From positions 257,245-321,244 of the forward strand of contig JBBPIQ010000001.1 in the NCBI GenBank assembly GCA_038040345.1: a stretch of DNA of 64,000 nucleotides. The letters run 5' to 3'. Position 1 is the first letter of the stretch, and each line of letters opens with the position of its first letter. Both the position numbers and the translations under genes were made by a program. The notes under the pieces are model-generated. The model searched no databases and was not told the DNA's origin. It saw only the letters and a program-made list of their open reading frames with translations. Source of the stretch: Chloroflexota bacterium (GTDB taxonomy: Bacteria; Chloroflexota; Limnocylindria; P2-11E). This document shows positions 1 through 64,000 of the stretch, one piece after another.

Positions 1-357
1 GCTGTCGGGATCGTCCCGTTCCCGACTGCGCTCGTCGACCAGTACATCCTCTCGGAGCGAGGCGCCACGGCGGCGCTCGTGGTTTATGGGCTTGGCGCGG
101 TCCTCATCGCGATCGCCTTCACGGGAGTCTTCCTCTACGCGACCCACGACCACAGGCTCGTAGGCGACAAGACGGCCGCGCGACGGCTTCGCCAAGAAGG
201 CCGGTTGTTTCCAATAGGACTCGGGGCGTACAGCCTGGGCATTGCACTGGCTTTCGTGGCGCCGATCGCCAGCCTTGCGGTCTATGCGCTGACCGCGCTC
301 TTTTACGCGTTCCCGCTGTTGCCGCTTCCGACACGCGTGGGAAGACAACGCGAATGA
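1..357 (+). CDS. DUF1211/TMEM175-like membrane protein, C-terminal fragment (5' end lies outside the window)
   Basis: Open frame from base 1 with no upstream stop. Hydrophobic helices with an RxxxFxDGxxAIAxTLL-like second-repeat character; stop at 355-357. Confidence 0.45.
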   Translation, partial: AVGIVPFPTALVDQYILSERGATAALVVYGLGAVLIAIAFTGVFLYATHDHRLVGDKTAARRLRQEGRLFPIGLGAYSLGIALAFVAPIASLAVYALTALFYAFPLLPLPTRVGRQRE

Positions 358-375
358 TTCGGAAGCAGGGACTAA

Positions 376-759
376 TTGCCGCGCCAGTCCGCTAAGGTCG
401 AGCGCTGGTTCAAGACGACGAAGCCGCCATCAGAGAGCGCGATGCGACGCCTACGTGACGTCATCCTCGGCGCGGACGCGAGCATGAGCGAGCGCGTCCA
501 GTACGGAGTGACGTTCTCATCGAGCAAGAGCGGCGATTTCGCGGCGTTCGTCCGGTACAGCGAGCCGGGTGTGAATCTGAGGCTCATGCGCGGCGGCCGG
601 CTTCAAGGACGCTACCCACACCTGCAAGGGGGGACCGTGAAGCGCATGCGCATCAGCGACGAGAAAGAGGCGAGCGCGCGTGCCGCGGAACTCAGGGCGA
701 TGGTGAAAGAGTGGTGTTCCCTCGGCGCTGCCGCGAAACGCCCGAAGGCGAAGAGCTAA
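376..759 (+). CDS. DUF1801 (YdhG-like) domain protein
   Basis: 127-aa ORF whose composition and motifs are typical of the DUF1801 family. Convergent 4-nt overlap with the downstream minus-strand gene. Confidence 0.6.
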   Translation: MPRQSAKVERWFKTTKPPSESAMRRLRDVILGADASMSERVQYGVTFSSSKSGDFAAFVRYSEPGVNLRLMRGGRLQGRYPHLQGGTVKRMRISDEKEASARAAELRAMVKEWCSLGAAAKRPKAKS

Positions 760-2111
760 CGGGTCGACGCCGCGGTGAGTGCGGTCAGTGGGATGACCGT
801 GTCGCTGGTCCCGCAACACGCGCTGGTCGGTGAGCCGCAGTCGGTCGCCGCGTCGTCGCAGCAGTCGCTGCCGGGACCGCCTGAGCAGACGCCGGTCTGC
901 GGCAGCACCAGCTCAACTTTGGCGGCGCCGGCCGCGTCACCAACCAGCGCGCTCGCGATGGAGCGCGTCTGCTCGTATCCCGTGAGCATGAGAAAGGTCG
1001 GCGCGCGCCCGTAGCTCTTCATGCCCACGATGTAGAAGTCCTTCTCCGGATGCTCGAGCTCGCGCGCGCCATGCGGCGGGACAGTCCCGCAGCTGTGGAC
1101 GTTCGGGTCGATCAGCGGCGCCAGCGCCGGCGGCGCTTCCAGGATGTCATCGAGGCGCACTCGTAGCTCGCGCAGCGGCGCGAGGTCCGGACGGAAGCCG
1201 GTCGTCCCGATGATCTGGTCGAACGGACCCAGTTCGCGATCGCCGTCGCTGACGTAGACGCCATCCGGGGTCGAACGCAGCTCGGAGATCCGCAAGACCT
1301 GCTGGCGAACAACGCCACGCTCCACGAGCTCGCGCATGCGAGTGCCGAGCGCGCCGCGTGCCGGAAGCGCGTCGTTCGCGGCGCCGCCGTACTTCGAATC
1401 AGCGAATGGACGGCGAACGAGCCAGGTGATCGTGGTGCGCGGTTCGGCCTCAGCGAGTCGCGCGAGATCGATGAGCACATCGAATGCGGAGTGCCCGCTC
1501 CCGACGACGAGAACGCGGCGGCCGGCGTAGCGCGTTCGCTCGCGACCGAGTACATCCGCGATCCCGTAGAAGATCAGATCCGCCGCCTGCGCCTCACCTC
1601 GTGCTGGAGTTCCGCTCGCGCCCAAAGGGTTCGGAAGGGTGTACGTACCGGATGCGTCGATGACGGCGCGGGCGAGGATTTGCTGCTCACCGGACGGTGT
1701 CGCGACGGTGATCGCAAAGGGAGCGTCCTCGCGACCCGTGGTTTTCATTTTGTCGTAGCCCAGGCGTGTGATCGCGGTCACGCGGTGACGCAGACGGAGA
1801 TGAGGAGCAATCTCGGGAGTTGCCGCAAGCGGGCGGAGATAGGCGTCGACAAGTTCGCGTCCGGTCGGGTAGTCCTCACCATTCGGTGAGGTCCAACCTC
1901 CTCGATCGAGCAGCTCACGCGCGGCAGCATCCACGTTGTACTTCCACGGCGAGAAGATCCGAACTTGGCCCCAGCCGAGAACACTCGTGCCCACGGCAGG
2001 TCCCGCCTCGAGCACGAGCGGAGTCGCCCCTCGCTTTACCAGTTGCGCCGCGGCGGCAAGGCCGACCGGGCCGGCGCCGATGACCGCGATGGGATGCTCG
2101 CTCTTGTCCAC
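756..2111 (-). CDS. FAD-dependent flavin monooxygenase-like oxidoreductase (CzcO-like) with a Cys-rich C-terminal tail
   Basis: N-terminal GxGxxG (IAVIGAGPVGLAAA) and a second dinucleotide motif (VLVVGSGHSAFD). The C-terminal 40 aa hold 7 Cys (CSGGPGSDCCDDAATDCGSPTSACCG). Divergent from an ArsR regulator. Confidence 0.8.
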   Translation of the reverse strand: MDKSEHPIAVIGAGPVGLAAAAQLVKRGATPLVLEAGPAVGTSVLGWGQVRIFSPWKYNVDAAARELLDRGGWTSPNGEDYPTGRELVDAYLRPLAATPEIAPHLRLRHRVTAITRLGYDKMKTTGREDAPFAITVATPSGEQQILARAVIDASGTYTLPNPLGASGTPARGEAQAADLIFYGIADVLGRERTRYAGRRVLVVGSGHSAFDVLIDLARLAEAEPRTTITWLVRRPFADSKYGGAANDALPARGALGTRMRELVERGVVRQQVLRISELRSTPDGVYVSDGDRELGPFDQIIGTTGFRPDLAPLRELRVRLDDILEAPPALAPLIDPNVHSCGTVPPHGARELEHPEKDFYIVGMKSYGRAPTFLMLTGYEQTRSIASALVGDAAGAAKVELVLPQTGVCSGGPGSDCCDDAATDCGSPTSACCGTSDTVIPLTALTAASTR

Positions 2112-2156
2112 CTCGATGCTCCTGTGGCCTACCGCCAGCCGCAGGATGCGTCACGG

Positions 2157-2191
2157 TATTGATGCTTGTCAATATCCAAGTTGGTCGATAT
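2157..2191. promoter_or_regulatory. Overlapping imperfect palindromes (TATTGAtgcttgTCAATA; ATATCcaagttggtcGATAT) in the divergent FAD-monooxygenase/arsR intergenic region; candidate ArsR/SmtB operator
   Basis: Inverted repeats seen directly in the 89-bp divergent promoter region. Confidence 0.3.
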
Positions 2192-2200
2192 AGTGCCTGC

Positions 2201-2560
2201 ATGGACGACGTCAAGATCCTGCAAGCGCTCGCCGAGCCCACACGGCTCGCGATCGTTCAACAACTGGCTTCCGACGGCGAGGTCTGCGCGTGCGACTTCA
2301 CCGATTGTTGCGGGGTGAGCCAGCCCACCGTCTCGCATCACCTGAAGGTATTGCGCGAGGCCGGTGTGGTGAGCTCAGAGCGTCGCGGGACCTGGATTTA
2401 TTACCAGCTCGAGCCGAAGGCAGCCGCGCGGCTCGCGAACCTCGGGCATCTGCTCTCCGCCGGCGCGCAGCGAACCCAAGCGCGTGGCCACGAAACCCAT
2501 GCTCGCAGCAAGATGAGGCCAGTGACAGAGGTCACGCTCCGCTTACGCGGTCTGGCCTGA
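2201..2560 (+). CDS. ArsR/SmtB family metalloregulator
   Basis: HTH LAEPTRLAIVQQL...VSQPTVSHHLKVLREAGVV with a metal-site-like CACDFTDCC. An alternative upstream ATG exists at 2159. Confidence 0.8.
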   Translation: MDDVKILQALAEPTRLAIVQQLASDGEVCACDFTDCCGVSQPTVSHHLKVLREAGVVSSERRGTWIYYQLEPKAAARLANLGHLLSAGAQRTQARGHETHARSKMRPVTEVTLRLRGLA

Positions 2561-2602
2561 AGCGCCGCGCCGGGCCTCGGCTGAGGCTCTCGCATCGCGC
2601 CC

Positions 2603-3097
2603 GTGCTGGCGCGTGTTGAAGGTCTCGAGGGGGTCAACCACGCGGAGATCGATTACCGAGGCGACCTACTCCGACTCTCCCTGAGCTCCAACCTCGCGCT
2701 CCGGCTCGCTGCAGACTTGTTGAAGGGGCTTGGATATGAGTCAGAGCCGGCGAGTGATGCTGAAGTTCAGACGGTCACGAGGTGGTACGACATCGACTCA
2801 GTCGAAGATTTGTCCCGCGTTGAGGCGTCCGTGATCGCCGAGCGGACCGTGCCGCCTTTCGCGCTGACGCGAAAGCTGTCGCCCGATCAGACCGACCGAG
2901 TTCGCGGTGCGGTAGTCGATGCGCTCCACAATTGTTTCGTGAGCACCCCACTCGCGAGCGGGCCGAGCCTGGGTGCGTTTCGGCTTTCATGCGTTCGCAC
3001 CGTCGAAGAGAGCGTGCGTCCGATCGTCGGTCGCGCGTCCGCCAGAACCTTAGGCGCACTTCTCAACGCCGACCTGAACCAGGATCACCGCCGGTAG
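2603..3097 (+). CDS. Hypothetical protein whose N-terminus resembles the second half of an HMA (heavy-metal-associated) fold but lacks the CxxC motif
   Basis: GTG start. ARVEGLEGVNHAEIDYRGDLLRLSL...LKGLGYE resembles the beta-alpha-beta C-terminal half of an HMA domain. No cysteine-containing N-terminal half in any upstream frame. Confidence 0.35.
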   Translation: MLARVEGLEGVNHAEIDYRGDLLRLSLSSNLALRLAADLLKGLGYESEPASDAEVQTVTRWYDIDSVEDLSRVEASVIAERTVPPFALTRKLSPDQTDRVRGAVVDALHNCFVSTPLASGPSLGAFRLSCVRTVEESVRPIVGRASARTLGALLNADLNQDHRR

Positions 3098-3171
3098 TCC
3101 TCGAGCCCGCGTGATCTGTAGTCTCCGGTGCTCGGCGAGACGTTGATCGAATCTGACCGGGGGGTGCGCCC

Positions 3172-4083
3172 GTGACCGTTGTGGATTGGCTGCTTGACTC
3201 GGATCCTTCTATCCGTTGGCAGGTGATGCGCGACCTCACTCGCGAGCCTGCCGATGTCGTCGCCGCGGAGCGCTCGAAGGTCGCCTCGGAAGGATGGGGC
3301 GCGCGCCTTCTCGCCCTTCAGGGGCCGGATGGGCAGTGGGGAGGCACTCTTTTCCCCGAGTGGACCTCGACCACGCACACGTTGTTGCTGCTGCGATACA
3401 TGGGCCTCGACCCAATGAGCGCGCAGGCGCACCGCGCGGTGGCCCTGGTCCGTGACAACGCCAAATGGGAGCACGCCGGCCAGGCGTACTTCTCAGGAGA
3501 GGTCGAGCCGTGCATCAACGGGAAGGCCGTGGCGATAGGCTCGTACTTCGGCCAGGACGTGAGCGGCATCGTCGATCGGCTCCTCAGTGAACAGCTGAGT
3601 GATGGCGGATGGAACTGCGAAGCGGAGAGGGGCTCCACGCGGTCGTCGTTCCACAGCACGATCGACGTGCTTGAGGGCCTGCTGGAACACGAGCGAGCTG
3701 TGGGAGCCTCGCCCGGGCTGACGGCTGCACGCCGCAAGGGAGAGGCGTACCTCCTCGACCGTCGCATGTTCCGCCGGCTGTCGACCGGCGATGTGGTGGA
3801 TCCGGAGTGGCTCCGCTTCTCATTTCCGCCGCGCTACTTCTACGACGTTCTGCGTGGCCTCGACTACTTGCGGAGTGCCGGTGTCGAACCGGACGAGCGA
3901 TGGGGCGAGGCTATCGATCTCGTCAAGAGCAAACGCTCGGAAGACGGACGATGGCCCTTGGAGAATCCGCATCCCGGTGCGGTGTACTTCGACATCGACG
4001 AAGGAGAGGGCAAGCCCAGCCGCTGGAACACCCTTCGTGCCATGCGGGTACTGGACTTTTACGAGCACCGACCTGTCGGATGA
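3172..4083 (+). CDS. Prenyltransferase/squalene-oxidase repeat (terpenoid-cyclase-like alpha-alpha toroid) protein
   Basis: Repeated QxxDGGW-type motifs (LQGPDGQWGG, EQLSDGGWNCE, SEDGRWPLENPHPG). Confidence 0.6.
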   Translation: MTVVDWLLDSDPSIRWQVMRDLTREPADVVAAERSKVASEGWGARLLALQGPDGQWGGTLFPEWTSTTHTLLLLRYMGLDPMSAQAHRAVALVRDNAKWEHAGQAYFSGEVEPCINGKAVAIGSYFGQDVSGIVDRLLSEQLSDGGWNCEAERGSTRSSFHSTIDVLEGLLEHERAVGASPGLTAARRKGEAYLLDRRMFRRLSTGDVVDPEWLRFSFPPRYFYDVLRGLDYLRSAGVEPDERWGEAIDLVKSKRSEDGRWPLENPHPGAVYFDIDEGEGKPSRWNTLRAMRVLDFYEHRPVG

Positions 4084-4628
4084 GCGCTCGCGAAGAACTC
4101 ACGATCGCGGAGGTGCTCACACTGCTTGCAGAAACGCCAACACGCATCGGCGTGTTGACCACTCGTCTGACACCGGCTCAATTGCAGACGGCCCCCACCC
4201 GCGATGAGTGGTCTGCGAACGATGTGCTTGCCCATCTCCGCGCATGTGCAGATGTGTGGGGCAACTGCATCGCGGCGATCATGGCCGAGGACAGGCCGAC
4301 GCTCCAGGGTATGGATCCTCGCCGCTGGATGAAGAAGACGGACTATCCGCAACTGCAGTTCCGGCCGTCGTTCAATTCCTTTACCAGACAACGCGCCGAT
4401 CTATTGGCAGTCCTGGAGCCGTTGCCGCGCAAACGCTGGTCACGCACGGCAACGGTGATGGCATGGGGGCAGCCCTACGAGCGGACCGTCCTGTTCTATG
4501 GGCAGCGGATCGCGCGCCACGAACGCACGCACTTCAAGCAGATCGAGCGCATCGCTAGCTCAGTCGCGGCCCTTCGTGGTGGCGATGTCGGCCTCGTTGC
4601 CCGCCGCGTCGGCCAGCGTCCACCATGA
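4080..4628 (+). CDS. DinB family (DinB_2 / mycothiol-dependent-isomerase-like) protein
   Basis: WSANDVLAHL...H..W motif set. ATGA overlap with the upstream stop. Paralog of the gene at 5225-5737. Confidence 0.75.
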   Translation: MSAREELTIAEVLTLLAETPTRIGVLTTRLTPAQLQTAPTRDEWSANDVLAHLRACADVWGNCIAAIMAEDRPTLQGMDPRRWMKKTDYPQLQFRPSFNSFTRQRADLLAVLEPLPRKRWSRTATVMAWGQPYERTVLFYGQRIARHERTHFKQIERIASSVAALRGGDVGLVARRVGQRPP

Positions 4629-5228
4629 GGGCGCGAACTCGTCGCGCACCATCCGGCCACCAGCGGCGAGCGCCGCCGCGACGCGGGCCTCCGCCTGCTC
4701 GTACGGCACCCATACCGCGAGGTGGATCGCGCCGCCGCCGTCCGGGCGCGGCTTCTTCATTTGCTCGAACCAGAACGGCGTCCCACGGCCACGCGGATCG
4801 ACGATGTCTTCAGCGGGGCTGTCGCGGCGAGGCTCATACCCGAGCACAGCACGCCAGAACGGCATCACCTCAGCGATAGCGGGCGCGCCCGGGATGACAA
4901 GCAGACTCTGGACCGCCGACGGGTCGGCAGAGAGGCCCAACTTTCGGGCAGCTGCCGAGATCTGGCGTGCCAGCTCGACGTGGCTCCGGAGCATCCCGCC
5001 GTAGCCCTCGATGAACGCGACCATGCGCACGGTCACGCCGTCGTCACGCACGTCAACGTCCGGTCGAAGGTCGTCGATGCCCGGCAACTCGCTGATCGCC
5101 TGCACGAGCCGGGCGCCCGTCGCGAACGACCCGGTCCGGAAGTACGCGTTCGCGCCGTCGCCTAGTACGCGCCAGTCCTCGACGCCCTCAGACTCGCGGA
5201 ACTGCTTCGGGCTGATCTGGTCGGTCAT
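4560..5228 (-). CDS. Pterin-4a-carbinolamine dehydratase (PCD/DCoH)-like domain fused to a VOC/glyoxalase-like domain
   Basis: The N-terminus ISPKQFRESEGVEDWRVL...VTVRM is PCD-like and the C-terminal half is VOC-like. The start MTDQ was chosen because it gives an ATGA overlap with the upstream DinB stop. Confidence 0.6.
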   Translation of the reverse strand: MTDQISPKQFRESEGVEDWRVLGDGANAYFRTGSFATGARLVQAISELPGIDDLRPDVDVRDDGVTVRMVAFIEGYGGMLRSHVELARQISAAARKLGLSADPSAVQSLLVIPGAPAIAEVMPFWRAVLGYEPRRDSPAEDIVDPRGRGTPFWFEQMKKPRPDGGGAIHLAVWVPYEQAEARVAAALAAGGRMVRDEFAPSWWTLADAAGNEADIATTKGRD

Positions 5229-5737
5229 GCGGTCCTCCTCGCTGATCCATCGGCGATGCTCGCGATTTGTCTTAGGTGGGATCGCTCGTGATTGGCGAGC
5301 CACCGCGCGTATTCCAGCACCGTCCGTTCGCGTGGCGCTCCGGCGCCCGTCACCGTGGCACTACGTGACCAGCCGGCCTTTGGCAACGGTCGCAGGAGCG
5401 CTAACAGCTCGGCACGCTGCTTCGTAAATGCGCGGAACGAGGGCGCGAATTCCAGTTCGGGATAGTTCGTGCTCTTGATCCAGGTCGTGGGATTCATCGC
5501 TCGGATCGTCGGCCGGTCTTCGTCGATGATCGTCGCGATGTACTTGCCCCACATGTCGCCGCATGAACGGAGATGGGCAAGCACATCGTTGAGGGACCAC
5601 TCGCCGCGACTCGGTGAACGGTGCAATCGAGCTCGCGGCAGACCTTCGGTAAGCGCAGCGATAGCCTTCGGCTGGTCCGCGAGCTGGGTCAGGAGCTGGT
5701 CGATCGTGAGCGGTGTGTCGTACACGAGGACACGCAT
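5225..5737 (-). CDS. DinB family protein (paralog of 4080-4628)
   Basis: WSLNDVLAHLRSCGDMWGKYIATIIDEDRPT... aligns residue-for-residue with the 4080-4628 product. Start assumed at MRVLVYD. Confidence 0.7.
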   Translation of the reverse strand: MRVLVYDTPLTIDQLLTQLADQPKAIAALTEGLPRARLHRSPSRGEWSLNDVLAHLRSCGDMWGKYIATIIDEDRPTIRAMNPTTWIKSTNYPELEFAPSFRAFTKQRAELLALLRPLPKAGWSRSATVTGAGAPRERTVLEYARWLANHERSHLRQIASIADGSARRTA

Positions 5738-5798
5738 ATTGCATGACGACGACCGCCCTGATGCGCCGGGCCGAGAGCAGCGGAAAAATGCTTGCTGT

Positions 5799-5839
5799 CG
5801 CCCGGAGGGGATTCGAACCCCTGACCTCTTCCTTGAAAG
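5799..5839 (-). other. Orphan 3' half of tRNA-Glu (T-arm through anticodon loop): att-site-like direct repeat of the 3' end of the intact tRNA-Glu at 21124-21197
   Basis: A roughly 40-nt identical stretch gcccggaggggattcgaacccctgacctcttccttgaaag is shared with 21125-21165. Sequence 5' of the anticodon loop diverges completely. Confidence 0.75.
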
Positions 5840-5927
5840 CGATGGGGTCGAGAGAAGTGGCCTAGCGATTTGTTTACGCACCAACTGATACCGGTTCTGA
5901 GCGAAAATGCGCGTCAGAGAAGCGGCC
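5831..5927. repeat. 97-nt repeat copy A (conserved 36-nt and 27-nt termini, variable centre), abutting the tRNA-Glu fragment
   Basis: Same-length ungapped alignment with 9301-9397, about 64/97 identical, concentrated at both ends. Internal direct motif GTC(G/-)AGAGAAG at both ends. Confidence 0.6.
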
Positions 5928-5974
5928 TTGTGAAAACGATGCGGCGGGCAGCAGACCAGCCATTTCGTGCGGTG

Positions 5975-6595
5975 CTACACGCCGTCGACAGCCGGGCCGG
6001 GGCGAGCAGGCGCGCTCAGGCGATTCGACTGAAGAGCCGCGAGTATGTGCACGGCCGACGCGATGTCACTCGCGTCCTCGGACATGTGCGACCAGATGAT
6101 GGTGCCGTCGATATCGATGATCATCGCGCCGCCGAGCTGGGCGAAGTCACCGATCGTGCGGCCCTGAAACACGCCGTGTTTCGCGATGGCCATGACGCCC
6201 TTGGCGACGACGAGGGGCCCAAGCAGCTCGTCCATGGTTGCGACCTTCGCGCCTGCTGCCTTATAGGTCAGGCGCTCTGCGTCGGCGAGCACGGGCAGGT
6301 CGATCCCTTGGGTGCGGCGGAAATGCGCTGCGTGAGGCGGCGTGGCCTGGCCGATCAGGACCAGGCGCGCGCCTGCCTCCGCAAAGCTGGCGCGGTCACG
6401 GTGCAACTGCACCGCATGTGCACGGCAGAACGTTCAGCCGTAGTGGCGCAGCCAGACCAGCACCGCAGGGCGGTCGCGCCAGAGATCTCCAAGTCGCACC
6501 ACGCGTCCCTCGTGGTCTGGCAGCGTGATATCGACGAGCTCATCGGCACGCCGCGGTGGCGACGCGTGCTGACGTTCCGTCGCGGTGCCAAACAC
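5975..6595 (-). CDS. TlpA/AhpC-TSA (Prx-like) thiol:disulfide oxidoreductase; candidate selenoprotein with in-frame TGA (6434-6436) giving a UxxC motif (…VLVWLRHYG-U-TFCRAHA…)
   Basis: A single reading frame runs from GTG 6595 through TGA to the stop at 5975. The region around the TGA matches the TlpA-family FWASWCxPCR redox motif, with Sec in place of the first Cys. Downstream is a thioredoxin-fold region (DLPVLADAERL, IIDIDGTIIW). Hairpin 6397-6416. Confidence 0.6.
6397..6416 (-). promoter_or_regulatory. SECIS-like hairpin (mRNA UGCGGUGC-AGUU-GCACCGUG) 18-37 nt downstream of the in-frame UGA of the Prx-like gene
   Basis: 8-bp stem (with G-U pairs) and a GU-containing tetraloop, seen directly. 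Confidence 0.4.
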
Positions 6596-6605
6596 GATGC
6601 GACGC

Positions 6606-6998
6606 CTACCTCGCCGCGGTGGTCGCAGATTCGACCGGGCGCCCAGCTGCGACCCACGCCTTGAACCCGCCGTCGAGGTGAGCAACGTTCGTGTAGCCCA
6701 TGTCCGTGAGCGCGGCGGCCGCAAGCGCCGAGCGTCCCCCGGTCGCGCAGTGAAGGATGATGCGGCGCTCCGGCTCGAAGCCCTCCTGGTGGTACGGGCT
6801 CGTCGGATCGGCGCGGAACTCGAGCATGCCGCGTGGCACGTTGACCGAACCCGCGATGCGTCCCGACTCGGCGAGCTCAGCTGGTTCACGCAGATCGACG
6901 AGCAGCACGCCCGCAGCGCGCTCCTTGTCGACCCCAGCAACATCGAGGTTCTCGATCTTCGCCTTCGCCTCGGCGACCAACTCAACAGCCTTCTTCAT
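6606..6998 (-). CDS. Single-domain rhodanese (sulfurtransferase), Cys-containing active site HCATGGRS
   Basis: CxxGxR active-site loop. GGAG Shine-Dalgarno sequence 7 nt upstream of ATG 6998. Stop is 10 nt before the Prx-like start. Confidence 0.8.
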   Translation of the reverse strand: MKKAVELVAEAKAKIENLDVAGVDKERAAGVLLVDLREPAELAESGRIAGSVNVPRGMLEFRADPTSPYHQEGFEPERRIILHCATGGRSALAAAALTDMGYTNVAHLDGGFKAWVAAGRPVESATTAAR

Positions 6999-7073
6999 CG
7001 TCGTGCTCCTTTCGTTCCTGAGCGTGTGACGGACGGTAGTGACCGCCACCACGCCGGTCGTCAGGAGTTCGCC

Positions 7074-8648
7074 CTACAAATCGAGCGGCTCGAACGTGTC
7101 GAGGAGGCCGTGCTGCATCGCGAAAAGCGTCGCCGTGGACCGCGTCGACGCGCCGATCTTGCTGTAAATGCGCTCGATGTGGGTGCCCGCCGTCTTCGCA
7201 GAGATGCCGAGTGCCTGCGCCACCTGGCGGTTGGATGCACCGCGGGCAATCAGCGCCAGGACCTCGACCTCGCGAGGGGTCAGCCCGGCGGGTCCGCTTC
7301 GTCGCTTGCCCTGGCTTTGTCCCGCTGCCGCGAGGACGGCGTCGACACCGTCCACGTCGAAGCGCGCCGCACGCACGTCACGACGCAGTTCCGTCGCAGC
7401 CTGCTTCGGGGTCATCGCAGGTCGGTAGGAACGCGGCTCGATCATCGCGCGGTATGCGCACGCTGCGCCGAGTAGCCGACCCCCGACGGGAATCGCGGGC
7501 CGAGTGAGGGCGCGGTGATAACCCGAGCCGTCGCAGCGCTCATTGGTCAACGAGGCGATCGCGCCGAGCCGGGCAAGTACGGGTGGCCGCGACAGCACTC
7601 GCTCGGTGTAGTAGGCATGCATCCGCATGCGCTCCCATTCGGATCGCGAGAGCGGACCCGGCTTCTCGAGGATCGTTGCGGGGACACCGTGCAATCCGAT
7701 GTCGTGCAGCAGGCCCGCGCGCCGGAGTGCCACGACCTCAGCCTCGGGAAGCCCCACATAGGCTGCGGCTGTCGACACCAAGTCGGCGACCCCGCGCGAA
7801 TGACCGGCACGCGACGGCGAGCGTAGATCCGTGAAGTCGGCAACGGCCTCGAGCGCCACGTCGAACTCATCCTCGGAGAGGCGTTGCTGCAACGACGGCT
7901 CGTCTGCGATGAGCATCTGCCAGTCGGTGTCGATCACGGGATCACCGAGCACGTCATCCGCGACGGCGGCGAAGGCGGCAACGACCGCGGGATCGAACTG
8001 CGTTCCGCGCCGCTCGCGCGCGACAGTGACCGCAGCCCGCGTCCCCTCGACGCGCTGCACCACCTCCACGACATCGGCGAGCTGATACAGACGCATTGGC
8101 AGCGCGATCGCGTCGCCCGCAACGCCGAGCGGCACACCTTTGCCGTCCCACCGCGTGAAGAACTGGTTCAGCGGGTCGCGCACCTCAACGCCGAGCCCCA
8201 GCCGGTCGGCCATCGTTGCCGTGACGAGGCAGTGGGAGTGGATAACGGCTTCGATCGCACTCCGTCCGGCGGCCATGAGACTGGCGGCGACCCGAAGGCG
8301 TCGCAGAGATGGGCGGCCGGCTCCGGCGTGCCGGAGCATGAATCCGACGAGCGGCAGACCGGACTGGTCGAGCTCATAGCCGTCGTGCCGGTAGGCGATG
8401 TCGTCACCGAACCACGCGGACAGTTCAGGCGTGTCCGCGACGCAGCCGACCCACGCAAGAGTGGCGACATAGTAGAGCGCGCCGCGCTCGTCACGTTTGA
8501 TGCCGACGTGGTCCCCGAGACGAGCGGCAATGAGCCATGACCGCAGGACATGCTCCATCGGCTGACCGAGACCGAGGTCGACCGCCAGCGTGAACGCCGC
8601 GACGAGCTCTGCGAGCCGAAGGCCCGAATCGTCCGCAGCGCCCTTCAC
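7074..8648 (-). CDS. HD/HD-GYP-like domain protein with C-terminal LuxR-type HTH (transcriptional regulator)
   Basis: LLHDIGL HD motif, then C-terminal LTPREVEVLALIARGASNRQVAQALGISAKTAGTHIERIYSKIG. Confidence 0.7.
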   Translation of the reverse strand: MKGAADDSGLRLAELVAAFTLAVDLGLGQPMEHVLRSWLIAARLGDHVGIKRDERGALYYVATLAWVGCVADTPELSAWFGDDIAYRHDGYELDQSGLPLVGFMLRHAGAGRPSLRRLRVAASLMAAGRSAIEAVIHSHCLVTATMADRLGLGVEVRDPLNQFFTRWDGKGVPLGVAGDAIALPMRLYQLADVVEVVQRVEGTRAAVTVARERRGTQFDPAVVAAFAAVADDVLGDPVIDTDWQMLIADEPSLQQRLSEDEFDVALEAVADFTDLRSPSRAGHSRGVADLVSTAAAYVGLPEAEVVALRRAGLLHDIGLHGVPATILEKPGPLSRSEWERMRMHAYYTERVLSRPPVLARLGAIASLTNERCDGSGYHRALTRPAIPVGGRLLGAACAYRAMIEPRSYRPAMTPKQAATELRRDVRAARFDVDGVDAVLAAAGQSQGKRRSGPAGLTPREVEVLALIARGASNRQVAQALGISAKTAGTHIERIYSKIGASTRSTATLFAMQHGLLDTFEPLDL

Positions 8649-8675
8649 GTTCGTCAGCCTACTGGGCCGCCCGCC

Positions 8676-9221
8676 TTACGTTCGCCGGACCTCGGTCGTA
8701 TGCGCCACACGGTTGTCCATCGCCCAGATCGCGGGGCAACGCTCGTCCGCAAGTCGCTTCACCCGCGCGACCTCGTCCTCCGACGCGTCGGTCGCGACAT
8801 CGAGCTCGAACGCGAACGCATTGAGTGGGGGCACCTCGGCGACGCCGAGCGCGGGACGAAAGTCGACCTGGAGGCGAAGGCGTGCGCGCAGGCTCTTGAT
8901 CTTCATGCCGACCATCGCCGCCTGCATCGCATATGTCGACGCGTAGCAGGAGAGGGCACCCCAGAAGCAGTAGATGAGGGGGGACGGAGCGCGACCGTCT
9001 CCGCTCAGGAACGCAGGGAAGTCGGCCTCGAAAGTCGTCTCGCCCCTTGCGTACTTCACCGTTCCGCCGAACTGCGCCTTGGTCTCGTCGGTGCGCCAGT
9101 CGCCGACGAGATCCACACTCAACTGGGCCGCGCTTGGATCGGCCTTCGCCTTCTCCGCGGTCGCCCGCGCGTTGTCGACTCGCACGTTGTGCAGCGTCGC
9201 CATCGTCCCGTCCCTCATCAC
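8676..9221 (-). CDS. OsmC/Ohr family peroxiredoxin-like protein (Cys-containing)
   Basis: Conserved OsmC cysteines (LIYCFWGALSCY, ERCPA). Start uncertain (the alternative MATLHN start was not adopted). Confidence 0.75.
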   Translation of the reverse strand: MMRDGTMATLHNVRVDNARATAEKAKADPSAAQLSVDLVGDWRTDETKAQFGGTVKYARGETTFEADFPAFLSGDGRAPSPLIYCFWGALSCYASTYAMQAAMVGMKIKSLRARLRLQVDFRPALGVAEVPPLNAFAFELDVATDASEDEVARVKRLADERCPAIWAMDNRVAHTTEVRRT

Positions 9222-9300
9222 AATGATGTTCGCTCGCCCTCCGAGAGAGCAACGTGGCGGAGTCTAGGCGAGGTCGCTAGCAGCTCTTGATTCGCCGTTC

Positions 9301-9397
9301 CCTTGAAAGAGATGAGGTCGAGAGAAGCTGCCTAGCACGACTTCTGAGCACGACTCGGGCCGCTCATAACTCGAAAACACGCGTCAGAAAAGCGGCC
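9301..9397. repeat. 97-nt repeat copy B, preceded by a degenerate tRNA-Glu T-arm/anticodon remnant (gattcg…ccttgaaag)
   Basis: Alignment with 5831-5927. Lies between the OsmC start and the stop of the ArsM-like gene. Confidence 0.6.
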
Positions 9398-9441
9398 CAA
9401 GGAACGAAATGAAGGGGGGCGGCAGGCCGCCTTCGGTCAGC

Positions 9442-10230
9442 TCAAGCTGGTTTGCGCGCGTAAACGGTCACGCCGCGCGTCTCGAAGTCCTTGGCGTCAC
9501 TTTCGTGCTTGCTGCCGGCGAACACGTCGACCTCATTAGACATAACGATGTCCGTGAAGCCGGTCTGTTCGAGGAGCACGCGCCACTCTGCATCCAGCAG
9601 AGCCCCGGCAATTCAGCCGCTCCAGAGCGCGATGTCGTCCTTCGCATCCTGAGGAACTTCTTTATGCACGAGGATGTCTCCGATCTGGATCCGCCCGGTG
9701 GGCTTGAGGACACGGAGCATTTCGCCGAACACCGCGCGCTTATCGGGGCACAGGTTGACCACCCCGTTGCTGATGATGACGTCCGCGAAGCCGTCATCGA
9801 CGGGCAGCACTTCCGCGAAGCCTTCGCGGACGTCGACGTTGGAGAGTCCCATCTCGCGTGCGCCTTCTTGCGTCCTCTCCCGCATCTCCGCCGTCATATC
9901 GACGGCGACGACCCGACCGCTCGGCCCGACCTGCTGCGCGGCGATCAGGGTGTCAACGCCCGCGCCGCAGCCGACGTCGACCACGCGTTCGCCCGCGCTA
10001 AGATCGCCGAACAAGAAGGGGTTCCCCGTGCCGGCGAATGACGCGAGGTTTGTCGCCGGAACGCGGTCGATGAGTTCGCTGGGGTAGCCGAGCATTAGGG
10101 CCAAGGGTCGACCGGTGTGAAAGTGGAATCCGAGTTCGGGGTTGGTGGCGACTTCGCTGTACTTCTCGGAGATGAACCGACGAAGCTCATCGCGATCGAT
10201 CCGCGCCACTCCGATCTGTTGCGCAGTCAC
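9442..10230 (-). CDS. ArsM-like class I SAM-dependent methyltransferase; candidate selenoprotein with in-frame TGA (9613-9615) at the conserved catalytic Cys position (…DIALWSG-U-IAGALL…)
   Basis: SAM motif VVDVGCGAG. The conserved ArsM C-terminal domain (IAGALLDAEWRVLLEQTGFTDIV…GVTVYARKP) continues in frame for 56 codons after the TGA to the stop at 9442. Hairpin 9586-9602, exactly 11 nt after the UGA. Confidence 0.6.
9586..9602 (-). promoter_or_regulatory. SECIS-like 17-nt hairpin (mRNA CUCUGC-UGGAU-GCAGAG) starting 11 nt downstream of the in-frame UGA of the ArsM-like gene
   Basis: Perfect 6-bp stem (7 with a G-U pair) and a 5-nt loop. The spacing matches the canonical bacterial SECIS. 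Confidence 0.45.
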
Positions 10231-10316
10231 CCTAACGACCTCCGTTCGCGCTCGAATGAATGGCCCGGAGGATACTGCGCGTCTAGCGTTTTTCGATGAA
10301 CAGTGGGAGGAGTCTG

Positions 10317-10682
10317 ATGGCGAAACTACTGATCACGACCGTGGCTGGTCCCGATGATCCAACCCGCGCCAGCCTCGGTTTCCACATGGCCGTGAACGGC
10401 GCGGTCAAGAACGAGATCGATACGAGCATCGCGATGGCCGGCGATGCGATCGAGCTGCTCAAGCCCGGCGCGGCGGATCACGTCCGGGGCGTTGGCGTTC
10501 CGCCTCTAGTCGAGCTGCTTTCCGGCTGCGTCGCCGCCGGGGTCAAGATCTACGTCTGAAAGGGTTGCGCTGAGGCCCGTGGGGTCTCGCAGCCGGACCT
10601 CGCAGCGATCAAAGCCGAGTACATGACACCGCCGACCCACACGCGCATGGTGATGGAGGCTGACCGAAACATCAGCTTCTAG
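10317..10682 (+). CDS. DsrE/DsrF/YchN-like protein; candidate selenoprotein with in-frame TGA (10557-10559) giving a UxxC motif (…VKIYV-U-KGC-AEARGV…)
   Basis: GGGAGGAG Shine-Dalgarno sequence 4 nt upstream of ATG 10317 (an alternative ATG exists at 10296). The region around the TGA aligns with YchN VKLCKTCTDGRGI. The frame continues 41 codons to TAG 10680-10682. Hairpin 10571-10589. Confidence 0.6.
10571..10589 (+). promoter_or_regulatory. SECIS-like hairpin (UGAGGCCC-GUG-GGGUCUCG) starting 12 nt downstream of the in-frame UGA of the DsrE-like gene
   Basis: 7-8 bp stem with a G-U pair and a GUG loop. Confidence 0.4.
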
Positions 10683-10688
10683 CCGCGC

Positions 10689-11738
10689 CTACTTCTTCAG
10701 CTCGGTCGACAGCCCCTTGAAGATCGTGAGATCGATCGCCTTGAGCAAGTCGTCGGTGCTCGCTTTCAGAAGGCCGACGTCCGTGAGCAGCGGTGCGTAG
10801 AAGCGGACCGCCTTCTCGAGGTCGTACGTGCGCCAGTCGAGAGGCACCATGTTCGCCGCAACAGTTATGTTCGCGAGCGCCGCCGCGCCGCCAAAGAGTC
10901 CCTTATCCGCGGCGAGCTTCGCCGCATCGCTGCGATCGGCGGTGAGGGTGTCCGCGGTGCGATAGATCGCGCGCATCGCACGCTTCGCGGCGATCGGGTT
11001 CGCGCGATACCACGGCTCGCTCGCGATGATGAAGCAGCAGTTGGTGCTCTTCCAGGGCTCGTCCATAACCTGCGAGAAAATCACGTGTCCCTTATTCGCG
11101 GGGTTCGCCTTCAGCGCAGCGGCTGCCGTCGTGGCCACGTACATCACGTCGCTCTTGCCATCGAGGTAGAGCTTCAGCACGTCGGCGTCGGCCTGCACGA
11201 CGAAATTCACATCCTTCGGGTCGACTCCGGCCTGCTTGAGCGCCATCGCCATCCAGCTGTATGGCAGGTTGGTAAGAGCCTTGGAAGTTACGGAGATGGT
11301 GCGCCCCTTGAGATCCTTCAGCGAGGCAATGCCCGGCTGCGCCCAGATCTCATTGCATCCGGGGTGGAGCCCACCTAGCGCGACAACCTTCGGGCCGCTC
11401 TCGACCGAGTTGAAGACCGCCTGCGGGAATGCGTTGCCAATGTCGGCGTTACCTGCCGCGATCGCCGTGGTGGTGACCGCGTCAGTGAACTTCACGTCGG
11501 TGAAGCCTTCCTCGCGGAGATAGCGCTCGGCCCCAAAGATCGCGCTGTCGCATGCGCCAGCCGCAAGCCGGATCGAGGTCGTCTCCGGCGGCGCCAGCGT
11601 TGCCGTCGCAGTCGGGACCGGAGCCGTCGCCGTTGCGGCAGACGAGCCTGCGGGTGCGCACGAAGCGAGAAATGGTCCGGCGGTCAACGCGGCGGCGGCA
11701 CCCATGCCGCGGCGCAGCACCTCACGTCTCGTGACCAT
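10689..11738 (-). CDS. ABC transporter substrate-binding protein (NMT1/SsuA/TauA-like, NitT/TauT family) with Tat signal
   Basis: N-terminal RREVLRRGMGAAAALTAG twin-arginine motif. Periplasmic binding-protein fold signatures. Confidence 0.7.
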   Translation of the reverse strand: MVTRREVLRRGMGAAAALTAGPFLASCAPAGSSAATATAPVPTATATLAPPETTSIRLAAGACDSAIFGAERYLREEGFTDVKFTDAVTTTAIAAGNADIGNAFPQAVFNSVESGPKVVALGGLHPGCNEIWAQPGIASLKDLKGRTISVTSKALTNLPYSWMAMALKQAGVDPKDVNFVVQADADVLKLYLDGKSDVMYVATTAAAALKANPANKGHVIFSQVMDEPWKSTNCCFIIASEPWYRANPIAAKRAMRAIYRTADTLTADRSDAAKLAADKGLFGGAAALANITVAANMVPLDWRTYDLEKAVRFYAPLLTDVGLLKASTDDLLKAIDLTIFKGLSTELKK

Positions 11739-11930
11739 TGAAGATCCCCCCCTCCCGTCACCCGAGTCGAATCGAGCTGACGGCCGACCGGATACTAGGC
11801 GGGCCCCAGAGAAATAGCGATGGCTTGATCTCTGCGGCCATCGCAGTGCCTATCGGGCGAGCGGTCAGGCAGTCTTCCGCCCTGGAGCGCTCTCTTTCCC
11901 GATTCCGCGGGACGGATCGCGTCGCCCGCG

Positions 11931-13151
11931 TTAGCGCGCGGCGAGCACGAAGTAGGTGGTCAGCGGCCCACGGCCGCGAACATCGATCGCACCGCGCTCT
12001 TCGCAGACAAAGTCGTCCTTCACGAGCGCGTACGTCGTCTCGCTCACCTGAACGCGGCCGGCCATCCCCTGGGACTCCATGCGACTCGCCGTGTTCACGG
12101 TGTCGCTCCAGATGTCGTAAACGAACTTGTGCTTCCCGATGACGCCCGCGACCAGCGGTCCGGAGTTCAGGCCGATGCGCACCGCGAGGCTGCGCCTCTC
12201 AGGTGTGCGGTAGCGCTCGATGAAGTCCCGCACATCCAGCGCCATGCGGACCGCCGCGAGCGCATGATCCGCGCGTGAAAGCGGCACGCCGCTCACACCC
12301 ATCCAGTTGTCCCCGATGGTGCGGATCTTCTCGACGCCGTGGCGCTGGGCGAGGTCATCGATATGAGAGAAGACGTCGTTGAGGACGCCGATGAGCGCGT
12401 CCGGCGTGAGCTCTAAGGCGAGGGCGGTCGAGCCAACGAGGTCGGCGAAGAGTACGGTCGCATGTGCGTGCGAGTCGGCGATGCGACGTTCACCGGCCTT
12501 GAGGCGGTCCGCGATCTGCTTCGGAAGGATGTTGAGCAGCAGACCTTCCGAACGCTCCTGCTCCGCGGCCAGTAGGTGCATGGCTTGGTCGCGCTGGCGG
12601 TTGAAGACGGCCAGGAGCGTGACCGCGAGCGTGCTGATCGCGGCGATGTTGAGAACGAAGAAGGTCGTACGCAACCACTCCGGGAGTGCGTTCGTCCCGC
12701 GCAGGCTGCCCTCGAGAACACCGGCGGTCGCGACGAGGGCAAGAAATGCCAGCAGCCAGAGTGCCGCGCGTGGTGCGCCGAAGACGAGTGCGCCGATCGG
12801 TGCGAGCAGCGACCAGAGCACGACCCCGCTGGACGGCACGAACCCGCCCAGGGTGAGCTGCAAGGCGAAGGGCAGCGCTAGGATGAGCACGAGCTCGATC
12901 CATCGCAGGAGCGCGAACCAGCCCGTGATTAGGAAGGTCGCCAGCCCCAGCAAGCTGACGATGACATACGCGAACGGGATGGCAGCCGACAGCCGCTCGC
13001 CATAGATGAAGTAGATCGCCGACCACACCAGGCCCGGCGGGATAAACAGCAGCGCTGAGAGCACGAGCAAGGTCTTCTGCGTGCGGACCTCGCTCTCGTC
13101 GCCGGGCGGGCTGACCCGACCCGCGATCTGGTCGACGAACGGAAGGAGCAC
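11931..13151 (-). CDS. Membrane-anchored class III adenylate/guanylate cyclase
   Basis: Six hydrophobic N-terminal helices. The C-terminal cyclase domain has FADLVGST…GDNWMGVSGVP…NTASRMES motifs. Confidence 0.8.
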   Translation of the reverse strand: MLLPFVDQIAGRVSPPGDESEVRTQKTLLVLSALLFIPPGLVWSAIYFIYGERLSAAIPFAYVIVSLLGLATFLITGWFALLRWIELVLILALPFALQLTLGGFVPSSGVVLWSLLAPIGALVFGAPRAALWLLAFLALVATAGVLEGSLRGTNALPEWLRTTFFVLNIAAISTLAVTLLAVFNRQRDQAMHLLAAEQERSEGLLLNILPKQIADRLKAGERRIADSHAHATVLFADLVGSTALALELTPDALIGVLNDVFSHIDDLAQRHGVEKIRTIGDNWMGVSGVPLSRADHALAAVRMALDVRDFIERYRTPERRSLAVRIGLNSGPLVAGVIGKHKFVYDIWSDTVNTASRMESQGMAGRVQVSETTYALVKDDFVCEERGAIDVRGRGPLTTYFVLAAR

Positions 13152-13219
13152 CTCAGCCCTGCATCAGGCGGAGGGGACGATGGCGCTTACATCCGGATTC
13201 ATCGCGCGCGGGTCCGTCG

Positions 13220-13717
13220 TCACTCCACGAGGACGGCCGCGCGCATACGCTGATCAGCGTGCCCGGGCACGCTGCAGTACGCGTCGTAGCGTCCTGGGGG
13301 CAGCCCGCGAAGGCCAACTGTCTTGGTTTCGCCGGGGTTCGCCACGATGTGGATCCCGAGCGCCGGCACAGTGAGGTCGTGCATTACGCCGTTTGCTGCG
13401 GGGTTGCTTAGCGTCAGATTCACTTCCGTCGCGTGCGGGACGCGGATCTCGCTGGGCGTGAAGCTGAAGTTCAGGGCCACTACCCGCACCTCGGTTGCGC
13501 CGGGAATGGCGGACGCGGCGGGGCCGGCGTTGCCGAAGCCCATCATCCCGGGACCCATGGGCGCTTGGCCCATCATGCCGGGGCCTATCTGCCAAGACCC
13601 GTTCGGGAATGCGCTCGCACCACCGGCGGCTTGGCCGATCGCCAATGCGGCGATGCCGAGGAGCAGAAGGATGCCCGACACCACTGCCACCGAGCCGGCG
13701 ACCCGCTGGGCGGTCAT
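13220..13717 (-). CDS. Membrane-anchored cupredoxin (type-1 copper protein, plastocyanin/azurin-like)
   Basis: C-terminal YCSVPGHADQRM copper ligand set (H…C…H…M). N-terminal TM helix. Gly/Met/Pro-rich linker. Confidence 0.65.
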   Translation of the reverse strand: MTAQRVAGSVAVVSGILLLLGIAALAIGQAAGGASAFPNGSWQIGPGMMGQAPMGPGMMGFGNAGPAASAIPGATEVRVVALNFSFTPSEIRVPHATEVNLTLSNPAANGVMHDLTVPALGIHIVANPGETKTVGLRGLPPGRYDAYCSVPGHADQRMRAAVLVE

Positions 13718-13950
13718 CGCTTCGTCTCTTCGATCGCGGCGCGCCGAGTGCGGAACTCCTCCGTGTCGATCTCGCCACGCGCCAGTCGCTCTTCGAGGAT
13801 CCGAAGGGCACCGCTATCCCCTCCGCGGGCATGCTGTTGTCGCGAGAGCGTCAGGACTGCCCAGACGATTCCCGCGATCACGAAGACCCAAAAGAGCAGC
13901 ATCAAGAGTCCGCCGAAACCGAACCAATAGCCGTTCATATATGGCATCAC
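13714..13950 (-). CDS. SHOCT domain membrane protein
   Basis: N-terminal TM helix plus C-terminal LEERLARGEIDTEEF SHOCT motif. ATGA overlap with the cupredoxin gene. Confidence 0.65.
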   Translation of the reverse strand: MMPYMNGYWFGFGGLLMLLFWVFVIAGIVWAVLTLSRQQHARGGDSGALRILEERLARGEIDTEEFRTRRAAIEETKR

Positions 13951-14112
13951 ATGAAGACCTCCCTCAGAGACGGTACGCCGGATGCGAGCGTAGGAGATGC
14001 GTCCGTCGGACTCACGACCGGCGGGTCAAAGGTCCTCTCAACACGACGAGATAGAGCGACGAAGAGGGCGCTAGGTCTCGCGACGGACACTCCACAGATC
14101 ACGCTCTGTGCG

Positions 14113-15456
14113 TCACCAAGGCTCCGGGGCGAGCGCTCTCGATTCTCCAGGCGCACGCGTTTCGGGAAGTCGACCGAGCGTCACGAGACCCGAAGCCAGT
14201 GTCAGGGCGGCCACGACCCCGACGGCCCAATTCAGACCGAGCCGGTCCGCGACGATTCCGGCGACGAGCGCTCCGATCACGTAACCCGCGTCCCGCCAGA
14301 AGCGATACACGCCGGTCGCGGTCGCTCGCCATTGTGGGTGTGCGACATCGGAGACGACCGCGAGCAGCGTGGGATAGACCAAGGCCGTGCCCAGACCGAG
14401 AGCGGCCATGCCGACGAGCGCGAGCCAGAAATCGGGCGCGATCGCGAGCACACCCAGTGCGGCCGCCTGTACGAACATTCCACCGACGATCAGCCACCGC
14501 CTGCCAAATGCATCGGACATGGCTCCGGTCGCAAGTTGCGCCACGCCCCAAACGGCGGGGTACGCACCGGCCAGAACGCCGACCTGTTGGAGATCACGGC
14601 CCGAAGCGAGGAAGAGCAACGGCAGCAGACCCCACGCGACACCGTCGTTGAGGTTATTCACCAGACCGGCTTGGCTCGCAGCAGAGAGCGCACGGTCACG
14701 CCAGGTGGTCCGCGCGAAGATCTCGCCCAGCGATGGAAGGGGCTCCGACGGACGGTCCGTCGCTTCTGCGCGCGCGTGCTCGACGGACTCTCGGGTTGCG
14801 AGCGAAAGCCCCAGACCAAGGATGGCGAACGCAAGGCCGAGGAGAAAGGGCTGCGGTCGTAGGGCGGTGGCGGCCGCGAGCTCGCTCCCGGCGAAGGCGG
14901 CGAGACCGACTGCGAGGTAGCCAGCGAACTCGTTGATCCCAAGGGCCAGCCCGCGGCGGGCAGGCCCCACGAGATCAACCTTCATGATGATGGTCATCGA
15001 CCAGCAGAGGCCCTGATTCACGCCCAGGAAGAGATTCGCGGCGACGACCCAGCCCCAGTTGGGCGCGAGGATGATTAGCACGGGGACGGGTAGGCCGAAG
15101 AGCCAGCCTGCGATGAGCAGCCGCCTTCGACCCACCCGGTCCGCGAGTGCGCCGGCGGCCAGGTTGGTCACCGCCTTGGTTGCGCCGAAGCTGGCGATGA
15201 AGGTAAGGAGCGCGGCCCACGAGGCGACCCCGACTCCTGCTCGCCGAGGACCGGCAAGATCGCCCGCTCGAGCCCGACCATCGCTCCGACGAAGGCATTG
15301 ACGGCGACGAGCAACGCGAACTGCCTCCAGTTCGCGCGCAGACCCAGTCGGATCCCGACCACTGACGGGACTACGAGAGCGAACGCTCCAGCACTGCGAT
15401 TTGCCACACCCACCCGCGCCGCTGCATGACCGGACGCAAACCGGCGGACTCGGCAA
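14113..15456 (-). CDS. MFS transporter with an apparent single-base frameshift near 15228-15238; TM1 lies in the other frame (ORF 15168-15521)
   Basis: The 15168-15521 frame gives …FALLVAVNAFVGAMVGLERAILPVLGEQ. The long frame resumes at …VASWAALLTFIASFGATKAVTNLAAGALADRVGRRR, the MFS D/GRR motif. This is a pseudogene or a sequencing indel. Confidence 0.6.
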   Translation of the reverse strand: MPSPPVCVRSCSGAGGCGKSQCWSVRSRSPVSGRDPTGSARELEAVRVARRRQCLRRSDGRARAGDLAGPRRAGVGVASWAALLTFIASFGATKAVTNLAAGALADRVGRRRLLIAGWLFGLPVPVLIILAPNWGWVVAANLFLGVNQGLCWSMTIIMKVDLVGPARRGLALGINEFAGYLAVGLAAFAGSELAAATALRPQPFLLGLAFAILGLGLSLATRESVEHARAEATDRPSEPLPSLGEIFARTTWRDRALSAASQAGLVNNLNDGVAWGLLPLLFLASGRDLQQVGVLAGAYPAVWGVAQLATGAMSDAFGRRWLIVGGMFVQAAALGVLAIAPDFWLALVGMAALGLGTALVYPTLLAVVSDVAHPQWRATATGVYRFWRDAGYVIGALVAGIVADRLGLNWAVGVVAALTLASGLVTLGRLPETRAPGESRALAPEPW

Positions 15457-16021
15457 TCGCGAGGATCCGGCGCGGGTCGTGAATGTAGAGGCGGAAGGCG
15501 CAGCCGCGGAGCCGGAACCAAATGCGGCTAAGCAATTGCCCGACCCGCCACCACCAGCGGTCGGCAGGAAAGCTCAACGCCAGGACTCTTGCCGCGTGGT
15601 TGGCCGAGACGCCGACCAACGCTTCCATGTCTGGATAGCAGCAGATCACCCGATGAAGCAGCACGATGTCCGCGCGCGGTACCTGGTCACCATCCTGGGC
15701 GAAATCAAGGACGGTGCGATCGACACGGGCGGTGAGGCCGACGGTTTCCAACAGGTCACGGGCTGCCTGCTCGTACGTATCCACGAGCTCCACATTGGTC
15801 GCGCGCGTCGCCCCCGCACGGAGCAGCTCGATCTCGAGGGCGCCGATACCGCCGCCGACTTCCAACACGCTCGCCCCGGCGACACCTCGATTCACGATCT
15901 CATCGACCATCCGCTGACCGGTGGGATCCAATCCTTTCTTCAGATAGGTTTGCGCGTCGCTCCTCGCGTTCTTCTCGTCGAAGAGCTCCGCGTAACCATC
16001 CCTACCGCAGCACGCTGGCAT
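15371..16021 (-). CDS. Class I SAM-dependent methyltransferase with N-terminal Cys pair (MPACCGRDGY…)
   Basis: VLEVGGGIG SAM motif. N-terminal CC dyad. Sits within the metal ATPase operon. Confidence 0.7.
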   Translation of the reverse strand: MPACCGRDGYAELFDEKNARSDAQTYLKKGLDPTGQRMVDEIVNRGVAGASVLEVGGGIGALEIELLRAGATRATNVELVDTYEQAARDLLETVGLTARVDRTVLDFAQDGDQVPRADIVLLHRVICCYPDMEALVGVSANHAARVLALSFPADRWWWRVGQLLSRIWFRLRGCAFRLYIHDPRRILAIAESAGLRPVMQRRGWVWQIAVLERSLS

Positions 16022-16041
16022 CGCTCAACCCAAGCGCGTCG

Positions 16042-16335
16042 CTACGCCATTTCCGATCGGATGATCTCGCCGTCGTGCCACTCCGGATCCGCCGCGAGCA
16101 GTGCGCGCATCTTCTTGTAGCGCTCGTCCTGCTTGGGATCCCGCGCGTTCGCGACGTAGCTCTCCTTGTCCTTGAAGGCGACGGCCATGTAGATCTCGTT
16201 CGGGTCGCGATCCATGCGATACACGACCGTGCTGACAAACCCCGAGATCTTGAGCTGGTCGTACTGAGCCATGTCTTCCTTGAGCTTCGCCTCCATTCCT
16301 GGCTTAAGTCGCATCCGTGCAACCGTCCCGTACAT
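16042..16335 (-). CDS. ABM (antibiotic biosynthesis monooxygenase-like) dimeric alpha+beta barrel protein
   Basis: 97 aa. ABM-like pattern (…FVSTVVYRMDRDPNEIYMAVAFKDKESY…). Confidence 0.55.
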   Translation of the reverse strand: MYGTVARMRLKPGMEAKLKEDMAQYDQLKISGFVSTVVYRMDRDPNEIYMAVAFKDKESYVANARDPKQDERYKKMRALLAADPEWHDGEIIRSEMA

Positions 16336-16546
16336 CCAAGACTCCTTCCCGCGTTTGCTCGCATCCTATGCGCGCGCTGCGGTTGGTCCACGGCAGTCCC
16401 GCCGCAGCCGATGTGCGGTGTGGCGCCGAGCGCCGTACGCTCACGATCCGCAAGACGCAATTCGGGACGTGATCTGCGGATTCGCGGCTCTTTCTCGGTT
16501 CGGCGCGTCGACTCGCCCACCCGCGGGAGCAAGAAGGGGATTTCTC

Positions 16547-18958
16547 TTAGGTCGTCTGCGCGAGGCTGCGTTCGGATCGACGCAAGAGGAGCGCGTTGGT
16601 CACAACGGTGATGGAGCTAGCGCTCATAGCTAAGGCGCCGAACTCCGGGCGGAGCAGAAGCCCGAACGCGGGATATAGGACGCCGGCCGCCACCGGGATC
16701 GCGACCAGGTTGTACGCCGCGGCCCAGAACAGGTTCTGCTTCATCTTCCGGACGGTCGCCTTCGAAAGGCGGATCGCGGCGAGCACGTCGCGGGGATCCG
16801 AGCGCATGAGCACAATGTCCGCGGTCTCGATCGCCACATCAGTGCCCGCGCCGATCGCGATGCCAAGATCCGCCTGCGCGAGCGCCGGGGCGTCGTTGAT
16901 TCCGTCGCCCACCATCGCCACGAACTTCCCTTCCGAGTGCAGGCGCTTGACTTCCTCCGCCTTGTGCTCAGGCAACACCTCGGCGAGTACCCGTTCGATG
17001 CCGAGCTCGCCGGCGACTGCCTCTGCGGTCTGCCGGTTATCGCCGGTGAGCATGGCGACCTCGATCCCGATCGCCCGGAGTCCCGCGACGGCGGCACGGG
17101 CGGTGGGCCGCGGCGTGTCTCGCACGGCGACGAGGCCGGCTACTTCGCCGTCCACGGCGACGATCGTGATGGTCTTGCCGGCGCGCAGAAGGTCGTCGAG
17201 CGCCGCGCTGATCGCATCGAGGCGGATGCCGCTTTCCTCCATCAGCCGCCTGGTCCCGACCACCACGAGACGACCATCGACGCGGGCACGCACGCCACGT
17301 CCGCCCAGGGCCTCGAACTCGTCGATCCGAGTGGGCACCTCGATGCCGCGCCGGGTCGCTTCATCGAGGAGCGCCTTCGAGACCGGATGGCCCGAGCGCG
17401 ACTCCGCTCCCGCCTCCAGTCGGAGCAGCTCACGGTCGTCGAGCGGCGGCAGGGCGATTACGTCGGTGACGCGCGGCTTTCCTTCGGTGAGGGTGCCGGT
17501 CTTGTCGAAGACGACGACGTGGATCTTCGACGCAAGCTCGAGGCTCGTCGCCTGTTTGAAGAGGATGCCGTGCTTCGCGCCGATGTCCGTGGCGACCATG
17601 ATCGCGGTCGGCGTCGCGAGGCCGAGGGCGTCGGGACACGCGATGACGATGGCGGTGACCGCGAGCGTGAGCGCGAAGAGCACGGGTTCGCGCGCGATGA
17701 GCGTCCAGTACAGGAACGTGAGCACGCCGGAGGCGACCGCGACGATCACGAGGTAGTGCGCCGCGCGGTCGGCGAGGCGCTGCGCCGGCGGCTTCGAGGC
17801 CTGCGCGCGCTCGACCATCGCCGCGATGCGCGCGAGCGTCGTGTCGGAGCCGACCTGCGTCGCGCGGGTGCGGATCGACCCGCTCTGGTTGACGGTCCCG
17901 GCCACGACCTTCGCGCCCGCTTCCTTCTCGACCGGGATCGACTCTCCCGTCACCATCGACTCATCGATCGAGGTGTGCCCGTCGATCACCACGCCGTCGA
18001 CCGGCACGCGCTCGCCCGGGCGGAGCACGACGATGTCGCCCACGCGCACCTCAGACACCGGGACGCGGACGACCTTCCCGTCCCGCTCGACGTTGGCTTC
18101 TGCGGGCGCGAGCTCGAGGAGCTTGCGCACGGCATCCGATGAGCCCCGTCGGGCGCGCATCTCCATCCAGTGGCCGAAGAGGAGGAAGGTCGCGAGCATC
18201 ACCGCCGCTTCGTAGAAGGTCTCGCCGCCGACGGTGAACGTGAGCCCGACGCTGAAGAGGTAGCTGACGAGGATGCCGAGCGAGACGAGCACGCTCATGT
18301 TCAGCACGCCGGAGCGAATGGAGCGCCACGCACCGACGTGGAAGACGCTCGAGGCCCAGAGCGCGACCGGCGTGCTGAAGGCCAGGAGGATCCAGTTGCG
18401 ATCGACCGGCGCCGGGAGCTCACGGCCGCCCAGCAGGAGGGTGCCCAGCGGCGAGTAGGCGATCACCGGGAGCGAGAGCACGAGCGCGATGAAGAAGCGC
18501 CGGCGCATGTCGTCTTCCATCGCCGCGGCCATGCGCGGGTCGGACATGTCGTGGCCCATCGCCTCATGGCCGCCATGCGCGGCCGTCTTCGCGGCGGCGT
18601 GGTGCATCGCCTCGTGGGAGCTGACCTCCGCCTCCGGCAACGGCACCGGGTTGCGGAAGTTGCACTCCTCGATCTGCTTCCGAAGCGTCGCCACGTCGGT
18701 CACTCCTGTGTGAACGGTTACGTCCGCGATCTTCCGGGTCAGATCAACGTGCGCATCAACGACATGCGGGAGCTGCTTGATCGCGCTCGCGAGATCGTCC
18801 TGGCAGCAGGGGCAGAAGACGTGATCGAGCGGGAACTCCAACGTCTCCGTCGCGGGCACCGCCGGTGTGCGCTGTGCGGCCGTCACCGCAACGAAACGAG
18901 GGACTGCTGCACTAGGTCCAACCGAAGGCGCGGAAGGCTCCATACGTGGCGAGCGCAA
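16547..18958 (-). CDS. Heavy-metal-translocating P1B-type ATPase with atypical motifs: N-terminal CPCC metal-binding motif, His-rich stretch and a TM6 CPD motif in place of CPC
   Basis: DKTGTLT, GDGINDAP and TGES motifs. TM motif IACPDALGLATP (codons tgt ccc gac were read directly). N-terminal …DHVFCPCCQDDLASAIKQLPHVVDAHVDL and MHHAAAKTAAHGGHEAMGHDM. Confidence 0.85.
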   Translation of the reverse strand: MRSPRMEPSAPSVGPSAAVPRFVAVTAAQRTPAVPATETLEFPLDHVFCPCCQDDLASAIKQLPHVVDAHVDLTRKIADVTVHTGVTDVATLRKQIEECNFRNPVPLPEAEVSSHEAMHHAAAKTAAHGGHEAMGHDMSDPRMAAAMEDDMRRRFFIALVLSLPVIAYSPLGTLLLGGRELPAPVDRNWILLAFSTPVALWASSVFHVGAWRSIRSGVLNMSVLVSLGILVSYLFSVGLTFTVGGETFYEAAVMLATFLLFGHWMEMRARRGSSDAVRKLLELAPAEANVERDGKVVRVPVSEVRVGDIVVLRPGERVPVDGVVIDGHTSIDESMVTGESIPVEKEAGAKVVAGTVNQSGSIRTRATQVGSDTTLARIAAMVERAQASKPPAQRLADRAAHYLVIVAVASGVLTFLYWTLIAREPVLFALTLAVTAIVIACPDALGLATPTAIMVATDIGAKHGILFKQATSLELASKIHVVVFDKTGTLTEGKPRVTDVIALPPLDDRELLRLEAGAESRSGHPVSKALLDEATRRGIEVPTRIDEFEALGGRGVRARVDGRLVVVGTRRLMEESGIRLDAISAALDDLLRAGKTITIVAVDGEVAGLVAVRDTPRPTARAAVAGLRAIGIEVAMLTGDNRQTAEAVAGELGIERVLAEVLPEHKAEEVKRLHSEGKFVAMVGDGINDAPALAQADLGIAIGAGTDVAIETADIVLMRSDPRDVLAAIRLSKATVRKMKQNLFWAAAYNLVAIPVAAGVLYPAFGLLLRPEFGALAMSASSITVVTNALLLRRSERSLAQTT

Positions 18959-19079
18959 CGAGCGCGATCCAGCAGAACCAATACAACGCCGTCATCCACC
19001 ACGCGTTGCGCGTGCCGAGCTGCGCTTCGACGGCGTGTTCCTTGCCGGTGCCCACGCGGTTGTTATCGGGTACTTCGGC

Positions 19080-19302
19080 TCACGAATCGGAGAGCGTCGA
19101 CCGCAACTGCTCGAATTGTTCCTTCGTGATCTCCCCGCGGGCCAAACGACGCGCCGCGATCGCCACCGCGTTCTCAGTCTCGCGAGCGTTCGTACTGTAG
19201 CAACACGGCAAGCCCGACCAGCACGACCACGATCAGGAGAAGGGTTGGGAGCCACATCCACCCCGCCATCCAGCTGCTCATCGTCGATCCCCAGTCCATC
19301 AT
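19080..19302 (-). pseudogene. SHOCT domain membrane protein with an apparent -1/+1 frameshift (TM part and SHOCT motif in different frames)
   Basis: Frame A: MMDWGSTMSSWMAGWMWLPTLLLIVVVLVGLAVLLQYERSRD then stop. The adjacent frame continues …AVAIAARRLARGEITKEQFEQLRSTLSDS then stop. GAGGAG Shine-Dalgarno sequence before the ATG. Paralog of 13714-13950. Confidence 0.5.
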
Positions 19303-19732
19303 CGCGAGTCTCCTCTGTATTCATTCGTCGAACATATGCTGCATTCACGGATCGCCGACCGACAGGGCCGTCCGACCCGCCAAATACGTCCGAAGTGACC
19401 CATTTCGCCGGGCGGCACCCTCGACCTGTGAAACCACGTCGACGCAGCCGTCTCGTCGCTTCTCGGACCTGTCGCCACACACCCGCGCTCTGCCATGACC
19501 AGAGTTTGAGCCCCCGAACCAAACGGGCCCCGTCTCTGCGTGCCACGAGATCGGAAGAAAACTGTGGCGTCTTTTCGCAACGCCCTGCGCAAAGGAACGG
19601 AAACCTACACGACAGCCTCGTGTAGCCCGGAGGGGGGTCAAGCGCGCGGAAGTGATAACAGTTCAGCTCGTGGGGGACGCGCGCGGCTGGCTTCGATTGG
19701 CGAGCTGAGGTGCAAGTCCCGTCCAAGCACGG

Positions 19733-20284
19733 GTGCCCGATGACCGGGTCAGCCGCTGCCTGCACATTGACCTCGAAGGCTTCGTCAAAGGGCACAGATT
19801 CTCGTACCGCGCCCACATCGAGGTGTCCGGCGACGAGTCGCTCGACGAGACCGTGAATGACCTCATTGTCGAATTCCGCCAGAACGAGTCTTGGCCGCTC
19901 GCCAACCAGGTCTGGCAGCAGATGACCGCAGCCGAAGACCGGGCGCTCAATCAGATGTTCCGTAATGACGTCATGTCGGCCTACCTGATGAAGCGGGTCC
20001 GGGGCGAGTTGATTGACGAATCATTCGCCGGGCACCCTTGGAAATATGACGACGAGCGAATCGCGGAGCGAACGCCATGCTTAGCCTCTTCGGCGGCCTC
20101 GTTGCCTCGTCGGCTGCGTGACTCCGGTTCCGCAGCGTCGAGCGCCGGAGAGACGGGACACTATTTGAACGGCCGATCCGAATACGGATCGACGGTTCTT
20201 GAGCTCCTCCGAGGGTCGCAGACCCTAGAGCCCCCGATCTTGGGCGTGTTTAGCTGCGCCGACCCGAGGTCGCGTCGCGCATGA
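19733..20284 (+). CDS. Hypothetical protein
   Basis: ORF with reasonable codon usage in its first ~110 codons. No recognisable domain. Confidence 0.3.
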   Translation: MPDDRVSRCLHIDLEGFVKGHRFSYRAHIEVSGDESLDETVNDLIVEFRQNESWPLANQVWQQMTAAEDRALNQMFRNDVMSAYLMKRVRGELIDESFAGHPWKYDDERIAERTPCLASSAASLPRRLRDSGSAASSAGETGHYLNGRSEYGSTVLELLRGSQTLEPPILGVFSCADPRSRRA

Positions 20285-20909
20285 TGTGTTCGGGGTCGAC
20301 CGTGGACGTTGCGTACTCCGGGCGCCCAGCAGGCCGATAGGTCTGGATGGTTATGCCCCGGGAAGTGGTCCGCGAGTTGACCAGGTCGAGCGCCATGTCC
20401 GGACCGGAATCGGGGAACAGCCGTGTGCCCTGGCCGACGACGACGGGAAAGGTGATCAGGTTGAGCTGGTCGACCAGGTCGTTGGCGAGCAGCCATCGGA
20501 CGAGGACACCGCTGCCGGGCACCAGCAGTTCGCCGTCTTGATGCGTCTTTAGATCACGGACGGCCGCGGCCACGTCGCCGGTCAGGACAGTCGTGCCCGC
20601 CCACTTCGGGTTGGTGAGGCTGGTCGATGCCACGTACTTGGGCCGGCTGTTCAGCGCAACGCCGATCGGGTGCTTGCGCAGGTCGGTCATGGCTCCCCAG
20701 GAGCCGGCGAAGATCTCGTACGTCCGCCGGCCGAACAGGAACGCGGCCGCGCCGCCGTAGATCTGGTTGATATAGTCCCCGGTTTCGGTGTCGTTAAGCG
20801 GTATGACCCATCCGCCGCGCTCGAAGCCGCCGCGGCGGTCTTCGTCCCGGCCGCCCAACCCCTGCATCACGCCGTCCACCGTGACGTTGGTCGTGGTCGT
20901 CAACCTCAT
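20250..20909 (-). CDS. RibD C-terminal domain / dihydrofolate reductase family protein
   Basis: MRLTTTTNVTVDGVMQG…FLFGRRTYE…LLVPGSGVLVRWLL pattern of the DHFR-like family. Confidence 0.75.
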   Translation of the reverse strand: MRLTTTTNVTVDGVMQGLGGRDEDRRGGFERGGWVIPLNDTETGDYINQIYGGAAAFLFGRRTYEIFAGSWGAMTDLRKHPIGVALNSRPKYVASTSLTNPKWAGTTVLTGDVAAAVRDLKTHQDGELLVPGSGVLVRWLLANDLVDQLNLITFPVVVGQGTRLFPDSGPDMALDLVNSRTTSRGITIQTYRPAGRPEYATSTVDPEHIMRDATSGRRS

Positions 20910-21123
20910 GTCGTGTCACCTCCTCGAACTACGGCCGCGGACCCCTTCTGGATCCGCGCTACTTGCGACAGACAAACATACTTTGCGGAGATCCGAGCGG
21001 ACCACACAACTGACGGGCTGAAGGTGGAGTTCAGGGCGCGAGCCGCTTGGGAGCCATACATCGAAGCGGTCCTGGCGACGCAAGGGGAGGGCCCCAAAGA
21101 TCTCACGCCTGTTATCACATCGG

Positions 21124-21197
21124 TAGCCCGGAGGGGATTCGAACCCCTGACCTCTTCCTTGAAAGGGAAGCGCCCTGGACCACTAGGCGACCGGGCC
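21124..21197 (-). tRNA. tRNA-Glu (anticodon TTC)
   Basis: Manual fold: acceptor GGCCCGG/CCGGGCT, D-arm GCCT…GGGC, anticodon stem CTTCC/GGAAG with loop CTTTCAA, T-arm AGGGG-TTCGAAT-CCCCT, discriminator A. Confidence 0.85.
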
Positions 21198-21228
21198 GGG
21201 CTCTTGTGACTACAAGGATAGATGCGCG

Positions 21229-21738
21229 CTAACTGCTGACGCTCTGGATCCGGAAGATGAGCTCCCACGTGTTGAACACGCCCCAGATGAGACTGACGAC
21301 CGCGACCCCGGCCATGAGAAACAGCGCGCGGTTCTCTCCGACCGCGATGCCGATCGAGCCGGTCAATGCGAAGGCAAACAGCACGAAGCCGGCGATGAAC
21401 TGAACGAGGGTCACGCGACGGTCGTAGCCGACGCCCGTCGGCCGGAGACCGGGACGCGCGGCTGCGCCGAAGGGGATCAGCACCGCCAAATTGAGCGCGA
21501 TGAGCTCAACGCCGAAGGCCCAGAGCGACTGCGGCATCAGCGCGAGAAATCCGATCGCAAGTGCAACGACGTAGCCGAGGAATATGGTCCGGGCCACGGA
21601 GCGAAGCTCTTCGTTTCGACGATCGCTCAGCGCGCGGATGTGGATGGACAGCGCGACGAACAGAAGTCCGAGGAGACCCGCCGCGGCCGTGACGAGAGCG
21701 ACGTTGAAGTCGTGCCACAGGACGAGCTCTTCCGACAT
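21229..21738 (-). CDS. Hypothetical polytopic membrane protein
   Basis: Five predicted TM helices. Start assumed at MSEELVLW. Confidence 0.45.
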   Translation of the reverse strand: MSEELVLWHDFNVALVTAAAGLLGLLFVALSIHIRALSDRRNEELRSVARTIFLGYVVALAIGFLALMPQSLWAFGVELIALNLAVLIPFGAAARPGLRPTGVGYDRRVTLVQFIAGFVLFAFALTGSIGIAVGENRALFLMAGVAVVSLIWGVFNTWELIFRIQSVSS

Positions 21739-22397
21739 CACGCGATCTCCATCAACCACTCTTGGAGCGGCGTGAGGGTGCGGTAGTGCGTGAAGCAATG
21801 CCGGACGAAGTCGCCGCGTGGTAGCGGTGTCTCGATCCAGGCATAAATCCCGTCGTGCTTCAGATAGCGAGCTCGGGGATGATCGGCGGCGAACCCGCGC
21901 GGGACGCGCTTGCGCGTGCGGCCCTCGAGCTTGTAGCCCTTCCGCTCGAGGCCGCGGACGATCCGATCGAGCGCAGCGCCGCGGCGATCATCGACTACGG
22001 ACCCGCGATAGCGTTCGAGAAGTCCTGGCTGGGCCATGTACAGGCCGACCGCAAGCACGACGCTCTTCGGCGTGAGATTGAACCAGTAGCCCGGTGATCC
22101 CTCCTTCGCTCGGCCCTCCCACCACCAGAGCGTCTGATGGTCTTTGTACGGCTTCTTGTCCCGCGAGAAGCGGATGTCGCGGTTGATCCGCTTCACGCCG
22201 TAGTTCGTGCGCGGGTCGATCTGAAGCTTCGGGCGAAGCGTGCGGAGCTTCGCGCCCAGATCGATCACGAACTCCTTCGCCGGTTGGAGCAGGTCTTCCT
22301 CATAGTCGCCGCGGTGCTCGTCGAACCAGTCCTTGCGGTTGTTTCGGCGCATGGCGCCGAGAAATCGAGCTGCGTCGTGCGGGAAGCCGTGCGGCAT
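21738..22397 (-). CDS. DUF2461 (TIGR02453) family protein
   Basis: Characteristic DUF2461 residues (…DWFDEHRGDYEE…INRDIRFSRDKKPYKDH…). Confidence 0.7.
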   Translation of the reverse strand: MPHGFPHDAARFLGAMRRNNRKDWFDEHRGDYEEDLLQPAKEFVIDLGAKLRTLRPKLQIDPRTNYGVKRINRDIRFSRDKKPYKDHQTLWWWEGRAKEGSPGYWFNLTPKSVVLAVGLYMAQPGLLERYRGSVVDDRRGAALDRIVRGLERKGYKLEGRTRKRVPRGFAADHPRARYLKHDGIYAWIETPLPRGDFVRHCFTHYRTLTPLQEWLMEIA

Positions 22398-22414
22398 CGC
22401 GGCAAATCTAGCCG

Positions 22415-23581
22415 CTAGAGGATTCCGAGCACCTTCCGGGCGATCGTCCGGAGAGACGCCATGCTGTCGGGGGCGAGATCACGACGCGCGTGGCGCTCGA
22501 GCGCGCGGATCGCGCGTTCGGCGTGCAGGTCATCGTCGAGCCCGCCGAGGACGTCCTGGGTCGAGGCGTCGCGTTCGATAGGACCGAGTCTTCCGCGCCC
22601 GAGTGACTCAGCGAGCGCCGCCGCGCGCTTCCGCGCGCGTTCCAAGCGTTCCTCGTCGTGGTCGAACGGCCGGCGGTAATGGACGTCGAGCAGGTACAGG
22701 CGGAGCGCCTGCGGCGATGTGTTCTTGAGCACGTCGCGGACGAAGGTCATGTTGCCGTCCGACTTCGACATCTTCGCTCCGTCGAGTCGCATCGGCGCCA
22801 CGTGCACCCAGTGGCCGACGAATCGTTTCCGCAAACCATGCGCGGCCTCGCTTTGCGCGATCTCGCACTCGTGATGCGGGTAGATCAGATCGCTGCCACC
22901 GCCGTGAATGTCGATCGGAAACCCAAGATGCCGGTCGGACATCGCCGAACACTCGAGGTGCCATCCCGGGCGGCCGCGGCCGAACGGACTTGGCCACGTC
23001 GGCCCTTCACTCACGCGGCGCCAGAGGGCGAAGTCGATGGGTGAACGCCGGCTGGGATCGTCGAGCCGCGCGTCGTCCTGCGACGCCAGGATCCGCTTCA
23101 TCTTCGCCTTCGAGAAACGCGAGAGCTGGCCGAACCGGGGGAACTTCTTGACATCAAAATAAAGGCCCCCGGGAGTCTCGTACGCGAATCCGCGGCGGCG
23201 TAGGCGCTCCGCCAGCTTGATCATCGCGGGGATCTCTCGCGTGGCGTGCGGGATCGCGTCGGGCTTGCGCCAGTCAAGGCCTTTCATGTCCCGCAGGAAG
23301 GCGCGCTCCTCGCGGCGCCCCAGCGCTCGCCAGCTCACCTTGTCCCGCGCGGCGCGCTGCAGGATCGACTCGTCGATGTCGGTGATGTTCTGCGCGTACC
23401 GCAGGCTCTGTCCGCGCACTTCGAGGAGACGCGCGAGCACGTCGAAGACGAGAAAGGTGCGGGCGTGGCCGAGGTGGGTGGTGTCGTAGGGCGTAACGCC
23501 GCAGACGTACATCGTCGCGACACGGGATCGAGGCTGGAACGCAAAGGTGCCGCGCCGTCGCGTGTCGTAAAGCCATAGCAC
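22415..23581 (-). CDS. Class I aminoacyl-tRNA-synthetase-like cysteine ligase (CysS/MshC family, short form without an anticodon-binding domain)
   Basis: HIGH-type motif TTHLGHARTF, KMSKS motif and zinc-binding Cys residues. 388 aa, shorter than canonical CysRS, so MshC-like. Confidence 0.8.
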   Translation of the reverse strand: MLWLYDTRRRGTFAFQPRSRVATMYVCGVTPYDTTHLGHARTFLVFDVLARLLEVRGQSLRYAQNITDIDESILQRAARDKVSWRALGRREERAFLRDMKGLDWRKPDAIPHATREIPAMIKLAERLRRRGFAYETPGGLYFDVKKFPRFGQLSRFSKAKMKRILASQDDARLDDPSRRSPIDFALWRRVSEGPTWPSPFGRGRPGWHLECSAMSDRHLGFPIDIHGGGSDLIYPHHECEIAQSEAAHGLRKRFVGHWVHVAPMRLDGAKMSKSDGNMTFVRDVLKNTSPQALRLYLLDVHYRRPFDHDEERLERARKRAAALAESLGRGRLGPIERDASTQDVLGGLDDDLHAERAIRALERHARRDLAPDSMASLRTIARKVLGIL

Positions 23582-23608
23582 CTCTGTTGGACGATATCCT
23601 CGCGCGGG

Positions 23609-24727
23609 TTGCCGCGCTCACTCGATCCCGACGAGGTCCTCGCCGTCCTTCGGCGTATCGCGGCGTCTCCGACTGCCCCGTACCACGAATGGGCGGTGCT
23701 CGACGCGATCCGGGCCGAGCTCGAGGGGGGCGGTATCTCCACAAGGACCGACTCGTTCGGGCAGGTCCACGCGCGGGTCTCGGCCGGCACGGCGAAGCGC
23801 GCGCTCGTGTTCGCGGCGCACACCGATCACCCCGCGTTCGAGATCATCGAAGCATCGGGCAGAACGGGAAAAGCGCGGGTACTCGGCGGGTTCCGCCAGC
23901 GGGTATTCCCGTCCGACGTTGCCGTGACCGTCCATACGGATGTGGGCGGCGCTTCGTTCGCGGCGGTCCTGAGCGACCCGATCACCGAGATCGAGCCGGT
24001 GCACAACTCCACGACCGTGTGTCGCATCCGGGCGGACAGGCCGCTCGCCGTCGGGCAGTTCGCGATGCTCGACCTACCCGCTGCCGATGTCGCGGGCGAC
24101 GAGATCCGCATGCGCGCGGCTGACGACCTGGCCGGATGCGCTCTCATCGTCCTGGTGCTCCTCGGGCTCCGGGACGAGCGAGCGCCGCACGACGTTCACG
24201 CCATCTTCACGAGAGCCGAGGAAACGGGTCTGTACGGCGCGCGCCTCGCCGCCGAGGACGAGCTCCTGCCGCGCGACGCGTACGTCGTCTCCGTCGAGGC
24301 GAGCCGCGCGCTTCCCGGCGCCGAGGCCGGCCGAGGCATCGTCGTTCGCGCCGGCGACTTCCACAACACGTTCAGCAACGAGGCGGAGCGCTACCTGCGG
24401 GTCGCGCGCGAGCGGCTTGCCGAGCGGGGCATTCCGGCGCAGCGAGCATTGCTCGTCGGTGGCACGTGCGAGGCTTCGTCATTCGTTCGACTCGGCTGGA
24501 CCGCGACCGGCATCGCGCTCCCGAATGTCAATTACCACAACGCTGCGTCGGATGGTGGGTTCGCGCCCGAGATCGTCCGTCTCAGCGACCTGCTGAGCGG
24601 GATCTCGCTCGGCATCGAGGCCTCGCTCGCGGCCGGAAATGATGCGGATGAGTCATGGTGGCCTGACGTTCGTGTAACGCCGGCCGAGATCCGCGATCTT
24701 CTGATGCGCGAACGGCCGAAAAGCTGA
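23609..24727 (+). CDS. M42 family metallopeptidase (glutamyl aminopeptidase/FrvX-like)
   Basis: M42 signature His/Asp/Glu metal ligands (HTDHPAF, EETGLYGAR). Confidence 0.8.
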   Translation: MPRSLDPDEVLAVLRRIAASPTAPYHEWAVLDAIRAELEGGGISTRTDSFGQVHARVSAGTAKRALVFAAHTDHPAFEIIEASGRTGKARVLGGFRQRVFPSDVAVTVHTDVGGASFAAVLSDPITEIEPVHNSTTVCRIRADRPLAVGQFAMLDLPAADVAGDEIRMRAADDLAGCALIVLVLLGLRDERAPHDVHAIFTRAEETGLYGARLAAEDELLPRDAYVVSVEASRALPGAEAGRGIVVRAGDFHNTFSNEAERYLRVARERLAERGIPAQRALLVGGTCEASSFVRLGWTATGIALPNVNYHNAASDGGFAPEIVRLSDLLSGISLGIEASLAAGNDADESWWPDVRVTPAEIRDLLMRERPKS

Positions 24728-25017
24728 TTATCCATTTCTGGTAGCACTTGACTCGGCCCTCCCTGGCGGGTGTAGAACAAGGAGAAGCTCCGCACGGGCC
24801 CACGGAGCGACGAGCAAGACCGGTGGACGCCGAATCGGAGGTCACATGGTCAAGCTTCATAAACGACTCGGGGTGTTCCAAGTCGATCGATGACGCCCTC
24901 GACGGAAGGGGGCACTGCCGAGAGCGCGCTTTCGGTGGATTGAATGAATTCGGAGATCGCCTTTGCGCGATCTCCCTCATCGAGGCCAGATAATGAGGCC
25001 TGTAGCCGAAAGCGACG

Positions 25018-25047
25018 GCGACCCCCGGAAACGGGGGTCGCTTTTTT
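25018..25047 (+). terminator. Intrinsic terminator: 10-bp GC stem (GCGACCCCCG/CGGGGGTCGC) with a GAAA tetraloop followed by T6
   Basis: Read directly from sequence, about 290 nt downstream of the M42 peptidase stop. Confidence 0.75.
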
Positions 25048-25096
25048 GTGCCCTTTGTTGCGGAACGGCGGGCACCGCTTTCCGTAGTCTCGGCAG

Positions 25097-26164
25097 GTGG
25101 AATCCACGGGGGAGCTTGCCTGGTTCCGCGCTGAGGTCCTTCGCTCGATCGTTCGCCCACGTTCTTTCGCCAGATCGCTCGCCCGCGAGCACTTCGGCCT
25201 GGCCGGCGTGCTCGTCGTGGTCGGGGCCGGCATCGCGCTCTCCTTCACGATCGACATGTTGGTCCTCGCCGCAAAGAGCCTATCGCCCGGGCCCTTCGTC
25301 GCTCGACTGATCTTCGAGTCGCTCCTGCTCGGTTCGCGGCTCGCCATAAGCGTGGCCGTCGTCGCCCTCGTCGTCTTTCTCGGCACCCGCGTGACACGGC
25401 AGAAAGAACTGACGCTCGACCAGTGCTTCAACGCGGTTGCGTTCGCCGTCGCACCGCTCATCGTCGCGCCCCTTGTCGTACTCGTTGCGGTCTTCGCACC
25501 AGGTCTTCTGATCCCCGTCGGCGTCGTCGTGCTGGTCATCGGACTGCGAGCCCTCGGGGGCCTAGCCCTGAACCTGCGCGCGATGCTGCCGTTGCCGGTC
25601 GCGGCTCTGGCGCTCGTCCTCGCGCTCGCGAGCGGGGCCATCGTGCTCGGCGATCAGGTTTCGAGAGTTCGAATGACCGCGTACGCGATCGCGCCACAGC
25701 TCGCGCCCCCTTTGGCCGCGACGCCCGCACAGGGAAAGCGCTACGACCTCCAGAACGGCACGCTCACCGTCCCGGAAGAGTGGGCGTTTTCGGTGCGAGG
25801 AGTGCCGGGGGAGATCGCGCATTTCGAGACGGCGAGCGCAACGCTCAACGTGGTGAGCTCGCGTCCCGAGGATCTCACGACGATGGACGCGTTCGCAGAC
25901 ACGGTCGCTCGTGGAGAGCGCCTCGGCTTCTCGGCGACACGTAGCGAGCGATCGATCGAGAGCATTAACGGGAATGTGGCGGTCGACGATCGCGCCGATG
26001 GCGCGTACGAGGGTCGACACATCGCCATTCGCCAATTCACGATCGCGATCCGAACGAGCGGCGGCGCACTGCAGTTCCGTTTCTTCGATCCGCCCGACGT
26101 CGACGCCGCATTCGCTCAGGCCGCGGCGATCGCCGCCACCTGGCAGATCGCCTCGCGGCCCTAG
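25097..26164 (+). CDS. Yip1 domain membrane protein
   Basis: Five TM helices in the N-terminal half (Yip1-like) and a C-terminal soluble domain. Confidence 0.65.
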   Translation: MESTGELAWFRAEVLRSIVRPRSFARSLAREHFGLAGVLVVVGAGIALSFTIDMLVLAAKSLSPGPFVARLIFESLLLGSRLAISVAVVALVVFLGTRVTRQKELTLDQCFNAVAFAVAPLIVAPLVVLVAVFAPGLLIPVGVVVLVIGLRALGGLALNLRAMLPLPVAALALVLALASGAIVLGDQVSRVRMTAYAIAPQLAPPLAATPAQGKRYDLQNGTLTVPEEWAFSVRGVPGEIAHFETASATLNVVSSRPEDLTTMDAFADTVARGERLGFSATRSERSIESINGNVAVDDRADGAYEGRHIAIRQFTIAIRTSGGALQFRFFDPPDVDAAFAQAAAIAATWQIASRP

Positions 26165-26520
26165 CTCTCGACGATCGGGATTACCCTCGCCGCGCCGTCC
26201 GTGATGCGGTAGGCGAACATCTCCGGCGGTTCCGAACGCAGGGAGACCAGGACGTATGCGGCCTCAGGCCAGTACGCCTCGGCTCGATCCGTGGCTGACG
26301 GATGCGCGGGCGAGCGAGGATGACTGTGGTAGATCGCGACGAGCTCGCGATCGAAGTCCGTCGACGCCTTGAACGCCTCAAATAACTGCGCTCGATCGAC
26401 TAGATAGCGCGTCTCGGGAGTCGGATGCACGTTGCGGCAGCGGAGGACGCGCCTCGCGGTCTCATCCTCGCCGAGCAAGAGGCCGCAACACTCCTGCGGG
26501 GCCGACTCACGCGCGTGCAC
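26161..26520 (-). CDS. mec: Mov34/MPN (JAMM) metalloprotease, Mec+-like
   Basis: JAMM motif HSHPRSPAHPSATD. ATGA overlap with the upstream gene. Genomic context with cysO and cysM. Confidence 0.75.
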   Translation of the reverse strand: MHARESAPQECCGLLLGEDETARRVLRCRNVHPTPETRYLVDRAQLFEAFKASTDFDRELVAIYHSHPRSPAHPSATDRAEAYWPEAAYVLVSLRSEPPEMFAYRITDGAARVIPIVES

Positions 26521-26570
26521 GAGGATCTCCTCGCGAAGCCTGCGCGGCAGGACGAGCTGAGCTCGTTCGA

Positions 26571-26849
26571 TCAGCGGCCGCCGGCCATCGCCGGGATGAC
26601 CATGACCTCGCTACCGTCGGGGACCGCCGCACCGCTTCCACCGCGAGTGCGTGCGTCTTCGTCGCCGATGTACACGTTGACGTAGGAGCGAAGAGTGCCC
26701 GCCTCGTCGAGCACGCGCGAGGCGAAGCCGGGATGACGCCGATCGATGTCCGCGATCACGTCGCGGAGGGTTCCGCCGGCCGCCGTGAGCTTCGTCTCGC
26801 CGCCCGCGGCGTCGCGAAGCGCGCCGGGTAAGCGAACGATCACGGCCAT
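26571..26849 (-). CDS. cysO: MoaD/ThiS-family sulfur carrier protein (CysO-like), Gly-Gly near the C-terminus followed by Arg
   Basis: Beta-grasp-like sequence ending …VIPAMAGGR. Lies between cysM and the JAMM protease. Confidence 0.6.
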   Translation of the reverse strand: MAVIVRLPGALRDAAGGETKLTAAGGTLRDVIADIDRRHPGFASRVLDEAGTLRSYVNVYIGDEDARTRGGSGAAVPDGSEVMVIPAMAGGR

Positions 26850-26853
26850 GATT

Positions 26854-27774
26854 TCACTCCCAAAGTGGGGTACTGAGATATCGCTCTCCCCCATCAGCTA
26901 TCAACACGACGATACGGCCTGCTTCTTCCCGCGCGACAGCGATCGCGGCGGCGACGGCCGCACCGCCGGATGGTCCGGTGAAGATGCCTTCCTCGCGCGC
27001 GAGACGCTTCGTCATCGCAAGCGCCTCCTCCGTCCCCATTACGAGATGCACGTCGGCGACTCGTTCGTCCCAGATCGCCGGACGGAGTGCTGTCGGCATG
27101 TGCTTCCACCCTTCGATGCCGTGCATGGCGTCGTCCGGCTGCACCGCAACGATGCGAACGCGTTTCGGACGAAGCGCCCGCGAGACGCCGACGACGGTCC
27201 CCGACGTCCCGACCCCGGCCACGAAGTGAGTCACGCGTCCGCCGGTTTGCTTCCAAATCTCGGCGGCGGTGCCGAGCTCGTGCGAGAGCGGGTTCGCAGG
27301 GTTCGAGTACTGATCGACGTAGACGTAGCGGTCCGGGTCCGCGGCGGCACGCCGCTGCGCTTCGCGGATCGCGCCGTCCGTGCCCTCGAGCGGATCGGTG
27401 AGGATGAGCTGTGCGCCGAACGCGCGCGCGATCCGCTTGCGCTCGAGCGAGACCTTGTCTGGAATGCACAGCTCGAGGGCGTGGCCGCGCACGGCGCAGA
27501 CCATCGCGAGCGCGACACCTGTGTTCCCGCTGGTCGCGTCGAGCACGACGCGTCGGCGACCCAGCCAACCTTCCTCCTCCGCGTCGAGCACCATCCAGAG
27601 TCCCGGCCGATCCTTCACGCTGCCGCCCGGATTGGCGCTCTCGATCTTCACCCAGAGATCTCCGCGCAGGCCCGCGCCGACGCGATGCAGCGGGATGAGT
27701 GGCGTATCGCCGACGCGCTCGAGGATCGTTCCGCGCACGCGCTCGCGAACGAGGTCGGCGGTGAGGCGGGACAT
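26854..27774 (-). CDS. cysM: PLP-dependent cysteine synthase (CysM/CysK family; CysO-thiocarboxylate-dependent type by context)
   Basis: PLP lysine motif NPGGSVKDR and the Gly-rich loop GVGTSGT. Confidence 0.85.
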   Translation of the reverse strand: MSRLTADLVRERVRGTILERVGDTPLIPLHRVGAGLRGDLWVKIESANPGGSVKDRPGLWMVLDAEEEGWLGRRRVVLDATSGNTGVALAMVCAVRGHALELCIPDKVSLERKRIARAFGAQLILTDPLEGTDGAIREAQRRAAADPDRYVYVDQYSNPANPLSHELGTAAEIWKQTGGRVTHFVAGVGTSGTVVGVSRALRPKRVRIVAVQPDDAMHGIEGWKHMPTALRPAIWDERVADVHLVMGTEEALAMTKRLAREEGIFTGPSGGAAVAAAIAVAREEAGRIVVLIADGGERYLSTPLWE

Positions 27775-27798
27775 TCAGAGAGGCTAGTGGAGCGCGCG

Positions 27799-29079
27799 CT
27801 AGACCCGGACGGTCTCCAGCGCGCGTCGTGCGAGACGAAGCGCTTCGTCGGGATCGCCAGTCGCTTCCGCCGCACGCGACCAGCGATCAAAGATGACGCG
27901 GAGGAGATGTGGAGCGCGCTCCTCCGCGAGCTGCCGCGCTTCCTGGAACGAGCGACGTGCCGCCGCACCGTTGGCCTTCATGCGTAGCTCGCCGGTAAGC
28001 ACCAGCATTCGGATCTCCGCGTCGACCTGGTCGACCTTGCGCGCGAACTTGAGAGCGGCCTGTGCCGCTTCGAGAGCCTCCGTCGCGTCTCCCTTGGCGA
28101 GAACCTCGGCCTCAGAGGCCTTGATCGATGCCAGCGTGCCATCACGTTTCGCCTGTTCGGCCAGTCCCGCCGCGCGCGCGAGACACTCACGAGCACGGGT
28201 GACGTTCCCGTAATCGACATAGAGGGCCGCCGCGTTATCGAGAGCGCAGGCCATTTGGTCGATGAGCCCCAACTGCTCATAGATGTCGAGGCTCTTTTGG
28301 TTGTTCATGATCGCGGCCTCGACGTCGCCGGCGTCGTGATACGCCTTCGCTATGCCCGCGTACAGGGCTGCGACCGACGGCAGATCCTCGAACTGGGTGG
28401 CAAGGACGAACGCCTGCTCATAGACAACGAGCGCCTGTTTCGATTGACGCTGGTTCCCTAGCGCAAGGGCGAGATCCACGAGCCGGCGGTAATGGAAGGT
28501 CACATCTTTGACGGTTCCGTCGTCGCAGGCCTTGACGCACTCGCGAAGAAGCCGGACCTCCTCTTCGTACGAGTACGTTCGTGCGTACGCGGCGGCGAGA
28601 ACGGCCTTGATGCGGACCTGTTCTTCGGGATCGTTCAGGAGATCGGCCATTCGCTGCGCGCGCTCGATCACGGGAAATGCCTGCTTGGGTTGAGAGGTCG
28701 CGTTGTACGCGACGGCTAAGTAACGCAGCCGGACGAGCTGGTCCTGAGGCGTCAATCCTTCTTCCAACCCCTCCAGGAGAGGTATTGCCCCCTCCGCCTG
28801 GCGCTGCTCGATGAGCCGGCGAGCCTCCAGCAGCGTGTATTGCGGAGTCGCGGGTGAGGCAGCGCCGCCGAGTAAGTCCGCGGGCTGGACGCCCAGGACT
28901 CCGGCGATGTGCTCAAGTGCTTTCATCGACGCACGCGTACGACCTGACTCGAGCATCGAGATGTAAGCCTTCGTGTATTGAGGTTCCGCTACTTGAGCTT
29001 GGGTAAGGCCTTTCGCGGTCCGAAGTGAACGGATTCGCGCCCCCACGTCGGCCACCATCGGTGACCGGACCTCAGCCAC
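27799..29079 (-). CDS. XRE-family HTH + TPR-repeat transcriptional regulator
   Basis: N-terminal LTQAQVAE…ISMLESGRT HTH. Long C-terminal TPR-like helical repeats. Confidence 0.7.
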   Translation of the reverse strand: MAEVRSPMVADVGARIRSLRTAKGLTQAQVAEPQYTKAYISMLESGRTRASMKALEHIAGVLGVQPADLLGGAASPATPQYTLLEARRLIEQRQAEGAIPLLEGLEEGLTPQDQLVRLRYLAVAYNATSQPKQAFPVIERAQRMADLLNDPEEQVRIKAVLAAAYARTYSYEEEVRLLRECVKACDDGTVKDVTFHYRRLVDLALALGNQRQSKQALVVYEQAFVLATQFEDLPSVAALYAGIAKAYHDAGDVEAAIMNNQKSLDIYEQLGLIDQMACALDNAAALYVDYGNVTRARECLARAAGLAEQAKRDGTLASIKASEAEVLAKGDATEALEAAQAALKFARKVDQVDAEIRMLVLTGELRMKANGAAARRSFQEARQLAEERAPHLLRVIFDRWSRAAEATGDPDEALRLARRALETVRV

Positions 29080-29237
29080 AGCGAGGGCACTTTACGGTGG
29101 AGAAGTAGACCCGTCAAACCGGTCTTTACCCAATTGTTATGGACCGAGACCGGGGTATTGCCGGTCGGGGTCCTGCGGGCCCAGTTGGCCCGTATCTCGG
29201 TCGGCCAACGCCTGCGCGTGGCCGTGGGTCAGCTCAG

Positions 29238-29363
29238 CTAGCAGAGGCCGCCGCCACCGGAATTCACGCCGCATGCGTAAGCGGTGGCCGCCAGGGAACC
29301 TGCGAGCGAGAAGGCGAGAGCGCTGACAAAAGCGACGATCTTGGCGATGCGCATAGAAGACAT
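29238..29363 (-). CDS. Small (41 aa) secreted peptide precursor: Sec-type signal peptide ending AYA, predicted 11-aa mature peptide CGVNSGGGGLC
   Basis: Strong GGAGG Shine-Dalgarno sequence 9 nt upstream of the ATG. n/h/c signal-peptide architecture. Two Cys flank a Gly-rich loop. Confidence 0.4.
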   Translation of the reverse strand: MSSMRIAKIVAFVSALAFSLAGSLAATAYACGVNSGGGGLC

Positions 29364-29448
29364 TCGGTGGGTCCTCCCCGACCCCACCGGCGATTTACTG
29401 GACCCGGGCGCAACTCTGCGACCGCGCGCTCATGAAGTAAAGACCGAC

Positions 29449-30387
29449 TTATGTGGATAAGTTGAACAGGCGCTGGGTCAGCGGTCGGAGCTGGTGCAGG
29501 CCGCCATCGACGGCTGCCGCGAAAAGCAGGCTCGCAGGACCTACGAGTAGGCCGGGGACGGCATAGAGCGGGGGCAGGGTCTCGAAGCCGACGCTCGCGC
29601 CGCCCTTCACAGCCACGAGCACGCCCGCGGCGATCAAGGCGCCGCACGAAAGCACGACTGAAAGCGGCGACAGCGCTACCGAGACGGGCCGCCCGGCGAC
29701 GAGCTGATCGATGCGCGCCTCGGTCACCGACAGGGAGCTGACGGGCACGAGGAGGCCGAGTGAGACCTCGTCCGCGTCCGGCAGGAGTTTGTAGAGGGCG
29801 CTCGCGAGCGACCGCACGTCACCGGACGCGCGCACTGCCTCCTGGTCGGCCTCGATCTCCTTCTGCAGCGTGTGGAAAGACAGAAGCTCGTCGACGACCG
29901 GCACGACATACAGGCCGGCCGCGAAGTAGCGCGCCACGATCTGGCGAAGTGGATCCCTCTGCCGGAGGTGATAGCGCTCGTGATAGAGCACGGCACGGAG
30001 CTCGTCCGGGTCGAGCCGTGCCACAAGCGCGGTCGAGAGGCAGATACGCGGCCGAAGGAACCAGTAGCAGAACGAGAACGGCCGCTCGTCGGTGACGACG
30101 TCGATGCGGCCATCGAGGTCGAGACCGCGCCCCGCAACGAGCACGGATGAAGGCAACGCGATCTTCTCCGCGACGAGCCTGCGGATGAGCATCGCGGTCG
30201 CGACGAGCTGGCGGAAGAGCGCGACGAGGCCGAGCGAGATACCACACACGGCGAGCAGAAGCACGAGTGCCGCCACCACGTCCGCGGTGTCCTCGGCGCC
30301 TCGAGCGGCGAGCTGCTCGACACGAGGTGCGAGCGTGAGAAGGAGCGCCAGCAGGATCGCGCTCGAAGCGAGCGCGAGCCCGAGCAT
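29449..30387 (-). CDS. M56 family metallopeptidase (BlaR1/MecR1-like, sensor-domain-less)
   Basis: HEXXH (HERYH). Four TM helices. Lies downstream of a BlaI-like gene. Confidence 0.7.
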   Translation of the reverse strand: MLGLALASSAILLALLLTLAPRVEQLAARGAEDTADVVAALVLLLAVCGISLGLVALFRQLVATAMLIRRLVAEKIALPSSVLVAGRGLDLDGRIDVVTDERPFSFCYWFLRPRICLSTALVARLDPDELRAVLYHERYHLRQRDPLRQIVARYFAAGLYVVPVVDELLSFHTLQKEIEADQEAVRASGDVRSLASALYKLLPDADEVSLGLLVPVSSLSVTEARIDQLVAGRPVSVALSPLSVVLSCGALIAAGVLVAVKGGASVGFETLPPLYAVPGLLVGPASLLFAAAVDGGLHQLRPLTQRLFNLST

Positions 30388-30403
30388 GATGGTGAAGACG
30401 CGA

Positions 30404-30823
30404 TCAGCGCGGTTCACGAGCGTCCTTCTGCGCAAGACGGCGGAGCGCCGCGCGGTGCGTTGAGTCGACCGTGTCGAGCTCAGCACTGAACGCCGCGAGG
30501 GCCGCATCGCCGAACTCGGCCACGAGCCCGCGGACGAGGTCGCGGGAAAGCCGCGCGCGGTGCTCGTCGCGGGTGTGCGACGGACGGTAGACGTAGGTCT
30601 TGCCCTCGCGAGTGCGTTCCAACAGACCCTTCTCGTGGAGGCGGACCATGATCGTCATCACCGTCGTGTAGGCGAGCTCGCGAGTCTTCGCGAGGTCTTC
30701 GACGATGTCGCGCACGGTCGCGGAACGGCGCTTCCAAAGGCGCGCCATGACCTCGGTCTCGAGCGGTCCGAGGAACTTCTCCTCGGCCTTCTCGGGTCTG
30801 CGCAGGCGGCGAAGGTCGGGCCG
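30404..30823 (-). CDS. BlaI/MecI/CopY family transcriptional repressor
   Basis: Winged-helix LGPLETEVMARLW…TVRDIVEDLA…AYTTVMTIMVRLHEKGLL. Start approximate (non-ATG). Confidence 0.65.
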   Translation of the reverse strand, partial: RPDLRRLRRPEKAEEKFLGPLETEVMARLWKRRSATVRDIVEDLAKTRELAYTTVMTIMVRLHEKGLLERTREGKTYVYRPSHTRDEHRARLSRDLVRGLVAEFGDAALAAFSAELDTVDSTHRAALRRLAQKDAREPR

Positions 30824-30836
30824 GCTCACGCCCGAA

Positions 30837-31250
30837 TTATCCCGCGCGCCGGCCACGAACGGTGACCCGTTGCCGCCGCCGCAGGAAACGCGGGTGGCGT
30901 TCGGCGAGGCCCTCGCGTCCGTGCGCGAGTGCGACATGGAGCTCGACGACCAGGTGCCCATCCCGCGGCTGGTAGAGGGGTCCGCGCGGGCTTTCGCGTC
31001 GCTCGACGACTCCCAGGAGCGCGAGCGCGGCGAGCTCCCGTTCCGCGTAGCTCTGCTCGACGTCAGCCCACACCGCCGCGCGCTGCGCGGTGTCCTCGCC
31101 TAGTGAAAGCGCGTGGAGGAGGCGGAGCCTGCGCGGATCGGCGAGCCGCTCCAGCGCCGCCGCGGCGCGTTCGTACTCCTCGTCGCTCGCGCGCTCGAGC
31201 ATGGTGGGATCGCTCGTGAAGAGGTTCAGGTCCCAGTCTTCGATCGCCAT
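30837..31250 (-). CDS. Hypothetical protein (weak ArsR-like HTH similarity)
   Basis: ORF from MAIEDWDL. The upstream part of the long ORF is Arg-rich junk. Confidence 0.3.
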   Translation of the reverse strand: MAIEDWDLNLFTSDPTMLERASDEEYERAAAALERLADPRRLRLLHALSLGEDTAQRAAVWADVEQSYAERELAALALLGVVERRESPRGPLYQPRDGHLVVELHVALAHGREGLAERHPRFLRRRQRVTVRGRRAG

Positions 31251-31497
31251 TCCGCTACCGCCCAAACCCGGCCTACGACAGCGCTGTCGTAGCTCTGCTC
31301 CACATACTACGCCGGTGTCGTATGTGTTCGAAGGTCGGCACCGGGCATTTCGGCGGCACGGGGGCGGGGGGTGAGCAGCGCCGGGGTCTTCTTCGCTCGG
31401 CCCCTCGTGGGATCGCGATGGACGGCCGGCCAGAAGCCGCTCGCTCAGAAGACCCCGACGCTGCTCGAGCGGTCCCCGTGCCACCCGCCAGCCCGGC

Positions 31498-32421
31498 TTA
31501 TTGAGCCGCGGCCGAAGTAGCCGTCAGACGCTCCTCGGTGGGCGGCGTTCCTCCGCCAGCGATCGCGTTCAGGGCGACTGCGGCAACGACAAGTGCGGCC
31601 CCGCCGAGAACCCGAATGGTCACCGATTCGCCCAGCCAAAGCGTTCCGATCAGGATCGCCTCGGCCGGGACGACGACCTGGATCAGCGTGATCGTCGTCG
31701 GCCGCAGTTTCCGATAGAGCCACATCTGTACGACCATCGCGAAGCACGTGCCGAACAGGACGAGCCACACGAAAGCGAGAACGCTCGCGAGCGTCCAGTG
31801 CTCGCCCTGCGGGAGCTGGACAAGGGCGAGCGGAGCCAGCAGCAGCGCCGACGCCCACGTGCCGACCGCGACCGTCGGGATCGGCGCGACCTTCGTGAGG
31901 AAACGGGACTGCAGGATCGCGGCGATCGCCCAGGTGATGGGCATAAGAGCGAGCAGACCCGTCGCTACGAGTCCGGCCGTTCCGTCCGCCTTGTCCGGGG
32001 CGCCGATGAGGAGGACGGTGCCACCGAGACCAAGGACAAGCCCGAAGATCTTCAGCGCCGAGAGGCGGTCGCCTTTGACCATGAAATGTGCGAGCAGGGC
32101 CGTCCAGACGGGCGCGGCGGAGCCGAAGACGGCAACGAGGCCGCTCGGGACGAACTGCTCGGACCAAAAGATGATCGCCCAGGTCAACCCGATGTTGATG
32201 ACCCCGACGATGGTGGCGACGACCAGCGGCCGCCTACCGCGGGGGAAGGGCTGCCGGAGCGCGAGGGCGATGATCGTAAGGACGCTCGCGACCGCGACCG
32301 CCCTGGCGAAGGCGAAAACGAAGGGAGGGACGTCAGTCACACCGATCTTGATCGCACCCCACGTCGACCCCCAGATCAGAGCGACGCTCACGTACGCGGC
32401 GACGACTCGAAGCGGCGGCAT
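31498..32421 (-). CDS. EamA/DMT superfamily transporter
   Basis: Ten TM helices. Two EamA repeats. Confidence 0.8.
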   Translation of the reverse strand: MPPLRVVAAYVSVALIWGSTWGAIKIGVTDVPPFVFAFARAVAVASVLTIIALALRQPFPRGRRPLVVATIVGVINIGLTWAIIFWSEQFVPSGLVAVFGSAAPVWTALLAHFMVKGDRLSALKIFGLVLGLGGTVLLIGAPDKADGTAGLVATGLLALMPITWAIAAILQSRFLTKVAPIPTVAVGTWASALLLAPLALVQLPQGEHWTLASVLAFVWLVLFGTCFAMVVQMWLYRKLRPTTITLIQVVVPAEAILIGTLWLGESVTIRVLGGAALVVAAVALNAIAGGGTPPTEERLTATSAAAQ

Positions 32422-32429
32422 GCGCGACG

Positions 32430-33023
32430 ATGATGCTTGATGCGCAGATCGTGGTCTCGATGAGACGCGTCCTTCGATACGTTTGGCTCGCCGCTCTGGT
32501 GCTCGGCGCGTGCGCGCCGCCGACGCTCGCGGGGACCGACCTCGGAGCGACCGACGCTCCCGACTTCACCCTCACCGACGGAGTGAACGGCCACGCGGTG
32601 ACCCTCTCGGCGCAGCGCGGGCAGGTCGTCGCGCTGACGTTCCTGTACACGACCTGCCCCGACGTGTGCCCGCTCACGGCCACGCGTTTCCGCGCGGCTC
32701 AGACGGAGCTACAGGGCGACTCGAGCCGGGTGACCTTCATCGCGGTCTCGGTCGATCCCGATCGCGATACGCCGACGGCCGTGCAGGTCTTCTCCGCCGC
32801 GCACGGGCTCGCCTCGCATTGGTACTACCTCGTTGGCGGCCGCGCGCAGCTTTCGCCGGTCTGGGCCGCGTACGGGATCGGCGTCCAGCCAGGGAGCAGC
32901 ACAGTGACGCACAACGATGCCGTGTATCTCATTGACGCGCGCGGGCGCGAGCGCGCGCTGCTGCACTCGGAGGATCTCGCAAGGCACCTGACGAACGACC
33001 TGCGCGCGCTGCTTAAGAGCTAA
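32430..33023 (+). CDS. SCO1/SenC family copper chaperone (thioredoxin-like, CxxxC)
   Basis: LYTTCPDVCP motif plus a conserved His. Signal/anchor helix at the N-terminus. Confidence 0.8.
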   Translation: MMLDAQIVVSMRRVLRYVWLAALVLGACAPPTLAGTDLGATDAPDFTLTDGVNGHAVTLSAQRGQVVALTFLYTTCPDVCPLTATRFRAAQTELQGDSSRVTFIAVSVDPDRDTPTAVQVFSAAHGLASHWYYLVGGRAQLSPVWAAYGIGVQPGSSTVTHNDAVYLIDARGRERALLHSEDLARHLTNDLRALLKS

Positions 33024-33027
33024 CGGC

Positions 33028-33696
33028 TCAACCGATGATATAGATCGTCGTGAAGAGGCCGATCCAAACAACGTCGACGAAGTGCCAGTAGATCGACGCA
33101 GCCTCGACCGCGAGATGCCGCCGCGCGGTGAACTGGCCCTTGAGCGTGCGGTAGAAGACGATCGTGTTGAAGATGACGCCGCCGGTCACGTGCGCGCCGT
33201 GGAATCCGGTCAGGGTGAAGAAGACGCCGGCGAAGATCCCGTCGCGCGGCAGGAATCCGAGCTTCGTGTACTCGTAGCCCTGGCCGACGAGGAAGAGAAC
33301 GCCCAGCACGATCGTCGGGATGAGCCAGTTGCGGAGACCTCGGCGGTCGCCACGCTTGATGGCGTTCACGGCGAGCTGCATGGTCACGCTCGAGACGAGC
33401 AGCTCGATCGTGTTGAGCGTCGGAAGGCCGATGCCGAGGATCGGGTCGACCTGCCACGTCGGCTTCTCGCCGAACACGGGCTCCCAGTCGGGGATGCGAG
33501 CCCGGAGGAAGAAGTACGTGGTGAAGAGCGCGCCGAAGAAGAACGCCTCGCTGGAGACGAACAGGATGACGGCCCACATGCCCGCGGAGAATCGGGATGG
33601 CTGCGCCTCGAGGCCGGTCTCGTTCGGCGGAAGGCGGTCGGCAGGGTCCCCACGGCGGCCACGCACGACCGTCCGGTCCTCGAGCGTGGTCCTCAT
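33028..33696 (-). CDS. ctaE: Cytochrome c oxidase subunit III
   Basis: COX3 helices and conserved motifs (…GFHGAHVTGG…). Confidence 0.85.
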   Translation of the reverse strand: MRTTLEDRTVVRGRRGDPADRLPPNETGLEAQPSRFSAGMWAVILFVSSEAFFFGALFTTYFFLRARIPDWEPVFGEKPTWQVDPILGIGLPTLNTIELLVSSVTMQLAVNAIKRGDRRGLRNWLIPTIVLGVLFLVGQGYEYTKLGFLPRDGIFAGVFFTLTGFHGAHVTGGVIFNTIVFYRTLKGQFTARRHLAVEAASIYWHFVDVVWIGLFTTIYIIG

Positions 33697-33699
33697 CGC

Positions 33700-33927
33700 C
33701 TAGTGGTGTGCTCCGTCAGTAGGCTCGGGAGCGGTCGAGTAGGCGCGCGCGTCGTCGATCAGCCACGTCGCGATGCCGATCACCATGATGACCGCGCCGA
33801 GCACGAGAAAGACAGGACCGAGCAGGACCCCGAACGCGAGCAGCATCACGCCGAATCCGAGGAGCGGCGGGGAGAAGCTCGGTTGCGGAAGATGGATGGG
33901 GTGGTCGTCCTCGTGATGCGATGACAT
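33700..33927 (-). CDS. ctaF: Cytochrome c oxidase subunit IV (CtaF-like small subunit)
   Basis: 75 aa with two TM helices, immediately upstream of ctaE. Confidence 0.55.
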   Translation of the reverse strand: MSSHHEDDHPIHLPQPSFSPPLLGFGVMLLAFGVLLGPVFLVLGAVIMVIGIATWLIDDARAYSTAPEPTDGAHH

Positions 33928-33988
33928 CGCGACGCAGATTAGCGCCGCGATTGGCGCGTGTCGAAATCTCGCCCTAGTCTCTCTCGCG

Positions 33989-34948
33989 ATGGGTCCTTGG
34001 CCGCTCGACCCGCGCGGGCCGCTGGCCGAATCGATCAGCTTTCTCTACTGGATCATGTTCGCCGCCGCAGTGGTCGTGCTGGCGATCGTGGTCGGTGCTC
34101 TCACGTACTCCGGCATCAAGTTCCGCGACCGGCCCGGCCGCGTAGCGCAACAAATCCACGGCCAGAACACGCTCGAGCTGATCTGGACGGTCGTTCCCAC
34201 CCTTATGGTCATCTCGTTCACGGTGGCCTCCTGGGACCGGCTCAACTTCATCAACGACGTGAACTCGAACGTGGCGATGACCGTGAAGGTCGAGGGCCGG
34301 CAATGGGCGTGGGGCTTTACCTATCCCGACCAGGCCATGTTCAAGCTGCCCGACGGGACGCTGCTTCAATCCGGAGAGCAGCTCGATATCCCGGTCGGCC
34401 AGAAGATCAAGCTCGAGCTGACCTCGAAGGACGTCATCCACTCGTTCTGGGTGCCGAACCTCGGTGGGAAGAAGGACGCCGTGCCGGGCCACACCACCAC
34501 GATGTGGATCCAGGCCGACCAGCCCGGAACGTACAAGGGACAGTGCTTCGAATTCTGCGGCGATGGCCACGCCGACATGCTCATCACGCTCGTCGCGCAC
34601 CCGCAGAGCGAGTACGGGGCCTGGGCGAAGACGGCCGTCGCGGACGCAGCGCGAGCGACCTCGCCCGAGACCAAGGCCGGCCGCGACGCATTCGTTTCGG
34701 GCCCCTGCGCCGGATGCCACACCGTGAAGGGCACGACGGCGGCCGGCAAGGTCGGCCCGGACCTCTCACATATCGCGAGCAAGCCGAACATCGCCGGCGT
34801 GCTCTCGCCGGTGAACCAGGAGAACCTCACGAAGTGGATTCACAACGCGCCCTCATTCAAGCCGGGGATCCTCATGCCGAAGTTCGATGGAGTCCTCCCC
34901 GACAAGACGATCGATGACATCGTCCAGTGGCTGCTCACGCTGAAATAA
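33989..34948 (+). CDS. ctaC: Cytochrome c oxidase subunit II, caa3-type (CuA cupredoxin + C-terminal cytochrome c domain)
   Basis: CuA site H…CFEFCGDGHADM plus heme-c CAGCH. Confidence 0.85.
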   Translation: MGPWPLDPRGPLAESISFLYWIMFAAAVVVLAIVVGALTYSGIKFRDRPGRVAQQIHGQNTLELIWTVVPTLMVISFTVASWDRLNFINDVNSNVAMTVKVEGRQWAWGFTYPDQAMFKLPDGTLLQSGEQLDIPVGQKIKLELTSKDVIHSFWVPNLGGKKDAVPGHTTTMWIQADQPGTYKGQCFEFCGDGHADMLITLVAHPQSEYGAWAKTAVADAARATSPETKAGRDAFVSGPCAGCHTVKGTTAAGKVGPDLSHIASKPNIAGVLSPVNQENLTKWIHNAPSFKPGILMPKFDGVLPDKTIDDIVQWLLTLK

Positions 34949-34958
34949 CGAGACCGGC

Positions 34959-35735
34959 GTGAGCGACTCCGATCTTCCCGACTACGTCAAGGCCAATCGC
35001 GACCACTGGACCAAGAACAATGCCGCGTACACCGATGGCCGCGCCGAGCACGCCTGGAACGAGCAGGAGATCTCGTGGGGCGTCTGGAACACACCCGAAA
35101 GCGAGATCAACGTCCTTCCGGACGTCCGCGGCAAGGACGTCGTCGAGCTCGGCTGCGGCACCGCCTACGTCTCGGCCTGGCTGAAACGAGGCGGCGCGCG
35201 GCGTGTCGTCGGCGTCGACATCACGCCCGCGCAGCTCGACTCGGCACGGCGACTGAACACGAAGTACGGACTGGGCCTCGAGCTCATTGAGGCAAACGCG
35301 GAGGCGACCGGCCTACCCGGCGCGTCGTTCGATCTCGCGATCTCCGAATACGGCGCCTCGATCTGGTGCGATCCCTACAAGTGGATCCCCGAGGCCGCGC
35401 GGCTGCTTCGACCGGAAGGCGAGCTGGTGTTCCTTCGCAACTCGACGCTCTCCGTCCTGTGCATGCCCGAACACGGCAAGGTGCAGGAGCGTCTGCAAAG
35501 GCCGCAGCGGGGCCTGAACCGCCTCGACTGGCTCGACACTCAGGAGACTGAGTTCCAGCTGGGCAACGGCGATCTCATCCGGCTGCTGCGCAAATCGGGG
35601 TTCGAGGTGCTCGACATGGTCGAGATCTTCGCGTCGGCCGACGCGGTCAACCACCCGTTCTACGGCGAGTACATGTCGGTTGAGTGGGCGCAGAAATGGC
35701 CGTCCGAGGAGATGTGGCGCGCTCGGAAGCGCTAG
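34959..35735 (+). CDS. Class I SAM-dependent methyltransferase
   Basis: VVELGCGTAY SAM-binding motif. Confidence 0.7.
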   Translation: MSDSDLPDYVKANRDHWTKNNAAYTDGRAEHAWNEQEISWGVWNTPESEINVLPDVRGKDVVELGCGTAYVSAWLKRGGARRVVGVDITPAQLDSARRLNTKYGLGLELIEANAEATGLPGASFDLAISEYGASIWCDPYKWIPEAARLLRPEGELVFLRNSTLSVLCMPEHGKVQERLQRPQRGLNRLDWLDTQETEFQLGNGDLIRLLRKSGFEVLDMVEIFASADAVNHPFYGEYMSVEWAQKWPSEEMWRARKR

Positions 35736-36157
35736 GGCGCCTCTACCGTGAAGCCGGTGTGCATCCCGAGCTGGTAGTGGCCCGCGATGTTGCAGATGAA
35801 GACGTACTTCCCCGGTGTGAGGTCGAGAGTCACGGCCGCCGACTTCCCCGCGGGAATGCTGGGGATGTCACCGATCTTGCCGTCCTCTTTTGCTTTCGCC
35901 GACGGGCCGTCGACGGGAAGCTTGTCCGGAGCGAGGTCCGTCTTCAGCACTACAAAGCTGTGCTCCATCGTCCCGAGGTTGCGCACGCCGATCTTGATCT
36001 TGCCGGCCTTCACGCTCGGCACGTTCACCGTGATCTTGGAGTCCGCGAGCTCGGCAACGACCTGCGAGCCGGCGGGCGCGTCCGCGGTGGGGGTCGTGCA
36101 CGCCGCGACCAGAAGGGCAAGCGCCATCAGCGCTGGGACGAGTCGGCTGAACATCAT
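35732..36157 (-). CDS. Cupredoxin-like lipoprotein (plastocyanin/amicyanin-like)
   Basis: Lipobox LLVAAC. Copper ligands H…C…H…M (FICNIAGHYQLGM). Confidence 0.7.
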   Translation of the reverse strand: MMFSRLVPALMALALLVAACTTPTADAPAGSQVVAELADSKITVNVPSVKAGKIKIGVRNLGTMEHSFVVLKTDLAPDKLPVDGPSAKAKEDGKIGDIPSIPAGKSAAVTLDLTPGKYVFICNIAGHYQLGMHTGFTVEAP

Positions 36158-36969
36158 CTAGAGGCTATACGCTCGCGACGCTTCTGCATTTCCTCCTCCT
36201 CCGCGAGCCAGAGGAAGAACGCGACCGAGGCGGCCGCGAGGAAGACGAAGTCGCCGACGACCCACATGATCGCGCCGCCGACGCGCTGATCGGTCACGCG
36301 ATCCATATCGAAGATCGTCGTGTCGGAGACGCCTGCGTACGCCGTGTACAGGAGGCGCGACGAGAACGAGAGGATTCCGCCGAGCACCGTGTTCTGCGCC
36401 GCGCCGAGGACGAGGAGGTACGGCAGCCGTGCCCCGTAACCAAGCGTCGCGCGAAATGGCTCGGGATCGATGACCACGCTCCAGAAGACGAGCGCCGAGA
36501 GAAAGAACCACGCGTGCTCGACGACGTGGACGCGCGCATCGAGAAGCGCCGCGTCGTAGAGATTCGGCAGGTGCCAGGCGTAGAGGCCGCCGACGTAGAG
36601 AGCCGCCGCGACCAGCGGGTGCCGCACGAGATGCACGAACGTTCGGACCGCATGCGCGCGCGCGAGCGGGCGCACGACAGCGGCACGCACCCACGCGGGA
36701 AGCCCGCGTAGGAGCGGTCGGATCGGCGCGCCGAGCATGAGCAGCGGCGCCGCGGCGACGGTGAGGAGCATGTGCTGGACCATGTGCACCGCGAACGAGA
36801 CCGCCGCGTAGCTGTCGATCGGAGAGGCGAGCGCCGCGAGCAGCGCGGCAAGACCGAGGAGGAAGAGCGTCGTGCGCCACAGCGGCCAGCGCCGCCGCAT
36901 CCGCGCCACGCCGACCACGTAGACGATGGCGGCGAGCGCGGTCGCGATGGAGACGACTAAAGGCGCAAT
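36154..36969 (-). CDS. ctaG: Cytochrome c oxidase caa3 assembly factor CtaG (Bacillus-type)
   Basis: Multi-TM protein with the HMVQHMLL motif. Start approximate (overlaps the ctaAB stop; non-ATG). Confidence 0.55.
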   Translation of the reverse strand: MAPLVVSIATALAAIVYVVGVARMRRRWPLWRTTLFLLGLAALLAALASPIDSYAAVSFAVHMVQHMLLTVAAAPLLMLGAPIRPLLRGLPAWVRAAVVRPLARAHAVRTFVHLVRHPLVAAALYVGGLYAWHLPNLYDAALLDARVHVVEHAWFFLSALVFWSVVIDPEPFRATLGYGARLPYLLVLGAAQNTVLGGILSFSSRLLYTAYAGVSDTTIFDMDRVTDQRVGGAIMWVVGDFVFLAAASVAFFLWLAEEEEMQKRRERIASR

Positions 36970-38750
36970 GTGCTGTCCACCATGATCGCGACGAAGAGAA
37001 GCGCGAGGTACAGGAGCGAATACAGGTAGACCGAGCGGGCCATCGCACGCCGGCGGATCGCACCGCTGCGAAGGAGACGGAAGGCGTATCCGATGAAGAG
37101 AGCTCCGAGGATGATCGCGGCAGCGAGGTAAACGTAGCCGAGCCCACCGATGATGAAGAGCAGGAGCGTGAGCGGGAGCAGGCTCGCCGCGTACGCAAGG
37201 ATGTTCCAAGTGGTCGCCTCGTCGCCGCGGACCACCGGCAGCATCGGGACTCCGGCGCGCTCGTAGTCATCGCGGATCAGGAGAGCGAGCGCCCAGAAGT
37301 GGGCGGGCGTCCAGAAAAAGATGATCGCGAAGAGGAGCCAGGCCGCGAGATCGAGCGAGCCGGTGACCGCAGCCCAGCCGACGAGCGGCGGGATCGCGCC
37401 GGCCGCCCCGCCGATGACGATGTTCTGCGTGGTCGAGCGCTTGAGCCAGATCGTGTACACGAGGATGTAGAAGACCGTTCCGCCGATCGCGAGCGCCGCC
37501 GCGAGTAAGTTCGTGAAGACCGCGAGTACAACGAACGCGATCGCGTTGAGGGCGATCCCCCACCAGATCGCGACGCTCCCGGAGATGCGATGGGCCGGGA
37601 GGGGTCGTTTGCGCGTACGCCGCATGCGCTCGTCGATGTCGCGATCGAAATAGTGATTCAGGCTCGCCGCTCCGCCACTCGCCGCCGCGCCGCCGATGAG
37701 CGTCGCCGCGAGCAGGCCGAACGGCGGGACCCCGCGTTCCGCGAGGAACATCCCGCCGAGCGCGGTCAGGAGAAGGAGCGACATGATCGCGGGCTTGGTC
37801 AGCGCGATGAGATCGCGCACCAGCGCTCCCTGGCGCGAGGCAGGGCGCCACGCGACCGCGGCCAGCCCCACGACGCTGCACCACAGAAGGCTCGCGACTG
37901 CGGGATGCGCGCCGACGGCCCACGGTGCCCACCCGGTGAGCGGGTTCGCCGCGCCGATCGCTACCTGCGCGACGAAGATCACGGCAGTCGCGATAGCCAG
38001 TGGACCGAGTCCCGGCGCGTCGCGCCGATGCCGCCACGCATCGATGCAGGCAAGCACAACGACGACTCCGACGCCTGCTGCGATGTAGCGGTGGAGCATC
38101 GCGATCGCGGGAAGCCCCTCCGTCGGAAAGTCGATTCTCGTTGCTAAGAGGATGGGCACATTGACCTGGGCGATAGCTCCGCAAAGTGGCCAGCTGAAAC
38201 ATGCCATCGTCGCGTTCGCGCCCCGCAGGTAGGCTCCACTGAGCAGGAGCACGAAGGTGCCGACGGCTGCCGCGACGGCAAGCCACGTCCATCCGGCGCT
38301 CTCGGTGCGCCCGACATTCGGCCAGCGCACCACGACGGCGAGGATCGTGAGCGTCGCGAGCAGGAGCTCCGCGTTCGCGAGGTGCACGGTCACCCATTCC
38401 GGAGGCAGCTCGAGGACCACCGTGATCGCGCCGAGGACGGCCTGCAGCGGATAGAGGATCGCCGCGACGATCGCGAGGGTGAGGATCCGTCGATCGGCGC
38501 GATAGAAGACGAGCGACCAGAGCACCACGGCCGCAACGGCCACGCCGCCGGCGATCGCGAGAAAGCGGTGAAACCACTCGATCCGCGTCGCAGTGTCGAG
38601 CGACGGTAGGAACTGCCCGTGGCACAGGGGCCAGTCGGGACAACCGAGGCCGGATCCGGTCACGCGTACGACGCCGCCCCAGACGACGACGAGAAATGAC
38701 GCAGCGAGGCTCGCGTACACGAGAGCGCGATAGCGGGGTGAGAAGCTCAC
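36957..38750 (-). CDS. ctaA-ctaB: Fused heme A synthase (CtaA) and protoheme IX farnesyltransferase (CtaB)
   Basis: N-terminal half: CtaA GCPDWPLCHG and a second SWPLCG Cys loop. C-terminal half: UbiA-family prenyltransferase motifs (…NHYFDRDIDERMRRTRKRPL…). Confidence 0.8.
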   Translation of the reverse strand: MSFSPRYRALVYASLAASFLVVVWGGVVRVTGSGLGCPDWPLCHGQFLPSLDTATRIEWFHRFLAIAGGVAVAAVVLWSLVFYRADRRILTLAIVAAILYPLQAVLGAITVVLELPPEWVTVHLANAELLLATLTILAVVVRWPNVGRTESAGWTWLAVAAAVGTFVLLLSGAYLRGANATMACFSWPLCGAIAQVNVPILLATRIDFPTEGLPAIAMLHRYIAAGVGVVVVLACIDAWRHRRDAPGLGPLAIATAVIFVAQVAIGAANPLTGWAPWAVGAHPAVASLLWCSVVGLAAVAWRPASRQGALVRDLIALTKPAIMSLLLLTALGGMFLAERGVPPFGLLAATLIGGAAASGGAASLNHYFDRDIDERMRRTRKRPLPAHRISGSVAIWWGIALNAIAFVVLAVFTNLLAAALAIGGTVFYILVYTIWLKRSTTQNIVIGGAAGAIPPLVGWAAVTGSLDLAAWLLFAIIFFWTPAHFWALALLIRDDYERAGVPMLPVVRGDEATTWNILAYAASLLPLTLLLFIIGGLGYVYLAAAIILGALFIGYAFRLLRSGAIRRRAMARSVYLYSLLYLALLFVAIMVDSTLRL

Positions 38751-38863
38751 GCGTTCAGACTAAGCGCGAGCGAGGAGCGATTCACTCGCGACGAGCGAGA
38801 TCGACGAGCGGTGTCGAGGCGGCGAGGCTCAGGCAGCAGCGCTGCCTGAGCTGAGCGCGACGA

Positions 38864-40540
38864 TCAGTGCGCGACGTCTTCCTTCAGCGGACGGGCGCTG
38901 TGGACCACAGGGATCCGCGCGAAGTTGTACGGCTGCGGCGGCGACGTCGTCGCCCACTCGAGCGTGTCGGCCTCCCACGGGTCGTCGCCGGCGGGCCGGC
39001 CGTGGCCGAGAACGATGCTGTGGAAAAAGTTGAACAGGAACACGGCGATCGAGATGGCGATGATGTAGGCACCGATCGTCGAGACCAAGTTCAAGCTCGC
39101 CCACTCCGGCGACTGCGGGTAGTGGAACGTGCGCCGGGGCATGCCGTCGAGTCCGAGTTGGTGCATCGGGAAGAACGCGAGGTTTACGCCGATGAAGAAC
39201 AGGAAGAAGTGGATTCTGCCGATCCGCTCGCTGAGCATCCGGCCACTGATCTTCGGCATCCAGTAGTAGAACGCCGCGAACGCGCAGAAGAGCGCGCCCT
39301 GTACGAGGACGTAGTGGATGTGCGCCACGACGAAGTACGTATCCGAGAGCTGCACGTCGACCGGCACGGAACCGAGGAAGACGCCCGAGATGCCGCCGAT
39401 CGTGAACACCACGATGAACGCCATCGCGAAAAGCATCGCCGTGCTGAAGCGGAGCGCCCCGCCCCAGAGCGTCCCGAGCCAGGAGAAGATCTTCACGCCG
39501 GTCGGGACCGCGATGAGCATCGTCGACGCCATGAAGAAGATCTGCAGCGCCGGGTCGATGCCCGCGACGAACATGTGATGCACGAACACGCCGAACGAGA
39601 GGAAGCCGATCGCGGCGGACGAGTACGCGATCATCCGGTACCCGAAGATCGGCTTGCGTGAGAAGACCGGCAGCACTTCGCTGATCACGCCGAAGCCCGG
39701 CAAAATCATGATGTAGACCTCGGGGTGCCCGAAGAACCAAAAGAGGTACTGCCAGAGGAGCGGATCGGCGCCCTGCCCCACCGCGAAGAAGTTCGTCCCG
39801 GCCATCCGGTCGAAGAGCAGGAGAACGCCGGCCACCGTGAGGAACGGCATCGCGAGCACGAGCAGGAAGCTCGTGACGAGGACGCTCCAGCAGAAGAGCG
39901 TGATGCGCATGAACGTCATGCCCGGCGCGCGCAGCGAGAAGATCGTCACGATCATGTTCAGCGCGCCGAAGATCGACGAGAAGCCGAGGACCGTGAGCCC
40001 GAGGATGACGAGATCCATGCCGTTCCCCGGCATGAATTCCCTCGTCGAGAGCGGGACGTACATCGTCCAGCCGGTCATGGGCGGGCCGACGATGAACGCG
40101 GAATACAGGATGATCCCGCCGAACAGCAGGAGCCAGTACGAGAGCGCATTGAGCCGCGGGAAGGCCATGTCTCGCGCCCCGAGCTGCAGCGGAACGATGT
40201 AGTTCGCGAATCCGGTCCACACCGGCACGACGAAGAGGAACACCATCGTGAGCCCGTGCATCGTGAACGCGGCGTTGTACTGCTGCGCGGTCAGGAAGGT
40301 GCCGTCCGGCGTCGCGAGCTGGGTGCGGATCCCTAAGGCGAGCAGGCCACCGGCGAGGAAGAAGCAGAACGTCGTGACGAGGTACATGACGCCGATCTTC
40401 TTGTGATCGGTCGTCGTGATCCACTCGAGAAGCCCGGTGTAACGGGGACGTGCGAGCGGGAAGGTCCGCTCGAGGGTGGCCATGCGGGGTCCATTCCATC
40501 GTGCGGGAATGGGAGTGTCAAATGACGAGGAGCTCCCCAC
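38864..40540 (-). CDS. ctaD: Cytochrome c oxidase subunit I
   Basis: Canonical COX1 His ligands and motifs (…WFFGHPEVYI…HHMF…). An alternative start exists at the internal MATLERTF. Confidence 0.85.
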   Translation of the reverse strand: MGSSSSFDTPIPARWNGPRMATLERTFPLARPRYTGLLEWITTTDHKKIGVMYLVTTFCFFLAGGLLALGIRTQLATPDGTFLTAQQYNAAFTMHGLTMVFLFVVPVWTGFANYIVPLQLGARDMAFPRLNALSYWLLLFGGIILYSAFIVGPPMTGWTMYVPLSTREFMPGNGMDLVILGLTVLGFSSIFGALNMIVTIFSLRAPGMTFMRITLFCWSVLVTSFLLVLAMPFLTVAGVLLLFDRMAGTNFFAVGQGADPLLWQYLFWFFGHPEVYIMILPGFGVISEVLPVFSRKPIFGYRMIAYSSAAIGFLSFGVFVHHMFVAGIDPALQIFFMASTMLIAVPTGVKIFSWLGTLWGGALRFSTAMLFAMAFIVVFTIGGISGVFLGSVPVDVQLSDTYFVVAHIHYVLVQGALFCAFAAFYYWMPKISGRMLSERIGRIHFFLFFIGVNLAFFPMHQLGLDGMPRRTFHYPQSPEWASLNLVSTIGAYIIAISIAVFLFNFFHSIVLGHGRPAGDDPWEADTLEWATTSPPQPYNFARIPVVHSARPLKEDVAH

Positions 40541-40583
40541 CTGGGGAGCCCCTCATCGCCATGCGCCTGTTTGTTGAGCTCGG

Positions 40584-41324
40584 CTACTTGCCGGTGTTCA
40601 CGTACTGGATGCAGTCGCCCTGGTTCTTGAAGGACGAGCCGTCCGTGCGCTCGAGGTCCTTCCAGCCACCGGACTTGCAGTTGTTCTTGTCGCTTGTCGC
40701 GGCTGCCTCGCCGAGGTGGACGTTGAAGACGGTCCAGAGTCCAGCGTCGTCAGCGATCACGAACGGGATCGCGCCTATCTCCCAGGTCGGGTGCGCTGCG
40801 ACGAAGGCCGCCCAATTCGGGAAGCTCTCAGACCCGACGAAGATCGTGCACGTCGGGTCATTGATCGCGTCCACGAGGCCTGCGCCGTCGTTGCAATAGA
40901 ACGCGCCGATGAACGCGTAGAAGTCGGTTGTCCCGTTGCCGTCCGTGTCGATCGGCAGGCTGATGCGTGGCGAGCCGGCCGTCGCGACGCCCGTGTAGTT
41001 GAACGAAAGCTGTGTGACCTGGCCGAGCGTCATGCCGCTCAGGCTCGAGGTCTGGTAGTAGACGCCCGAGTAGTCGCCGGATCCGACCGGGACCGAGTTG
41101 TTGAGCGTCGCGCCGTTCGAGGTACGGGTGCAGACTCCGCCGTAGACGACGCCGCCCGTGTCACCGTTCGCGGTGTCCGTCGTGCCGTCGAAGCACAGCA
41201 GCTGGCTGGACGCGTTGGCCGCCGCGGCCGCGCCGGCGTTGCCGAGCAAGACCGCTGCGGAGAACACGGCGAGGATTCCGAGCGTGCGCGTAAGCGCTTT
41301 GACTAGATGCACTGATTTCTCCAC
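40584..41324 (-). CDS. Secreted Cys-rich hypothetical protein
   Basis: Signal peptide. Eight Cys. Gly/Thr/Asp-rich. No recognised domain. Confidence 0.45.
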   Translation of the reverse strand: MEKSVHLVKALTRTLGILAVFSAAVLLGNAGAAAAANASSQLLCFDGTTDTANGDTGGVVYGGVCTRTSNGATLNNSVPVGSGDYSGVYYQTSSLSGMTLGQVTQLSFNYTGVATAGSPRISLPIDTDGNGTTDFYAFIGAFYCNDGAGLVDAINDPTCTIFVGSESFPNWAAFVAAHPTWEIGAIPFVIADDAGLWTVFNVHLGEAAATSDKNNCKSGGWKDLERTDGSSFKNQGDCIQYVNTGK

Positions 41325-41438
41325 TCCCGATAAGGGGTCGACCGCTTAACGCGGTTAAGAGGAAAACGTCAGTCAGTTTGCGGGCCCTCGGACGCCCGTG
41401 GACCGAGAGGGCGAGCCAGCCCTGCATGCCTCGCGAAA

Positions 41439-42485
41439 TCAGCCTGCGGGCCGAGCCACCACGAGCTTGTCCTGGCCTGACATCGCGCCCCAGACCTCGC
41501 CGTGACGGCCGAGGAGTTGGCGCACGTTGGCGTTGCGCGACACGTGGGCGCGTACCGAGAAGGTCTCGGTGACCGGGTCAAAGCGCGCGAACCCATTTGC
41601 GCCCCAGTCGGTGACCCAGACGACGTCGGCGTCGTCCACGAACACCGCGTAGGCCATCGGGTTGTCGCCTGGGAGCTTCCACTCCTTCCACGACGCGCCG
41701 TCGTAGCGGGCGATTCGCCCGGCGTTCCACTCGCTCACCCAGACGCGGCTTTTCGAGTCACACCACACGCGGCGCGCGCCCTGGCCCGCGGTGGGCGGGA
41801 CGAGGACGGTCGCTCCGCCGGTCTCCTTCACGATTCGCCCGACGTAGCTGCCGGCCAGCGACGCGTAATAGATCTCACCATCAGGGCAGCTCGCGATCCC
41901 GTACGGTCCCGCGCCGCGCGGCGCGTCGAACACCGCCATCGCGCCGCTCTGCGTGTCGAGACGACCGAATACGCCGCTCTGGCCCGTGAACCAAAGCGTG
42001 CGGCCATCGCGATCGAACACCGCCGTGTTCAGGTTCGCGTTCGGGCGATCCACCGGCAGCGGGAAGCGCTTGACCTCGTTCGTCACGGGATCGACGCGAA
42101 CGATCGCATTGAGGCCGCCGTCCGTCACCCACGGCGCACCGTCGGGTCCGACGATCACGCCATGCGGCGCGGACCCCGCGCCGAGCTTGACCGCCTTCGT
42201 CAGGCCGAACTTCGGATCGAGCCAACCGAGCTCGCCAGTGAGCTGCGCCGTGTACCAGACACCTCCGTCACGCGCCGGCGCGACGTCGTGCGGTCCCTGC
42301 CCGCGCGCGACCGGGTACTCCTGCAGGACGAACGGGGTGTCTGTTGGCGGTGAGATCGGTGGACTGGTCGGGCTGGCCTGTTGCTGGCTCGGCGGGGGCT
42401 CGTCACTCCGGACGACGACGTCGTTTCCGTACGGTCGACAAGCGACCACGGTCAGGACCAGGGCCAGCCAGACCGCGCGGATCAC
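41439..42485 (-). CDS. Vgb/SMP-30-like beta-propeller lipoprotein (virginiamycin B lyase family)
   Basis: Repeated …GxWxTxxxGxxIxRxD… blades. GTG start chosen for the GTGA overlap with the copA stop. Lipobox TVVAC. Confidence 0.6.
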   Translation of the reverse strand: MIRAVWLALVLTVVACRPYGNDVVVRSDEPPPSQQQASPTSPPISPPTDTPFVLQEYPVARGQGPHDVAPARDGGVWYTAQLTGELGWLDPKFGLTKAVKLGAGSAPHGVIVGPDGAPWVTDGGLNAIVRVDPVTNEVKRFPLPVDRPNANLNTAVFDRDGRTLWFTGQSGVFGRLDTQSGAMAVFDAPRGAGPYGIASCPDGEIYYASLAGSYVGRIVKETGGATVLVPPTAGQGARRVWCDSKSRVWVSEWNAGRIARYDGASWKEWKLPGDNPMAYAVFVDDADVVWVTDWGANGFARFDPVTETFSVRAHVSRNANVRQLLGRHGEVWGAMSGQDKLVVARPAG

Positions 42486-44800
42486 TCGAGCGATACGCCG
42501 CGCAGACGCAAAGAGTTCGAGACGACGGTCACGGACGAGAGCGCCATCGCAGCCGCGGCGAGGACCGGAGAGAGCAGCCACCCGGTGAAGGGATAGAGAA
42601 CGCCAGCGGCGACCGGGATGAGCGCGACGTTGTAGAAGAACGCCCAGAACAGGTTCTGGCGGATCGTCGCGACCGTCGCGCGTGCGAGACGCAGCGCACG
42701 CGAAACCCCGCGCGGGTCACCGCCGACGAGAACGACATCGGCCGTCGCGATCGCGACGTCCGTGCCCGATCCGATCGCGATCCCGAGATTCGCGCGAGCG
42801 AGCGCCGGCGCGTCGTTCACGCCGTCGCCGACCATCGCGACGCGGTGTCCTGCCGACTGCAGCCCCGCCACGATCTCGGCCTTCCCGTCCGGCCGGATCT
42901 CGGCGCGGACTTCGTCGATCCCGAGCGCGCGCGCGACGGCCTCGGCGACGCGGCGCGCGTCGCCGGAGACCAGCAGCGTGCGCAGGCCCATTCGCCGCAG
43001 CTCAGCGATCGCATCCCGGGCCGCGGCCTTGGGCGTGTCGGCCAGCGCGAGGATGCCAGCGGGTTCGCCGTCGATCGTTCCGACGAGCACCGTTCGTCCC
43101 TTCTCCTGGTGGTGCGCGAGGACGTCGTCGCCGAGCTCCGCGAAACCGTGCGCTCGGGCGAGAGCCGCGTTGCCGATCCAGACATCGTGACCATCGACTG
43201 TCGCGTGAATGCCTTGACCGGGCAGCGCCTCGAACGCGGTGGGCTCGGACAATGCGAGGCCCTTTGTAGTCGCGAGCTCGACGACCGCGGCCGCGAGCGG
43301 GTGCTCCGATCGCGATTCCGCGCTCGCGAGAATGCGGATCACCTCGTCTTCGCCGATGCCGGCGCAGTTCATGTACTCGACGACCTCGGGCCGACCGACC
43401 GTAAGGGTGCCGGTCTTGTCGAATGCGACCACGTCGATCGCGCGCGCCGCTTCGAGCGCCTGGGCGCTCTTGATGAGGATCCCGCGAGAGGCACCGCGAC
43501 CCGTTCCGACGATGATCGCGGTCGGCGTCGCGAGCCCGAGCGCGCAGGGGCACGCGATGATGAGGACCGCGACGAACGCGCTCAACGCATAGCCGAGGCG
43601 AGGTTCGGGCCCGAACGCGAGCCATGCGAGGGCGCTCGCGAACGCGATCGCGAAGACGATCGGCACGAAGATCGACGCGATCCGGTCGACGAGGCGCTGG
43701 ATCGGCGCCTTAGAGCCCTGCGCCTCTTCGACGAGACGAATGATCTGGGCGACGAGCGTGTCGCCGCCGACGCGCGTGACGCGAAAGCGGAAGGTGCCCG
43801 TGCCGTTCTGCGTTCCGCCCGTGACCTCGTCGCCGGGGCCCTTCTCCACCGGGATGGATTCGCCCGTGATCATCGCTTCATCGACCGCGGACGATCCCGC
43901 GAGAACGAGCCCGTCTGCCGCGACGACCTCGCCGGGACGGACGATGACGACATCGCCGACGGCCAGACGGTCGATCGGGACGTCCTCCTCCACGCCGCCG
44001 GGACGCCGCACGCGCGCGCTCTTCGCGCCGAGGGCTGCGAGAGCGCGCACCTCGTCGGCGGTACGGGCCCGGGCGCGCGCCTCGAGATAGCGGCCCGCGA
44101 GCACGAGAGTGACGATCACCGTGGCGGTGTCGTAGTACAGGAACCGGCCCGGCTCGAGACCGGCGCCGATGAATGCCGAGCCGAAGAACGTCGCGAGCAC
44201 GGACACGGCGTACGCGGTGGACGTCCCGACCACGACGAGCGTGTTCATGTCGGTGCGCCGATGGCGTGCCGCCGATAGGGCGCCGCGGTAGAACGGCAGC
44301 GCCGACCACACCTGGACCGGCGTGGCAAGCGCGAACAGCAGGTATGGGCGCCACGCCGCCTCCATCAGCGCCGGATACAGGAGATCGGCCATGGAGAGGA
44401 GCATCGTCGGGACCGCCAAAGCCGCCGCGACGATGAGCCGCCGGCGCAGCCCCCGGACGTATGTGGCGCGGAGCGCACGTTCGCGCACCTCAATCTCGGC
44501 CCGCTCGGCGCGATCCGCCGAGAGCACTAGCGCACCGTAGCCCGCGCGCTCGATGGCGCGCACGAGAGCGGCATCGTCGGCGCGAGACGGATCGACTTCG
44601 ACTCGTGCGCGTTCGGTCGCGAGGTTGACGTCCGCTTCGCGCACGCCGACGACCCCTCGGAGCGCGTCCTCCACGCTCGCGACGCACGACGCGCACGTCA
44701 TCCCCGTGACGACCAGCTCGCGCCGCTCGTGGTCGCTGGCCTGCGGCTCAGTATTCGCGGAAAGTGTCGGCGTCGGCTCGCTTTGGAGGCCGGCGCTCAT
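42482..44800 (-). CDS. copA: Copper(I)-translocating P1B-1-type ATPase
   Basis: N-terminal GMTCASCV HMA domain. CPC in TM6 (IIACPCALGLATP). DKTGTLT and GDGVNDAP motifs. Confidence 0.9.
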   Translation of the reverse strand: MSAGLQSEPTPTLSANTEPQASDHERRELVVTGMTCASCVASVEDALRGVVGVREADVNLATERARVEVDPSRADDAALVRAIERAGYGALVLSADRAERAEIEVRERALRATYVRGLRRRLIVAAALAVPTMLLSMADLLYPALMEAAWRPYLLFALATPVQVWSALPFYRGALSAARHRRTDMNTLVVVGTSTAYAVSVLATFFGSAFIGAGLEPGRFLYYDTATVIVTLVLAGRYLEARARARTADEVRALAALGAKSARVRRPGGVEEDVPIDRLAVGDVVIVRPGEVVAADGLVLAGSSAVDEAMITGESIPVEKGPGDEVTGGTQNGTGTFRFRVTRVGGDTLVAQIIRLVEEAQGSKAPIQRLVDRIASIFVPIVFAIAFASALAWLAFGPEPRLGYALSAFVAVLIIACPCALGLATPTAIIVGTGRGASRGILIKSAQALEAARAIDVVAFDKTGTLTVGRPEVVEYMNCAGIGEDEVIRILASAESRSEHPLAAAVVELATTKGLALSEPTAFEALPGQGIHATVDGHDVWIGNAALARAHGFAELGDDVLAHHQEKGRTVLVGTIDGEPAGILALADTPKAAARDAIAELRRMGLRTLLVSGDARRVAEAVARALGIDEVRAEIRPDGKAEIVAGLQSAGHRVAMVGDGVNDAPALARANLGIAIGSGTDVAIATADVVLVGGDPRGVSRALRLARATVATIRQNLFWAFFYNVALIPVAAGVLYPFTGWLLSPVLAAAAMALSSVTVVSNSLRLRGVSLE

Positions 44801-45216
44801 GTGGTCTTGGTTTCGCTAGCCTCGGCGGTCTCGCATATTCCACTGTCAGCAGGCGCCACCTGCGCGGTCGCGCGTTCCTTGTCCAGCGCCTCGACGACGC
44901 TGGGATGGGCGTCGGACAGGCAGCACCGACACGACGAATACCAGGCGCGCATGCCGGCGTCGATGGTCGGGACCTCGCCGCTCGTCACGGTCGGGTGCGC
45001 GTCGTCTTGCGTTGCGTGCGCGTGGCCTGCCGTCGCGAGCCAGGCCTCGACCTTCGGGATGTAGACGTTGGGGTTCTTGGCAAACTTCGTCTGACAGGCC
45101 GCCGAGCAAAAGCCGTACTCGCGCTCCGGGTACTCCATCGTGAGGCCGTGCTCACGCGCGTCGGCGAGGTCCACGATCATGTCGCAGATCGGGTCGAGGA
45201 TCTTTCCGCTCGTCAT
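44797..45216 (-). CDS. YHS/TRASH domain copper-binding protein
   Basis: DPICDMIVD…EYGFCSAACQTKF YHS motif. C-terminal CRCC. ATGA overlap with copA. Confidence 0.7.
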   Translation of the reverse strand: MTSGKILDPICDMIVDLADAREHGLTMEYPEREYGFCSAACQTKFAKNPNVYIPKVEAWLATAGHAHATQDDAHPTVTSGEVPTIDAGMRAWYSSCRCCLSDAHPSVVEALDKERATAQVAPADSGICETAEASETKTT

Positions 45217-45238
45217 CGTCGCTCTCCTTACCTTTGCT

Positions 45239-45538
45239 CTAGCGGCGTGCGAGCTCGAACACGTCGCCGAGCTCCGTCAGAATTTCGTTCTTCCGGCCGT
45301 CTCGGAGTGCCGTCGGTACGCAGCTCGCAAGATGACCGCGGAGTAGTTCACCCTCAAAACGCTTCAGCGCCCGCTCGACGGCATAGGTCTGCTTGAGCAC
45401 GTCGATGCAGTACGCGTCCTCGTCCACCATGCGCTTGATCGCCTTGACGTGGCCTTCGATGCTCGCGAGGCGCGCCGCGAGCGCGTGCTGCTCTTTCACG
45501 TGGTCTATTGTACCCCTCCCCAGGGGGGAGGGGGCCAC
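45239..45538 (-). CDS. csoR: CsoR/RcnR family copper-sensing transcriptional repressor
   Basis: Conserved …C(44)…H…C… ligand pattern (DAYCIDVLKQ…RGHLASC). GTG start. Confidence 0.85.
   Translation of the reverse strand: MAPSPLGRGTIDHVKEQHALAARLASIEGHVKAIKRMVDEDAYCIDVLKQTYAVERALKRFEGELLRGHLASCVPTALRDGRKNEILTELGDVFELARR
45513..45533. promoter_or_regulatory. Perfect 9-3-9 GC palindrome CCCCTCCCC-agg-GGGGAGGGG, preceded by GTA, overlapping csoR codons 2-8; candidate CsoR operator
   Basis: Read directly. Resembles the G/C-rich CsoR operator class (TACCCC…GGGGTA). Confidence 0.4.
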
Positions 45539-45539
45539 C

Positions 45540-45776
45540 CTAAATACCTGCCCCGCAGGACGGGCAGCGGCCCGCGCGCTCCGACGCCGACGCGCCGCAG
45601 TGGCGGCACATCAATACGCCGGTCGCGTCGGTGTGGACCTCTTTGTGGGACTCGGCGTAGAAGGCCGATTCCCAGCGACGGTGATTGCGCAATTCGTCAC
45701 GCGGGCGTCCGGCGCCCGCGACCAGCCCGAAGCCGAGAAGGCCGACCGCGATGAAAATGAACATCACCGGATCCAT
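45540..45776 (-). CDS. Small membrane protein with C-terminal zinc-ribbon (CRHCG…CPSCG)
   Basis: One TM helix plus a CxxC…CxxC motif. Confidence 0.45.
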   Translation of the reverse strand: MDPVMFIFIAVGLLGFGLVAGAGRPRDELRNHRRWESAFYAESHKEVHTDATGVLMCRHCGASASERAGRCPSCGAGI

Positions 45777-46552
45777 TAGCGGCGCGTCTCCGCCGTCGCG
45801 CGAAGCGAACGCGCGATCGCATGTATGAGTTCGATGTCGCCGAGCGGTCCCAGGTCCTCGATCGTGTAGGTCCGCAGCTTCGCCGCGATGACCGCCGCGA
45901 TCCGCGCGCGCTCGGTCGGCGCGAGCTGCGACTCGCGCGCGACGAACTCGCGGACCAGGCGCTGCGCCTCGCCGGGCATACGTCGCGTCTCCGCTGTCAG
46001 ACCGGCGCCCAATGGCGTGACCGTGCGCAGCGAGAACCAGTCGACCTGCGGCCGCGGAGCGCGGACCACATACGTGCCGGCGGCGAGGTCACCCAGACGC
46101 TGCGACTTCGGGCTGAGGACGATGACGAGGACGCCGAGGCCGTAGAACGCCGGCAGGAAATCGACGAGCCGGAGCAGGTTGCGGATGAGGACCGCGGTGA
46201 ACTGCGCGGGTGAGCCATCCTCGTTGATGACGCGCAACCGGAACGCGCGCTTCCCGATGGTCTGCCCGTTCCAGAGCCACTCGAGCAGGATGAAATACGC
46301 CCAGATCAGGACGAGCGTCCCGATCAGCGTGAGGCCACCGAATAGGAAGAAGCTGGCCTCGCTCAACGCGCCTGCGATCCCGAGCAGCGCGCCTCCGATC
46401 CCGAGCAACACGAAGGCGGTGAAGGCGATCACCAACGCAACAAGGAAATCCACTACCGCCGCGAAGCCACGATTTCCCGCGCCCGCCAGGTCGTAGCGGA
46501 GGACGACGTGATCCGGGGTCTCGACTTCGAGTCGACCGGCAGCAACCGTCAT
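45776..46552 (-). CDS. RDD family membrane protein
   Basis: RDD-like TM architecture. Partner of the SpoIIM-like gene. Confidence 0.7.
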   Translation of the reverse strand: MTVAAGRLEVETPDHVVLRYDLAGAGNRGFAAVVDFLVALVIAFTAFVLLGIGGALLGIAGALSEASFFLFGGLTLIGTLVLIWAYFILLEWLWNGQTIGKRAFRLRVINEDGSPAQFTAVLIRNLLRLVDFLPAFYGLGVLVIVLSPKSQRLGDLAAGTYVVRAPRPQVDWFSLRTVTPLGAGLTAETRRMPGEAQRLVREFVARESQLAPTERARIAAVIAAKLRTYTIEDLGPLGDIELIHAIARSLRATAETRR

Positions 46553-46584
46553 AGGTCAATGCTACGGAGTGATACGTTCCGGCC

Positions 46585-47550
46585 GTGATGACCGTCGACC
46601 GTTTCGTCGAGGACCGCCGCGCGCGGTGGGGGCGCCTGGGCAACCTGATCCTGGAGGCGAACGGGCGGGTAGAGCGCCTCGCTCCCGATGACGTGCTCGA
46701 GCTCGGCCGCCTATACCGGAGCGCCAGCAGCGACCTTGCCGTCGCGCGCCGCGATTTCGCGCTGGACGCGGCGACCGAACGCTTGAACGATCTGGTCGCC
46801 GCGGGCCATGCCCTCGTGTACAGCGAGGCGCCGACGAGCGGCCGCCGCCTTCGGAGATTCGTCCTGCACGAGCTTCCGGCGAGCGTCCGCGCCAACTCCC
46901 GATTCACCGCGGTCTCGTTCGCGGCGTTCGCCATTCCGCTGCTCGCGACGTTCGCGATCGGTCTTCTGCTGCCCGAGATCGCGGCGACCGCGCTGCCGGC
47001 CGAGACCCGCCAGCACCTCGCCGAGCGTCGCCTCTGGACGGACATCCCCGAGGGGTACCGGCCGCTCATGGGCCCGCTCATCATCGTGAACAACGTGCGC
47101 GTTGCGGTCGTCGCATTCGCCGGCGGTCTCACCGGCGGCGCGCTGACGCTGTACCTGCTGGTCGCGAACGGCGCCTTCCTCGGCACCGTGCTCGCGGTGG
47201 TGCAGGGCTACGGCCTCTCGGGCGGGCTCCTCACGTTCACCGCCGCGCACGGCCCTCTCGAGATATCGTGCATCGTCCTCTCCGGCCGCGCCGGCCTCCG
47301 TCTCGCGTGGGCGCTCCTCCGGCCGGGCGACCGCAGCCGCCGCGACGCGCTGCGCCTCGCGGGCGCGCAGGCGATCCGGGTGATGCTCCTCGTCGTTCCC
47401 GCGCTCGGGGTCGCCGGGATCATCGAAGCGTTCCTCTCGCCGACCGACGCGCCGATCGCGATGAAGGTCAGCGTGGGCCTCATCGCAAGCGGGATGCTCT
47501 GGGGCTATATCGGGCTCGTCGGTCGCTCCTTTAGAAGAACCGCTTCTTGA
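46585..47550 (+). CDS. Stage II sporulation protein M-like (DUF95) membrane protein
   Basis: DUF95 topology. Confidence 0.7.
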   Translation: MMTVDRFVEDRRARWGRLGNLILEANGRVERLAPDDVLELGRLYRSASSDLAVARRDFALDAATERLNDLVAAGHALVYSEAPTSGRRLRRFVLHELPASVRANSRFTAVSFAAFAIPLLATFAIGLLLPEIAATALPAETRQHLAERRLWTDIPEGYRPLMGPLIIVNNVRVAVVAFAGGLTGGALTLYLLVANGAFLGTVLAVVQGYGLSGGLLTFTAAHGPLEISCIVLSGRAGLRLAWALLRPGDRSRRDALRLAGAQAIRVMLLVVPALGVAGIIEAFLSPTDAPIAMKVSVGLIASGMLWGYIGLVGRSFRRTAS

Positions 47551-48859
47551 GCTCGAGGTAGCGCTGGATCGTCGCGACCGAAAGGCGCTCCGCAGGGACA
47601 TCGATGGAATGGACACCGTGACGCCGCAACACGGCGAGCGCGCGCCGTCGCGCATCGAGGACCTCTGACGCGACCACGCGCTCGTAGAGCTCGCCCGACG
47701 AGCTCGGGTCGCGCGCCGCGGCCTCGGCGAGCAGCGGATCCTGCAGGACGCAGCAGAGCACGAGGTTGTTGCCGGCGAGCTGAGTGACCGCCGCGACGAG
47801 ACCCCGCGAAGCCTCCTCGTCGACGAGGTCGGTGAATACGATCGCGAACGCGCGCCGCGCCGTTTTCTGTCGCAGGAACTCGAACGCGGCGCGGTAATCG
47901 GGCTCGGTCGTGGTCACCTCGAGACGGCGGAGGCTTTCGGTGAGGCGGAGGAACTGCCGGTGTCCGCGGCGCGGCGGATCGTATGCGCGCACCGCGTCGG
48001 CGAATCCGAGGAGGCCGACTTCGTCGCCCTTCGCGATCGCGACGTAGCTGAGCATCAGCGCGGTGTTCACCGCGTGATCGAGTTTGGTCAAACGACCGAG
48101 GGTGCTCGACATCATCCGCCCGGCATCGAGCAGGATGAGCACGCGCTGCTGGCGTTCGGTCTCGTACTCGACGCTCATCGGCCGGCCGCGGCGCGCGGTC
48201 GCGGTCCACGAGATCGAGCGCGGGTCGTCGTCCGGCTGGTACTCGCGCAACCGTTCGAACAAGGAGCCAGCGCCGGGGATGCGCGCGCGGCGCTGACCCG
48301 CGTCATATGCGAGCCCGTGCCGAAGACTCACCTCATAGCGGCGGATCTCCTGGAGATCCGGGTATACGTTCGCGGGCGCGTCCGCGGGCACGCGGCCCTG
48401 TCGCTGCAAAAGGTCGAGCGGGCCGCGCAGACGGACGTGGACGTCGCCGAAGCGGAAGCTGCCGCGGTGTCGCGGCCGGGCCGCGTACGTCGTCTCGGCG
48501 ACAAGACCGGGACCCACGACGAGCTCGGCCATGCGCCGGTCGACGTCGAAGGACGCAGGCACGGTATCGCGCACCGTCGCGCGCAGCGGCAAGGCGAACG
48601 GATTTCGCAGACGCACCGCGACGCGGTTGCCCACGCCGATCGAGAGCTGCGGCTGCGCGACACGCTCGATGGGCACGCTCGATGGCGACGGCGTCGCCCG
48701 GAAGTCGACGATCGCGAGGACGAGCGCCGCCACGAGGACGAGCGCGGCGAGCGTCACGAAAATCGGGCTGATCGTTGCGAGCCCGAGCGGAAGCGCCGCG
48801 ATGAGGACAAGCGCGAGGAGGCGCGGGCGAGGCAGCGGGACCGAGGCGAGACGACTCAG
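47531..48859 (-). CDS. DUF58 domain protein (VWA-like, MoxR partner)
   Basis: C-terminal DUF58 motifs. N-terminal TM helices. Start uncertain (a possible CTG overlapping the MoxR stop). Confidence 0.65.
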
Positions 48860-49794
48860 CGCGGCACGTCGAGACGCGCGAGGACGCGCTTGCACACGGC
48901 GTCCGCGTCCAGACCCTCGATCTCGGCCTCGGCCTTCAGCACGAGGCGATGGCGCAGCGTAGGCGTCGCGAGCGACTTCACGTCGTCGGGCGTGACGAAG
49001 TCGCGGCCATCGATCGCGGCGGCGGCCTTGGCCGCGCGCAGGAGATGCACCGCCGCGCGCGGGCTCGCGCCCAGGATGAGATCGGGCGAGCGTCGCGACT
49101 CGGCCGCGATGCGGACGACGTAGTCGAGGACAGAGTCCTCGACCGTCACGCTCTCGACCTCGGCACGGCATTCCTCGAGCGTGCCGTGCGCGAACGGCTC
49201 GACCTCGCCGATCCTCGCGGACGGCTGTCCGCGGTCGTGCGCTCGCAAGATGGCGCGCTCGTCGTCGGCGCTGGGATAGCGGACGATCGCCTTGAAGACG
49301 AAGCGGTCGAGCTCGGCCTCGGGAAGCGGATACGTGCCCTCGTACTCGACCGGGTTCTGCGTCGCTAGGACAAGGAACGGGTCGGGCAGCGCCAGCGAGT
49401 CTCCTTCGAGGGTCACCTGCCGCTCCTCCATCGCCTCGAGGAGCGCGCTCTGCGTCTTCGCGGGCGCGCGGTTGATCTCGTCGGCGAGAACGACGTTCGC
49501 GAAGACCGGGCCGGTCCGCGTGCGGAACGAGCTCGTCGAGATCTCGTAGACGGTCGTGCCCACGACGTCGCTCGGCATGAGGTCGGGAGTGAACTGGATG
49601 CGCTTGAACGTTCCGCCGATGAGGCGCGCCACGGTTCGGGCGAGAAGCGTTTTCGCGGTACCGGGTACGCCTTCGATGAGAAGGTGGCCGCGAAGGAGCA
49701 GCGCGATGAACGAGAGGTTGACGGTCTCGTCCTGGCCCACGACCACGCGATGAATCTCGATCGCGTAGCGGGCTGCGATCTCTTTGGTGCTCAC
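48856..49794 (-). CDS. moxR: MoxR family AAA+ ATPase
   Basis: Walker A GVPGTAKT and Walker B LADEINRA. Confidence 0.9.
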
Positions 49795-50948
49795 GCCGTT
49801 CCTCCTGTTTTGCCCCCGGTACCGATTACGAGGCCGATCTCGTGGACGGTACGAAGGAGCGCGTCGTCACGCAATGGCCGCGCGAGGGCCTCGTCGAGCG
49901 TGCGCACGTGTGCGGCGCGCTCGCGGTCGGTCGTCGCGATCTCGGCGACGACGTCGCCGATGGATGTTTCCGGATCGAGCCCGCGCTCCTTCGCGAGCGC
50001 GGTCCGGAGCTCGCGCCGGAACCTGCGGCGCGCGATCTCGCCGTGACCGGATCGTCTGACCAGACCCGCGAAGCCGCGGATGTACTCGAGGCTCGAGCGC
50101 GGCGGACGCGGGTCCAACGGTATCGATGGCCCGAGCCGGCGGCCGCTCGCGACGAGGTAGAGGAAGAACGCCACGCCCGCGAACACGAGCGCCCGGCCCG
50201 GCCAGGTCCGCGTGAGCAGCACGAGCACGTCCGTCGTCGGATGGACGCCGTGGTGGTACTCGTCGAAGGCGACCGCGCGGCGGCTCGCGATCGCGGGCGC
50301 CGCCAGCGCGAGAGCGAAGCGCCCGTTGTCCGACTCGCCGAGCTCCGCCGTCAGGAACGGCGCGACGGCGCCGACCACGATGAGCGACCCCGACCCCTCG
50401 CGGGCGAGGGCCACGATCGGACGCCCGAACGTCGATACGAGCGGAACGCGCCCCGCGCCGAACGAAAGGGTGACACCGCGATCGAGCGCGATCGCGTGCG
50501 CCGGCGGATCGGCGAAGGCGATGCCGCCGACCGGATACTGGCCCGGACCGAGCGCGCCGGCAATGTGGACGTCGAACGCGTCCAACAGCGGGCGCTCGAA
50601 AACGCCCGCATCGGTTGCGAGGACTGCCGTGCCGCCCCCGGTAACGAACCGGCGGACCGCGACCACGTCGAGCGGGGTGAACGCTTCGCTCGGCCCGAGC
50701 ATGAAGAGCACGCCGACCTCCGAGGGATCGGCCGCGAACGTGTCGCCCTGTACGGTCGTGGTCGACGCGCCCATCGCGTCGAGGTACTTGCGGAGCGCCG
50801 CCGTCCCGCCCGGTCCGGCGTCGTAGACGGACGCGGACCGCGAGACGCCGCCCGAGGTGTCCGCGGTGAGCGCGCTCGCGACGAGCGCGGCGATGAAAAG
50901 AAGGAGCGCGAGGTAGTAGAGCGGGTGGACGCGCCGCAGCTGTTTCAC
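49791..50948 (-). CDS. DUF4350 domain protein
   Basis: N-terminal TM helix. GTG start with a GTGA overlap onto the upstream stop. ATGA overlap with moxR. Confidence 0.6.
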   Translation of the reverse strand: MKQLRRVHPLYYLALLLFIAALVASALTADTSGGVSRSASVYDAGPGGTAALRKYLDAMGASTTTVQGDTFAADPSEVGVLFMLGPSEAFTPLDVVAVRRFVTGGGTAVLATDAGVFERPLLDAFDVHIAGALGPGQYPVGGIAFADPPAHAIALDRGVTLSFGAGRVPLVSTFGRPIVALAREGSGSLIVVGAVAPFLTAELGESDNGRFALALAAPAIASRRAVAFDEYHHGVHPTTDVLVLLTRTWPGRALVFAGVAFFLYLVASGRRLGPSIPLDPRPPRSSLEYIRGFAGLVRRSGHGEIARRRFRRELRTALAKERGLDPETSIGDVVAEIATTDRERAAHVRTLDEALARPLRDDALLRTVHEIGLVIGTGGKTGGTA

Positions 50949-51868
50949 CCGGCGACTCGGGTTGCGAGCGATCGTGCCCGCTCGGCCTCGGCCGCGTCTG
51001 GCTCGCGCAGACCGAACCACGCGCGCTCGTAGAGCGCGACGAGATCGCGGAGCGCGTCGGCATTCGGGATGGCCGCGGCGCGGAGGAGCAGCTCGTGATC
51101 GGTGAGCGCGGGATCGTAGCGAATGAGCTCGCGCGCCGCGAGCGACTTGAGCACGAACAGGTAGAGCTCGTGGATGGCCTCGCGGGCATGCCCGCCCGCG
51201 AGCGCGGCCTCGGCGGCGCGTCGGTGCGCGGCGGGGTCCAGAGCAGGCGCGAGCGCGCGGTCCGGCAATAGCACCTCGCGGCGAACGCGCTCGCGGACTC
51301 CGCGCCCAAGCGTCGCGATGATGAAGAGCACCAGACCGATCCCCAGAGCAGCGACGATCCAGGGAATGAAGCTCAGATCGGGGATCCCACGGAGGCCGCT
51401 GAAGAACGCGGCGAGGCGTGACGAGATCCAGTCCAGAAGGGCGGCGACCCCCGAGACCGAGGTTCCCGCGCTGTCGGCATTCCCAAGCACCTCACGGAGG
51501 CGGGCGTCGGCGGTCGCGGGATCGATGCCCCTGTCGACCGCGCGATCGGCGGTGGTGATGTACGCATCGAGTATGGCCAGGGCGCTGTTCGCGCCGTTCG
51601 ATCCCGCGAGGACATCGGCGATCGGCCCGTCGTCGACGGGCACGGTCTCGCCATGGCTTTGTATCGCGGTGGTCTGCCGGAGAAGCGCCGCCGCCTGCGC
51701 GAGCATGCGCTCGCGATCGGCGGTCCCGCTGGCGCGCGATCGGTCCACGAGAGCGCGGACCTGCAGAAGCCGCGCGCGGTACGCATCGAGCGCGAGCGTG
51801 TCGGCGTCAACAACGCTGGACGGGACGGTTATCCAGAGAACGAGGCCCAGAACGAGGGCGCGCCTCAG
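50945..51868 (-). CDS. DUF4129 domain membrane protein
   Basis: C-terminal DUF4129-like region. Start uncertain. Confidence 0.5.
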   Translation of the reverse strand: MRRALVLGLVLWITVPSSVVDADTLALDAYRARLLQVRALVDRSRASGTADRERMLAQAAALLRQTTAIQSHGETVPVDDGPIADVLAGSNGANSALAILDAYITTADRAVDRGIDPATADARLREVLGNADSAGTSVSGVAALLDWISSRLAAFFSGLRGIPDLSFIPWIVAALGIGLVLFIIATLGRGVRERVRREVLLPDRALAPALDPAAHRRAAEAALAGGHAREAIHELYLFVLKSLAARELIRYDPALTDHELLLRAAAIPNADALRDLVALYERAWFGLREPDAAEAERARSLATRVAG

Positions 51869-52755
51869 GACTGCGGCAAGGCCTCCGCGGCGAGCTGGAG
51901 GTCGAACGCCTCTTTGCGGACTCGTAGGTCGTAGTAGAGCACGGTGAAGGCGATCCACTCGACCGGAGCCCAGACGATCGTCGAGGCGAGGTTGACGAGG
52001 GTCGAGACCACGTTGGTAAGGCCGAGCTGGCCGGGCGTGCCGCTCTGGCCCCCAAACGCCGCGAGCCCGCCGAAGAGGCCACCGATGAGCAGCGACAGGA
52101 CAAGGTTGAGGATGAACAAGAGGACCTGGATGCCGAAGATCCGCCAGCGATTGCCGCCGGAAAGCCGCCACGCGCGGCCGAGCGCGGAGATCGGCCCCAT
52201 CTTCTCGACGACGACGATCACCGGCGCGACGAGCCAGGAGCAGCCGAGGTACGCGGTCGCGACGATCGCGGCAGGGACCGCGAGAACAAACGCGAGACCC
52301 TGGTTGGTGAGGGCGGCGAGGATGAGCAGCACGGCCCATACACCAAGGATCGCGAGGAAAACGAGAACGCCGGCGAGGAAGAGCCGCCCGGACGCGGACA
52401 GGCCGGCCCGGAACGACTCGCCGATGGCCACGTCCTTCGCGAGATAGCGCCGCGATGCCACGTGCACGAGGGACGCGCTCTGCGCCGAGAACGCGAGGAT
52501 CGCGACGATCACGACGACGATGACGAAGCCGATGATGCCGACCGCGGCGCCGGCGATCTGCTCGGGGCTCGGAGTCGTGGCCTGTCTCGAGAACGCCGCG
52601 AGGGCGCCCGCGAAGATCGCCACTGCGAGCACGATGAACACCAGGAAGAGGACGAGGTACCAGATCGCTGCGAGGCCCATGAAGACGAGCGGCTTCGACC
52701 GGTAGACCGTGAACGTCCGGTCAAGGACGTCTCCGACACCGAGAGGACGCAGCAT
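51865..52755 (-). CDS. Polytopic membrane protein of the MoxR cluster
   Basis: Six or more TM helices. Start assumed at MLRPLGVGD. Confidence 0.5.
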   Translation of the reverse strand: MLRPLGVGDVLDRTFTVYRSKPLVFMGLAAIWYLVLFLVFIVLAVAIFAGALAAFSRQATTPSPEQIAGAAVGIIGFVIVVVIVAILAFSAQSASLVHVASRRYLAKDVAIGESFRAGLSASGRLFLAGVLVFLAILGVWAVLLILAALTNQGLAFVLAVPAAIVATAYLGCSWLVAPVIVVVEKMGPISALGRAWRLSGGNRWRIFGIQVLLFILNLVLSLLIGGLFGGLAAFGGQSGTPGQLGLTNVVSTLVNLASTIVWAPVEWIAFTVLYYDLRVRKEAFDLQLAAEALPQS

Positions 52756-52816
52756 GGGTACCTGCGCCGCTTGCACGAGCGCCCATCCTACCGACGCGCT
52801 CCAAATGGCTTGGGTG

Positions 52817-55051
52817 CTAGGCCGCTGACTCCGAGAGGCCGATTCGTCGCTGGAGCCGCGCAAGCGGCCCCGGCGCCCACCAGTTGAGATCGCCGAGGAG
52901 ACGCATCGTCGCGGGCACGACGAGGGCACGCACGAGCGTCGCGTCGATGGCCACGGCGAGTGCCATTCCGAGCCCGATCGCCTTTATGAGCACGATGTCC
53001 GCGAGTGCAAACGCGGCGAAGACACCGACCATGATCGCCGCCGCGCCGGTGATGAGGCGACCGCTCTTCTCGAGGCCCATCGCGACGGCACTCGTGTTGT
53101 CGTGCGTCTTCAAATATTCCTCCTGCATCCGCGAGAGCAGGAGCACCTCGTAGTCCATCGAGAGCCCGAAGACGGTGCAGAACATGATCACCGGCAGTGT
53201 CGGGTCGATCGAACCGGGTGTGAATCCGAGTTGCGCCGCGAGGTGGCCGTCCTGGAAGATCCACACAATCGCGCCGAACGACGCGGAGATCGAGAGCAGG
53301 TTCATGACGACCGCCTTGAGCGGGAGGATCACCGACCCGAGAAGGAAGAACAGCACGAGCATCGTCGCGGCCACGATGTAGGCGAGCGCGGCGGGCGTGT
53401 GGCTCGCGATGAAGTCGACGGTGTCGAGGTCGATCGCCGTGAATCCGGTGACCGCGATCGCGGCATCGGGCGGGGCGGGGAGCGTGCGGATCGAGCGGAC
53501 GAGCTGCCGTGACTCGTCGCTGTAGATGCCCTTTTGTGTGACCACGTCGAACACGACGATGTGCTCTCCGACCGTGCCGCGGACGAGTGCCTGGAGCTGT
53601 GGTGGGAGCTGCGACCGGAGCGACGAATAAATCACGGCGTATTCCGCGGGGCCGAGGCGTGGATCGACGGTCACTGGGCTCGTAATCGTGTCGACATTCG
53701 GGAGCGCGGCGATGTTCTTGGCTAGATCGACCAGGCCGGGAACGTGTTCCGATAAAAGCGGGTCGCCGCTCGTGTACTCGACCACAACGCTGATGTGCGT
53801 CTGGTTACCGCCGGGGAATTCGTCGACGAGTCGGTCGAACGCGGCGCGCGACTCCTCGTGCTTGGGCAGCGCCGTCACGTCGTTGTTCGCGAGACGGAGG
53901 TGAAGGAACGGTGAACCCAGGACGAGGATGACCGCGACGACCGGGACCAGGACGAGGAGCGGCCGACGCATGACCGTCGTGGCGATGGTGTGCCACCAAC
54001 CGGTCCCGGCCGAATCCGGCTGCAGGAACGGAACGCGACCGCGCCCGAGATTGCGCCCGATGATCGCCAGCAGTGCCGGTAAGAACGTCAGGCCGTAGAA
54101 GACCGCGCTCGCGACGACGATCGCACCGGAAATACCCATCGATGAGAGGAACGTCCCCTGAAAGAAGAGCATCCCGGAGAGGCCGATCGCCACCGTCAGC
54201 CCTGAGAACGTGATCGCGCGTCCGGATGTCGCCATCGCGATCGCGAGCGCGTTGTTGCCGCTGTGACCTCGCCGCATCTCCTCGCGGAACCGATTCGTGA
54301 TGAAGAGCGAGTAGTCGATCGCGACACCGAGGCCGATGAGCGTGACGACGTTCAGCGCGTAAACCGACACGTCGGTGACGTGCGCGACCAGGAACATGCC
54401 GGCGATACCGCCGACGACCGCGAGCACGCCGACGCCGAGCGGTACGAGTGCCGCGACGATGGACCCGAACACGACGAGAAGGAGGACCAGCGCGAGCGGC
54501 AATGAGACGGTCTCGGCCCGGCGCAGGTCCGCCTGGAGGACCTCGTTGAATCCGTTGTTGATCGCGAGGAGCCCGGTGGCCTGGATGGTCAGGGTGTCGG
54601 ACCGCACCAGGGCGCGCAGCTCCGGGTAGTAATCGCGAGCCGTCGCGAGGTCGTCCTTCGCGGCAACGTCGACGGCGACCGCGTGTCCGTCCTTCGAGAT
54701 GAGCCGGGTGGGGTCGAGAGCCGTGCCGTCGAACGGTGTGACGATCGAGGCCTTGCGCGGGTCGCTACGGAGTGGCGTGAGCGCCGCGTCGAGCGCCTTC
54801 TGGAACTCGGGGCTGGTCGCGGTCAACGTGTCGCTCGAAAAGATGAGCGTGAAGGTCGCGGCGCCGGCGCGCGGGAGCTCTCGCTCGATGAGCCGCGAAG
54901 CGCGCCCGGACTCGGAGGTCTCGATGAAACCGCCGGATTGCAGCTTGCCGCCCTGAATGACGATGAAGATCGAGGCAAGGAGGAGAACGCCCGAGACCGC
55001 GAGGACCGGCCAGCGCCGCCGGTACACGAACCGCCCCCAGGCCGCGAACAT
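52817..55051 (-). CDS. MMPL family (RND superfamily) transporter
   Basis: Two 6-TM bundles and two periplasmic domains. Start at MFAAWGRFVYRRRWPV. Confidence 0.8.
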   Translation of the reverse strand: MFAAWGRFVYRRRWPVLAVSGVLLLASIFIVIQGGKLQSGGFIETSESGRASRLIERELPRAGAATFTLIFSSDTLTATSPEFQKALDAALTPLRSDPRKASIVTPFDGTALDPTRLISKDGHAVAVDVAAKDDLATARDYYPELRALVRSDTLTIQATGLLAINNGFNEVLQADLRRAETVSLPLALVLLLVVFGSIVAALVPLGVGVLAVVGGIAGMFLVAHVTDVSVYALNVVTLIGLGVAIDYSLFITNRFREEMRRGHSGNNALAIAMATSGRAITFSGLTVAIGLSGMLFFQGTFLSSMGISGAIVVASAVFYGLTFLPALLAIIGRNLGRGRVPFLQPDSAGTGWWHTIATTVMRRPLLVLVPVVAVILVLGSPFLHLRLANNDVTALPKHEESRAAFDRLVDEFPGGNQTHISVVVEYTSGDPLLSEHVPGLVDLAKNIAALPNVDTITSPVTVDPRLGPAEYAVIYSSLRSQLPPQLQALVRGTVGEHIVVFDVVTQKGIYSDESRQLVRSIRTLPAPPDAAIAVTGFTAIDLDTVDFIASHTPAALAYIVAATMLVLFFLLGSVILPLKAVVMNLLSISASFGAIVWIFQDGHLAAQLGFTPGSIDPTLPVIMFCTVFGLSMDYEVLLLSRMQEEYLKTHDNTSAVAMGLEKSGRLITGAAAIMVGVFAAFALADIVLIKAIGLGMALAVAIDATLVRALVVPATMRLLGDLNWWAPGPLARLQRRIGLSESAA

Positions 55052-55131
55052 GGACTCCCACCCCTTCAGAACTTCGCCGCCTAAGCCTACGTGGCCGGGG
55101 GGCGCTCTTTTTTTCGCAGCCGCGACAAGGT

Positions 55132-55746
55132 CTAGACCGCGGCGAGCTCGCTCATCAGATGGTCGAAAAGCTCGAGGCCCGACCGCCTTGCGCGCTTGCC
55201 TTTCGCGATCAGGTCCGGCGTGATGCCGGCGGCCGGAAGATCGAAGACGACGCGGCCCGGCTCGAGCCGATCGATCGCCGAATACCAGCGAAGCAGCGAA
55301 TCGCGCAACAGGACGTGGCGCTCGAAGTTGCGCCGGGTGCGCGACGGGTCCGTCTCGCGTCGCGCGCGGAGTGTCCCATCGTCGATGTTTGACACGAGAA
55401 ACAGGTCGGCAAGGGCGTAGCGCTCGGACGCGAAGGCATCGCGCGCTACGTCGCGCTGCGTCGTCCACTCGACCTCGCTGACCTGTCCGGTCCGAAAGAG
55501 CGTCCAGACAAAATGGAGCTTGAACGGGTCGGTGTCGACGACGACGAGTCCGTCGCGAGCCTCCCGCGCGAGAACTTCTTGCCACCGTGCGACGTTTCGC
55601 TCGACCCAGAACCGCGCGGCGGCCTCAGGTTCGGTCGGCACGGTGGAGTGATCCGGCAGCGCTTCGAGGAGCGCGTTCGCGCCCGCGTGCGTTCGGCACC
55701 ACGTGGTCTTGCCGGCTCCGCTCGGACCCTCGACGACGACGATCAC
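55132..55746 (-). CDS. P-loop NTPase / nucleotide-kinase-like protein
   Basis: Walker A VVEGPSGAGKTT. GTGA overlap with the MFS stop. Confidence 0.55.
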   Translation of the reverse strand: MIVVVEGPSGAGKTTWCRTHAGANALLEALPDHSTVPTEPEAAARFWVERNVARWQEVLAREARDGLVVVDTDPFKLHFVWTLFRTGQVSEVEWTTQRDVARDAFASERYALADLFLVSNIDDGTLRARRETDPSRTRRNFERHVLLRDSLLRWYSAIDRLEPGRVVFDLPAAGITPDLIAKGKRARRSGLELFDHLMSELAAV

Positions 55747-56936
55747 GTCCGATCGAAAGTGATGAGCGGCCGTTCGCGGAAGGCGACCGCGAGCGGGAGC
55801 GCGGTCGCGATCCCAACGACGCCCGCGACGAGGAATGGTCCGATCCATCCCGAGCCGAGGTCGAGCGCGATGCCTGCGACGACCGGGCCGAGCGAGCCAA
55901 TACCGAACCCGGCGACGGCCTGCAGCGCCTGCGCCGATCCGATCCGCGCGGCCGGCGCGAGCTCGGTCACAGCGGTCGAGTACACAGCGGAATCCGCCGC
56001 GACGAGCGCACCGTAGATGCCGCCGATCGCCACGATCGCGAGCCACGGCGCGGCGAGCAGCGTCCCGAAGCCGATCGAGATGGCGCCGCTGCCCACCGCA
56101 TAGAGAAGTGCGGCGCGCGTGCGACCAACGCGATCGGAGAGCCAGCCGCCGATGAACACTCCGGGTACGCCCAGGGCGAGGATGATCGCGGCCCACTGGC
56201 TCGCGGTCGCAGAGGCGTCGGTCGGCGAGAGACCGCGTAGCGCGAAAGCCGCGGCGAGGAACGCGGCGAGCCACGCGCGCACGATGAAGAGCTCCCACGA
56301 GTGCCCGACGTACGCGGTGATCGTGCGGACGAGCGGCGCGTTGCGGAGCACGCGCAGATCGAGGTGCGCGCGCTCGCCGCGCGAGTCCGGCATTCCGCGC
56401 GAGCTGATCGCCGCGATCGGCAGCGCCGCAAGGCCGATCGCGCCGAGGATGAGGGCCGCGCCGCGCCACCCGAACGGTTCGAGCAGCAGCCCGGTCGCGA
56501 GGAACGAGAGCGAGCCCCCGAGGTAGAACGCGGCGACGTAGAGGCCGACGGCGCTGCCGCGACGCGCCGGGTCGGAGCTCTGCGCAACGAGGCGCACGCC
56601 AGGCATGTACACGCCGGCGAGTCCGAATCCGGAGAGCACTCGGAGCGCCGACGCGGTGACGACGTCGTGCGCTGTGAACGCGAACCCAAGGTTCGCGATC
56701 GCGGTGACGAGCGCGCCGATCGCGATGACGCGCGACGGCCGCACGCGATCGGTGAGTGGGAGCACGACGAGCACCGCGGCCGCGTAGCCGAGGAGATACG
56801 CCGATACGACCCATCCGAGCTCCGCGCTCGATGCGTTCCATTCGGTGCGCAGGAGCGGGAGCGCCGCCGCCGGCAGCTGCGACGGCAGAAGGACGAGCGC
56901 GAGAGTCGCCGACAGCGCTAGAGAGCGGGACCTCAC
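55743..56936 (-). CDS. MFS transporter
   Basis: Twelve TM helices and MFS motifs. Confidence 0.8.
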   Translation of the reverse strand: MRSRSLALSATLALVLLPSQLPAAALPLLRTEWNASSAELGWVVSAYLLGYAAAVLVVLPLTDRVRPSRVIAIGALVTAIANLGFAFTAHDVVTASALRVLSGFGLAGVYMPGVRLVAQSSDPARRGSAVGLYVAAFYLGGSLSFLATGLLLEPFGWRGAALILGAIGLAALPIAAISSRGMPDSRGERAHLDLRVLRNAPLVRTITAYVGHSWELFIVRAWLAAFLAAAFALRGLSPTDASATASQWAAIILALGVPGVFIGGWLSDRVGRTRAALLYAVGSGAISIGFGTLLAAPWLAIVAIGGIYGALVAADSAVYSTAVTELAPAARIGSAQALQAVAGFGIGSLGPVVAGIALDLGSGWIGPFLVAGVVGIATALPLAVAFRERPLITFDRT

Positions 56937-56986
56937 GCGGGCATGGTGACGGAACGCGGAACTGAGCCGTCGCGCGCAAGGCCTTG

Positions 56987-57008
56987 TCGATATCTATGTT
57001 GATATCGA
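56987..57008. promoter_or_regulatory. Perfect 8-6-8 palindrome TCGATATC-tatgtt-GATATCGA in the divergent MFS/HNH intergenic region
   Basis: Read directly. Confidence 0.3.
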
Positions 57009-57026
57009 ACGGATGGGCTAACGCTG

Positions 57027-57458
57027 GTGAAACGTTGCGCGCGCTGCGGCGAGACGAAGCCGCTTTCCGACTTTCACACCAACAAGAGCCGCCGCGATCG
57101 AGTGCAGACCTACTGCAAGCCGTGCCGAGCGTTGATCGACCACGATCGGTACGAGCGGATGCGCGGCACGCGCGTGCCTACTCGCGTGTGGGAGCGACGC
57201 CGCACCGAGTGGCTGCTCAGCCTGAAGGACGGCAGACCGTGCACCGACTGCGGGCGAGTATTTCCGCCCGAAGTCATGCAGTGGGATCACCTGCCCGGTG
57301 TTCTCAAGCTCGGCAACATCAGTACAGACTTGAGAGGGCGATCGCGCGACGAGGTCGTCAAAGAAATAGCCAAGTGCGAGCTGGTCTGCGCGAATTGCCA
57401 CGCGATCCGGACATTCGCGCGAGCCGGCTGGGGTAATTGGTCAGTTTCCGGTGGATGA
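57027..57458 (+). CDS. HNH endonuclease family protein with N-terminal Cys4 zinc ribbon (tandem paralog 1)
   Basis: CARCG…CKPCRA zinc ribbon. HNH core WDHLPG…KLGNIS…CELVCANCHAIRT. Confidence 0.6.
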   Translation: MKRCARCGETKPLSDFHTNKSRRDRVQTYCKPCRALIDHDRYERMRGTRVPTRVWERRRTEWLLSLKDGRPCTDCGRVFPPEVMQWDHLPGVLKLGNISTDLRGRSRDEVVKEIAKCELVCANCHAIRTFARAGWGNWSVSGG

Positions 57459-57915
57459 GAAAAGCCAGGACGACGCCACTGTCCCTGAGGGGGTGGCTTT
57501 CCGGCGCTGCGCGATGTGCGGAATGTGGAAAGCGACGAGCGAATTTCACGATTCGCGCACCGGGCAGTTTTCCTATTGCCGTGAATGTCGCCGCGCCTAC
57601 GACCGTCGCTACTACCACGAGCGTGGAAAGGAAGCGCGGCTAGCCCGGCGACGTAAACATCTGATGAAGGCGCGCGCGTGGATGGCCGCGCTCAAGGAAG
57701 GTGTGCCATGCGCGGATTGCGGTCAGTTATTCCCAGTGTTTGTCATGCACTGGGATCATCTTCCGGGCTACGAGAAACTCGGATCCATCAGCGGGATGGT
57801 GGGGAGTCGCTCGCGTACAATAACGATCGCTGAGCTCAAGAAATGCGAGCTCGTGTGCGCCAACTGTCACGTGGTGCGCACCATCAGTCGTTCGGGGCGT
57901 GGCGCAGCCCGGTAG
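57451..57915 (+). CDS. HNH endonuclease family protein (tandem paralog 2); its 3' end overlaps the first 23 nt of tRNA-Pro
   Basis: CAMCG…CRECRRA; WDHLPG…KLGSIS…CELVCANCHVVRT. Collinear with paralog 1. Confidence 0.6.
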   Translation: MDEKSQDDATVPEGVAFRRCAMCGMWKATSEFHDSRTGQFSYCRECRRAYDRRYYHERGKEARLARRRKHLMKARAWMAALKEGVPCADCGQLFPVFVMHWDHLPGYEKLGSISGMVGSRSRTITIAELKKCELVCANCHVVRTISRSGRGAAR

Positions 57916-57966
57916 CGCGCTTGGTCTGGGACCAAGAAGTCGAGAGTTCAAATCTCTCCGCCCCGA
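57893..57966 (+). tRNA. tRNA-Pro (anticodon TGG)
   Basis: Manual fold: acceptor CGGGGCG/CGCCCCG, D-arm GCGC…GCGC, anticodon arm CTTGG-TCTGGGA-CCAAG, T-arm GAGAG-TTCAAAT-CTCTC, discriminator A. Confidence 0.8.
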
Positions 57967-57982
57967 CCGCACAATTCACTAG

Positions 57983-58615
57983 ATGCTGATCCACAGACAC
58001 GACGAACCGCTCACCGACGCCGAGTGGCGCGACTTCCTCAAGACCCACGACTTCGGCGACTTCATCGTCCCCGGTGCGCCGACGCGCGACCTTCCCGTCG
58101 TCGTGCCGACGCATTTCATCTGGGACGGCGACAAGACCGTGCTGCTCCATCTCGCGCGCGCCAACCCCGTCTGGCAGGCCATCGAGGAGCGGCCGCGCGC
58201 GCTGCTATCGGTCTTCGGCGCGTACGCCTACATCCCCGGCCACTGGAATCAGGACGAGTACGGCGTGCCGACGAGCTACTACGCGGCGGTGCAGCTCGCG
58301 TGCGACATCGAGCCGATCGACGACGACGCTGCTCTCGCGAAGATCCTCGACCGACAGCTCGCGCACTTTCAGCCGGAAGGAAAGCACGCGCCGGTCGAGC
58401 CAGGCGACAACAGATATGCGAAGCAGTTCGGCGCGATCCGCGGGCTGCGCCTCACGGTCACGGACGTGCGCGCGAAATTCAAGTTCGGGGGCAACCGGAC
58501 GCAGCAGCATCGCGACGTTGTCGCGAAGAATCTCGGCGACCGCGGATCGTCGCTCGACCGCGAGGCGCGCGCCTACACGCTCACGCGCGGAGGAAAGCCC
58601 GGCCCGAACCTCTAG
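57983..58615 (+). CDS. FMN-binding negative transcriptional regulator (PaiB family)
   Basis: PaiB-like sequence throughout. Confidence 0.7.
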   Translation: MLIHRHDEPLTDAEWRDFLKTHDFGDFIVPGAPTRDLPVVVPTHFIWDGDKTVLLHLARANPVWQAIEERPRALLSVFGAYAYIPGHWNQDEYGVPTSYYAAVQLACDIEPIDDDAALAKILDRQLAHFQPEGKHAPVEPGDNRYAKQFGAIRGLRLTVTDVRAKFKFGGNRTQQHRDVVAKNLGDRGSSLDREARAYTLTRGGKPGPNL

Positions 58616-58634
58616 CGGACCGGGCCTCCCTGAG

Positions 58635-59708
58635 TCACGGACACGCCGAGCTCAAAAGGTCGTTCGGGTTAGAGCCGCTGGCCGCCTGCGCAATCCTCGC
58701 GGACTGGATGCCGAGCGGTTGGAACGGCGGTGTTGCCTGGATGTTCGGGCTCCCGAGATGCAGCTTGTAGCAGCCCGAGAAGATCGTCGTGCTGCCATCG
58801 GCGTTCGAGGCGGTCACCACAGCCGGCACGCTGTAGTAGAGCTGGCCGGCGCCGGCATCGGTGGTGCCTGGTTTCGTCAGGAGCGTGACGGATTTCGTGT
58901 TCGCGTATCCCGCGGCGAAGATCTCGAATGGGGCAAGGCCCGCCGCACCAGACTCCCAGTATCCGTACGCGCGCGTGTATTCCTTGCGATTGACGGCGTT
59001 GTAGAGCGAGCGGATGACCACCTCGCCCACGCTGCGATCGTCGATGTACTGCGCGGCATCGATGCTTGTGCCACCCGCAGCCCACGGCAGGGGCTGGGCG
59101 TTCGCGGTTCCGCACGCGCTGGCCAGCCCACTCCGTGCTGCCGCGGCGCTCGCGACGGCCGATACCTGGCCCCCCTGTATCGCCATCGGTTTGAACGGCG
59201 GGGCGGCCTGAATCTCGGGCCGTGCAAGATGAACCGTGTAGCAGCCCACGAAGTTCTGCGCCCCGCCGCTCGTCGTCGAGAAGACGGCTGCGGGAACGCT
59301 CCAGTAGAGCTGCCCCGCCCCCGGGCTGCCGCCGACGGTTCCGAGCTCGACCTGCACCGCAGTCGTGTCAGCGAAGCCCTTGGCGAATACGTCGTAGGTC
59401 GCGAGCGTCGTGCTCGGCTCCCAGTACCCATACGCGCGCAGGTACTGGCGTTTTCCGATCGCGTCGTAGTAGGAGCGGATGAGCTGCTCAGCGCTGCTCC
59501 GGTCATCGAGGTACGCAGCCTCGGGCGCCGCCGTCGGAGATGCGGTCGGAGCCGCGGTCGGCTGCGTGGACGCACTCGGGACCGGCGATGCCGTCGGCGA
59601 TGCGCTCCCGCCCGTGCCGGCGTTTGGCCCCGTCGCGCACGCGATCGTGAGCGAGGCGACGAGAGCCGCGACGAGTAAAGCGATCTTCCGGTTTGTCATC
59701 GGAACCAC
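58635..59708 (-). CDS. Lipoprotein with an internal tandem duplication (two ~140-aa repeats)
   Basis: Lipobox LTIAC. Repeat 1 YLDDRSSAEQLIRSYYDAIGKRQYLRAYGYWE…GCYTVHL… against repeat 2 YIDDRSVGEVVIRSLYNAVNRKEYTRAYGYWE…GCYKLHL…. Confidence 0.55.
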   Translation of the reverse strand: MVPMTNRKIALLVAALVASLTIACATGPNAGTGGSASPTASPVPSASTQPTAAPTASPTAAPEAAYLDDRSSAEQLIRSYYDAIGKRQYLRAYGYWEPSTTLATYDVFAKGFADTTAVQVELGTVGGSPGAGQLYWSVPAAVFSTTSGGAQNFVGCYTVHLARPEIQAAPPFKPMAIQGGQVSAVASAAAARSGLASACGTANAQPLPWAAGGTSIDAAQYIDDRSVGEVVIRSLYNAVNRKEYTRAYGYWESGAAGLAPFEIFAAGYANTKSVTLLTKPGTTDAGAGQLYYSVPAVVTASNADGSTTIFSGCYKLHLGSPNIQATPPFQPLGIQSARIAQAASGSNPNDLLSSACP

Positions 59709-60914
59709 GCCTCCTCGAGCACGCGCATCACGTTGCCGCCGATCGCCTTCGCGATGTCCCCGTCGGAGTAGTCGTGCTTCACCATCCAGCGAACGATGTT
59801 CGGGAATGCCTCCGCCGGGTTCTCGATGCCGTCGACGTATGCGACCTCCTCGTACTGGACACCACGATTGACCGCACCGATCGACAGCTGCTTCGCGTAG
59901 TAGTGGTGGAGCCCGACGTGGTCACCGAAGAGCGTGTCCGGCCCGAACGCGACGTGATCGATCCCCATCAGATCCGCGCAGTACTCGAAGTGCTCCATGA
60001 AGCTTTCGATGTTGTGCTTCGGGTGCTTCTTGGTGAGCGTCGTGTGTGGCGCGGCTTCGATGCCGATGACGCCGCCCTTCGCCGCGAGCGCCTTCAGCAG
60101 TTCATCGGGCTTCATCCGCTTCGTGTTCCAAAGCCCTCGCGCGCCGGCGTGCGTGGCGAAGATCGGCTTCTCGCTCGCCTCGATGGTGTCGAGCGAGGTC
60201 TGATCGCCGGAGTGCGATACGTCGATCGCGATGCCCAGCTTGTTCATGCGCCTGACCGCCAAGCGGCCAAAGTCCGTAAGCCCGCCGTCGCGCGCCTCGC
60301 GCAGCCCGCCGCCTAGCGTGTTCGCCTCGCTGTACGCGATGCCCGACGAGCGAATCCCGAGTCCGTAGAGGATGTCGAGGCGATCAACCTCGTTCTCGAT
60401 CGGGGTCGCAGCCTCGAGGGACGCGATGAACGCGATCTGGCCGTTCGCCTTGGCACGCTTCACATCGTCGAGGTCCTCGCCGCGGATGACGAATTCCTGA
60501 TGCGCGAGATCCGACAAACGCATGCCGAGGTCGTAGATCACGTCGTCCCATTTCCAAGCAGCCTTCGACGTGATCGTCCCGGTGCCGTCCAAGAGGTTGT
60601 CGAAGACCGCGTCTAGGCCGGAGATGGCGAGGCCCGCATATCCGGTGAAGTCGTCCCTGTCGCCGGTGTTCGGCTAGCTCGCTGGGATCCTCGGGGATCA
60701 TGACGCAGTGATCGTGAAGCGAGACCACGAGGTTCTGGTCCAGCAAACGCCACACGCGCTCTTCCTGTGCGTCGCTGACTTCGACCTTGCGCGAGGGCAC
60801 GCGGTCGAGCTCCTTGGCGAGCTTGAACTCCCGGTAATCCGTCCCTGGCTCGAGATAGTCGAAGCTCTTGTAACCTTCGTATTTCGTGCGCTTCCCGACG
60901 CCGGCTGTCTTCAT
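59696..60914 (-). CDS. M19 family membrane dipeptidase with an apparent single-base frameshift near 60630-60650
   Basis: N-terminus (…VVSLHDHCVMIPEDPSELAEHRRQG) in ORF 60384-60914. Remainder (…DDFTGYAGLAISGLDAVFDNLLDGTGT…) in ORF 59696-60592, one frame apart. Confidence 0.55.
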
Positions 60915-60938
60915 CGGTTGCCTCCCCTGCGCGTGGCG

Positions 60939-62501
60939 CTAGTCCGGCGGGTTGAACCGCCCGCGGTAATTCACGTCAAGGATCGTGAGCCGTTCGAGGT
61001 GCGTCGCGAGCCGCTGCTGAAAGTCAGCCCAGTTTCGCGTCTCGCCCGGCGACCACAGCACGTCGGCGAGCGCGATGAGGCGCGGCCAGGCCATGTACTC
61101 GACGCGCTTCGGATCGGGCATGTACTCCGTCCAGATCTGTCCCTGCCCGCCGAGGACGTGCTTCGCCTCGTCGGCGGAGAGCTCCTTTGGCACCGGCTGG
61201 TACGCGTACACGGCCTCGAGCGAGTTGTGATTGCCGATCCCCGGCGGCTCCGTCGGGAGCTCCGTCTGCGAGTAGTCCATGTATGTGGGTTTGTTCGGCG
61301 CCATGACCACGTCGTGTCCAGCCTTCGCGGCCGCGATGCCGCCCTCCTCGCCGCGCCAGCTCATCACCGTCGCGCCGGGAGCGAGACCGCCTTCGAGGAT
61401 TTCGTCCCAGCCGACGAGGCGCCGCCCGCGCTTCGCAAGCCATGAATCGAAGTGGCCGATGAACCAGGACTGGAGCTCGTCCTCGTTCTTGAGCCCCTCC
61501 TTCTTCATGCGCTCCTGGGCGGAGGGGGTGTTGCGCCACTCGGTCTTCGGGCACTCGTCACCGCCAACGTGAATGAACTTCGACGGGAAGAGCTCGAGCA
61601 CTTCGTCAAAGACATCCTCAAAAAAGCGCAGCACCTTGTCGGTCACGCCGAGCACATGGTCGGTGATGCCCCAGTACGTCAGGACCTCGATCTGCTTTCC
61701 GGTATTTCCAAGCTCCGGATATGCCGCGATCGCGGCCATCGCGTGCCCCGGCATCTCGATCTCCGGCACCACATTGATCCCGCGCTCCGCGGCGTAGCGC
61801 ACGACCTCGCGCACGTCGTCCTGCGTGTAGAAGCCGCCGTGCGGCCTGCCCGCGAACTTGCGAGCCGCCGGGTCCTTCGTTCGCGGCGCCGTCATCGAAT
61901 CCTTGCGGAACGCGCCCACGCTGGTGAGCTTCGGGTACTTCTTGATCTCGATGCGCCAGCCCTGGTCCTCGGTGAGATGCCAGTGGAAGACGTTGAACTT
62001 ATGGAGTGCCAGGAGATCGATGTGCTTGAGCACGAACTCCTTCGGCATGAAATGGCGACCGACGTCGAGGTGACTCCCGCGCCACCCGAAACGCGGACGG
62101 TCCTCGATCTCGACAGCCGGGATAGCCCACGACGCGCCGGCGACCGGAGCGCGCCGGAAGATATCGGGCGGGAGCAGCTGCCGCAGCGTTTGCGAGCCGT
62201 AGAGGATGCCGGCCGGTTTGGGCGCGCGAATGGCGACCTCGTCGGCGGTCACGGTCAGGCGATAGCCCTCGTCGCCCAGAGTGGCGAGCGACGGGTCGAG
62301 CGCGAGCGCGATGCGCGACCCTGTTCCCGACGACGCGACCGACAGGGGCAGACCGGTCGCGGGGCGCAGCTGGTCGCGGAGCAGCTCGGCCTGGGCGCGC
62401 AGATCGTTGCCCGCAACGATCGATGTCGTCGCGCCGAGCGGGAACGAGCCTGAGCGCGGCGTGAGCTTCACAGGGATGGGGATGAGGCTCATGGGGGGCA
62501 C
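60939..62501 (-). CDS. Glycoside hydrolase family 20 beta-N-acetylhexosaminidase
   Basis: GH20 catalytic region HLTEDQGWRIEI with the catalytic D-E pair. Confidence 0.85.
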   Translation of the reverse strand: MPPMSLIPIPVKLTPRSGSFPLGATTSIVAGNDLRAQAELLRDQLRPATGLPLSVASSGTGSRIALALDPSLATLGDEGYRLTVTADEVAIRAPKPAGILYGSQTLRQLLPPDIFRRAPVAGASWAIPAVEIEDRPRFGWRGSHLDVGRHFMPKEFVLKHIDLLALHKFNVFHWHLTEDQGWRIEIKKYPKLTSVGAFRKDSMTAPRTKDPAARKFAGRPHGGFYTQDDVREVVRYAAERGINVVPEIEMPGHAMAAIAAYPELGNTGKQIEVLTYWGITDHVLGVTDKVLRFFEDVFDEVLELFPSKFIHVGGDECPKTEWRNTPSAQERMKKEGLKNEDELQSWFIGHFDSWLAKRGRRLVGWDEILEGGLAPGATVMSWRGEEGGIAAAKAGHDVVMAPNKPTYMDYSQTELPTEPPGIGNHNSLEAVYAYQPVPKELSADEAKHVLGGQGQIWTEYMPDPKRVEYMAWPRLIALADVLWSPGETRNWADFQQRLATHLERLTILDVNYRGRFNPPD

Positions 62502-62526
62502 CAGGGGATGCTAGCCGCGCGAAGGT

Positions 62527-63672
62527 CTAGGCCGCTGCGACCTCTGCTCGCCTGTTGCCGACGACCGCCATCGTCGTCGCGCCCATGCCGAAGAGGAGCG
62601 CGCAGAAGATGACGAGCCCGCCAAGTATTGGGATGAGCGCAACGAGGAGCAGCACGATGAGCCCGATGATGAGCGCAAGCCAGACCGGCACGGGCCGGTG
62701 CGCGATACGCAGGAGCGCTCCGCCGACGCCGACTGCCGCGACCGGAATGCCCAGCGCGAGAACGACGCCGAACATCGCGAGCACGACGAACCCGATCCAC
62801 CACCCGCCGATCAACGCGCCGACCGCGAAGAACAGGATCGAGAGGATCGGAAGGCCGATGAGCACGAGCGCTCCAATACCAAGAGTCAGCCACGGCGATC
62901 GGACGAGGGCCTCGCCCGCTCGGCGTGAGAAGCCCGGGAAGAAGAACACAACGAGGATCCCAAGGATCAGCAGGCCGATCAGGCCCTTTAGCCATTCGAT
63001 GACGAGCGCAGCTGGGCCCGTCACGAGGGGTGCGCGATCGTTAGCGGGGGTCTGCCGTTCGATCGAGCCCTTCACCGAAGACGCATTCGCGATCTGCGCG
63101 TCGTTCTTGCTCGTGTACTTGACGTTGCCGCCGATGGTCGCGCGGTCGGTGAGCTGAAGCTTGTCGACGGTCGCGAGCACATTGCCGCCCACGCCGCCAT
63201 CGATCTTCACGTTCGTGCCGCCTGCCTGAAGGTCGCGGCCGATCTGACCGGTGACCGTCGCGTTCGTCGCGCCGACGATGACGTCCCGTCCCACGCGACC
63301 GTTGCTCAGGATGGTCAGCTCGTTCCCGCCGAAGAGAAAATCGTTCGCCACCTTTCCATCGAGGACGATGGTGTTTCCCGCGGCGCGCACGCTCCCTCCG
63401 ACCTGGCCGCGGATCGTGACGCTCTGGCCGCCCGCGATCACATCACCGGTGACGGTGCCATCGATGGTGATGAAATTGCCGGCCGCGATCAGATCCCCGT
63501 GGATCGTTCCGTTGATCGCGACGTTCGTGCCGAAGGCATAGAGGTCATCTTCGATCGTCTCGGTGGTGCCGATCGTGATGTCCTGACCCTGGCGGATGTC
63601 CGCCGCGGCGGCCGGAGTGGGGGTCATTGCGAGGATCAGGACAACCAGAGCCAGAAGACGGAGGGGGCGCAT
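62527..63672 (-). CDS. Secreted beta-helix repeat (bactofilin-like / polymer-forming) protein with C-terminal multi-TM anchor
   Basis: Signal peptide. Repeated GxxVxIxGxVxGDV units. Four C-terminal TM helices. Confidence 0.55.
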   Translation of the reverse strand: MRPLRLLALVVLILAMTPTPAAAADIRQGQDITIGTTETIEDDLYAFGTNVAINGTIHGDLIAAGNFITIDGTVTGDVIAGGQSVTIRGQVGGSVRAAGNTIVLDGKVANDFLFGGNELTILSNGRVGRDVIVGATNATVTGQIGRDLQAGGTNVKIDGGVGGNVLATVDKLQLTDRATIGGNVKYTSKNDAQIANASSVKGSIERQTPANDRAPLVTGPAALVIEWLKGLIGLLILGILVVFFFPGFSRRAGEALVRSPWLTLGIGALVLIGLPILSILFFAVGALIGGWWIGFVVLAMFGVVLALGIPVAAVGVGGALLRIAHRPVPVWLALIIGLIVLLLVALIPILGGLVIFCALLFGMGATTMAVVGNRRAEVAAA

Positions 63673-63683
63673 CGCTGCGGATA

Positions 63684-64000
63684 CTAACCAACCGCCAGCG
63701 CGACCACCCCCACGACCATGGCGGCCGCCCCGATACCGCGACGCATAACGTGCCCCTCTGCGAGCACGCGCGCGCCAAGGATCGCGCCGATCAGGATGCC
63801 GATCTCGCGCGCCGGGGCAACGTACGACACCGGACTCACCACGAGCGCGGTGAGCACGAGGATGTACGCGAGCCGGCTCAGCACCCCGACGCCGATCACG
63901 GCGCCCCGGTGGCGCGCCCAGGCCTCACGCACCGCGTCGCGCCGGCGAAGCGCGATGGGAGTGACCACCAGGGCTTGGCCGACGACGGTCGTCCAGTCAT
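63684..64000 (-). CDS. Membrane protein, C-terminal fragment (EamA-like); 5' end lies beyond the window
   Basis: Stop at 63684-63686. The open frame runs past the window end. Hydrophobic. Confidence 0.35.
   Translation of the reverse strand, partial: DWTTVVGQALVVTPIALRRRDAVREAWARHRGAVIGVGVLSRLAYILVLTALVVSPVSYVAPAREIGILIGAILGARVLAEGHVMRRGIGAAAMVVGVVALAVG

Follow-up and report, generated by a model that had tools for sequence, protein, structure and literature searches.

A probable decayed, composite genomic island at the tRNA-Glu(UUC) gene of a Chloroflexota bacterium

The 64,000-nucleotide stretch of DNA analyzed here (the window) carries an intact tRNA-Glu(ttc) gene on the minus strand (21122–21197, ARAGORN; Rfam tRNA model RF00005 at 21124–21197, 68.6 bits) together with a displaced copy of its 3' half. 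The 40-mer GCCCGGAGGGGATTCGAACCCCTGACCTCTTCCTTGAAAG occurs exactly twice, at 5800–5839 and 21126–21165 on the same strand, and was found in none of 100 dinucleotide-preserving shuffles with 3 mismatches allowed. When extended, the direct repeat measures 46 nt at 96% identity (5797–5842 versus 21123–21168) and spans the anticodon loop, 3' anticodon stem, variable loop, T arm and most of the 3' acceptor strand, where the copy has a single substitution (GGGCGAC versus GGGCTAC). The features of the locus are listed below; loci used for comparison are denoted by L numbers.

5225–5737, minus strand: DinB_2 gene, the first conserved chromosomal gene past site A (distal flank)
5797–5842, minus strand: site A core, the copy of the tRNA-Glu 3' half, exact across 5800–5839
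5840–5962, minus strand: P arm copy A, fused to the core, with GGCCNCTTCTCT at 5851–5862 and 5916–5927, 65 bp apart
5981–9317, minus strand: putatively captured chromosomal block, 93.2% identity over 3341 nt to L055 9335–12667
5975–about 6595, minus strand: Prx-like AhpC-TSA_2 gene with an in-frame TGA at 6434–6436
6606–7052, minus strand: rhodanese (Pfam)
7074–8648, minus strand: HD-GYP/LuxR regulator (Pfam)
8676–9221, minus strand: OsmC (Pfam)
9301–9432, minus strand: P arm copy C, with motifs at 9321–9332 and 9386–9397, 65 bp apart
9470–16524, minus strand: cargo block, 91–94% identity and collinear with L060 9498–16775; gene content (Pfam) ABM, methyltransferase, MFS (frameshifted), SHOCT, cupredoxin, adenylate cyclase, a binding protein of NMT1 type and a methyltransferase of 205 aa, plus an 80-aa ORF
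16525–21121, minus strand: tRNA-proximal mosaic, occupying the place of the P' arm and integrase of intact elements
16547–18958, minus strand: P1B-type ATPase (Pfam)
20250–20909, minus strand: RibD_C reductase (Pfam)
21122–21197, minus strand: intact tRNA-Glu(UUC), the proposed attachment target, whose 3' part (21123–21168) is the core identity block

An earlier note, made from the sequence alone, had described the tRNA and an identical copy of about 40 nt in the same orientation, with coordinates off by only 1–2 nt, and had seen that the upstream side of the copy diverges from the tRNA 5' half. Both observations hold. The tRNA-5' side of site A bears no relation to the tRNA 5' half, and neither a 5' half nor a cloverleaf was detected at 5797–5960 by ARAGORN or Rfam. 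A conserved recombination arm lies there instead, which means that the copy is not a fragment of a longer tRNA-Glu paralog.

The two P arms of the window form a repeat of about 130 nt (5831–5960 versus 9301–9430); arm repeats had been noticed before, at a length of 97 nt that proved too short. Copy C ends in CTTTCAAGG (9301–9309) and is joined there to non-tRNA DNA. The combination of arm and tRNA half recurs in at least 30 soil-metagenome or MAG loci of related Chloroflexota (Ca. Limnocylindria); copy A, for example, is 82% identical to L004 across 163 nt. In the consensus of 36 distinct copies from other loci, conservation begins at GGCCTGCTGCCCGCC and stops at the tRNA 3' end. Scanning the arm pattern against viral contigs gave no match.

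Conservation of the arm across genomes, and the fact that tRNA genes do duplicate and decay, could also mean that these are not attachment sites, and that they represent a duplicated tRNA-Glu remnant, or an arm and half-tRNA that together have a regulatory role or form a structured RNA. In copy C, folding is more stable than in shuffled controls (z = −2.7). However, copy A folds no better than shuffles (z = +1.3), the 29 aligned arm copies yield a consensus of −1.6 kcal/mol with 0 compensatory pairs in RNAalifold, Rfam returns no match for the arm, and a tRNA 5' half is absent at all 36 arm copies. Integrase genes, and on their side of the element further repeats of the arm motif, are moreover physically linked to the arm. 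We therefore consider this explanation very improbable. An RNA structure for the arm itself was rejected on mutually inconsistent single-sequence folds and an alignment fold without covariation. The arms were likewise rejected as shared 5' UTRs of paralogous plus-strand genes, since the ORFs at 5939–6661 and 9409–10038 are unrelated and the minus strand encodes the actual genes.

In several relatives, among them L030 and L029, the arm and tRNA half close a 3–6 kb element that begins at tRNA-Glu. The order in intact elements is tRNA, triple motif, integrase, then P arm and tRNA half (L030, L029, L048 and L041), and these elements occupy the same chromosomal tRNA-Glu, with upstream genes at 73–91% amino acid identity. 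The P side of their attachment site is an arm of ~130 nt with two GGCCNCTTCTCT motifs 65 bp apart. The core matches the tRNA perfectly between the anticodon loop (CTTTCAA) and the 3' end, which lets an integrating element restore the gene, and the P' arm contains three more motif copies, overlapping the 3' end of the integrase gene. The L030 enzyme is an Xer-like tyrosine integrase (PF00589, E=2e-24); the best NCBIfam matches of the integrases are XerC, XerD and XerA, far under family cut-offs. Small intact relatives encode the integrase and a MerR/HTH_17 excisionase-like ORF, and L029 carries, with its integrase, a replication-relaxation protein (Replic_Relax). Because motif and integrase occur together in L029 and L030, and also in the loci with integrase stumps described next, GGCCNCTTCTCT is a candidate arm-type motif bound by the recombinase, which would recombine at the anticodon loop.

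Decayed and empty versions of the locus also exist. C-terminal integrase stumps adjoin the triple motif in L004, L027, L028, L032, L035, L044 and L050 (tblastn). A Pfam integrase search of the L002, L003 and L004 inserts found none, and the L004 stump was revealed only by tblastn with family integrases. In L002 the site is empty, with tRNA-Glu directly followed by a different flank; from 28 nt past the tRNA, this DNA is 89% identical to that following the att remnant in L003, and in L028, L043, L047, L048 and L050 this BNR-gene flank comes after the tRNA-half copy. Six relatives (L003, L004, L028, L029, L030 and L048) have other insertions at exactly the same tRNA 3' end, several with a tyrosine integrase and the same arms, and tandem arrays are found in L048, L024 and L041. 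The search for an empty site in related genomes that the earlier note proposed thus yields both an empty and differently occupied sites. The relatives do not share the gene order of the window, and so neither of the two objections raised in the earlier note, such a shared order or a longer tRNA-Glu paralog, holds.

The window itself has no integrase, excisionase or P' arm. Neither a motif nor an integrase remnant is present in the tRNA-proximal mosaic, and no P' motif or similarity to the relatives' P' arms is found near 21121. No recombinase domain was found in the main ORFs by Pfam, and four cognate-family integrases used as tblastn queries had no match below E=0.1 anywhere in the 64 kb; the lack of a recognizable integrase or excisionase was thereby confirmed by Pfam for the main ORFs, and for the integrase also by tblastn. 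The mosaic, which also holds two unannotated ORFs, includes a RibD_C module (20198–20983) with 96% identity to L063 and L064, where its context is unrelated, and in L061 a remnant of the ATPase 3' end adjoins ABM. The 10 nt past the intact tRNA weakly resemble a native flank (L029, L031) and not a P' arm; this match is too short to count as an L029/L031-type flank. As integrase, excisionase and P' arm are all missing, recombination function is not demonstrable for the window copy.

The earlier description of a degraded or satellite-type island is apt in its first half, because the tRNA-proximal arm is missing, which makes the second half unlikely. A satellite still mobile through a family integrase encoded elsewhere, acting on the tRNA core and site A, would fit two core copies identical over 40 nt and a well preserved distal P arm (82–85% identity to other genomes), and mobilization in cis or trans is known for integrase-less elements flanked by att sites (PMC5704250). 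Yet none of the three P' motifs that adjoin the tRNA in all intact and all stump-bearing relatives is present at the tRNA-side junction, one gene inside the segment is frameshifted, and the 64 kb encode no integrase. Same-strain short-read contigs, located by exact-protein look-ups with RibD_C and DinB_2, end inside the 40-nt repeat and give no sign of an empty site or circle. Continued mobility is accordingly quite improbable. Since the tRNA side retains a bare core alone, the island has most likely become fixed; having neither integrase nor integrase-side arm, it is probably immobile, and its only route of loss would be a rare homologous exchange between the 40-bp repeats.

That enclosed DNA traveled with such an element is supported by the cargo block. 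In L060 it lies directly behind a P arm, tRNA 3' half and P' triple motif, in the same orientation as in the window. The L060 contig stops short of the distal end of the block, so the block has never been seen with both arms in one genome. The L060 orthologue places the frame change of the MFS transporter at about 15228–15231; this verifies one of the two frameshifted genes previously claimed for the segment.

The block at 5981–9317 has a different origin. In L055 (Ca. Limnocylindria GCA_035651155.1) its counterpart is flanked by a sugar ABC transporter on one side and valyl-tRNA synthetase on the other, and neither arms nor a tRNA accompany it. Its HD-GYP/LuxR regulator shows 70–75% identity across phyla. 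Judged by its sequence, this piece, earlier called a Sec cluster, is chromosomal DNA that appears to have been captured between two arm copies. The left joint falls at a crossover-like sequence, CTTTCAA in the arm and CTTTCGA at the native L055 locus; the other joint (5980/5981) has no recognizable site. A MAFFT alignment had suggested a decayed tRNA half at 9270–9300, beyond CTTTCAAGG, and this reading of site C was dropped because L055 carries the same DNA as the native upstream region of osmC. P arms joined at, or a few bases past, CTTTCAA to non-tRNA DNA are represented by window copy C and the first arms of L004-type loci and L042, with further joints at or near CTTTCAA in L022, L026, L036 and L039. 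A second complete arm and tRNA half lies downstream of such a joint in the window, L004-type loci and L042. Whether the P arm and the anticodon-loop crossover site form a recurrent platform for gene capture is doubtful, though conceivable. If the joints were made by the integrase at secondary sites, the family would shuttle chromosomal cassettes between Limnocylindria genomes in a specialized-transduction- or integron-like manner, the cassette in the window being a redox/selenoprotein-candidate cluster.

The flanks give a mixed picture. On the tRNA side, the DUF2461 and g21229 genes precede tRNA-Glu also in L001–L005, L028, L030, L035 and L048. On the far side, DinB_2 begins about 60 bp past the tRNA-half copy, and its product is 78% identical to the L002 orthologue. 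In L002 a BNR-to-AlkZ block, absent from the window, separates that gene from tRNA-Glu, at a distance of 7.3 kb. Because the far flank of the window differs from the BNR flank of seven relatives, the proposed history requires one or more additional deletions or rearrangements. GC content is flat across segment and flanks, and the tetranucleotide correlation (r=0.946 versus 0.966 ± 0.008 in same-size, mutually overlapping control segments) indicates a mild deviation.

Composition nearly equal to the flanks and a distal flank unlike that of the relatives would also suit a mostly native chromosome in a recombination-prone region, in which only the two short arm/core pieces derive from small mobile elements and were later displaced by rearrangements, whereas no integrative element ever carried the enclosed genes. 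The chromosomal setting of 5981–9317 in L055, the RibD_C module standing alone in unrelated contexts, and a tRNA adjoined by neither P' arm nor integrase are in keeping with this. Three observations argue against it. In an independent genome the cargo block immediately follows an att junction, with its orientation unchanged. Among related loci that share the upstream genes of the tRNA and extend past it (L002–L005, L028, L030, L035 and L048), none has an enclosed gene downstream of the tRNA. Finally, synteny with L002 is lost precisely at the 3' end of the tRNA and regained at DinB_2, past site A. A native origin is thus unlikely.

Together, these results indicate, with a probability of roughly 0.8, that small integrative elements of soil Chloroflexota (Ca. 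Limnocylindria) inserted site-specifically into the 3' half of tRNA-Glu(UUC), and that the segment is what remains of them, in decayed and composite form. The tRNA-integrated island proposed earlier is supported, though not as a single island, as it comprises at least three pieces of different history. The window keeps the distal junction (P arm and displaced tRNA half, 5797–5962) and a second P arm (9301–9432). The enclosed DNA consists of the 7-kb cargo block, found behind an att junction in another genome, the 3.3-kb chromosomal gene cluster, which would have been captured between two P arms and has its left joint at the anticodon-loop crossover sequence, and the 4.6-kb mosaic, which would have taken the place of the integrase end. 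For the capture, an element may have integrated at a look-alike secondary site, excised aberrantly and inserted again, or accretion and deletion may have led along an equivalent path.

The segment is a real but ordinary genomic island remnant, of a kind already known. It illustrates how mobile elements integrate, decay and capture genes in Ca. Limnocylindria, a class of soil Chloroflexota that is abundant yet uncultured and for which a full-text search found no paper pairing the name with an integrase. With the target (tRNA-Glu, probable crossover in the anticodon loop), arm motif and integrase family now defined, islands at this locus are recognizable automatically in MAGs. The remnant also accounts for the location of the redox/selenoprotein-candidate cluster and the metal-transport genes, both accessory, strain-variable content, and for the breaking of short-read assemblies of this lineage at the locus.

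Elements that target tRNA genes by tyrosine integrases include those with a lambda/P4-type attP and arm-type sites and the actinomycete pSAM2 and SLP1. Like these, the family integrates into the 3' part of a tRNA that the carried copy rebuilds, and has a directly repeated tRNA 3' half at its far end; in intact relatives the integrase gene adjoins the tRNA and short motifs are repeated in both arms. Unlike them, the window copy has lost the integrase and the integrase-side arm, the integrases of the Limnocylindria elements are Xer-like, and the host belongs to an uncultured Chloroflexota class. A second parallel is capture of the specialized-transduction type (lambda gal/bio) that follows integration at a secondary site. 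Here too, neighboring chromosomal genes are attached to one element arm with the joint at a crossover-like sequence; in contrast, there are no phage genes, the other joint has no recognizable site, and the pathway is deduced from its end points only.

Further close counterparts are the CIMEs, which by definition keep both attL and attR, and the tandem accretion of ICE and IME remnants, reviewed with ICESt1/CIME of Streptococcus thermophilus as an example (PMC5704250). The window departs from a CIME in that attR (P arm and core) is kept while attL is a tRNA core without P' arm, and in that the internal site, where a P arm meets chromosomal DNA other than the tRNA, is not a full att site. It resembles CIMEs in having no integration or transfer genes and several att-type sites in direct orientation at one tRNA target, and accretion is matched by the foreign DNA between att copies and by the decay series and tandem arrays of related genomes.

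The tRNA-Glu(UUC) gene is intact, as identified by ARAGORN and Rfam, and a 40-nt stretch that begins in its anticodon loop, takes in the T arm and reaches into the 3′ acceptor strand is repeated exactly at 5800–5839 in the same orientation. When extended, the match covers 46 nt at 96% identity. Shuffles of the window gave no match to the 40-mer, even with three mismatches allowed. Where the 5′ half of the tRNA would adjoin the copy, the DNA bears no relation to tRNA-Glu. An earlier note had described the region as an island integrated at tRNA-Glu and bounded by a partial copy of the gene. ARAGORN, Rfam and the exact repeat place both ends within 1–2 nt of where it put them, and the divergence it described beside the copy is confirmed. 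Its reading as a tRNA-integrated island is supported, but must be refined to a composite with a three-part interior of mosaic origin:

5981–9317, minus strand: OsmC, HD-GYP/LuxR regulator, rhodanese and Prx-like gene; 93% identity to the Ca. Limnocylindria contig L055 (GCA_035651155.1)
9470–16524, minus strand: cargo block, collinear with L060, a contig of a relative, at 91–94% identity
16525–21121, minus strand: P1B ATPase, two unannotated ORFs and RibD_C; mosaic, located where intact elements have their P′ arm and integrase
21122–21197, minus strand: intact tRNA-Glu(UUC)

A second tRNA gene in the window, tRNA-Pro(UGG), lies at 57893–57968 on the plus strand.

Species-representative genomes were scanned with the neighboring DUF2461 protein as query, which returned Chloroflexota/Ca. 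Limnocylindria MAGs at 71–86% amino acid identity. The gene order DUF2461, g21229, tRNA-Glu is conserved in five of these MAGs (L001–L005). L002 provides the empty site that the earlier note had suggested looking for, with the flank carrying a BNR-repeat gene at most 28 nt past the tRNA and neither arm nor motif present. Insertions of 2.1 kb in L003 and 3.6 kb in L004 occupy tRNA-Glu and end in the same arm and tRNA half as in the window (partly deleted in L003), followed by the BNR flank. Orthologues of DinB_2 (5225–5737) and Glyoxalase_6 are located 7.3 kb past the tRNA in L002. Gene order shared with the window therefore stops precisely at the 3′ end of the tRNA and picks up again at DinB_2. 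This is the first gene past site A (the tRNA-half copy and its arm), starting ~60 bp from the copy. Beyond site A the window does not have the BNR flank that seven relatives share, which requires one more deletion or replacement. Two divergent DinB_2 paralogues, 4044–4559 (plus) and 5225–5737 (minus), sit on either side of Glyoxalase_6 just outside the island; both match the L002 DinB_2 protein, at 53–56% and 68–78% amino acid identity in different alignments.

The ~130 nt ahead of the tRNA-half copy, termed the P arm (5962 down to 5840 on the tRNA-sense strand), recur at 9432 down to 9301 (copy C). Each arm carries two GGCCNCTTCTCT motifs exactly 65 bp apart (5916/5851 and 9386/9321), and a single further match at one mismatch occurs in the window, on the opposite strand. 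The arm motif TAGGCCGCTTCTCT is a candidate integrase-binding site. Among 36 distinct arm copies, conservation begins at GGCCTGCTGCCCGCC and ends at the tRNA 3′ end; an alignment of 29 copies shows no conserved RNA structure. The GGGCGACAG variant that ends site A is also the ending of a degenerate tRNA half in L058 (GCA_041643075.1).

One metagenome scan with the arm–core junction pattern yielded 31 soil contigs, several of which have the upstream genes of the window and thus represent the same chromosomal locus. The layout is intact in contigs L030 and L029, where tRNA-Glu is followed by three close-set motif copies (the P′ arm), an opposite-strand gene, 3–5 kb of DNA, and the P arm with its tRNA half. 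The opposite-strand gene encodes a tyrosine recombinase (PF00589, E = 2e-24 and 4e-24), with homologues in L048 and L041. Pairwise identity among these integrases is 55–86%, and they are Xer-like, scoring far under the XerC/XerD cut-offs. L029 and L030 share a MerR/HTH_17-DUF433(-PIN) ORF, and L029 additionally has a Replic_Relax protein. The triple motif falls within the C-terminal coding region of the integrase, and in all four contigs it encodes the C-terminal tail (EKRPSEKGPS or EKRPSEMRPS), so that the tail and what are presumably its own binding sites share the same DNA. Seven loci (L004, L027, L028, L032, L035, L044 and L050) form a decay series in which a C-terminal integrase stump alone remains beside the triple motif, and tandem junctions occur in L048, L024, L041 and L060. 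The layout of these elements is that of an attP/attL/attR system with arm-type sites, whose motif the integrase would bind. L030 also has a second full tRNA 3′-half copy ~30 nt past tRNA-Glu, ahead of the P′ arm (5743–5900), apparently what remains of an earlier element after its almost complete deletion.

The block at 5981–9317 aligns to L055 at 93% identity over 3341 nt. Its L055 counterpart has a sugar ABC transporter on one side and ValRS on the other, with neither arm nor tRNA. At the left joint, the arm's CCTCATCTCTTTCAAGG abuts the L055 terminator tail GGGCCTCTTCTTCTTTCGATG, and the right joint falls 3 nt ahead of the stop codon of the Prx-like gene. These joints show that in copy C the crossover sequence links a P arm to captured chromosomal DNA. 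That copy C is a decayed tRNA half was considered and is ruled out by the native L055 sequence at the joint. The 'Sec cluster' that had been assigned to the island does lie within the segment, as captured chromosomal DNA with its native locus in L055. The AhpC-TSA_2 (Prx-like) gene (5975–6595, minus) contains an in-frame TGA at 6434–6436, in a G-U-T-F-C motif. The TGA takes the first position of the redox motif (RHYG-TGA-TFCR, UxxC), coding-like sequence continues upstream, and a stable hairpin of −29.5 kcal/mol over 70 nt begins at the TGA. Judged from these sequence features, the product is plausibly a selenoprotein. Gene callers overlook this gene on related contigs and report antisense ORFs.

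The HD-GYP (HD_5) and LuxR/GerE regulator (7074–8648, minus) has full-length homologues at 70–75% identity, annotated from Actinomycetota (Kribbella), a Gemmatimonas MAG (83%) and other MAGs. Such unusually high cross-phylum conservation suggests that the regulator is often transferred horizontally. The RibD_C module (20198–20983, minus) is 96% identical in nucleotide sequence to L063 and L064, where its neighbors are wholly different, and its protein shares 80–85% amino acid identity with Arthrobacter proteins; it behaves as a single-gene mosaic module. With homologues 70–85% identical in other phyla, the regulator and RibD_C are transfer-prone genes. A remnant of the ATPase 3′ end adjoins ABM in L061. 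Paralogous P-type ATPase genes lie 26 kb apart at 16547–18958 and 42482–44815 (both minus), with stretches of 76–91% nucleotide identity.

In L060, the counterpart of the cargo block directly follows a diverged P arm, tRNA half, P′ triple motif and integrase fragment. The MFS gene of this block (about 14113–15341, minus) changes frame at 15228–15231 relative to its 409-aa L060 orthologue; the explanation is pseudogenization or an assembly error. In the MAG contig L058, an arm with its tRNA half, and another half that is degenerate (3666–3836 and 6581–6621), sit upstream of a cluster of cyclase, HD-GYP/LuxR regulator and rhodanese genes and of a DDE_3 transposase, a second, differently arranged pairing of the regulator/rhodanese cluster with att remnants.

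Where the elements insert, the repeat of the tRNA half, the build of the arm and the presence of an integrase beside it in relatives can be taken as established, as can the existence of empty as well as occupied sites and the mosaic make-up of the interior. Integration would have proceeded by crossover in the anticodon loop, predicted to fall in CTTTCAA, rebuilding tRNA-Glu, and the integrase and P′ arm would have been lost subsequently. The 3.3-kb block may have been captured by secondary-site integration, aberrant excision and re-insertion, or alternatively by accretion and deletions. It seems unlikely that P arm-mediated gene capture is recurrent.

A tblastn search of the whole window found no integrase remnant (E > 0.1), in agreement with the earlier note, and no P′ motif was found near 21121. 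GC content, which the note had proposed comparing, is flat along the segment and its flanks, and tetranucleotide usage deviates slightly (correlation 0.946 versus 0.966 ± 0.008 in equal-sized, mutually overlapping control segments). Composition this close to the flanks fits long residence or exchange among members of the lineage. Canonical excision is unlikely from a tRNA-side site that consists of the core alone; of the two suggested descriptions, degraded suits the segment and satellite-type is improbable. The island is probably fixed, and the two 40-bp repeats could delete it only by recombining homologously, a rare event. Four short-read Logan contigs, apparently of the same strain (L053, L054, L065 and L066; SRR28961250-52), have an end within the 40-nt repeat, and the 15,346-bp length of one is the spacing between the two copies. 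Assemblies are systematically broken here by the repeat.

A full-text literature search for 'Limnocylindria' and 'integrase' returned no paper. The segment resembles the CIME/accretion remnants of streptococcal ICEs (PMC5704250), though without a retained attL it falls outside the CIME definition, and functionally it is like a classical tRNA-targeting island of the tyrosine-integrase type.

Follow-up and report, generated by a model that had tools for sequence, protein, structure and literature searches.

The window analysed here, a 64-kb stretch of DNA from a soil Chloroflexota MAG, contains three genes within 4.7 kb that each have one in-frame TGA, placed exactly on the catalytic Cys column of the respective protein family. 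The first, at 5975..6595 (-), encodes a SelL-related/Prx-like (AhpC-TSA_2, PRXL2-type) thioredoxin-fold oxidoreductase of 206 aa, and its GTG start at 6595 agrees with the N-termini of full-length homologs. Its UGA, the putative Sec54, is found at 6434..6436 (-) in the motif U54-T-F-C57. The protein matches the Pfam families AhpC-TSA_2, AhpC-TSA and Redoxin and scores 133.5 bits against the NCBIfam model NF040769 SelL_rel_redox (cut-off 120). Its nearest PDB relative is the prostamide/PGF synthase 9us9, where U is opposite the first Cys of CxxC.

The second gene, at 9442..10230 (-), encodes an ArsM-like SAM-dependent methyltransferase of 262 aa with a putative Sec206 in LWSG-U-IAG (UGA at 9613..9615 (-)); the true stop is also a TGA. 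Besides the Pfam domains Methyltransf_31/25/11 and Ubie_methyltran, it is nearest to ArsM selenoprotein models, with a score of 215.7 against PRK11873 (NCBIfam; cut-off 263). The top PDB matches are the arsenite methyltransferases 5evj and 4fr0, with U opposite the Cys of GEC(L)(A/G)GAL. The third gene, at 10317..10682 (+), is divergent from the methyltransferase and encodes a DsrE/YchN-like protein of 121 aa (Pfam DsrE, 52.7 bits, cut-off 22.7) with the motif U81-K-G-C84 and its UGA, the putative Sec81, at 10557..10559 (+).

The positions that the first-pass annotation had given for the three TGAs are right and its motifs (RHYG-U-TFC, LWSG-U-IAGA and KIYV-U-KGCAEARG) exact. As it had also proposed, the frame stays open past each TGA, for 152 (Prx-like), 56 (methyltransferase) and 40 (DsrE-like) sense codons. 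These codons are under purifying selection, with dN/dS values of 0.06-0.32 that are close to those of the upstream parts. An internal stop is confined to these three among the 42 Pfam-supported genes of the window, 18 of which end in TGA, more than in any other stop codon. There is no general decay of TGC to TGA, as all remaining Cys codons in the six genes of the cluster are TGC.

In alignments with full-length homologs, the U column is occupied by Cys in all three families. The Prx-like site is TGA in all seven distinct closer homologs (66-100% identity), which include Solirubrobacteraceae MAGs, and TGC in four more distant ones. For the methyltransferase, the codon is TGA in 74 and TGC in five of the 79 distinct homolog contexts drawn from named genomes. 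One methyltransferase homolog has Trp (TGG) at this site. The TGA forms, 56-98% identical, come from Chloroflexota classes, Acidobacteriota, Gemmatimonadota, Latescibacterota and one deltaproteobacterium. U81 of the DsrE-like protein is opposite Cys in four full-length homologs and Ser in four, and it also aligns with YchN LCKTC, at the first Cys, and with 3mc3 YVC. Here the TGA persists in homologs of as little as about 40% identity, including all closer relatives, and it is the exact end point of about 100 protein clusters 80 aa long.

A SECIS-like hairpin was found after each of the three TGAs, as had been claimed, but at a spacing of 9-17 nt and not 11-18 nt. In the Prx-like gene it reads UGCGGUGC-AGUU-GCACCGUG (6397..6416 (-); 8 bp, 17 nt after the UGA), in the methyltransferase gene GCUCUGC-UGGAU-GCAGAGU (9585..9603 (-); 7 bp, 9 nt after the UGA) and in the DsrE-like gene GAGGCCC-GUG-GGGUCUC (10572..10588 (+); 7 bp, 12 nt after the UGA). 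The apical loops have a G within the first two bases, the classic bacterial SECIS geometry. Note that hairpin stability by itself is not beyond chance in DNA of 67% GC: among all 1448 TGA sites, the stability ranks are 21% (Prx-like), 9% (methyltransferase) and 1% (DsrE-like), and the z-scores against shuffles are 0.10, -1.76 and -2.05. The significance of the hairpins therefore comes from comparative data and not from stability.

In the seven available sequences of the Prx hairpin 100% of the cells are paired, compared with 12-62% in slid-register controls; four pairs vary, by wobble only (GC/GU) and with no double compensatory change, and the pairing is gone in the TGC forms. In the methyltransferase hairpin, the synonymous sites are frozen in the Sec forms (GCU 73/74, CUG 74/74, CUG 72/73, GCA 70/74, GAG 73/74), such that the third-position entropy is 0-0.3 bits versus 1.0-1.7 at equally conserved upstream residues; the hairpin is missing in all five Cys forms. 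The DsrE hairpin has 98.8% of cells paired over 12 sequences (slid controls 29-64%). In three of its seven pairs both partners differ between sequences (AU/UA, GC/CG), and none of 500 shuffles attains the observed score; these compensatory changes may reflect one event that parted two clades.

Between the Prx-like and methyltransferase genes we find a rhodanese, a regulator and an OsmC-like protein, all three as named in the first-pass annotation and confirmed by Pfam. The single-domain rhodanese (6606..6998 (-); Rhodanese, 76.9 bits) has its active-site Cys84 (TGC) in HC-ATG-GR, and there is an 11-nt overlap of its stop with the Prx start. The regulator (7074..8648 (-), 524 aa) combines HD_5 (HD-GYP-type, 119.8 bits) with a GerE/LuxR HTH (57.4 bits). 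The OsmC-like protein (8676..9203 (-); OsmC, 40.9 bits) is a Cys form, with Cys92 in C-YA-S, and scores 59.5 bits against NF041052, "OsmC-related (seleno)protein", which is under the cut-off of 95.

Parts of this neighbourhood recur in relatives. A rhodanese that is 89-93% identical adjoins the Sec-Prx gene in loci L087 and L097-L099, and in L087 and L097 the HD-GerE regulator is syntenic with this pair at 86-87% identity. OsmC is directly 3' of the Sec-methyltransferase (MT) in L013, L014 and L015, and Prx(Sec)-MT(Sec) are adjacent in L096-L099. DsrE(Sec)-MT(Sec) are adjacent in other Chloroflexota classes at 44% and 72% identity, and in L036 this pair is adjoined by a fusion of a metallo-beta-lactamase with two rhodaneses and by an MFS transporter. 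The recurring sets are DsrE(Sec)-MT(Sec), MT-OsmC, HD-GerE-rhodanese-Prx(Sec)-MT(Sec) and ArsR-rhodanese-DsrE-MT(Sec)-Prx(Sec). On the flanks of the homologs in L015 and L096 there are ArsR-family regulators. The modules recombine freely, being found apart and in varied combinations across the relatives' genomes, and no promoter or terminator signal that would define an operon was found in the cluster. Since the neighbourhood of rhodanese, DsrE, methyltransferase, Prx-like and OsmC genes recurs in relatives, it fits the shared sulfur, selenium or metalloid function that had been suggested.

The cluster is located inside a 15.3-kb mosaic segment that extends from a tRNA-Glu to a 43-nt repeat of the tRNA 3' half. 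The proximal end is an intact tRNA-Glu(UUC) at 21124..21197 (-) (ARAGORN and Rfam, 68.6 bits), and the distal end an att-like direct repeat at 5798..5840 (-), identical to 21124-21166 at 42 of 43 positions. The metagenome contig L003 breaks exactly at both copies, and L015 and L007 have equivalent partial copies. Beside the repeat there is a conserved island-end sequence, element A (5841..5957 (-)), which is 78% identical to positions 15817-15976 of L015, the equivalent island end. A second copy, element B (9301..9397 (-), 75-89% identical), lies between the methyltransferase and OsmC genes, with about 12 nt of tRNA-like core after it. It is missing in L015, where the MT-OsmC gap is about 27 nt, and is likely a junction scar or a small insertion.

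The other cargo of the segment (10689..20909 (-); Pfam and the L003 gene table) comprises an NMT1-type binding protein, an adenylate cyclase, a cupredoxin, an MFS transporter, a second methyltransferase, an ABM monooxygenase, a heavy-metal P-type ATPase and a RibD_C protein. Positions 9470-16524 of the window are collinear with L007 at 91-94% identity; in L007 the MT-DsrE part has different borders. We were not able to find an integrase in the tRNA-bounded segment of the window, the composition of the segment is not clearly foreign, and the tRNA-proximal junction looks partly "unoccupied". The segment is probably a decayed, integrase-less counterpart of the integrase-bearing islands at the same tRNA in relatives.

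The comparative data strongly favour selenocysteine at all three TGAs, and to judge from sequence the internal UGA of these neighbouring genes is almost certainly read as selenocysteine. By the established workings of the bacterial SECIS, the short hairpin downstream of the UGA in each mRNA would recruit SelB-GTP-Sec-tRNA(Sec), whereas a UGA that has no such hairpin, including the methyltransferase's own stop, would terminate translation. The products would be a SelL-related PRXL2-type oxidoreductase with a U-x-x-C redox pair, a methyltransferase of a distinct ArsM-like clade and a small DsrE/YchN-like carrier, again with U-x-x-C. With the rhodanese, the HD-GerE regulator and the OsmC-type peroxidase as partners, they could form a thiol/selenol relay that handles reactive sulfur, selenium or metalloids, a model based on domain identities and synteny for which we see slightly less than an even chance; the free recombination of the modules, the separation of the methyltransferase from OsmC by element B and the missing operon signals count against it. 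The rhodanese and the DsrE-like protein might take up reactive sulfur or selenium species of the persulfide or selenide type and hand them on, the methyltransferase might cap these by methylation for export, and the Prx-like and OsmC proteins might restore or protect redox centres.

Could the TGAs instead be nonsense mutations or sequencing and assembly errors in pseudogenes or split fragments? Public gene calls mostly do break each of the three genes at the TGA, which gives pieces of 205, 80 and 130-145 aa, and no selA, selB, selC or selD was found in the 64-kb window, as already reported, nor at 60 loci up to about 10 kb away from the homologs. However, the sequence is identical in assemblies from four different SRA runs, and the TGA is kept across phyla in the methyltransferase as well as in DsrE and Prx clusters by the dozen. 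The selection past the TGA, the exact placement on Cys columns and the hairpins kept only with the TGA effectively refute this reading, whose probability we consider negligible. On the other hand, the UGA might be read through as something else, that is, as Cys by a selC*-type tRNA-Cys(UCA) or as Trp or Cys by near-cognate suppression. Such tRNAs exist in some bacteria, and tRNA(Sec) with an atypical 8/4 structure is found in Chloroflexi and Actinobacteria (PMC5389517); Trp and Ser occur at the site in the homologs mentioned above, and the window holds no visible Sec machinery. Yet selC* systems are described in other lineages, the hairpins have SECIS geometry, the families are catalogued as selenoproteins with the same motifs, and large selenoproteomes are known from the Sec-using Chloroflexota, which makes such a readthrough very improbable. 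With their Sec/Cys homolog pairs, TGA conserved in multiple genomes and TGA-linked hairpins, the genes behave as had been proposed, and we regard it as highly probable that they are three genuine selenoprotein genes of known families in a Limnocylindria-like Chloroflexota genome.

With respect to function, the cluster might be a classical arsenic-resistance unit, in which the methyltransferase is an ArsM acting on As(III) and the remainder accessory redox support. Its best solved relatives are arsenite methyltransferases whose As(III)-binding Cys is opposite the Sec, ArsR-family regulators occur beside homologs, the segment carries metal-resistance cargo (P-type ATPase, cupredoxin), and a Sec form of "arsenite methyltransferase" is catalogued (PMC13188914). 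We nevertheless consider it unlikely: the score is under the PRK11873 cut-off, a Pfam scan of the neighbourhood genes gave no arsB/acr3, arsC or arsD, the genes that keep turning up beside it encode sulfur-transfer proteins (DsrE, rhodanese, a persulfide-dioxygenase-like fusion), and only one of the four ArsM-defining cysteines is kept, where the published criterion asks for at least three (PMC5552862). Somewhat less doubtful, though still not what we would expect, is that the genes arrived as independent cargo and became neighbours as island modules accreted in mosaic fashion at the tRNA-Glu, with no functional meaning in their co-localisation. The varied combinations in relatives, the scar-like element B, the different borders in L007 and the Solirubrobacteraceae Sec-Prx, which stands alone beside rpoC, agree with this; the specific pairs that reappear in widely diverged relatives (DsrE(Sec)-MT(Sec) and Prx(Sec)-MT(Sec)) do not, and all five non-regulatory families have known Sec/Cys redox variants. 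The relay model remains our tentative preference.

Some of the context given in the first-pass annotation has to be revised. Its "actinobacterial" setting is contradicted by the backbone proteins of the window, which cluster with Candidatus Limnocylindria (the source is a "Chloroflexota bacterium" MAG at NCBI), and the Actinobacteria, where it held selenoproteins to be uncommon, have been described as a phylum rich in selenoproteins (PMC1794560). The use of Sec is likewise known from Chloroflexota (PMC1794560, PMC13326102). The implied novelty was overstated, too, as published catalogues (PMC13188914 Table 1, PMC1088965) already list selenoproteins of the arsenite-methyltransferase type (UxxG) as well as DsrE-like (UxxC) and Prx-like (UxxC) ones. 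In summary, the find is sound but largely ordinary, and its main added interest is the occurrence of the three genes together on a mosaic island beside a tRNA-Glu. The name "ArsM-like" holds for the fold and the position of the Sec; since so few of the defining cysteines are kept, the methyltransferase is not a canonical ArsM. Across its clade, the Cys72 position is Thr in 76 of 81 sequences and the Cys174 position Gly in all 81. Compared with CmArsM, the Sec stands at the substrate-binding Cys224, and the methyltransferase has an additional, clade-specific Cys161 of its own.

Three genes of the cluster carry one in-frame TGA each, exactly at the positions given by the first-pass annotation, which had proposed them as selenoprotein genes with UGA at a catalytic cysteine. 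In the Prx-like gene (6595-5975, minus strand) the TGA lies at 6436-6434, within the peptide RHYG-U-TFC, and the frame continues for 152 sense codons up to a TAG stop. The methyltransferase gene (10230-9442, minus strand) has its TGA at 9615-9613 (LWSG-U-IAGA), followed by 56 sense codons, and the DsrE-like gene (10317-10682, plus strand) at 10557-10559 (KIYV-U-KGCAEARG), followed by 40 sense codons and a TAG stop. The true stop of the methyltransferase gene is itself a TGA (9442-9444), 56 codons past the Sec-UGA, so that a single mRNA offers a contrast between a SECIS-associated and a terminating UGA. Every ordinary cysteine across the six cluster genes is encoded by TGC, and among the 42 Pfam-supported genes of the window an internal stop is found in these three Sec genes only.

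The read-through product of the Prx-like gene matches the Pfam families AhpC-TSA_2 and AhpC-TSA, and in NCBIfam it scores above the curated cut-off of NF040769, 'SelL-related redox protein' (133.5 bits vs 120). The methyltransferase has a SAM-binding domain (Pfam Methyltransf_31, 100.5 bits, and Ubie_methyltran, 59.7 bits); its nearest NCBIfam models are those of arsenite methyltransferases, headed by PRK11873/NF008823 with 215.7 bits (under the cut-off of 263) and then by ArsM-type selenoproteins. In the DsrE-like protein, the Pfam DsrE domain covers residues 3-121 (52.7 bits vs a gathering score of 22.7). Among the neighbours, the rhodanese, the HD_5+GerE regulator and the OsmC-like protein that had been named from the sequence were borne out by Pfam and NCBIfam. 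Two of them are Cys forms, namely the rhodanese (C-ATG-G) and OsmC (C-YA-S); the catalogued Sec forms of these families are UxxG and UxxT.

In protein searches, the closest public relatives of all three genes are fragments that start or end exactly at the TGA: methyltransferase pieces of 203-205 aa (78-98% identical, dozens of clusters), DsrE pieces of 80 aa (44-98% identical, about 100 clusters) and C-terminal Prx pieces of about 130-145 aa. Full-length proteins are more distant relatives (50-72% identical). In the alignment with Cys-containing homologs that the first-pass annotation had suggested, the U column is filled by Cys in the full-length homologs of each gene. In the Prx family this is the first Cys of CxxC; full-length methyltransferases show LWS[GN]-C-IAG and full-length DsrE proteins YV-C-KGCAEARG. 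One full-length methyltransferase homolog (P0124) has Trp at the Sec position, and its codon TGG, one base from TGA, may be a recent mutation or an error. Four DsrE homologs (P0248, P0263, P0271 and P0276) have Ser rather than Cys at this position. Both kinds of variants may be inactive or functionally shifted.

We scanned one genome per species for methyltransferase homologs and obtained 80 loci, in which the site is TGA in 74 and TGC in 5 of the 79 distinct sequence contexts; the tblastn alignments continue through the TGA up to the C-terminus. TGC also replaces TGA at two DsrE and four Prx loci. For the Prx-like gene the metagenome scan yielded 6 loci only, and exact look-ups were added. 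The methyltransferase is carried by many groups of Chloroflexota (Limnocylindria, Dehalococcoidia, Anaerolineae, Tepidiformaceae, Thermoflexaceae, Thermomicrobiales and Chloroflexia) and, outside this phylum, by a few Acidobacteriota, Gemmatimonadota and Latescibacterota and one deltaproteobacterial MAG. Past the TGA, dN/dS is 0.06-0.32 in the three genes, similar to the upstream parts, which indicates purifying selection, and four independent sequencing runs yield the sequence of the window identically. Together, the comparative evidence, the selection and the identical runs rule out pseudogenes and assembly errors. A variant genetic code can be ruled out as well: TGA is the commonest true stop in the window (18 of 42 genes, including the methyltransferase itself), so UGA is not generally reassigned and its decoding must be local and context-dependent. 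A GC3-based screen of the window and the loci for more genes with an in-frame TGA was discarded as too noisy, with antisense frames passing and two true sites missed.

Each of the three UGA codons is followed by a hairpin. It starts 9 nt after the UGA in the methyltransferase gene (9603-9585, GCUCUGC-UGGAU-GCAGAGU), 12 nt after it in the DsrE-like gene (10572-10588, GAGGCCC-GUG-GGGUCUC) and 17 nt after it in the Prx-like gene (6416-6397, UGCGGUGC-AGUU-GCACCGUG), and in all three hairpins one of the first two loop bases is a G. Ranked among the 1448 TGA sites of the window, they stand at 21% (Prx-like), 9% (methyltransferase) and 1% (DsrE-like), with shuffle z-scores of 0.10, -1.76 and -2.05, respectively. 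We dropped free energy as evidence, as it is not significant in DNA with 67% GC, and because the hairpins alone are statistically unremarkable against this background, the case for SECIS elements must be comparative.

In the methyltransferase, synonymous sites of the hairpin are frozen across the 74 Sec forms: Ala is GCU in 73/74, the two Leu codons are CUG in 74/74 and 72/73, a further Ala is GCA in 70/74 and Glu is GAG in 73/74. The third-position entropy of the hairpin codons is 0-0.3 bits, compared with 1.0-1.7 bits at equally conserved upstream residues (for example, Ala at -10 is encoded by GCG 43 times, GCC 20, GCA 7 and GCU once). In the five Cys forms the codons are unrelated and this hairpin is missing. 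Among 12 Sec-form DsrE sequences, 98.8% of the stem cells are paired, and three of the seven pairs show double-sided changes (A-U to U-A, G-C to C-G); this score was reached by none of 500 shuffles, slid registers were only 29-64% paired, and both Cys forms lack the hairpin. In seven Sec forms of the Prx-like gene, including those of Solirubrobacteraceae MAGs, pairing is 100% with only wobble-compatible changes, and it is lost in all four TGC forms. All three genes thus combine a downstream hairpin, a loop G and conservation at the RNA level, as a bacterial SECIS does, and the hairpins are putative sites of SelB recruitment.

The selenoprotein reading of the first-pass annotation is therefore well supported by Sec/Cys pairs, by selection past the UGA and by TGA-linked hairpins, and the three genes display every feature by which bacterial selenoprotein genes are recognised from their sequence. 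Pending the sel genes, we consider it very probable that they are selenoprotein genes, with the incorporation of Sec predicted. We were not able to find tRNA(Sec), selA, selB or selD within the 64-kb window, which is part of a 1.19-Mb contig (ARAGORN; Rfam at gathering and at E<=1), nor, with ARAGORN, Sec machinery in 60 homolog loci with flanks of about 10 kb. A tblastn search of about 1.3 Mb of loci, with approximate E. coli SelD and SelB sequences as queries, gave no genuine match to either; the one SelB-like match, in homolog locus L078, is EF-Tu (723 bits). An atypical 8/4 tRNA(Sec) has been reported in Chloroflexi and Actinobacteria (PMC5389517), and standard tRNA finders may overlook it. 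These genes leave current concepts of Sec decoding unchanged.

As to the host, the gene context had been described as actinobacterial, which is wrong: backbone and island proteins alike belong to a 'Chloroflexota bacterium' MAG (MEK6224937-MEK6224985), and the 90% clusters of these proteins include proteins of Candidatus Limnocylindria. The nearest methyltransferase loci are in a Chloroflexota MAG (98% identity) and in Limnocylindria MAGs (75-86%). What made the context look actinobacterial was probably the presence of an MshC-like ligase, an MMPL transporter and DinB/MDMPI-type proteins. The ligase (22415-23581, minus strand; 388 aa) is a class-I Cys-tRNA-ligase catalytic domain without an anticodon-binding domain, annotated as MshC (mycothiol ligase) by JGI and as cysteine-tRNA ligase by NCBI, and the DinB/MDMPI-type proteins of the window include that at 5225-5737 (minus strand). 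Together they hint at a mycothiol-like low-molecular-weight thiol in this Limnocylindria-type genome. The Sec Prx-like gene does occur in true Actinomycetota, namely in Solirubrobacteraceae MAGs, adjoining rpoC. There (loci L093-L095, about 9818-10393) it stands alone, with a polysaccharide deacetylase gene on one side, rpoC on the other and a DsbA/Thioredoxin_4 gene nearby, and therefore has no tie to the methyltransferase module in those MAGs.

The Sec genes lie on a segment between the intact tRNA-Glu(UUC) gene (21124-21197) and, 15.3 kb away, a repeat of its 3' half (5798-5840, 42/43 identity). A metagenome contig of 15,346 bp carries the same genes and is broken precisely at both tRNA-Glu copies. 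In a locus of a Limnocylindria MAG (L015), the same tRNA-Glu (5705-5778) is followed by a tyrosine integrase (PF00589, 84.9 bits), a CDF transporter, ArsR, the Sec methyltransferase, OsmC and two partial tRNA copies (15926-15975 and 16818-16864). Another homolog locus (L007), collinear with 9470-16524 of the window (91-94% identity), has an integrase remnant (33 aa) and a tRNA half (3005-3054) at its end. In this Chloroflexota lineage, the tRNA-Glu(UUC) gene looks like a hotspot of repeated insertion: the intact gene comes with at least one direct copy of its 3' half, and the cargo bounded by them varies and includes the Sec genes.

The segment is similar to tRNA-gene integrative islands in being bounded by an intact tRNA-Glu and a direct repeat of its 3' half, and in relatives the similarity extends to a tyrosine integrase beside the same tRNA and to tandem partial copies. 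It differs from them in that we found no integrase in the window segment (Pfam on the ORFs of 18992-20909; tblastn with the L015 integrase), that its composition is not clearly foreign (GC 65.8% vs 67.2%; tetranucleotide distance 0.15-0.19, with a mean of 0.134 and a maximum of 0.192 for backbone chunks), that it is mosaic and that its proximal junction is odd. The stretch directly 3' of the intact tRNA-Glu (20988-21123) is about 70% identical to L015 16864-16997, which trails the last partial tRNA copy and should be native flank; the proximal junction of the window hence looks 'unoccupied' despite the att repeat 15 kb off. A sequence of about 100 nt at the island end (element A, 5841-5957) has a second copy (element B, 9301-9397; 75-89% identity) between methyltransferase and OsmC, after which come only some 12 nt of a tRNA-like core (CTTTCAAGG). 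Since methyltransferase and OsmC abut in relatives, this suggests that element B is a junction scar or an att-arm. We also considered both elements as structured RNAs, but folding z-scores of 0.45 and -1.88 and the lack of an Rfam match fit island-end or junction sequences better. We found no viral contig relatives and no close plasmid relatives (plasmid matches were at most 43% identical). The metal-related cargo of the segment consists of a P-type ATPase, a cupredoxin and an MFS transporter. The 64 kb contain two heavy-metal (HMA-domain) P-type ATPases, one in the segment (16547-18958, minus strand) and one in the backbone (42482-44800, minus strand), the latter near the cytochrome oxidase genes COX1 (38864-40540), COX2 (33989-34948) and a CtaA/CtaB fusion (36957-38750).

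Among the homolog loci the arrangement of the cluster is modular yet recurrent. The Sec DsrE gene adjoins the Sec methyltransferase in Limnocylindria and again in other Chloroflexota classes, where DsrE identity is about 44%; methyltransferase and OsmC are adjacent in three Limnocylindria MAGs. Farmland metagenome contigs have HD-GerE, rhodanese, Sec Prx and Sec methyltransferase contiguously, and so does one locus (L096) for an ArsR-rhodanese fusion, DsrE, Sec methyltransferase and Sec Prx. In about 20 loci, an MFS transporter is found within 1-4 kb of the methyltransferase. In a groundwater Chloroflexi MAG (L036), a 547-aa fusion of a metallo-beta-lactamase with a double rhodanese (7307-8950, plus strand) lies immediately upstream of the Sec DsrE and methyltransferase genes, accompanied by DUF5680 and an MFS transporter; we take its architecture to be that of persulfide dioxygenase-rhodanese enzymes such as CstB. 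In a Limnocylindria MAG (JBBRQB01, locus L001), DsbA/Thioredoxin_4, a 246-aa protein and TatA come before the same two genes; still further upstream, a 104-aa ORF and a 235-aa Pyr_redox_2 ORF lie on the same strand, only 25 nt apart, and might be another gene split at UGA (side observation at 4564-5610, minus strand, and 8044-9576, plus strand). A scan of 5700-10800 for promoters and terminators gave nothing above shuffle expectation.

The solved structures nearest to the methyltransferase are arsenite methyltransferases (5evj, 4fr0), and with the Sec arsenite-methyltransferase family it shares the common fold, a SECIS immediately downstream of the UGA, the existence of Cys-containing homologs and the position of Sec, whose U-I-A-G column aligns with the Cys of GEC(L)(A/G)GAL (Cys224 of CmArsM, Cys206 of human AS3MT). 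It differs in that the window clade (81 members) has no equivalents of ArsM Cys44, Cys72 and Cys174: the N-terminal region is devoid of Cys, the Cys72 position (GCG) is Thr in 76/81 and the Cys174 position (SNC) is Gly in 81/81. The clade has instead a Cys161 of its own in NLCPDK (64/81), and Sec/Cys206 is invariant. ArsM has been defined by at least three of the four cysteines at CmArsM positions 44, 72, 174 and 224 (PMC5552862), of which the window protein keeps only the 224 position, as Sec. It falls short of both this definition and the PRK11873 cut-off and, for this reason, should not be filed as ArsM. We predict that it acts as an enzyme of the ArsM fold in which a Sec/Cys pair binds the substrate.

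Possibly, though not quite probably, the genes of the cluster work together as a thiol/selenol relay that handles reactive sulfur or selenium or else a soft metalloid. Rhodanese and DsrE would then be the carriers, the methyltransferase would provide the capping, detoxifying step and the MFS pump the export, Prx-like protein and OsmC would take part in redox maintenance, and HD-GerE would act as the regulator. Classical arsenic methylation, which has the arsenite methyltransferase fold on its side and the missing ArsM cysteines against it, is the weaker alternative and seems unlikely. It is also conceivable, if rather doubtful, that the genes came to lie together mainly through the mosaicism of the island; here the modular arrangement and the mosaic segment have to be weighed against adjacencies that recur from one Chloroflexota class to another. 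The thiol/selenol relay can be extended to a broader proposal, which we make with considerable reserve: a previously undescribed multi-selenoprotein pathway of ArsM-like, DsrE-like and SelL-related proteins (all with Sec), rhodanese and OsmC would act as a selenol relay and spread as tRNA-Glu-island modules among soil Chloroflexota. If this were true, the relay would capture and methylate reactive sulfur, selenium or metalloid species, and the genes would be mobile, Sec-dependent detoxification genes that work only in recipients already equipped with Sec machinery. Should the clustered genes indeed cooperate, a sulfur/selenium/metalloid methylation relay would join the short list of multi-selenoprotein operons, and selenoprotein genes would be shown to travel on tRNA-targeting islands.

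Public gene calls split all three Sec genes at the UGA and have left hundreds of fragments of 205 aa, 80 aa and about 130 aa in the databases; as a consequence, Limnocylindria-type soil Chloroflexota are mis-annotated and their selenium dependence is under-counted. Judging from codons, one ArsM-like clade is almost always a predicted selenoprotein (Sec in 74 of 79 distinct contexts). Since its SECIS is nearly invariant across phyla, it is well suited as a marker and as a model SECIS.

The novelty of the genes was over-rated in the first-pass annotation. The review PMC13188914 (2026) tabulates 'DsrE-like protein, PF02635, UxxC' and 'Prx-like thiol:disulfide oxidoreductase, UxxC/UxxU' as prokaryotic selenoproteins and places 'Arsenite methyltransferase, NF008823, UxxG' among experimentally verified families, with reference to Fomenko et al. 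2007 (cited in PMC9312934 as well). The Sargasso Sea analysis of 2005 (PMC1088965) already reported selenoproteins of the DsrE-like, Prx-like, OsmC-like and rhodanese types, a study of 2006 counted Chloroflexi among the Sec users and described Actinobacteria as rich in selenoproteins (PMC1794560), and the selenoproteomes of Dehalococcoidia are among the largest known (PMC13326102). With the three families already tabulated and the phylum a known Sec user, there is no novelty at the family level. In a non-exhaustive literature search we did not find the combination of ArsM-like, DsrE-like and SelL-related proteins, or Limnocylindria together with selenocysteine. A modest added interest lies in the near-universal Sec and invariant SECIS of the ArsM-like clade and in the grouping of the three Sec genes on a mosaic island associated with tRNA-Glu.

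The Prx-like protein resembles the SelL-related redox proteins (NF040769; PRXL2-type, prostamide/PGF synthase) in its score above the cut-off and its thioredoxin-fold U-x-x-C; U-T-F-C aligns with CxxC of the homologs, and Sec with the first Cys of CxxC in 9us9 (prostamide/PGF synthase). The motif of fish SelL is UxxU, from which the window protein differs by its single Sec and by its linkage to rhodanese and the HD-GerE regulator. With the DsrE-like selenoproteins (PF02635, UxxC; PMC1088965), the window protein shares the DsrE/YchN fold, a U-x-x-C at the active-site Cys of YchN/DsrE and a downstream SECIS with an apical loop that begins with G. In the alignment, U-K-G-C matches L-C-K-T-C of YchN (U being the first Cys) and YVC of 3mc3. 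Unlike that family, it belongs to a soil Chloroflexota clade often paired with the Sec methyltransferase, some of its homologs have Ser rather than Cys at the site, and it matches no NCBIfam model.

At the level of systems, the cst genes of Staphylococcus aureus encode CstA (rhodanese-TusA-DsrE) and CstB (persulfide dioxygenase-rhodanese). The window cluster has rhodanese and DsrE-like carriers in common with them, and in L036 the metallo-beta-lactamase and rhodanese fusion adjoins the Sec genes. On the other hand, no SQR, TusA or CstR homolog was identified in the window cluster, and cst systems are not known to include a methyltransferase or selenocysteine; we treat the resemblance as a lead only. 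From the SAO system and the Tso operon (PMC13188914) the cluster differs in its gene families, and no SAO/Tso marker model scored above its cut-off there. What it shares with these multi-selenoprotein operons and with the Prx-like/AhpD-like pairs of the same review is the co-location of several selenoprotein genes with rhodanese-type or redox partners, and a suspected role in metal/metalloid or redox chemistry.

Follow-up and report, generated by a model that had tools for sequence, protein, structure and literature searches.

Does the TGA codon that interrupts a peroxiredoxin-like gene in this 64-kb stretch of DNA (hereafter the window) end translation, or is it read as selenocysteine (Sec)? 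The predicted coding sequence (5975–6595, minus strand) runs from a GTG start codon (6593–6595), placed by alignment of homolog N-termini, to a TAG stop codon (5977–5975) in one frame of 206 codons including Sec54; its sole internal stop is the TGA at 6436–6434, codon 54. The translation around this codon reads ...PAVLVWLRHYG*TFCRAHAVQLHR..., and the N-terminal sequence VFGTATERQ matches the MLGTA... and VLGIA... termini of full-length homologs in the alignment. Both the single frame from GTG 6595 through the TGA to the stop at 5975 and the translation across it (...AVLVWLRHYG*TFCRAHAVQL...) reproduce those of the preliminary description of the locus. The 10-nucleotide gap which it reported between the GTG and the stop codon (TAG, 6608–6606) of a rhodanese-domain gene was also verified in the sequence; this neighbor (6606–6998, minus strand, from ATG 6998) encodes a protein of 130 residues with a Cys active site (Pfam Rhodanese, 2.6e-21). 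Since TGA is the stop codon of many other well-supported window genes, the code used here is the standard one and has not been reassigned.

A search of the protein collection returned two classes of match, full-length proteins of ~190–200 residues with 55–66% identity, and short proteins of 130–145 residues with 65–95% identity that begin directly after the TGA. Full-length homologs run through the redox motif, and in those examined the column of residue 54 is an invariant cysteine (YGCxxC; alignments A2, A6 and A7); one of them, P0045, reads HYGCTFCRAHAVQL at this motif. On the basis of this Cys column the in-frame TGA (6434–6436) is assigned as the putative selenocysteine codon U54, and the TGC at 6425–6427, an invariant column in the same alignments, as the resolving cysteine C57 of a UxxC motif. 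The codon at the U54 position is TGA in 31 of the fetched loci, which come from independent assemblies and represent 28 distinct sequences, and TGC or TGT in 14; a protein-query scan of genome contigs gave 7 loci. The second position of the motif is Cys in every Sec-form locus. Locus L001 reads WLRHYG*TYCRAHAVQLHR and L006 reads WLRHYG*TFCRAHAVQLHR; across the loci the two residues directly 3' of the TGA differ (TF, TY, LY, IF, IL, VH, LH, TH and IY), which marks the TGA loci as orthologs that have diverged, not as duplicates of a single sequence.

Both sides of the TGA display the substitution pattern of coding sequence. Pairwise differences among the 28 Sec forms at codon positions 1, 2 and 3 amount to 0.148, 0.157 and 0.456 per site over the 37 codons upstream of the TGA, and to 0.208, 0.168 and 0.444 over the 37 codons downstream; no in-frame stop was found in these upstream codons in any of the 28 forms. 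The bias toward third positions and the lack of upstream stops indicate that the segment from GTG to TGA is translated in the same frame as the remainder, and argue against the concern, raised in the preliminary description, that this segment may be non-coding in relatives. Bacterial selenoprotein genes of this class are routinely cut in two by gene callers. The public gene calls (JGI, ENA, Logan and NCBI) split the gene at the TGA in every case examined, several records hold a separate 53-residue call for the N-terminal piece, and the Sec-form fragments are publicly labelled only as truncated 'peroxiredoxin' or 'AhpC/TSA family'.

The joined translation, scored against Pfam and NCBIfam with Cys in place of the Sec residue, matches Pfam AhpC-TSA (residues 18–120; 48.5 bits, cutoff 26) and Redoxin (residues 18–144; 31.7 bits, cutoff 26.6), both of which span the TGA and lie above their gathering scores, together with AhpC-TSA_2 (PF13911; residues 63–173; 53.3 bits, cutoff 27). 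The sole NCBIfam match is NF040769, "SelL-related redox protein", with 133.5 bits (curated cutoff 120; E = 5.9e-39), covering positions 3–172 of the 173 in the profile; no TlpA-type model is among the NCBIfam matches. These scores bear out the thioredoxin/Prx-type fold with a UxxC motif that had been proposed from the sequence. As a proxy for the window protein, an AF2 model was made for the Cys homolog P0003, which is 66% identical (pLDDT 93.9, pTM 0.91). It has strands at residues 24–27, 32–34 and 44–48, with the CxxC motif at the N-terminus of helix 55–66 (α1). The three strands and the motif all lie upstream of the start of the truncated calls (V/MQLHR...), so neither half could form the fold; in agreement with the earlier proposal, the C-terminal piece would be left without three core strands and the redox motif.

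The nearest solved structure by sequence is 9us9 (E = 1.2e-9, residues 30–189), with its CxxC aligned to the UxxC of the window protein, while the top Foldseek match of the P0003 model is 9usa (E = 5.6e-11, TM 0.67/0.79); the Foldseek order is PRXL2B, then BCP/PrxQ peroxiredoxins, then ResA. U54 is preceded by His-Tyr-Gly, giving a motif HYG-U-xx-C of the CxxC type. The N-terminus (VFGTATERQHASPPRRADE..., VFGTATERQHASPPRRADELVD) contains no hydrophobic segment, anchor or signal sequence. On these profile and structural comparisons the predicted protein belongs to the peroxiredoxin-like superfamily, within its PRXL2/SelL-related branch; NF040769, AhpC-TSA_2 and the PRXL2B structure all point there, and the kinship with TlpA/ResA suggested in the preliminary description does not hold.

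The published model of the bacterial SECIS element (bSECIS; PMC13188914) has a loop of 3–9 nucleotides, a stem of 4–16 bp, a distance of 16–37 nucleotides from UGA to loop and a minimum free energy (MFE) of -7.5 kcal/mol or lower, and requires that one of the first two nucleotides of the loop be a G with G or U after it. A SECIS-type hairpin, UGCGGUGC-AGUU-GCACCGUG, is present at 6416–6397 on the minus strand, exactly where it had been described, from the 18th to the 37th nucleotide after the UGA and within the codons for H-AVQLHR-D. Its 8-bp stem, 4-nucleotide A-G-U-U loop (6408–6405), UGA-to-loop spacing of 25 nucleotides and folding energy of -12.1 kcal/mol for the hairpin alone agree with this model at every point. 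Folding of single sequences gave z-scores of -0.24 and -0.59, no better than shuffled GC-rich sequence, and the values over the hairpin regions tried were -0.24, -0.59 and -0.70. Such z-scores are uninformative in GC-rich coding DNA, and comparative covariation was used instead. Rfam reported no RNA family near the Prx-like gene.

In the alignment of the 28 Sec forms, pairing of columns 21–28 with columns 33–40 is possible in 98.7% of cells, with compensatory changes on both sides at four of the eight pairs (21 cells). Not one of the five measures used was equalled in 500 shuffles, and sliding the 3' arm by 1–3 columns lowers the pairing to 13–50%. Pair 25–36 occurs as AU (11), GC (10), GU (4) and CG (1), and pair 27–34 as GC (19), CG (7), GU (1) and UA (1); RNAalifold independently predicts the same 8-bp helix. 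The covariation involves flanking codons that change together (GTG-CAC, ATG-CAT, GTC-GAC, ATC-GAT, GTT-AAC and CTG-CAG): the synonymous third base of the Val/Ile/Met codon changes in step with the first base of the H/D/N/Y/Q codon, whose own synonymous third base changes in step with the first base of the V/M/I/L codon. The CAG-TTG of the apex shows no nucleotide change in any of the 28 Sec forms. TTG is a rare leucine codon at this GC content; it occurs in two of the 14 Cys forms, the other 12 using different leucine codons, mostly CTC or CTG. The same columns in the Cys alignment are paired in 69.6% of cells, a value equalled by 41 of 500 shuffles and thus no signal, and the loop-closing pair is broken in six of the 14 Cys forms. 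We consider this comparative test, drawn from the alignments, decisive for the predicted hairpin.

In a rough NJ tree the Sec forms make up one large clade; some Cys forms branch within this clade, and clades made up of Cys forms alone lie outside it. Among the nested ones P0024 (corresponding to L098/L099, and additional to the 14 Cys forms counted above) has a true TGC and keeps the complete hairpin including the TTG, which looks like a recent reversion from Sec to Cys; in the nested Cys forms L027, L028 and L033 the pairing of the hairpin has been lost. These nested reversions match the dynamic exchange of Sec and Cys described in bacteria (PMC1794560). With the hairpin intact in L099 and degraded in L027, L028 and L033, they show different stages of SECIS decay, and the dataset as a whole offers a clean natural experiment on SECIS constraint, where the same codons carry both protein and RNA information.

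About 3 kb from the Prx-like gene, in the same cluster, lies a second gene with an internal TGA, which encodes an ArsM-like SAM methyltransferase and is a predicted second selenoprotein (9442–10230, minus strand). Its reading frame runs from 10230 to 9613 as ...DDIALWSG-TGA, with the in-frame TGA at 9615–9613, and goes on without a frame change as IAGALLDAEWRVLLEQTGF...ARKPA until a TGA at 9444–9442. The motif LWSG-U-IAG fits the UxxG given for the ArsM selenoprotein (PMC13188914). In NCBIfam it scores highest against models of arsenite methyltransferases, some of them specific to selenoprotein forms, but every one of these scores lies below cutoff. Many database calls end exactly at this TGA (203–205 residues, 78–98% identical), and full-length homologs with 63–72% identity have Cys at the TGA position in eight of the nine aligned. 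Folding places a hairpin of 7–8 bp with a UGGAU loop after the UGA (about 9584–9604), both in the window and in L006, where the identical arrangement is found directly upstream of that locus's own Prx-like Sec gene. Two independent genes with Sec signatures in one genome provide indirect evidence that the organism may decode UGA as Sec.

Searches for the Sec machinery with ARAGORN, Rfam and Pfam (about 45 ORFs) found no selA, selB, selD or tRNA-Sec in the 64-kb window; the flanks of the 23 related loci scanned for tRNAs held no tRNA-Sec, and none of these four genes was seen in any fetched locus. A tRNA-like sequence downstream was considered as a candidate selC and rejected as a copy of the 3' end of tRNA-Glu.

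How well do other explanations account for these observations? Only one base separates TGA from TGC or TGT, and a sequencing or assembly error at 6435 would turn a Cys codon into the TGA seen here. Four metagenome assemblies made separately from the same strain (L094–L097) all have the TGA, which rules out a read error at this position, and it recurs in L005, a relative with 95% identity, as well as in at least 20 diverged loci; the probability of an error is negligible and the explanation effectively refuted. If the TGA were instead a genuine stop, the locus would be a pseudogene, or would encode a 53-residue peptide and a 145-residue AhpC-TSA_2 fragment starting at GTG 6412. All four public sources adopt this division in their gene calls, and the 145-residue piece by itself still matches Pfam AhpC-TSA_2. 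A nonsense mutation would not, however, persist at one codon in 28 distinct sequences with both flanks under constraint, nor would it be expected to align exactly with the catalytic Cys; the covarying hairpin is kept only where the TGA is present, and the loss of the core strands and the whole redox motif from the C-terminal piece also argues for continued translation. We regard a genuine stop as extremely unlikely.

Two further readings accept translation through the TGA or the presence of the hairpin but give them a different meaning. The UGA may be read through as Trp, Cys or Gly, by a near-cognate or suppressor tRNA or under a reassigned code, and this would sit well with the Sec machinery not being found in the available sequence; one member of the methyltransferase family, P0244, has W at the equivalent position, probably as an artefact of gene calling. 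Reassignment is excluded by the many window genes that end in TGA, and Trp or Gly in place of the nucleophilic Cys of the CxxC motif would inactivate the enzyme. The downstream element, moreover, agrees with the SelB-type SECIS model both in its geometry and in the sequence of its loop, and both TGA genes belong to families with known Sec forms, all of which makes non-Sec read-through very unlikely. The hairpin, for its part, could be a by-product of the conserved AVQLHR residues in GC-rich DNA, with no function as RNA: the stem lies wholly within conserved codons, partial pairing persists in Cys forms that have the same residues (69.6% overall, and seven of eight pairs in L007), and the z-scores of the MFE are unremarkable. 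Conserved residues would need neither the covariation at synonymous positions nor TTG, which is found in 28 of 28 Sec forms versus 2 of 14 Cys forms, and we give this account hardly any credence.

Taken together, the TGA on an invariant Cys column, its presence in 31 loci and the covarying hairpin uphold the claim of the preliminary description that UGA is read as Sec within one gene. We consider it highly probable that 6595–5975 on the minus strand encodes a 206-residue cytoplasmic thioredoxin-fold oxidoreductase with Sec at the first position of the CxxC motif (U54-T-F-C57), and we infer Sec insertion at U54 from the sequence comparisons. In the proposed mechanism, a ribosome reaching the UGA at 6436–6434 would meet the hairpin 17 nucleotides downstream, which would recruit SelB carrying Sec-tRNA(Sec), so that Sec would be inserted in place of termination. 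In the folded protein U54, at the N-terminus of helix α1, would attack an oxidized substrate, which may be a disulfide, a peroxide or endoperoxide, or a sulfenic acid; C57 would then resolve the intermediate as a selenenylsulfide, and the cellular thiol system would re-reduce the enzyme.

The two TGA genes delimit a cluster with the minus-strand order ArsM-like (U), OsmC-like, HD_5+LuxR regulator, rhodanese and Prx-like (U). Co-transcription of the rhodanese and Prx-like genes, as put forward in the preliminary description, is plausible given the 10-nucleotide gap; this claim is slightly weakened by a terminator-like match at 6617–6599, which overlaps the rhodanese stop and the start of the Prx-like gene and is itself weak (1 found versus 0.7 expected). 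The gene order of the cluster recurs only in the same strain (L094–L097) and in the 95% relative L005, and tblastn of the window neighbors against the 45 loci gave matches in no others than the near-identical strain, L005 and, for ArsM alone, L006. At least 20 other Sec-form loci have unrelated neighbors; in L001–L004 the Prx-like gene lies between a polysaccharide deacetylase gene and rpoC. A conserved rhodanese/ArsM/Prx operon was rejected, its members being absent from the surroundings of most of the 45 loci, and the confinement of the rhodanese pairing to near relatives of the window indicates a local linkage and not a feature of the family. Both TGA genes fall within an interval of 15 kb that has tRNA-Glu at one end and a 40-nucleotide copy of its 3' end at the other. 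The GC content of this interval is indistinguishable from that of its surroundings and no integrase ORF was recognized within it, so an active mobile element is not supported. Outside this putative island, the nearest named relatives of a CysS/MshC-like gene at 22.4–23.5 kb are from Chloroflexota, with 87–88% identity to a 'Chloroflexi bacterium' and a 'Candidatus Limnocylindria bacterium'. An origin of the window in Solirubrobacterales, which the named homologs had suggested, was discarded on this evidence.

The named carriers of the Sec form are Solirubrobacteraceae MAGs, and the carriers include GCA_036719265.1, GCA_003244205.1 and GCA_051003075.1. The window probably belongs to a Limnocylindria-class Chloroflexota, and with the others in Solirubrobacteraceae the Sec form would be present in at least two phyla. 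A cluster of genes for an aa3-type cytochrome oxidase in the window suggests that the organism may be an aerobe, and soil lineages with such genes would join the organisms that appear to use Sec; the Prx-like Sec clade studied here derives from soil metagenomes. The putative SECIS of this clade, whose CAGUUG apex does not vary, may be exceptionally rigid. One could go further and propose that the Sec form represents a large unannotated clade of aerobic soil bacteria in at least two phyla, with genes that travel horizontally in a cassette for redox and metalloid defence, a tentative idea that we think is rather unlikely to be correct as a whole. Aerobic bacteria rarely retain selenoproteins (PMC13188914); if true, a soil clade moving horizontally would qualify this view. 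There is also a practical consequence for annotation: the public calls examined are all split or truncated at the TGA for the Prx-like gene and dozens of its orthologs, the ArsM-like gene is affected likewise, and re-annotation would give the catalytic residue back to two families, both common in soil metagenomes.

Comparison with known systems places the window protein among thiol oxidoreductases that have long included Sec forms. Prx-like selenoproteins with a UxxC motif have been described since 2005 (Zhang & Gladyshev; PMC1088965, PMC2398784, PMC13188914), with entries for Prx-like 1, 2 and 3 (Table 2 of PMC2398784) and for a family of 'Prx-like thiol:disulfide oxidoreductase, UxxC/UxxU' (PMC13188914). 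UxxC Prx-like families are among the oldest and most abundant of the computationally defined bacterial selenoproteins. The window protein resembles the Prx-like selenoproteins of Zhang and Gladyshev in its fold, its UxxC motif, its Cys homologs and a predicted SECIS located inside the coding sequence after the UGA. The published Prx-like groups are defined by pfam00578, pfam04592 or pfam08534 and are mostly marine, whereas the present clade is from soil; the cd02970/AhpC-TSA entry in the 2026 table has UxxS (PMC13188914), in contrast to the UxxC found here. A search of the accessible literature found no paper on selenoproteins in Thermoleophilia, Solirubrobacterales or Conexibacter. A typical peroxiredoxin has the motif PxxxTxxC/U, with Thr or Ser three residues before the peroxidatic Cys or Sec (PMC13188914); assignment to this type was rejected, as there is no PxxxTxxC and H-Y-G precedes U54.

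The likeness to NF040769 and PRX_like2 (PF13911) extends to profile score, length and the position of a CxxC-type motif at the N-terminus of helix α1, and nothing tested speaks against membership of NF040769. TlpA and ResA carry a WCxxC motif and an N-terminal membrane anchor or signal peptide, and are extracytoplasmic. They share the superfamily fold with the window protein, and ResA appears in Foldseek at ranks 13–15 and below (E about 2e-8), but an assignment to this group was rejected: G-U-T-F-C is not WCxxC, the anchor is missing, and both PRXL2B and BCP/PrxQ rank higher. The closest solved structure by sequence and fold is that of human prostamide/prostaglandin F synthase (PRXL2B; 9us9, 9usa); this is a eukaryotic Cys enzyme with only about 20–22% identity, and a soil bacterium would not be expected to use a prostaglandin as substrate. 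With SelL, known from fish, invertebrates and marine bacteria, the window protein has in common the Prx-like fold and a redox motif at the CxxC position. In its 2007 description SelL reportedly has two Sec residues (UxxU) that form a diselenide. The window protein was rejected as SelL proper because the second position of its motif, TGC 6427–6425, is an invariant Cys, and the expected intermediate is for this reason a selenenylsulfide. SelL itself has been called 'a Prx-like protein' (PMC2398784), and its kinship with the family of the window protein is expressed in the name of NF040769. The gene in the window is a further member of this known selenoprotein class, and brings with it no new mechanism or kind of selenoprotein.

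The cluster holds a second gene with an in-frame TGA, which encodes an arsenite-methyltransferase-like (ArsM-like) SAM methyltransferase (9442-10230, minus strand; TGA at 9615-9613, motif LWSG-U-IAG). In the window the UGA of this gene is followed by a hairpin downstream, and the ArsM-like gene of L006, a locus with its own Sec-form Prx-like gene, is arranged identically. Alignment places Cys at the Sec position in eight of the nine full-length ArsM-like homologs, and many database calls of this family are cut off at 203-205 residues. One database homolog, P0244, has Trp in the Sec/Cys column (LWSGWIAG), most likely from translation of TGA as Trp by a gene caller using an alternative code.

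The cluster has four small redox genes, each from a family in which Sec forms exist elsewhere. The rhodanese (6606-6998, minus strand) and OsmC-like (8676-9221, minus strand) genes of the window carry Cys, despite weak matches to the NCBIfam '(seleno)protein' models NF041203 (36.5 bits) and NF041052 (59.5 bits), respectively, both below cutoff. At the junction of the rhodanese and Prx-like genes, a terminator-like stem with a T-run (6599-6617, minus strand) covers part of the stop of the former and of the beginning of the latter, a position relevant to their co-transcription. With only one match to the consensus, against 0.7 expected by chance, the stem is probably not significant.

Nested among the Sec forms of the Prx-like protein is a Cys form, P0024, encoded with TGC (L098/L099, 3001-3570, GCA_035517255.1). 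Its gene retains the rare TTG codon and a SECIS hairpin that is still complete, apparently a fossil left by a recent reversion from Sec to Cys. The SECIS of the Cys-form loci L027, L028 and L033 is at later stages of decay than that of L098/L099. The named carriers of the Sec-form gene are Solirubrobacteraceae (Actinomycetota), while the closest named relatives of a CysS/MshC-like ligase in the window (22418-23530, minus strand) belong to Chloroflexota (88% identity to Chloroflexi bacterium and 87% to Candidatus Limnocylindria); the Sec-form family is therefore either present in at least two phyla or has moved between them.

Loci of the Prx-like family seem repeatedly to adjoin tRNA genes. A tRNA-Met lies downstream of the Prx-like gene in three Cys-form loci, within about 100 nt in L007 (10681-10754) and L009 (10589-10663), and at 5115-5188 in L033; the equivalent place in the window holds a tRNA-Glu fragment. 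This fragment (5800-5839, minus strand) exactly matches 40 nt in the 3' portion of the window's tRNA-Glu(UUC), anticodon loop through acceptor end; the intact gene (21122-21197, minus strand) is 15.3 kb away in identical orientation, and 0 such matches are expected by chance. Between the two lie both Sec genes, the rhodanese and OsmC genes, the gene for an HD/LuxR regulator, and genes for an adenylate cyclase, a cupredoxin and a heavy-metal P-type ATPase; neither an integrase ORF nor a GC anomaly was found in this interval. A partial 3' copy of a tRNA at a distance from the intact gene is the usual footprint of a tRNA-integrated island.
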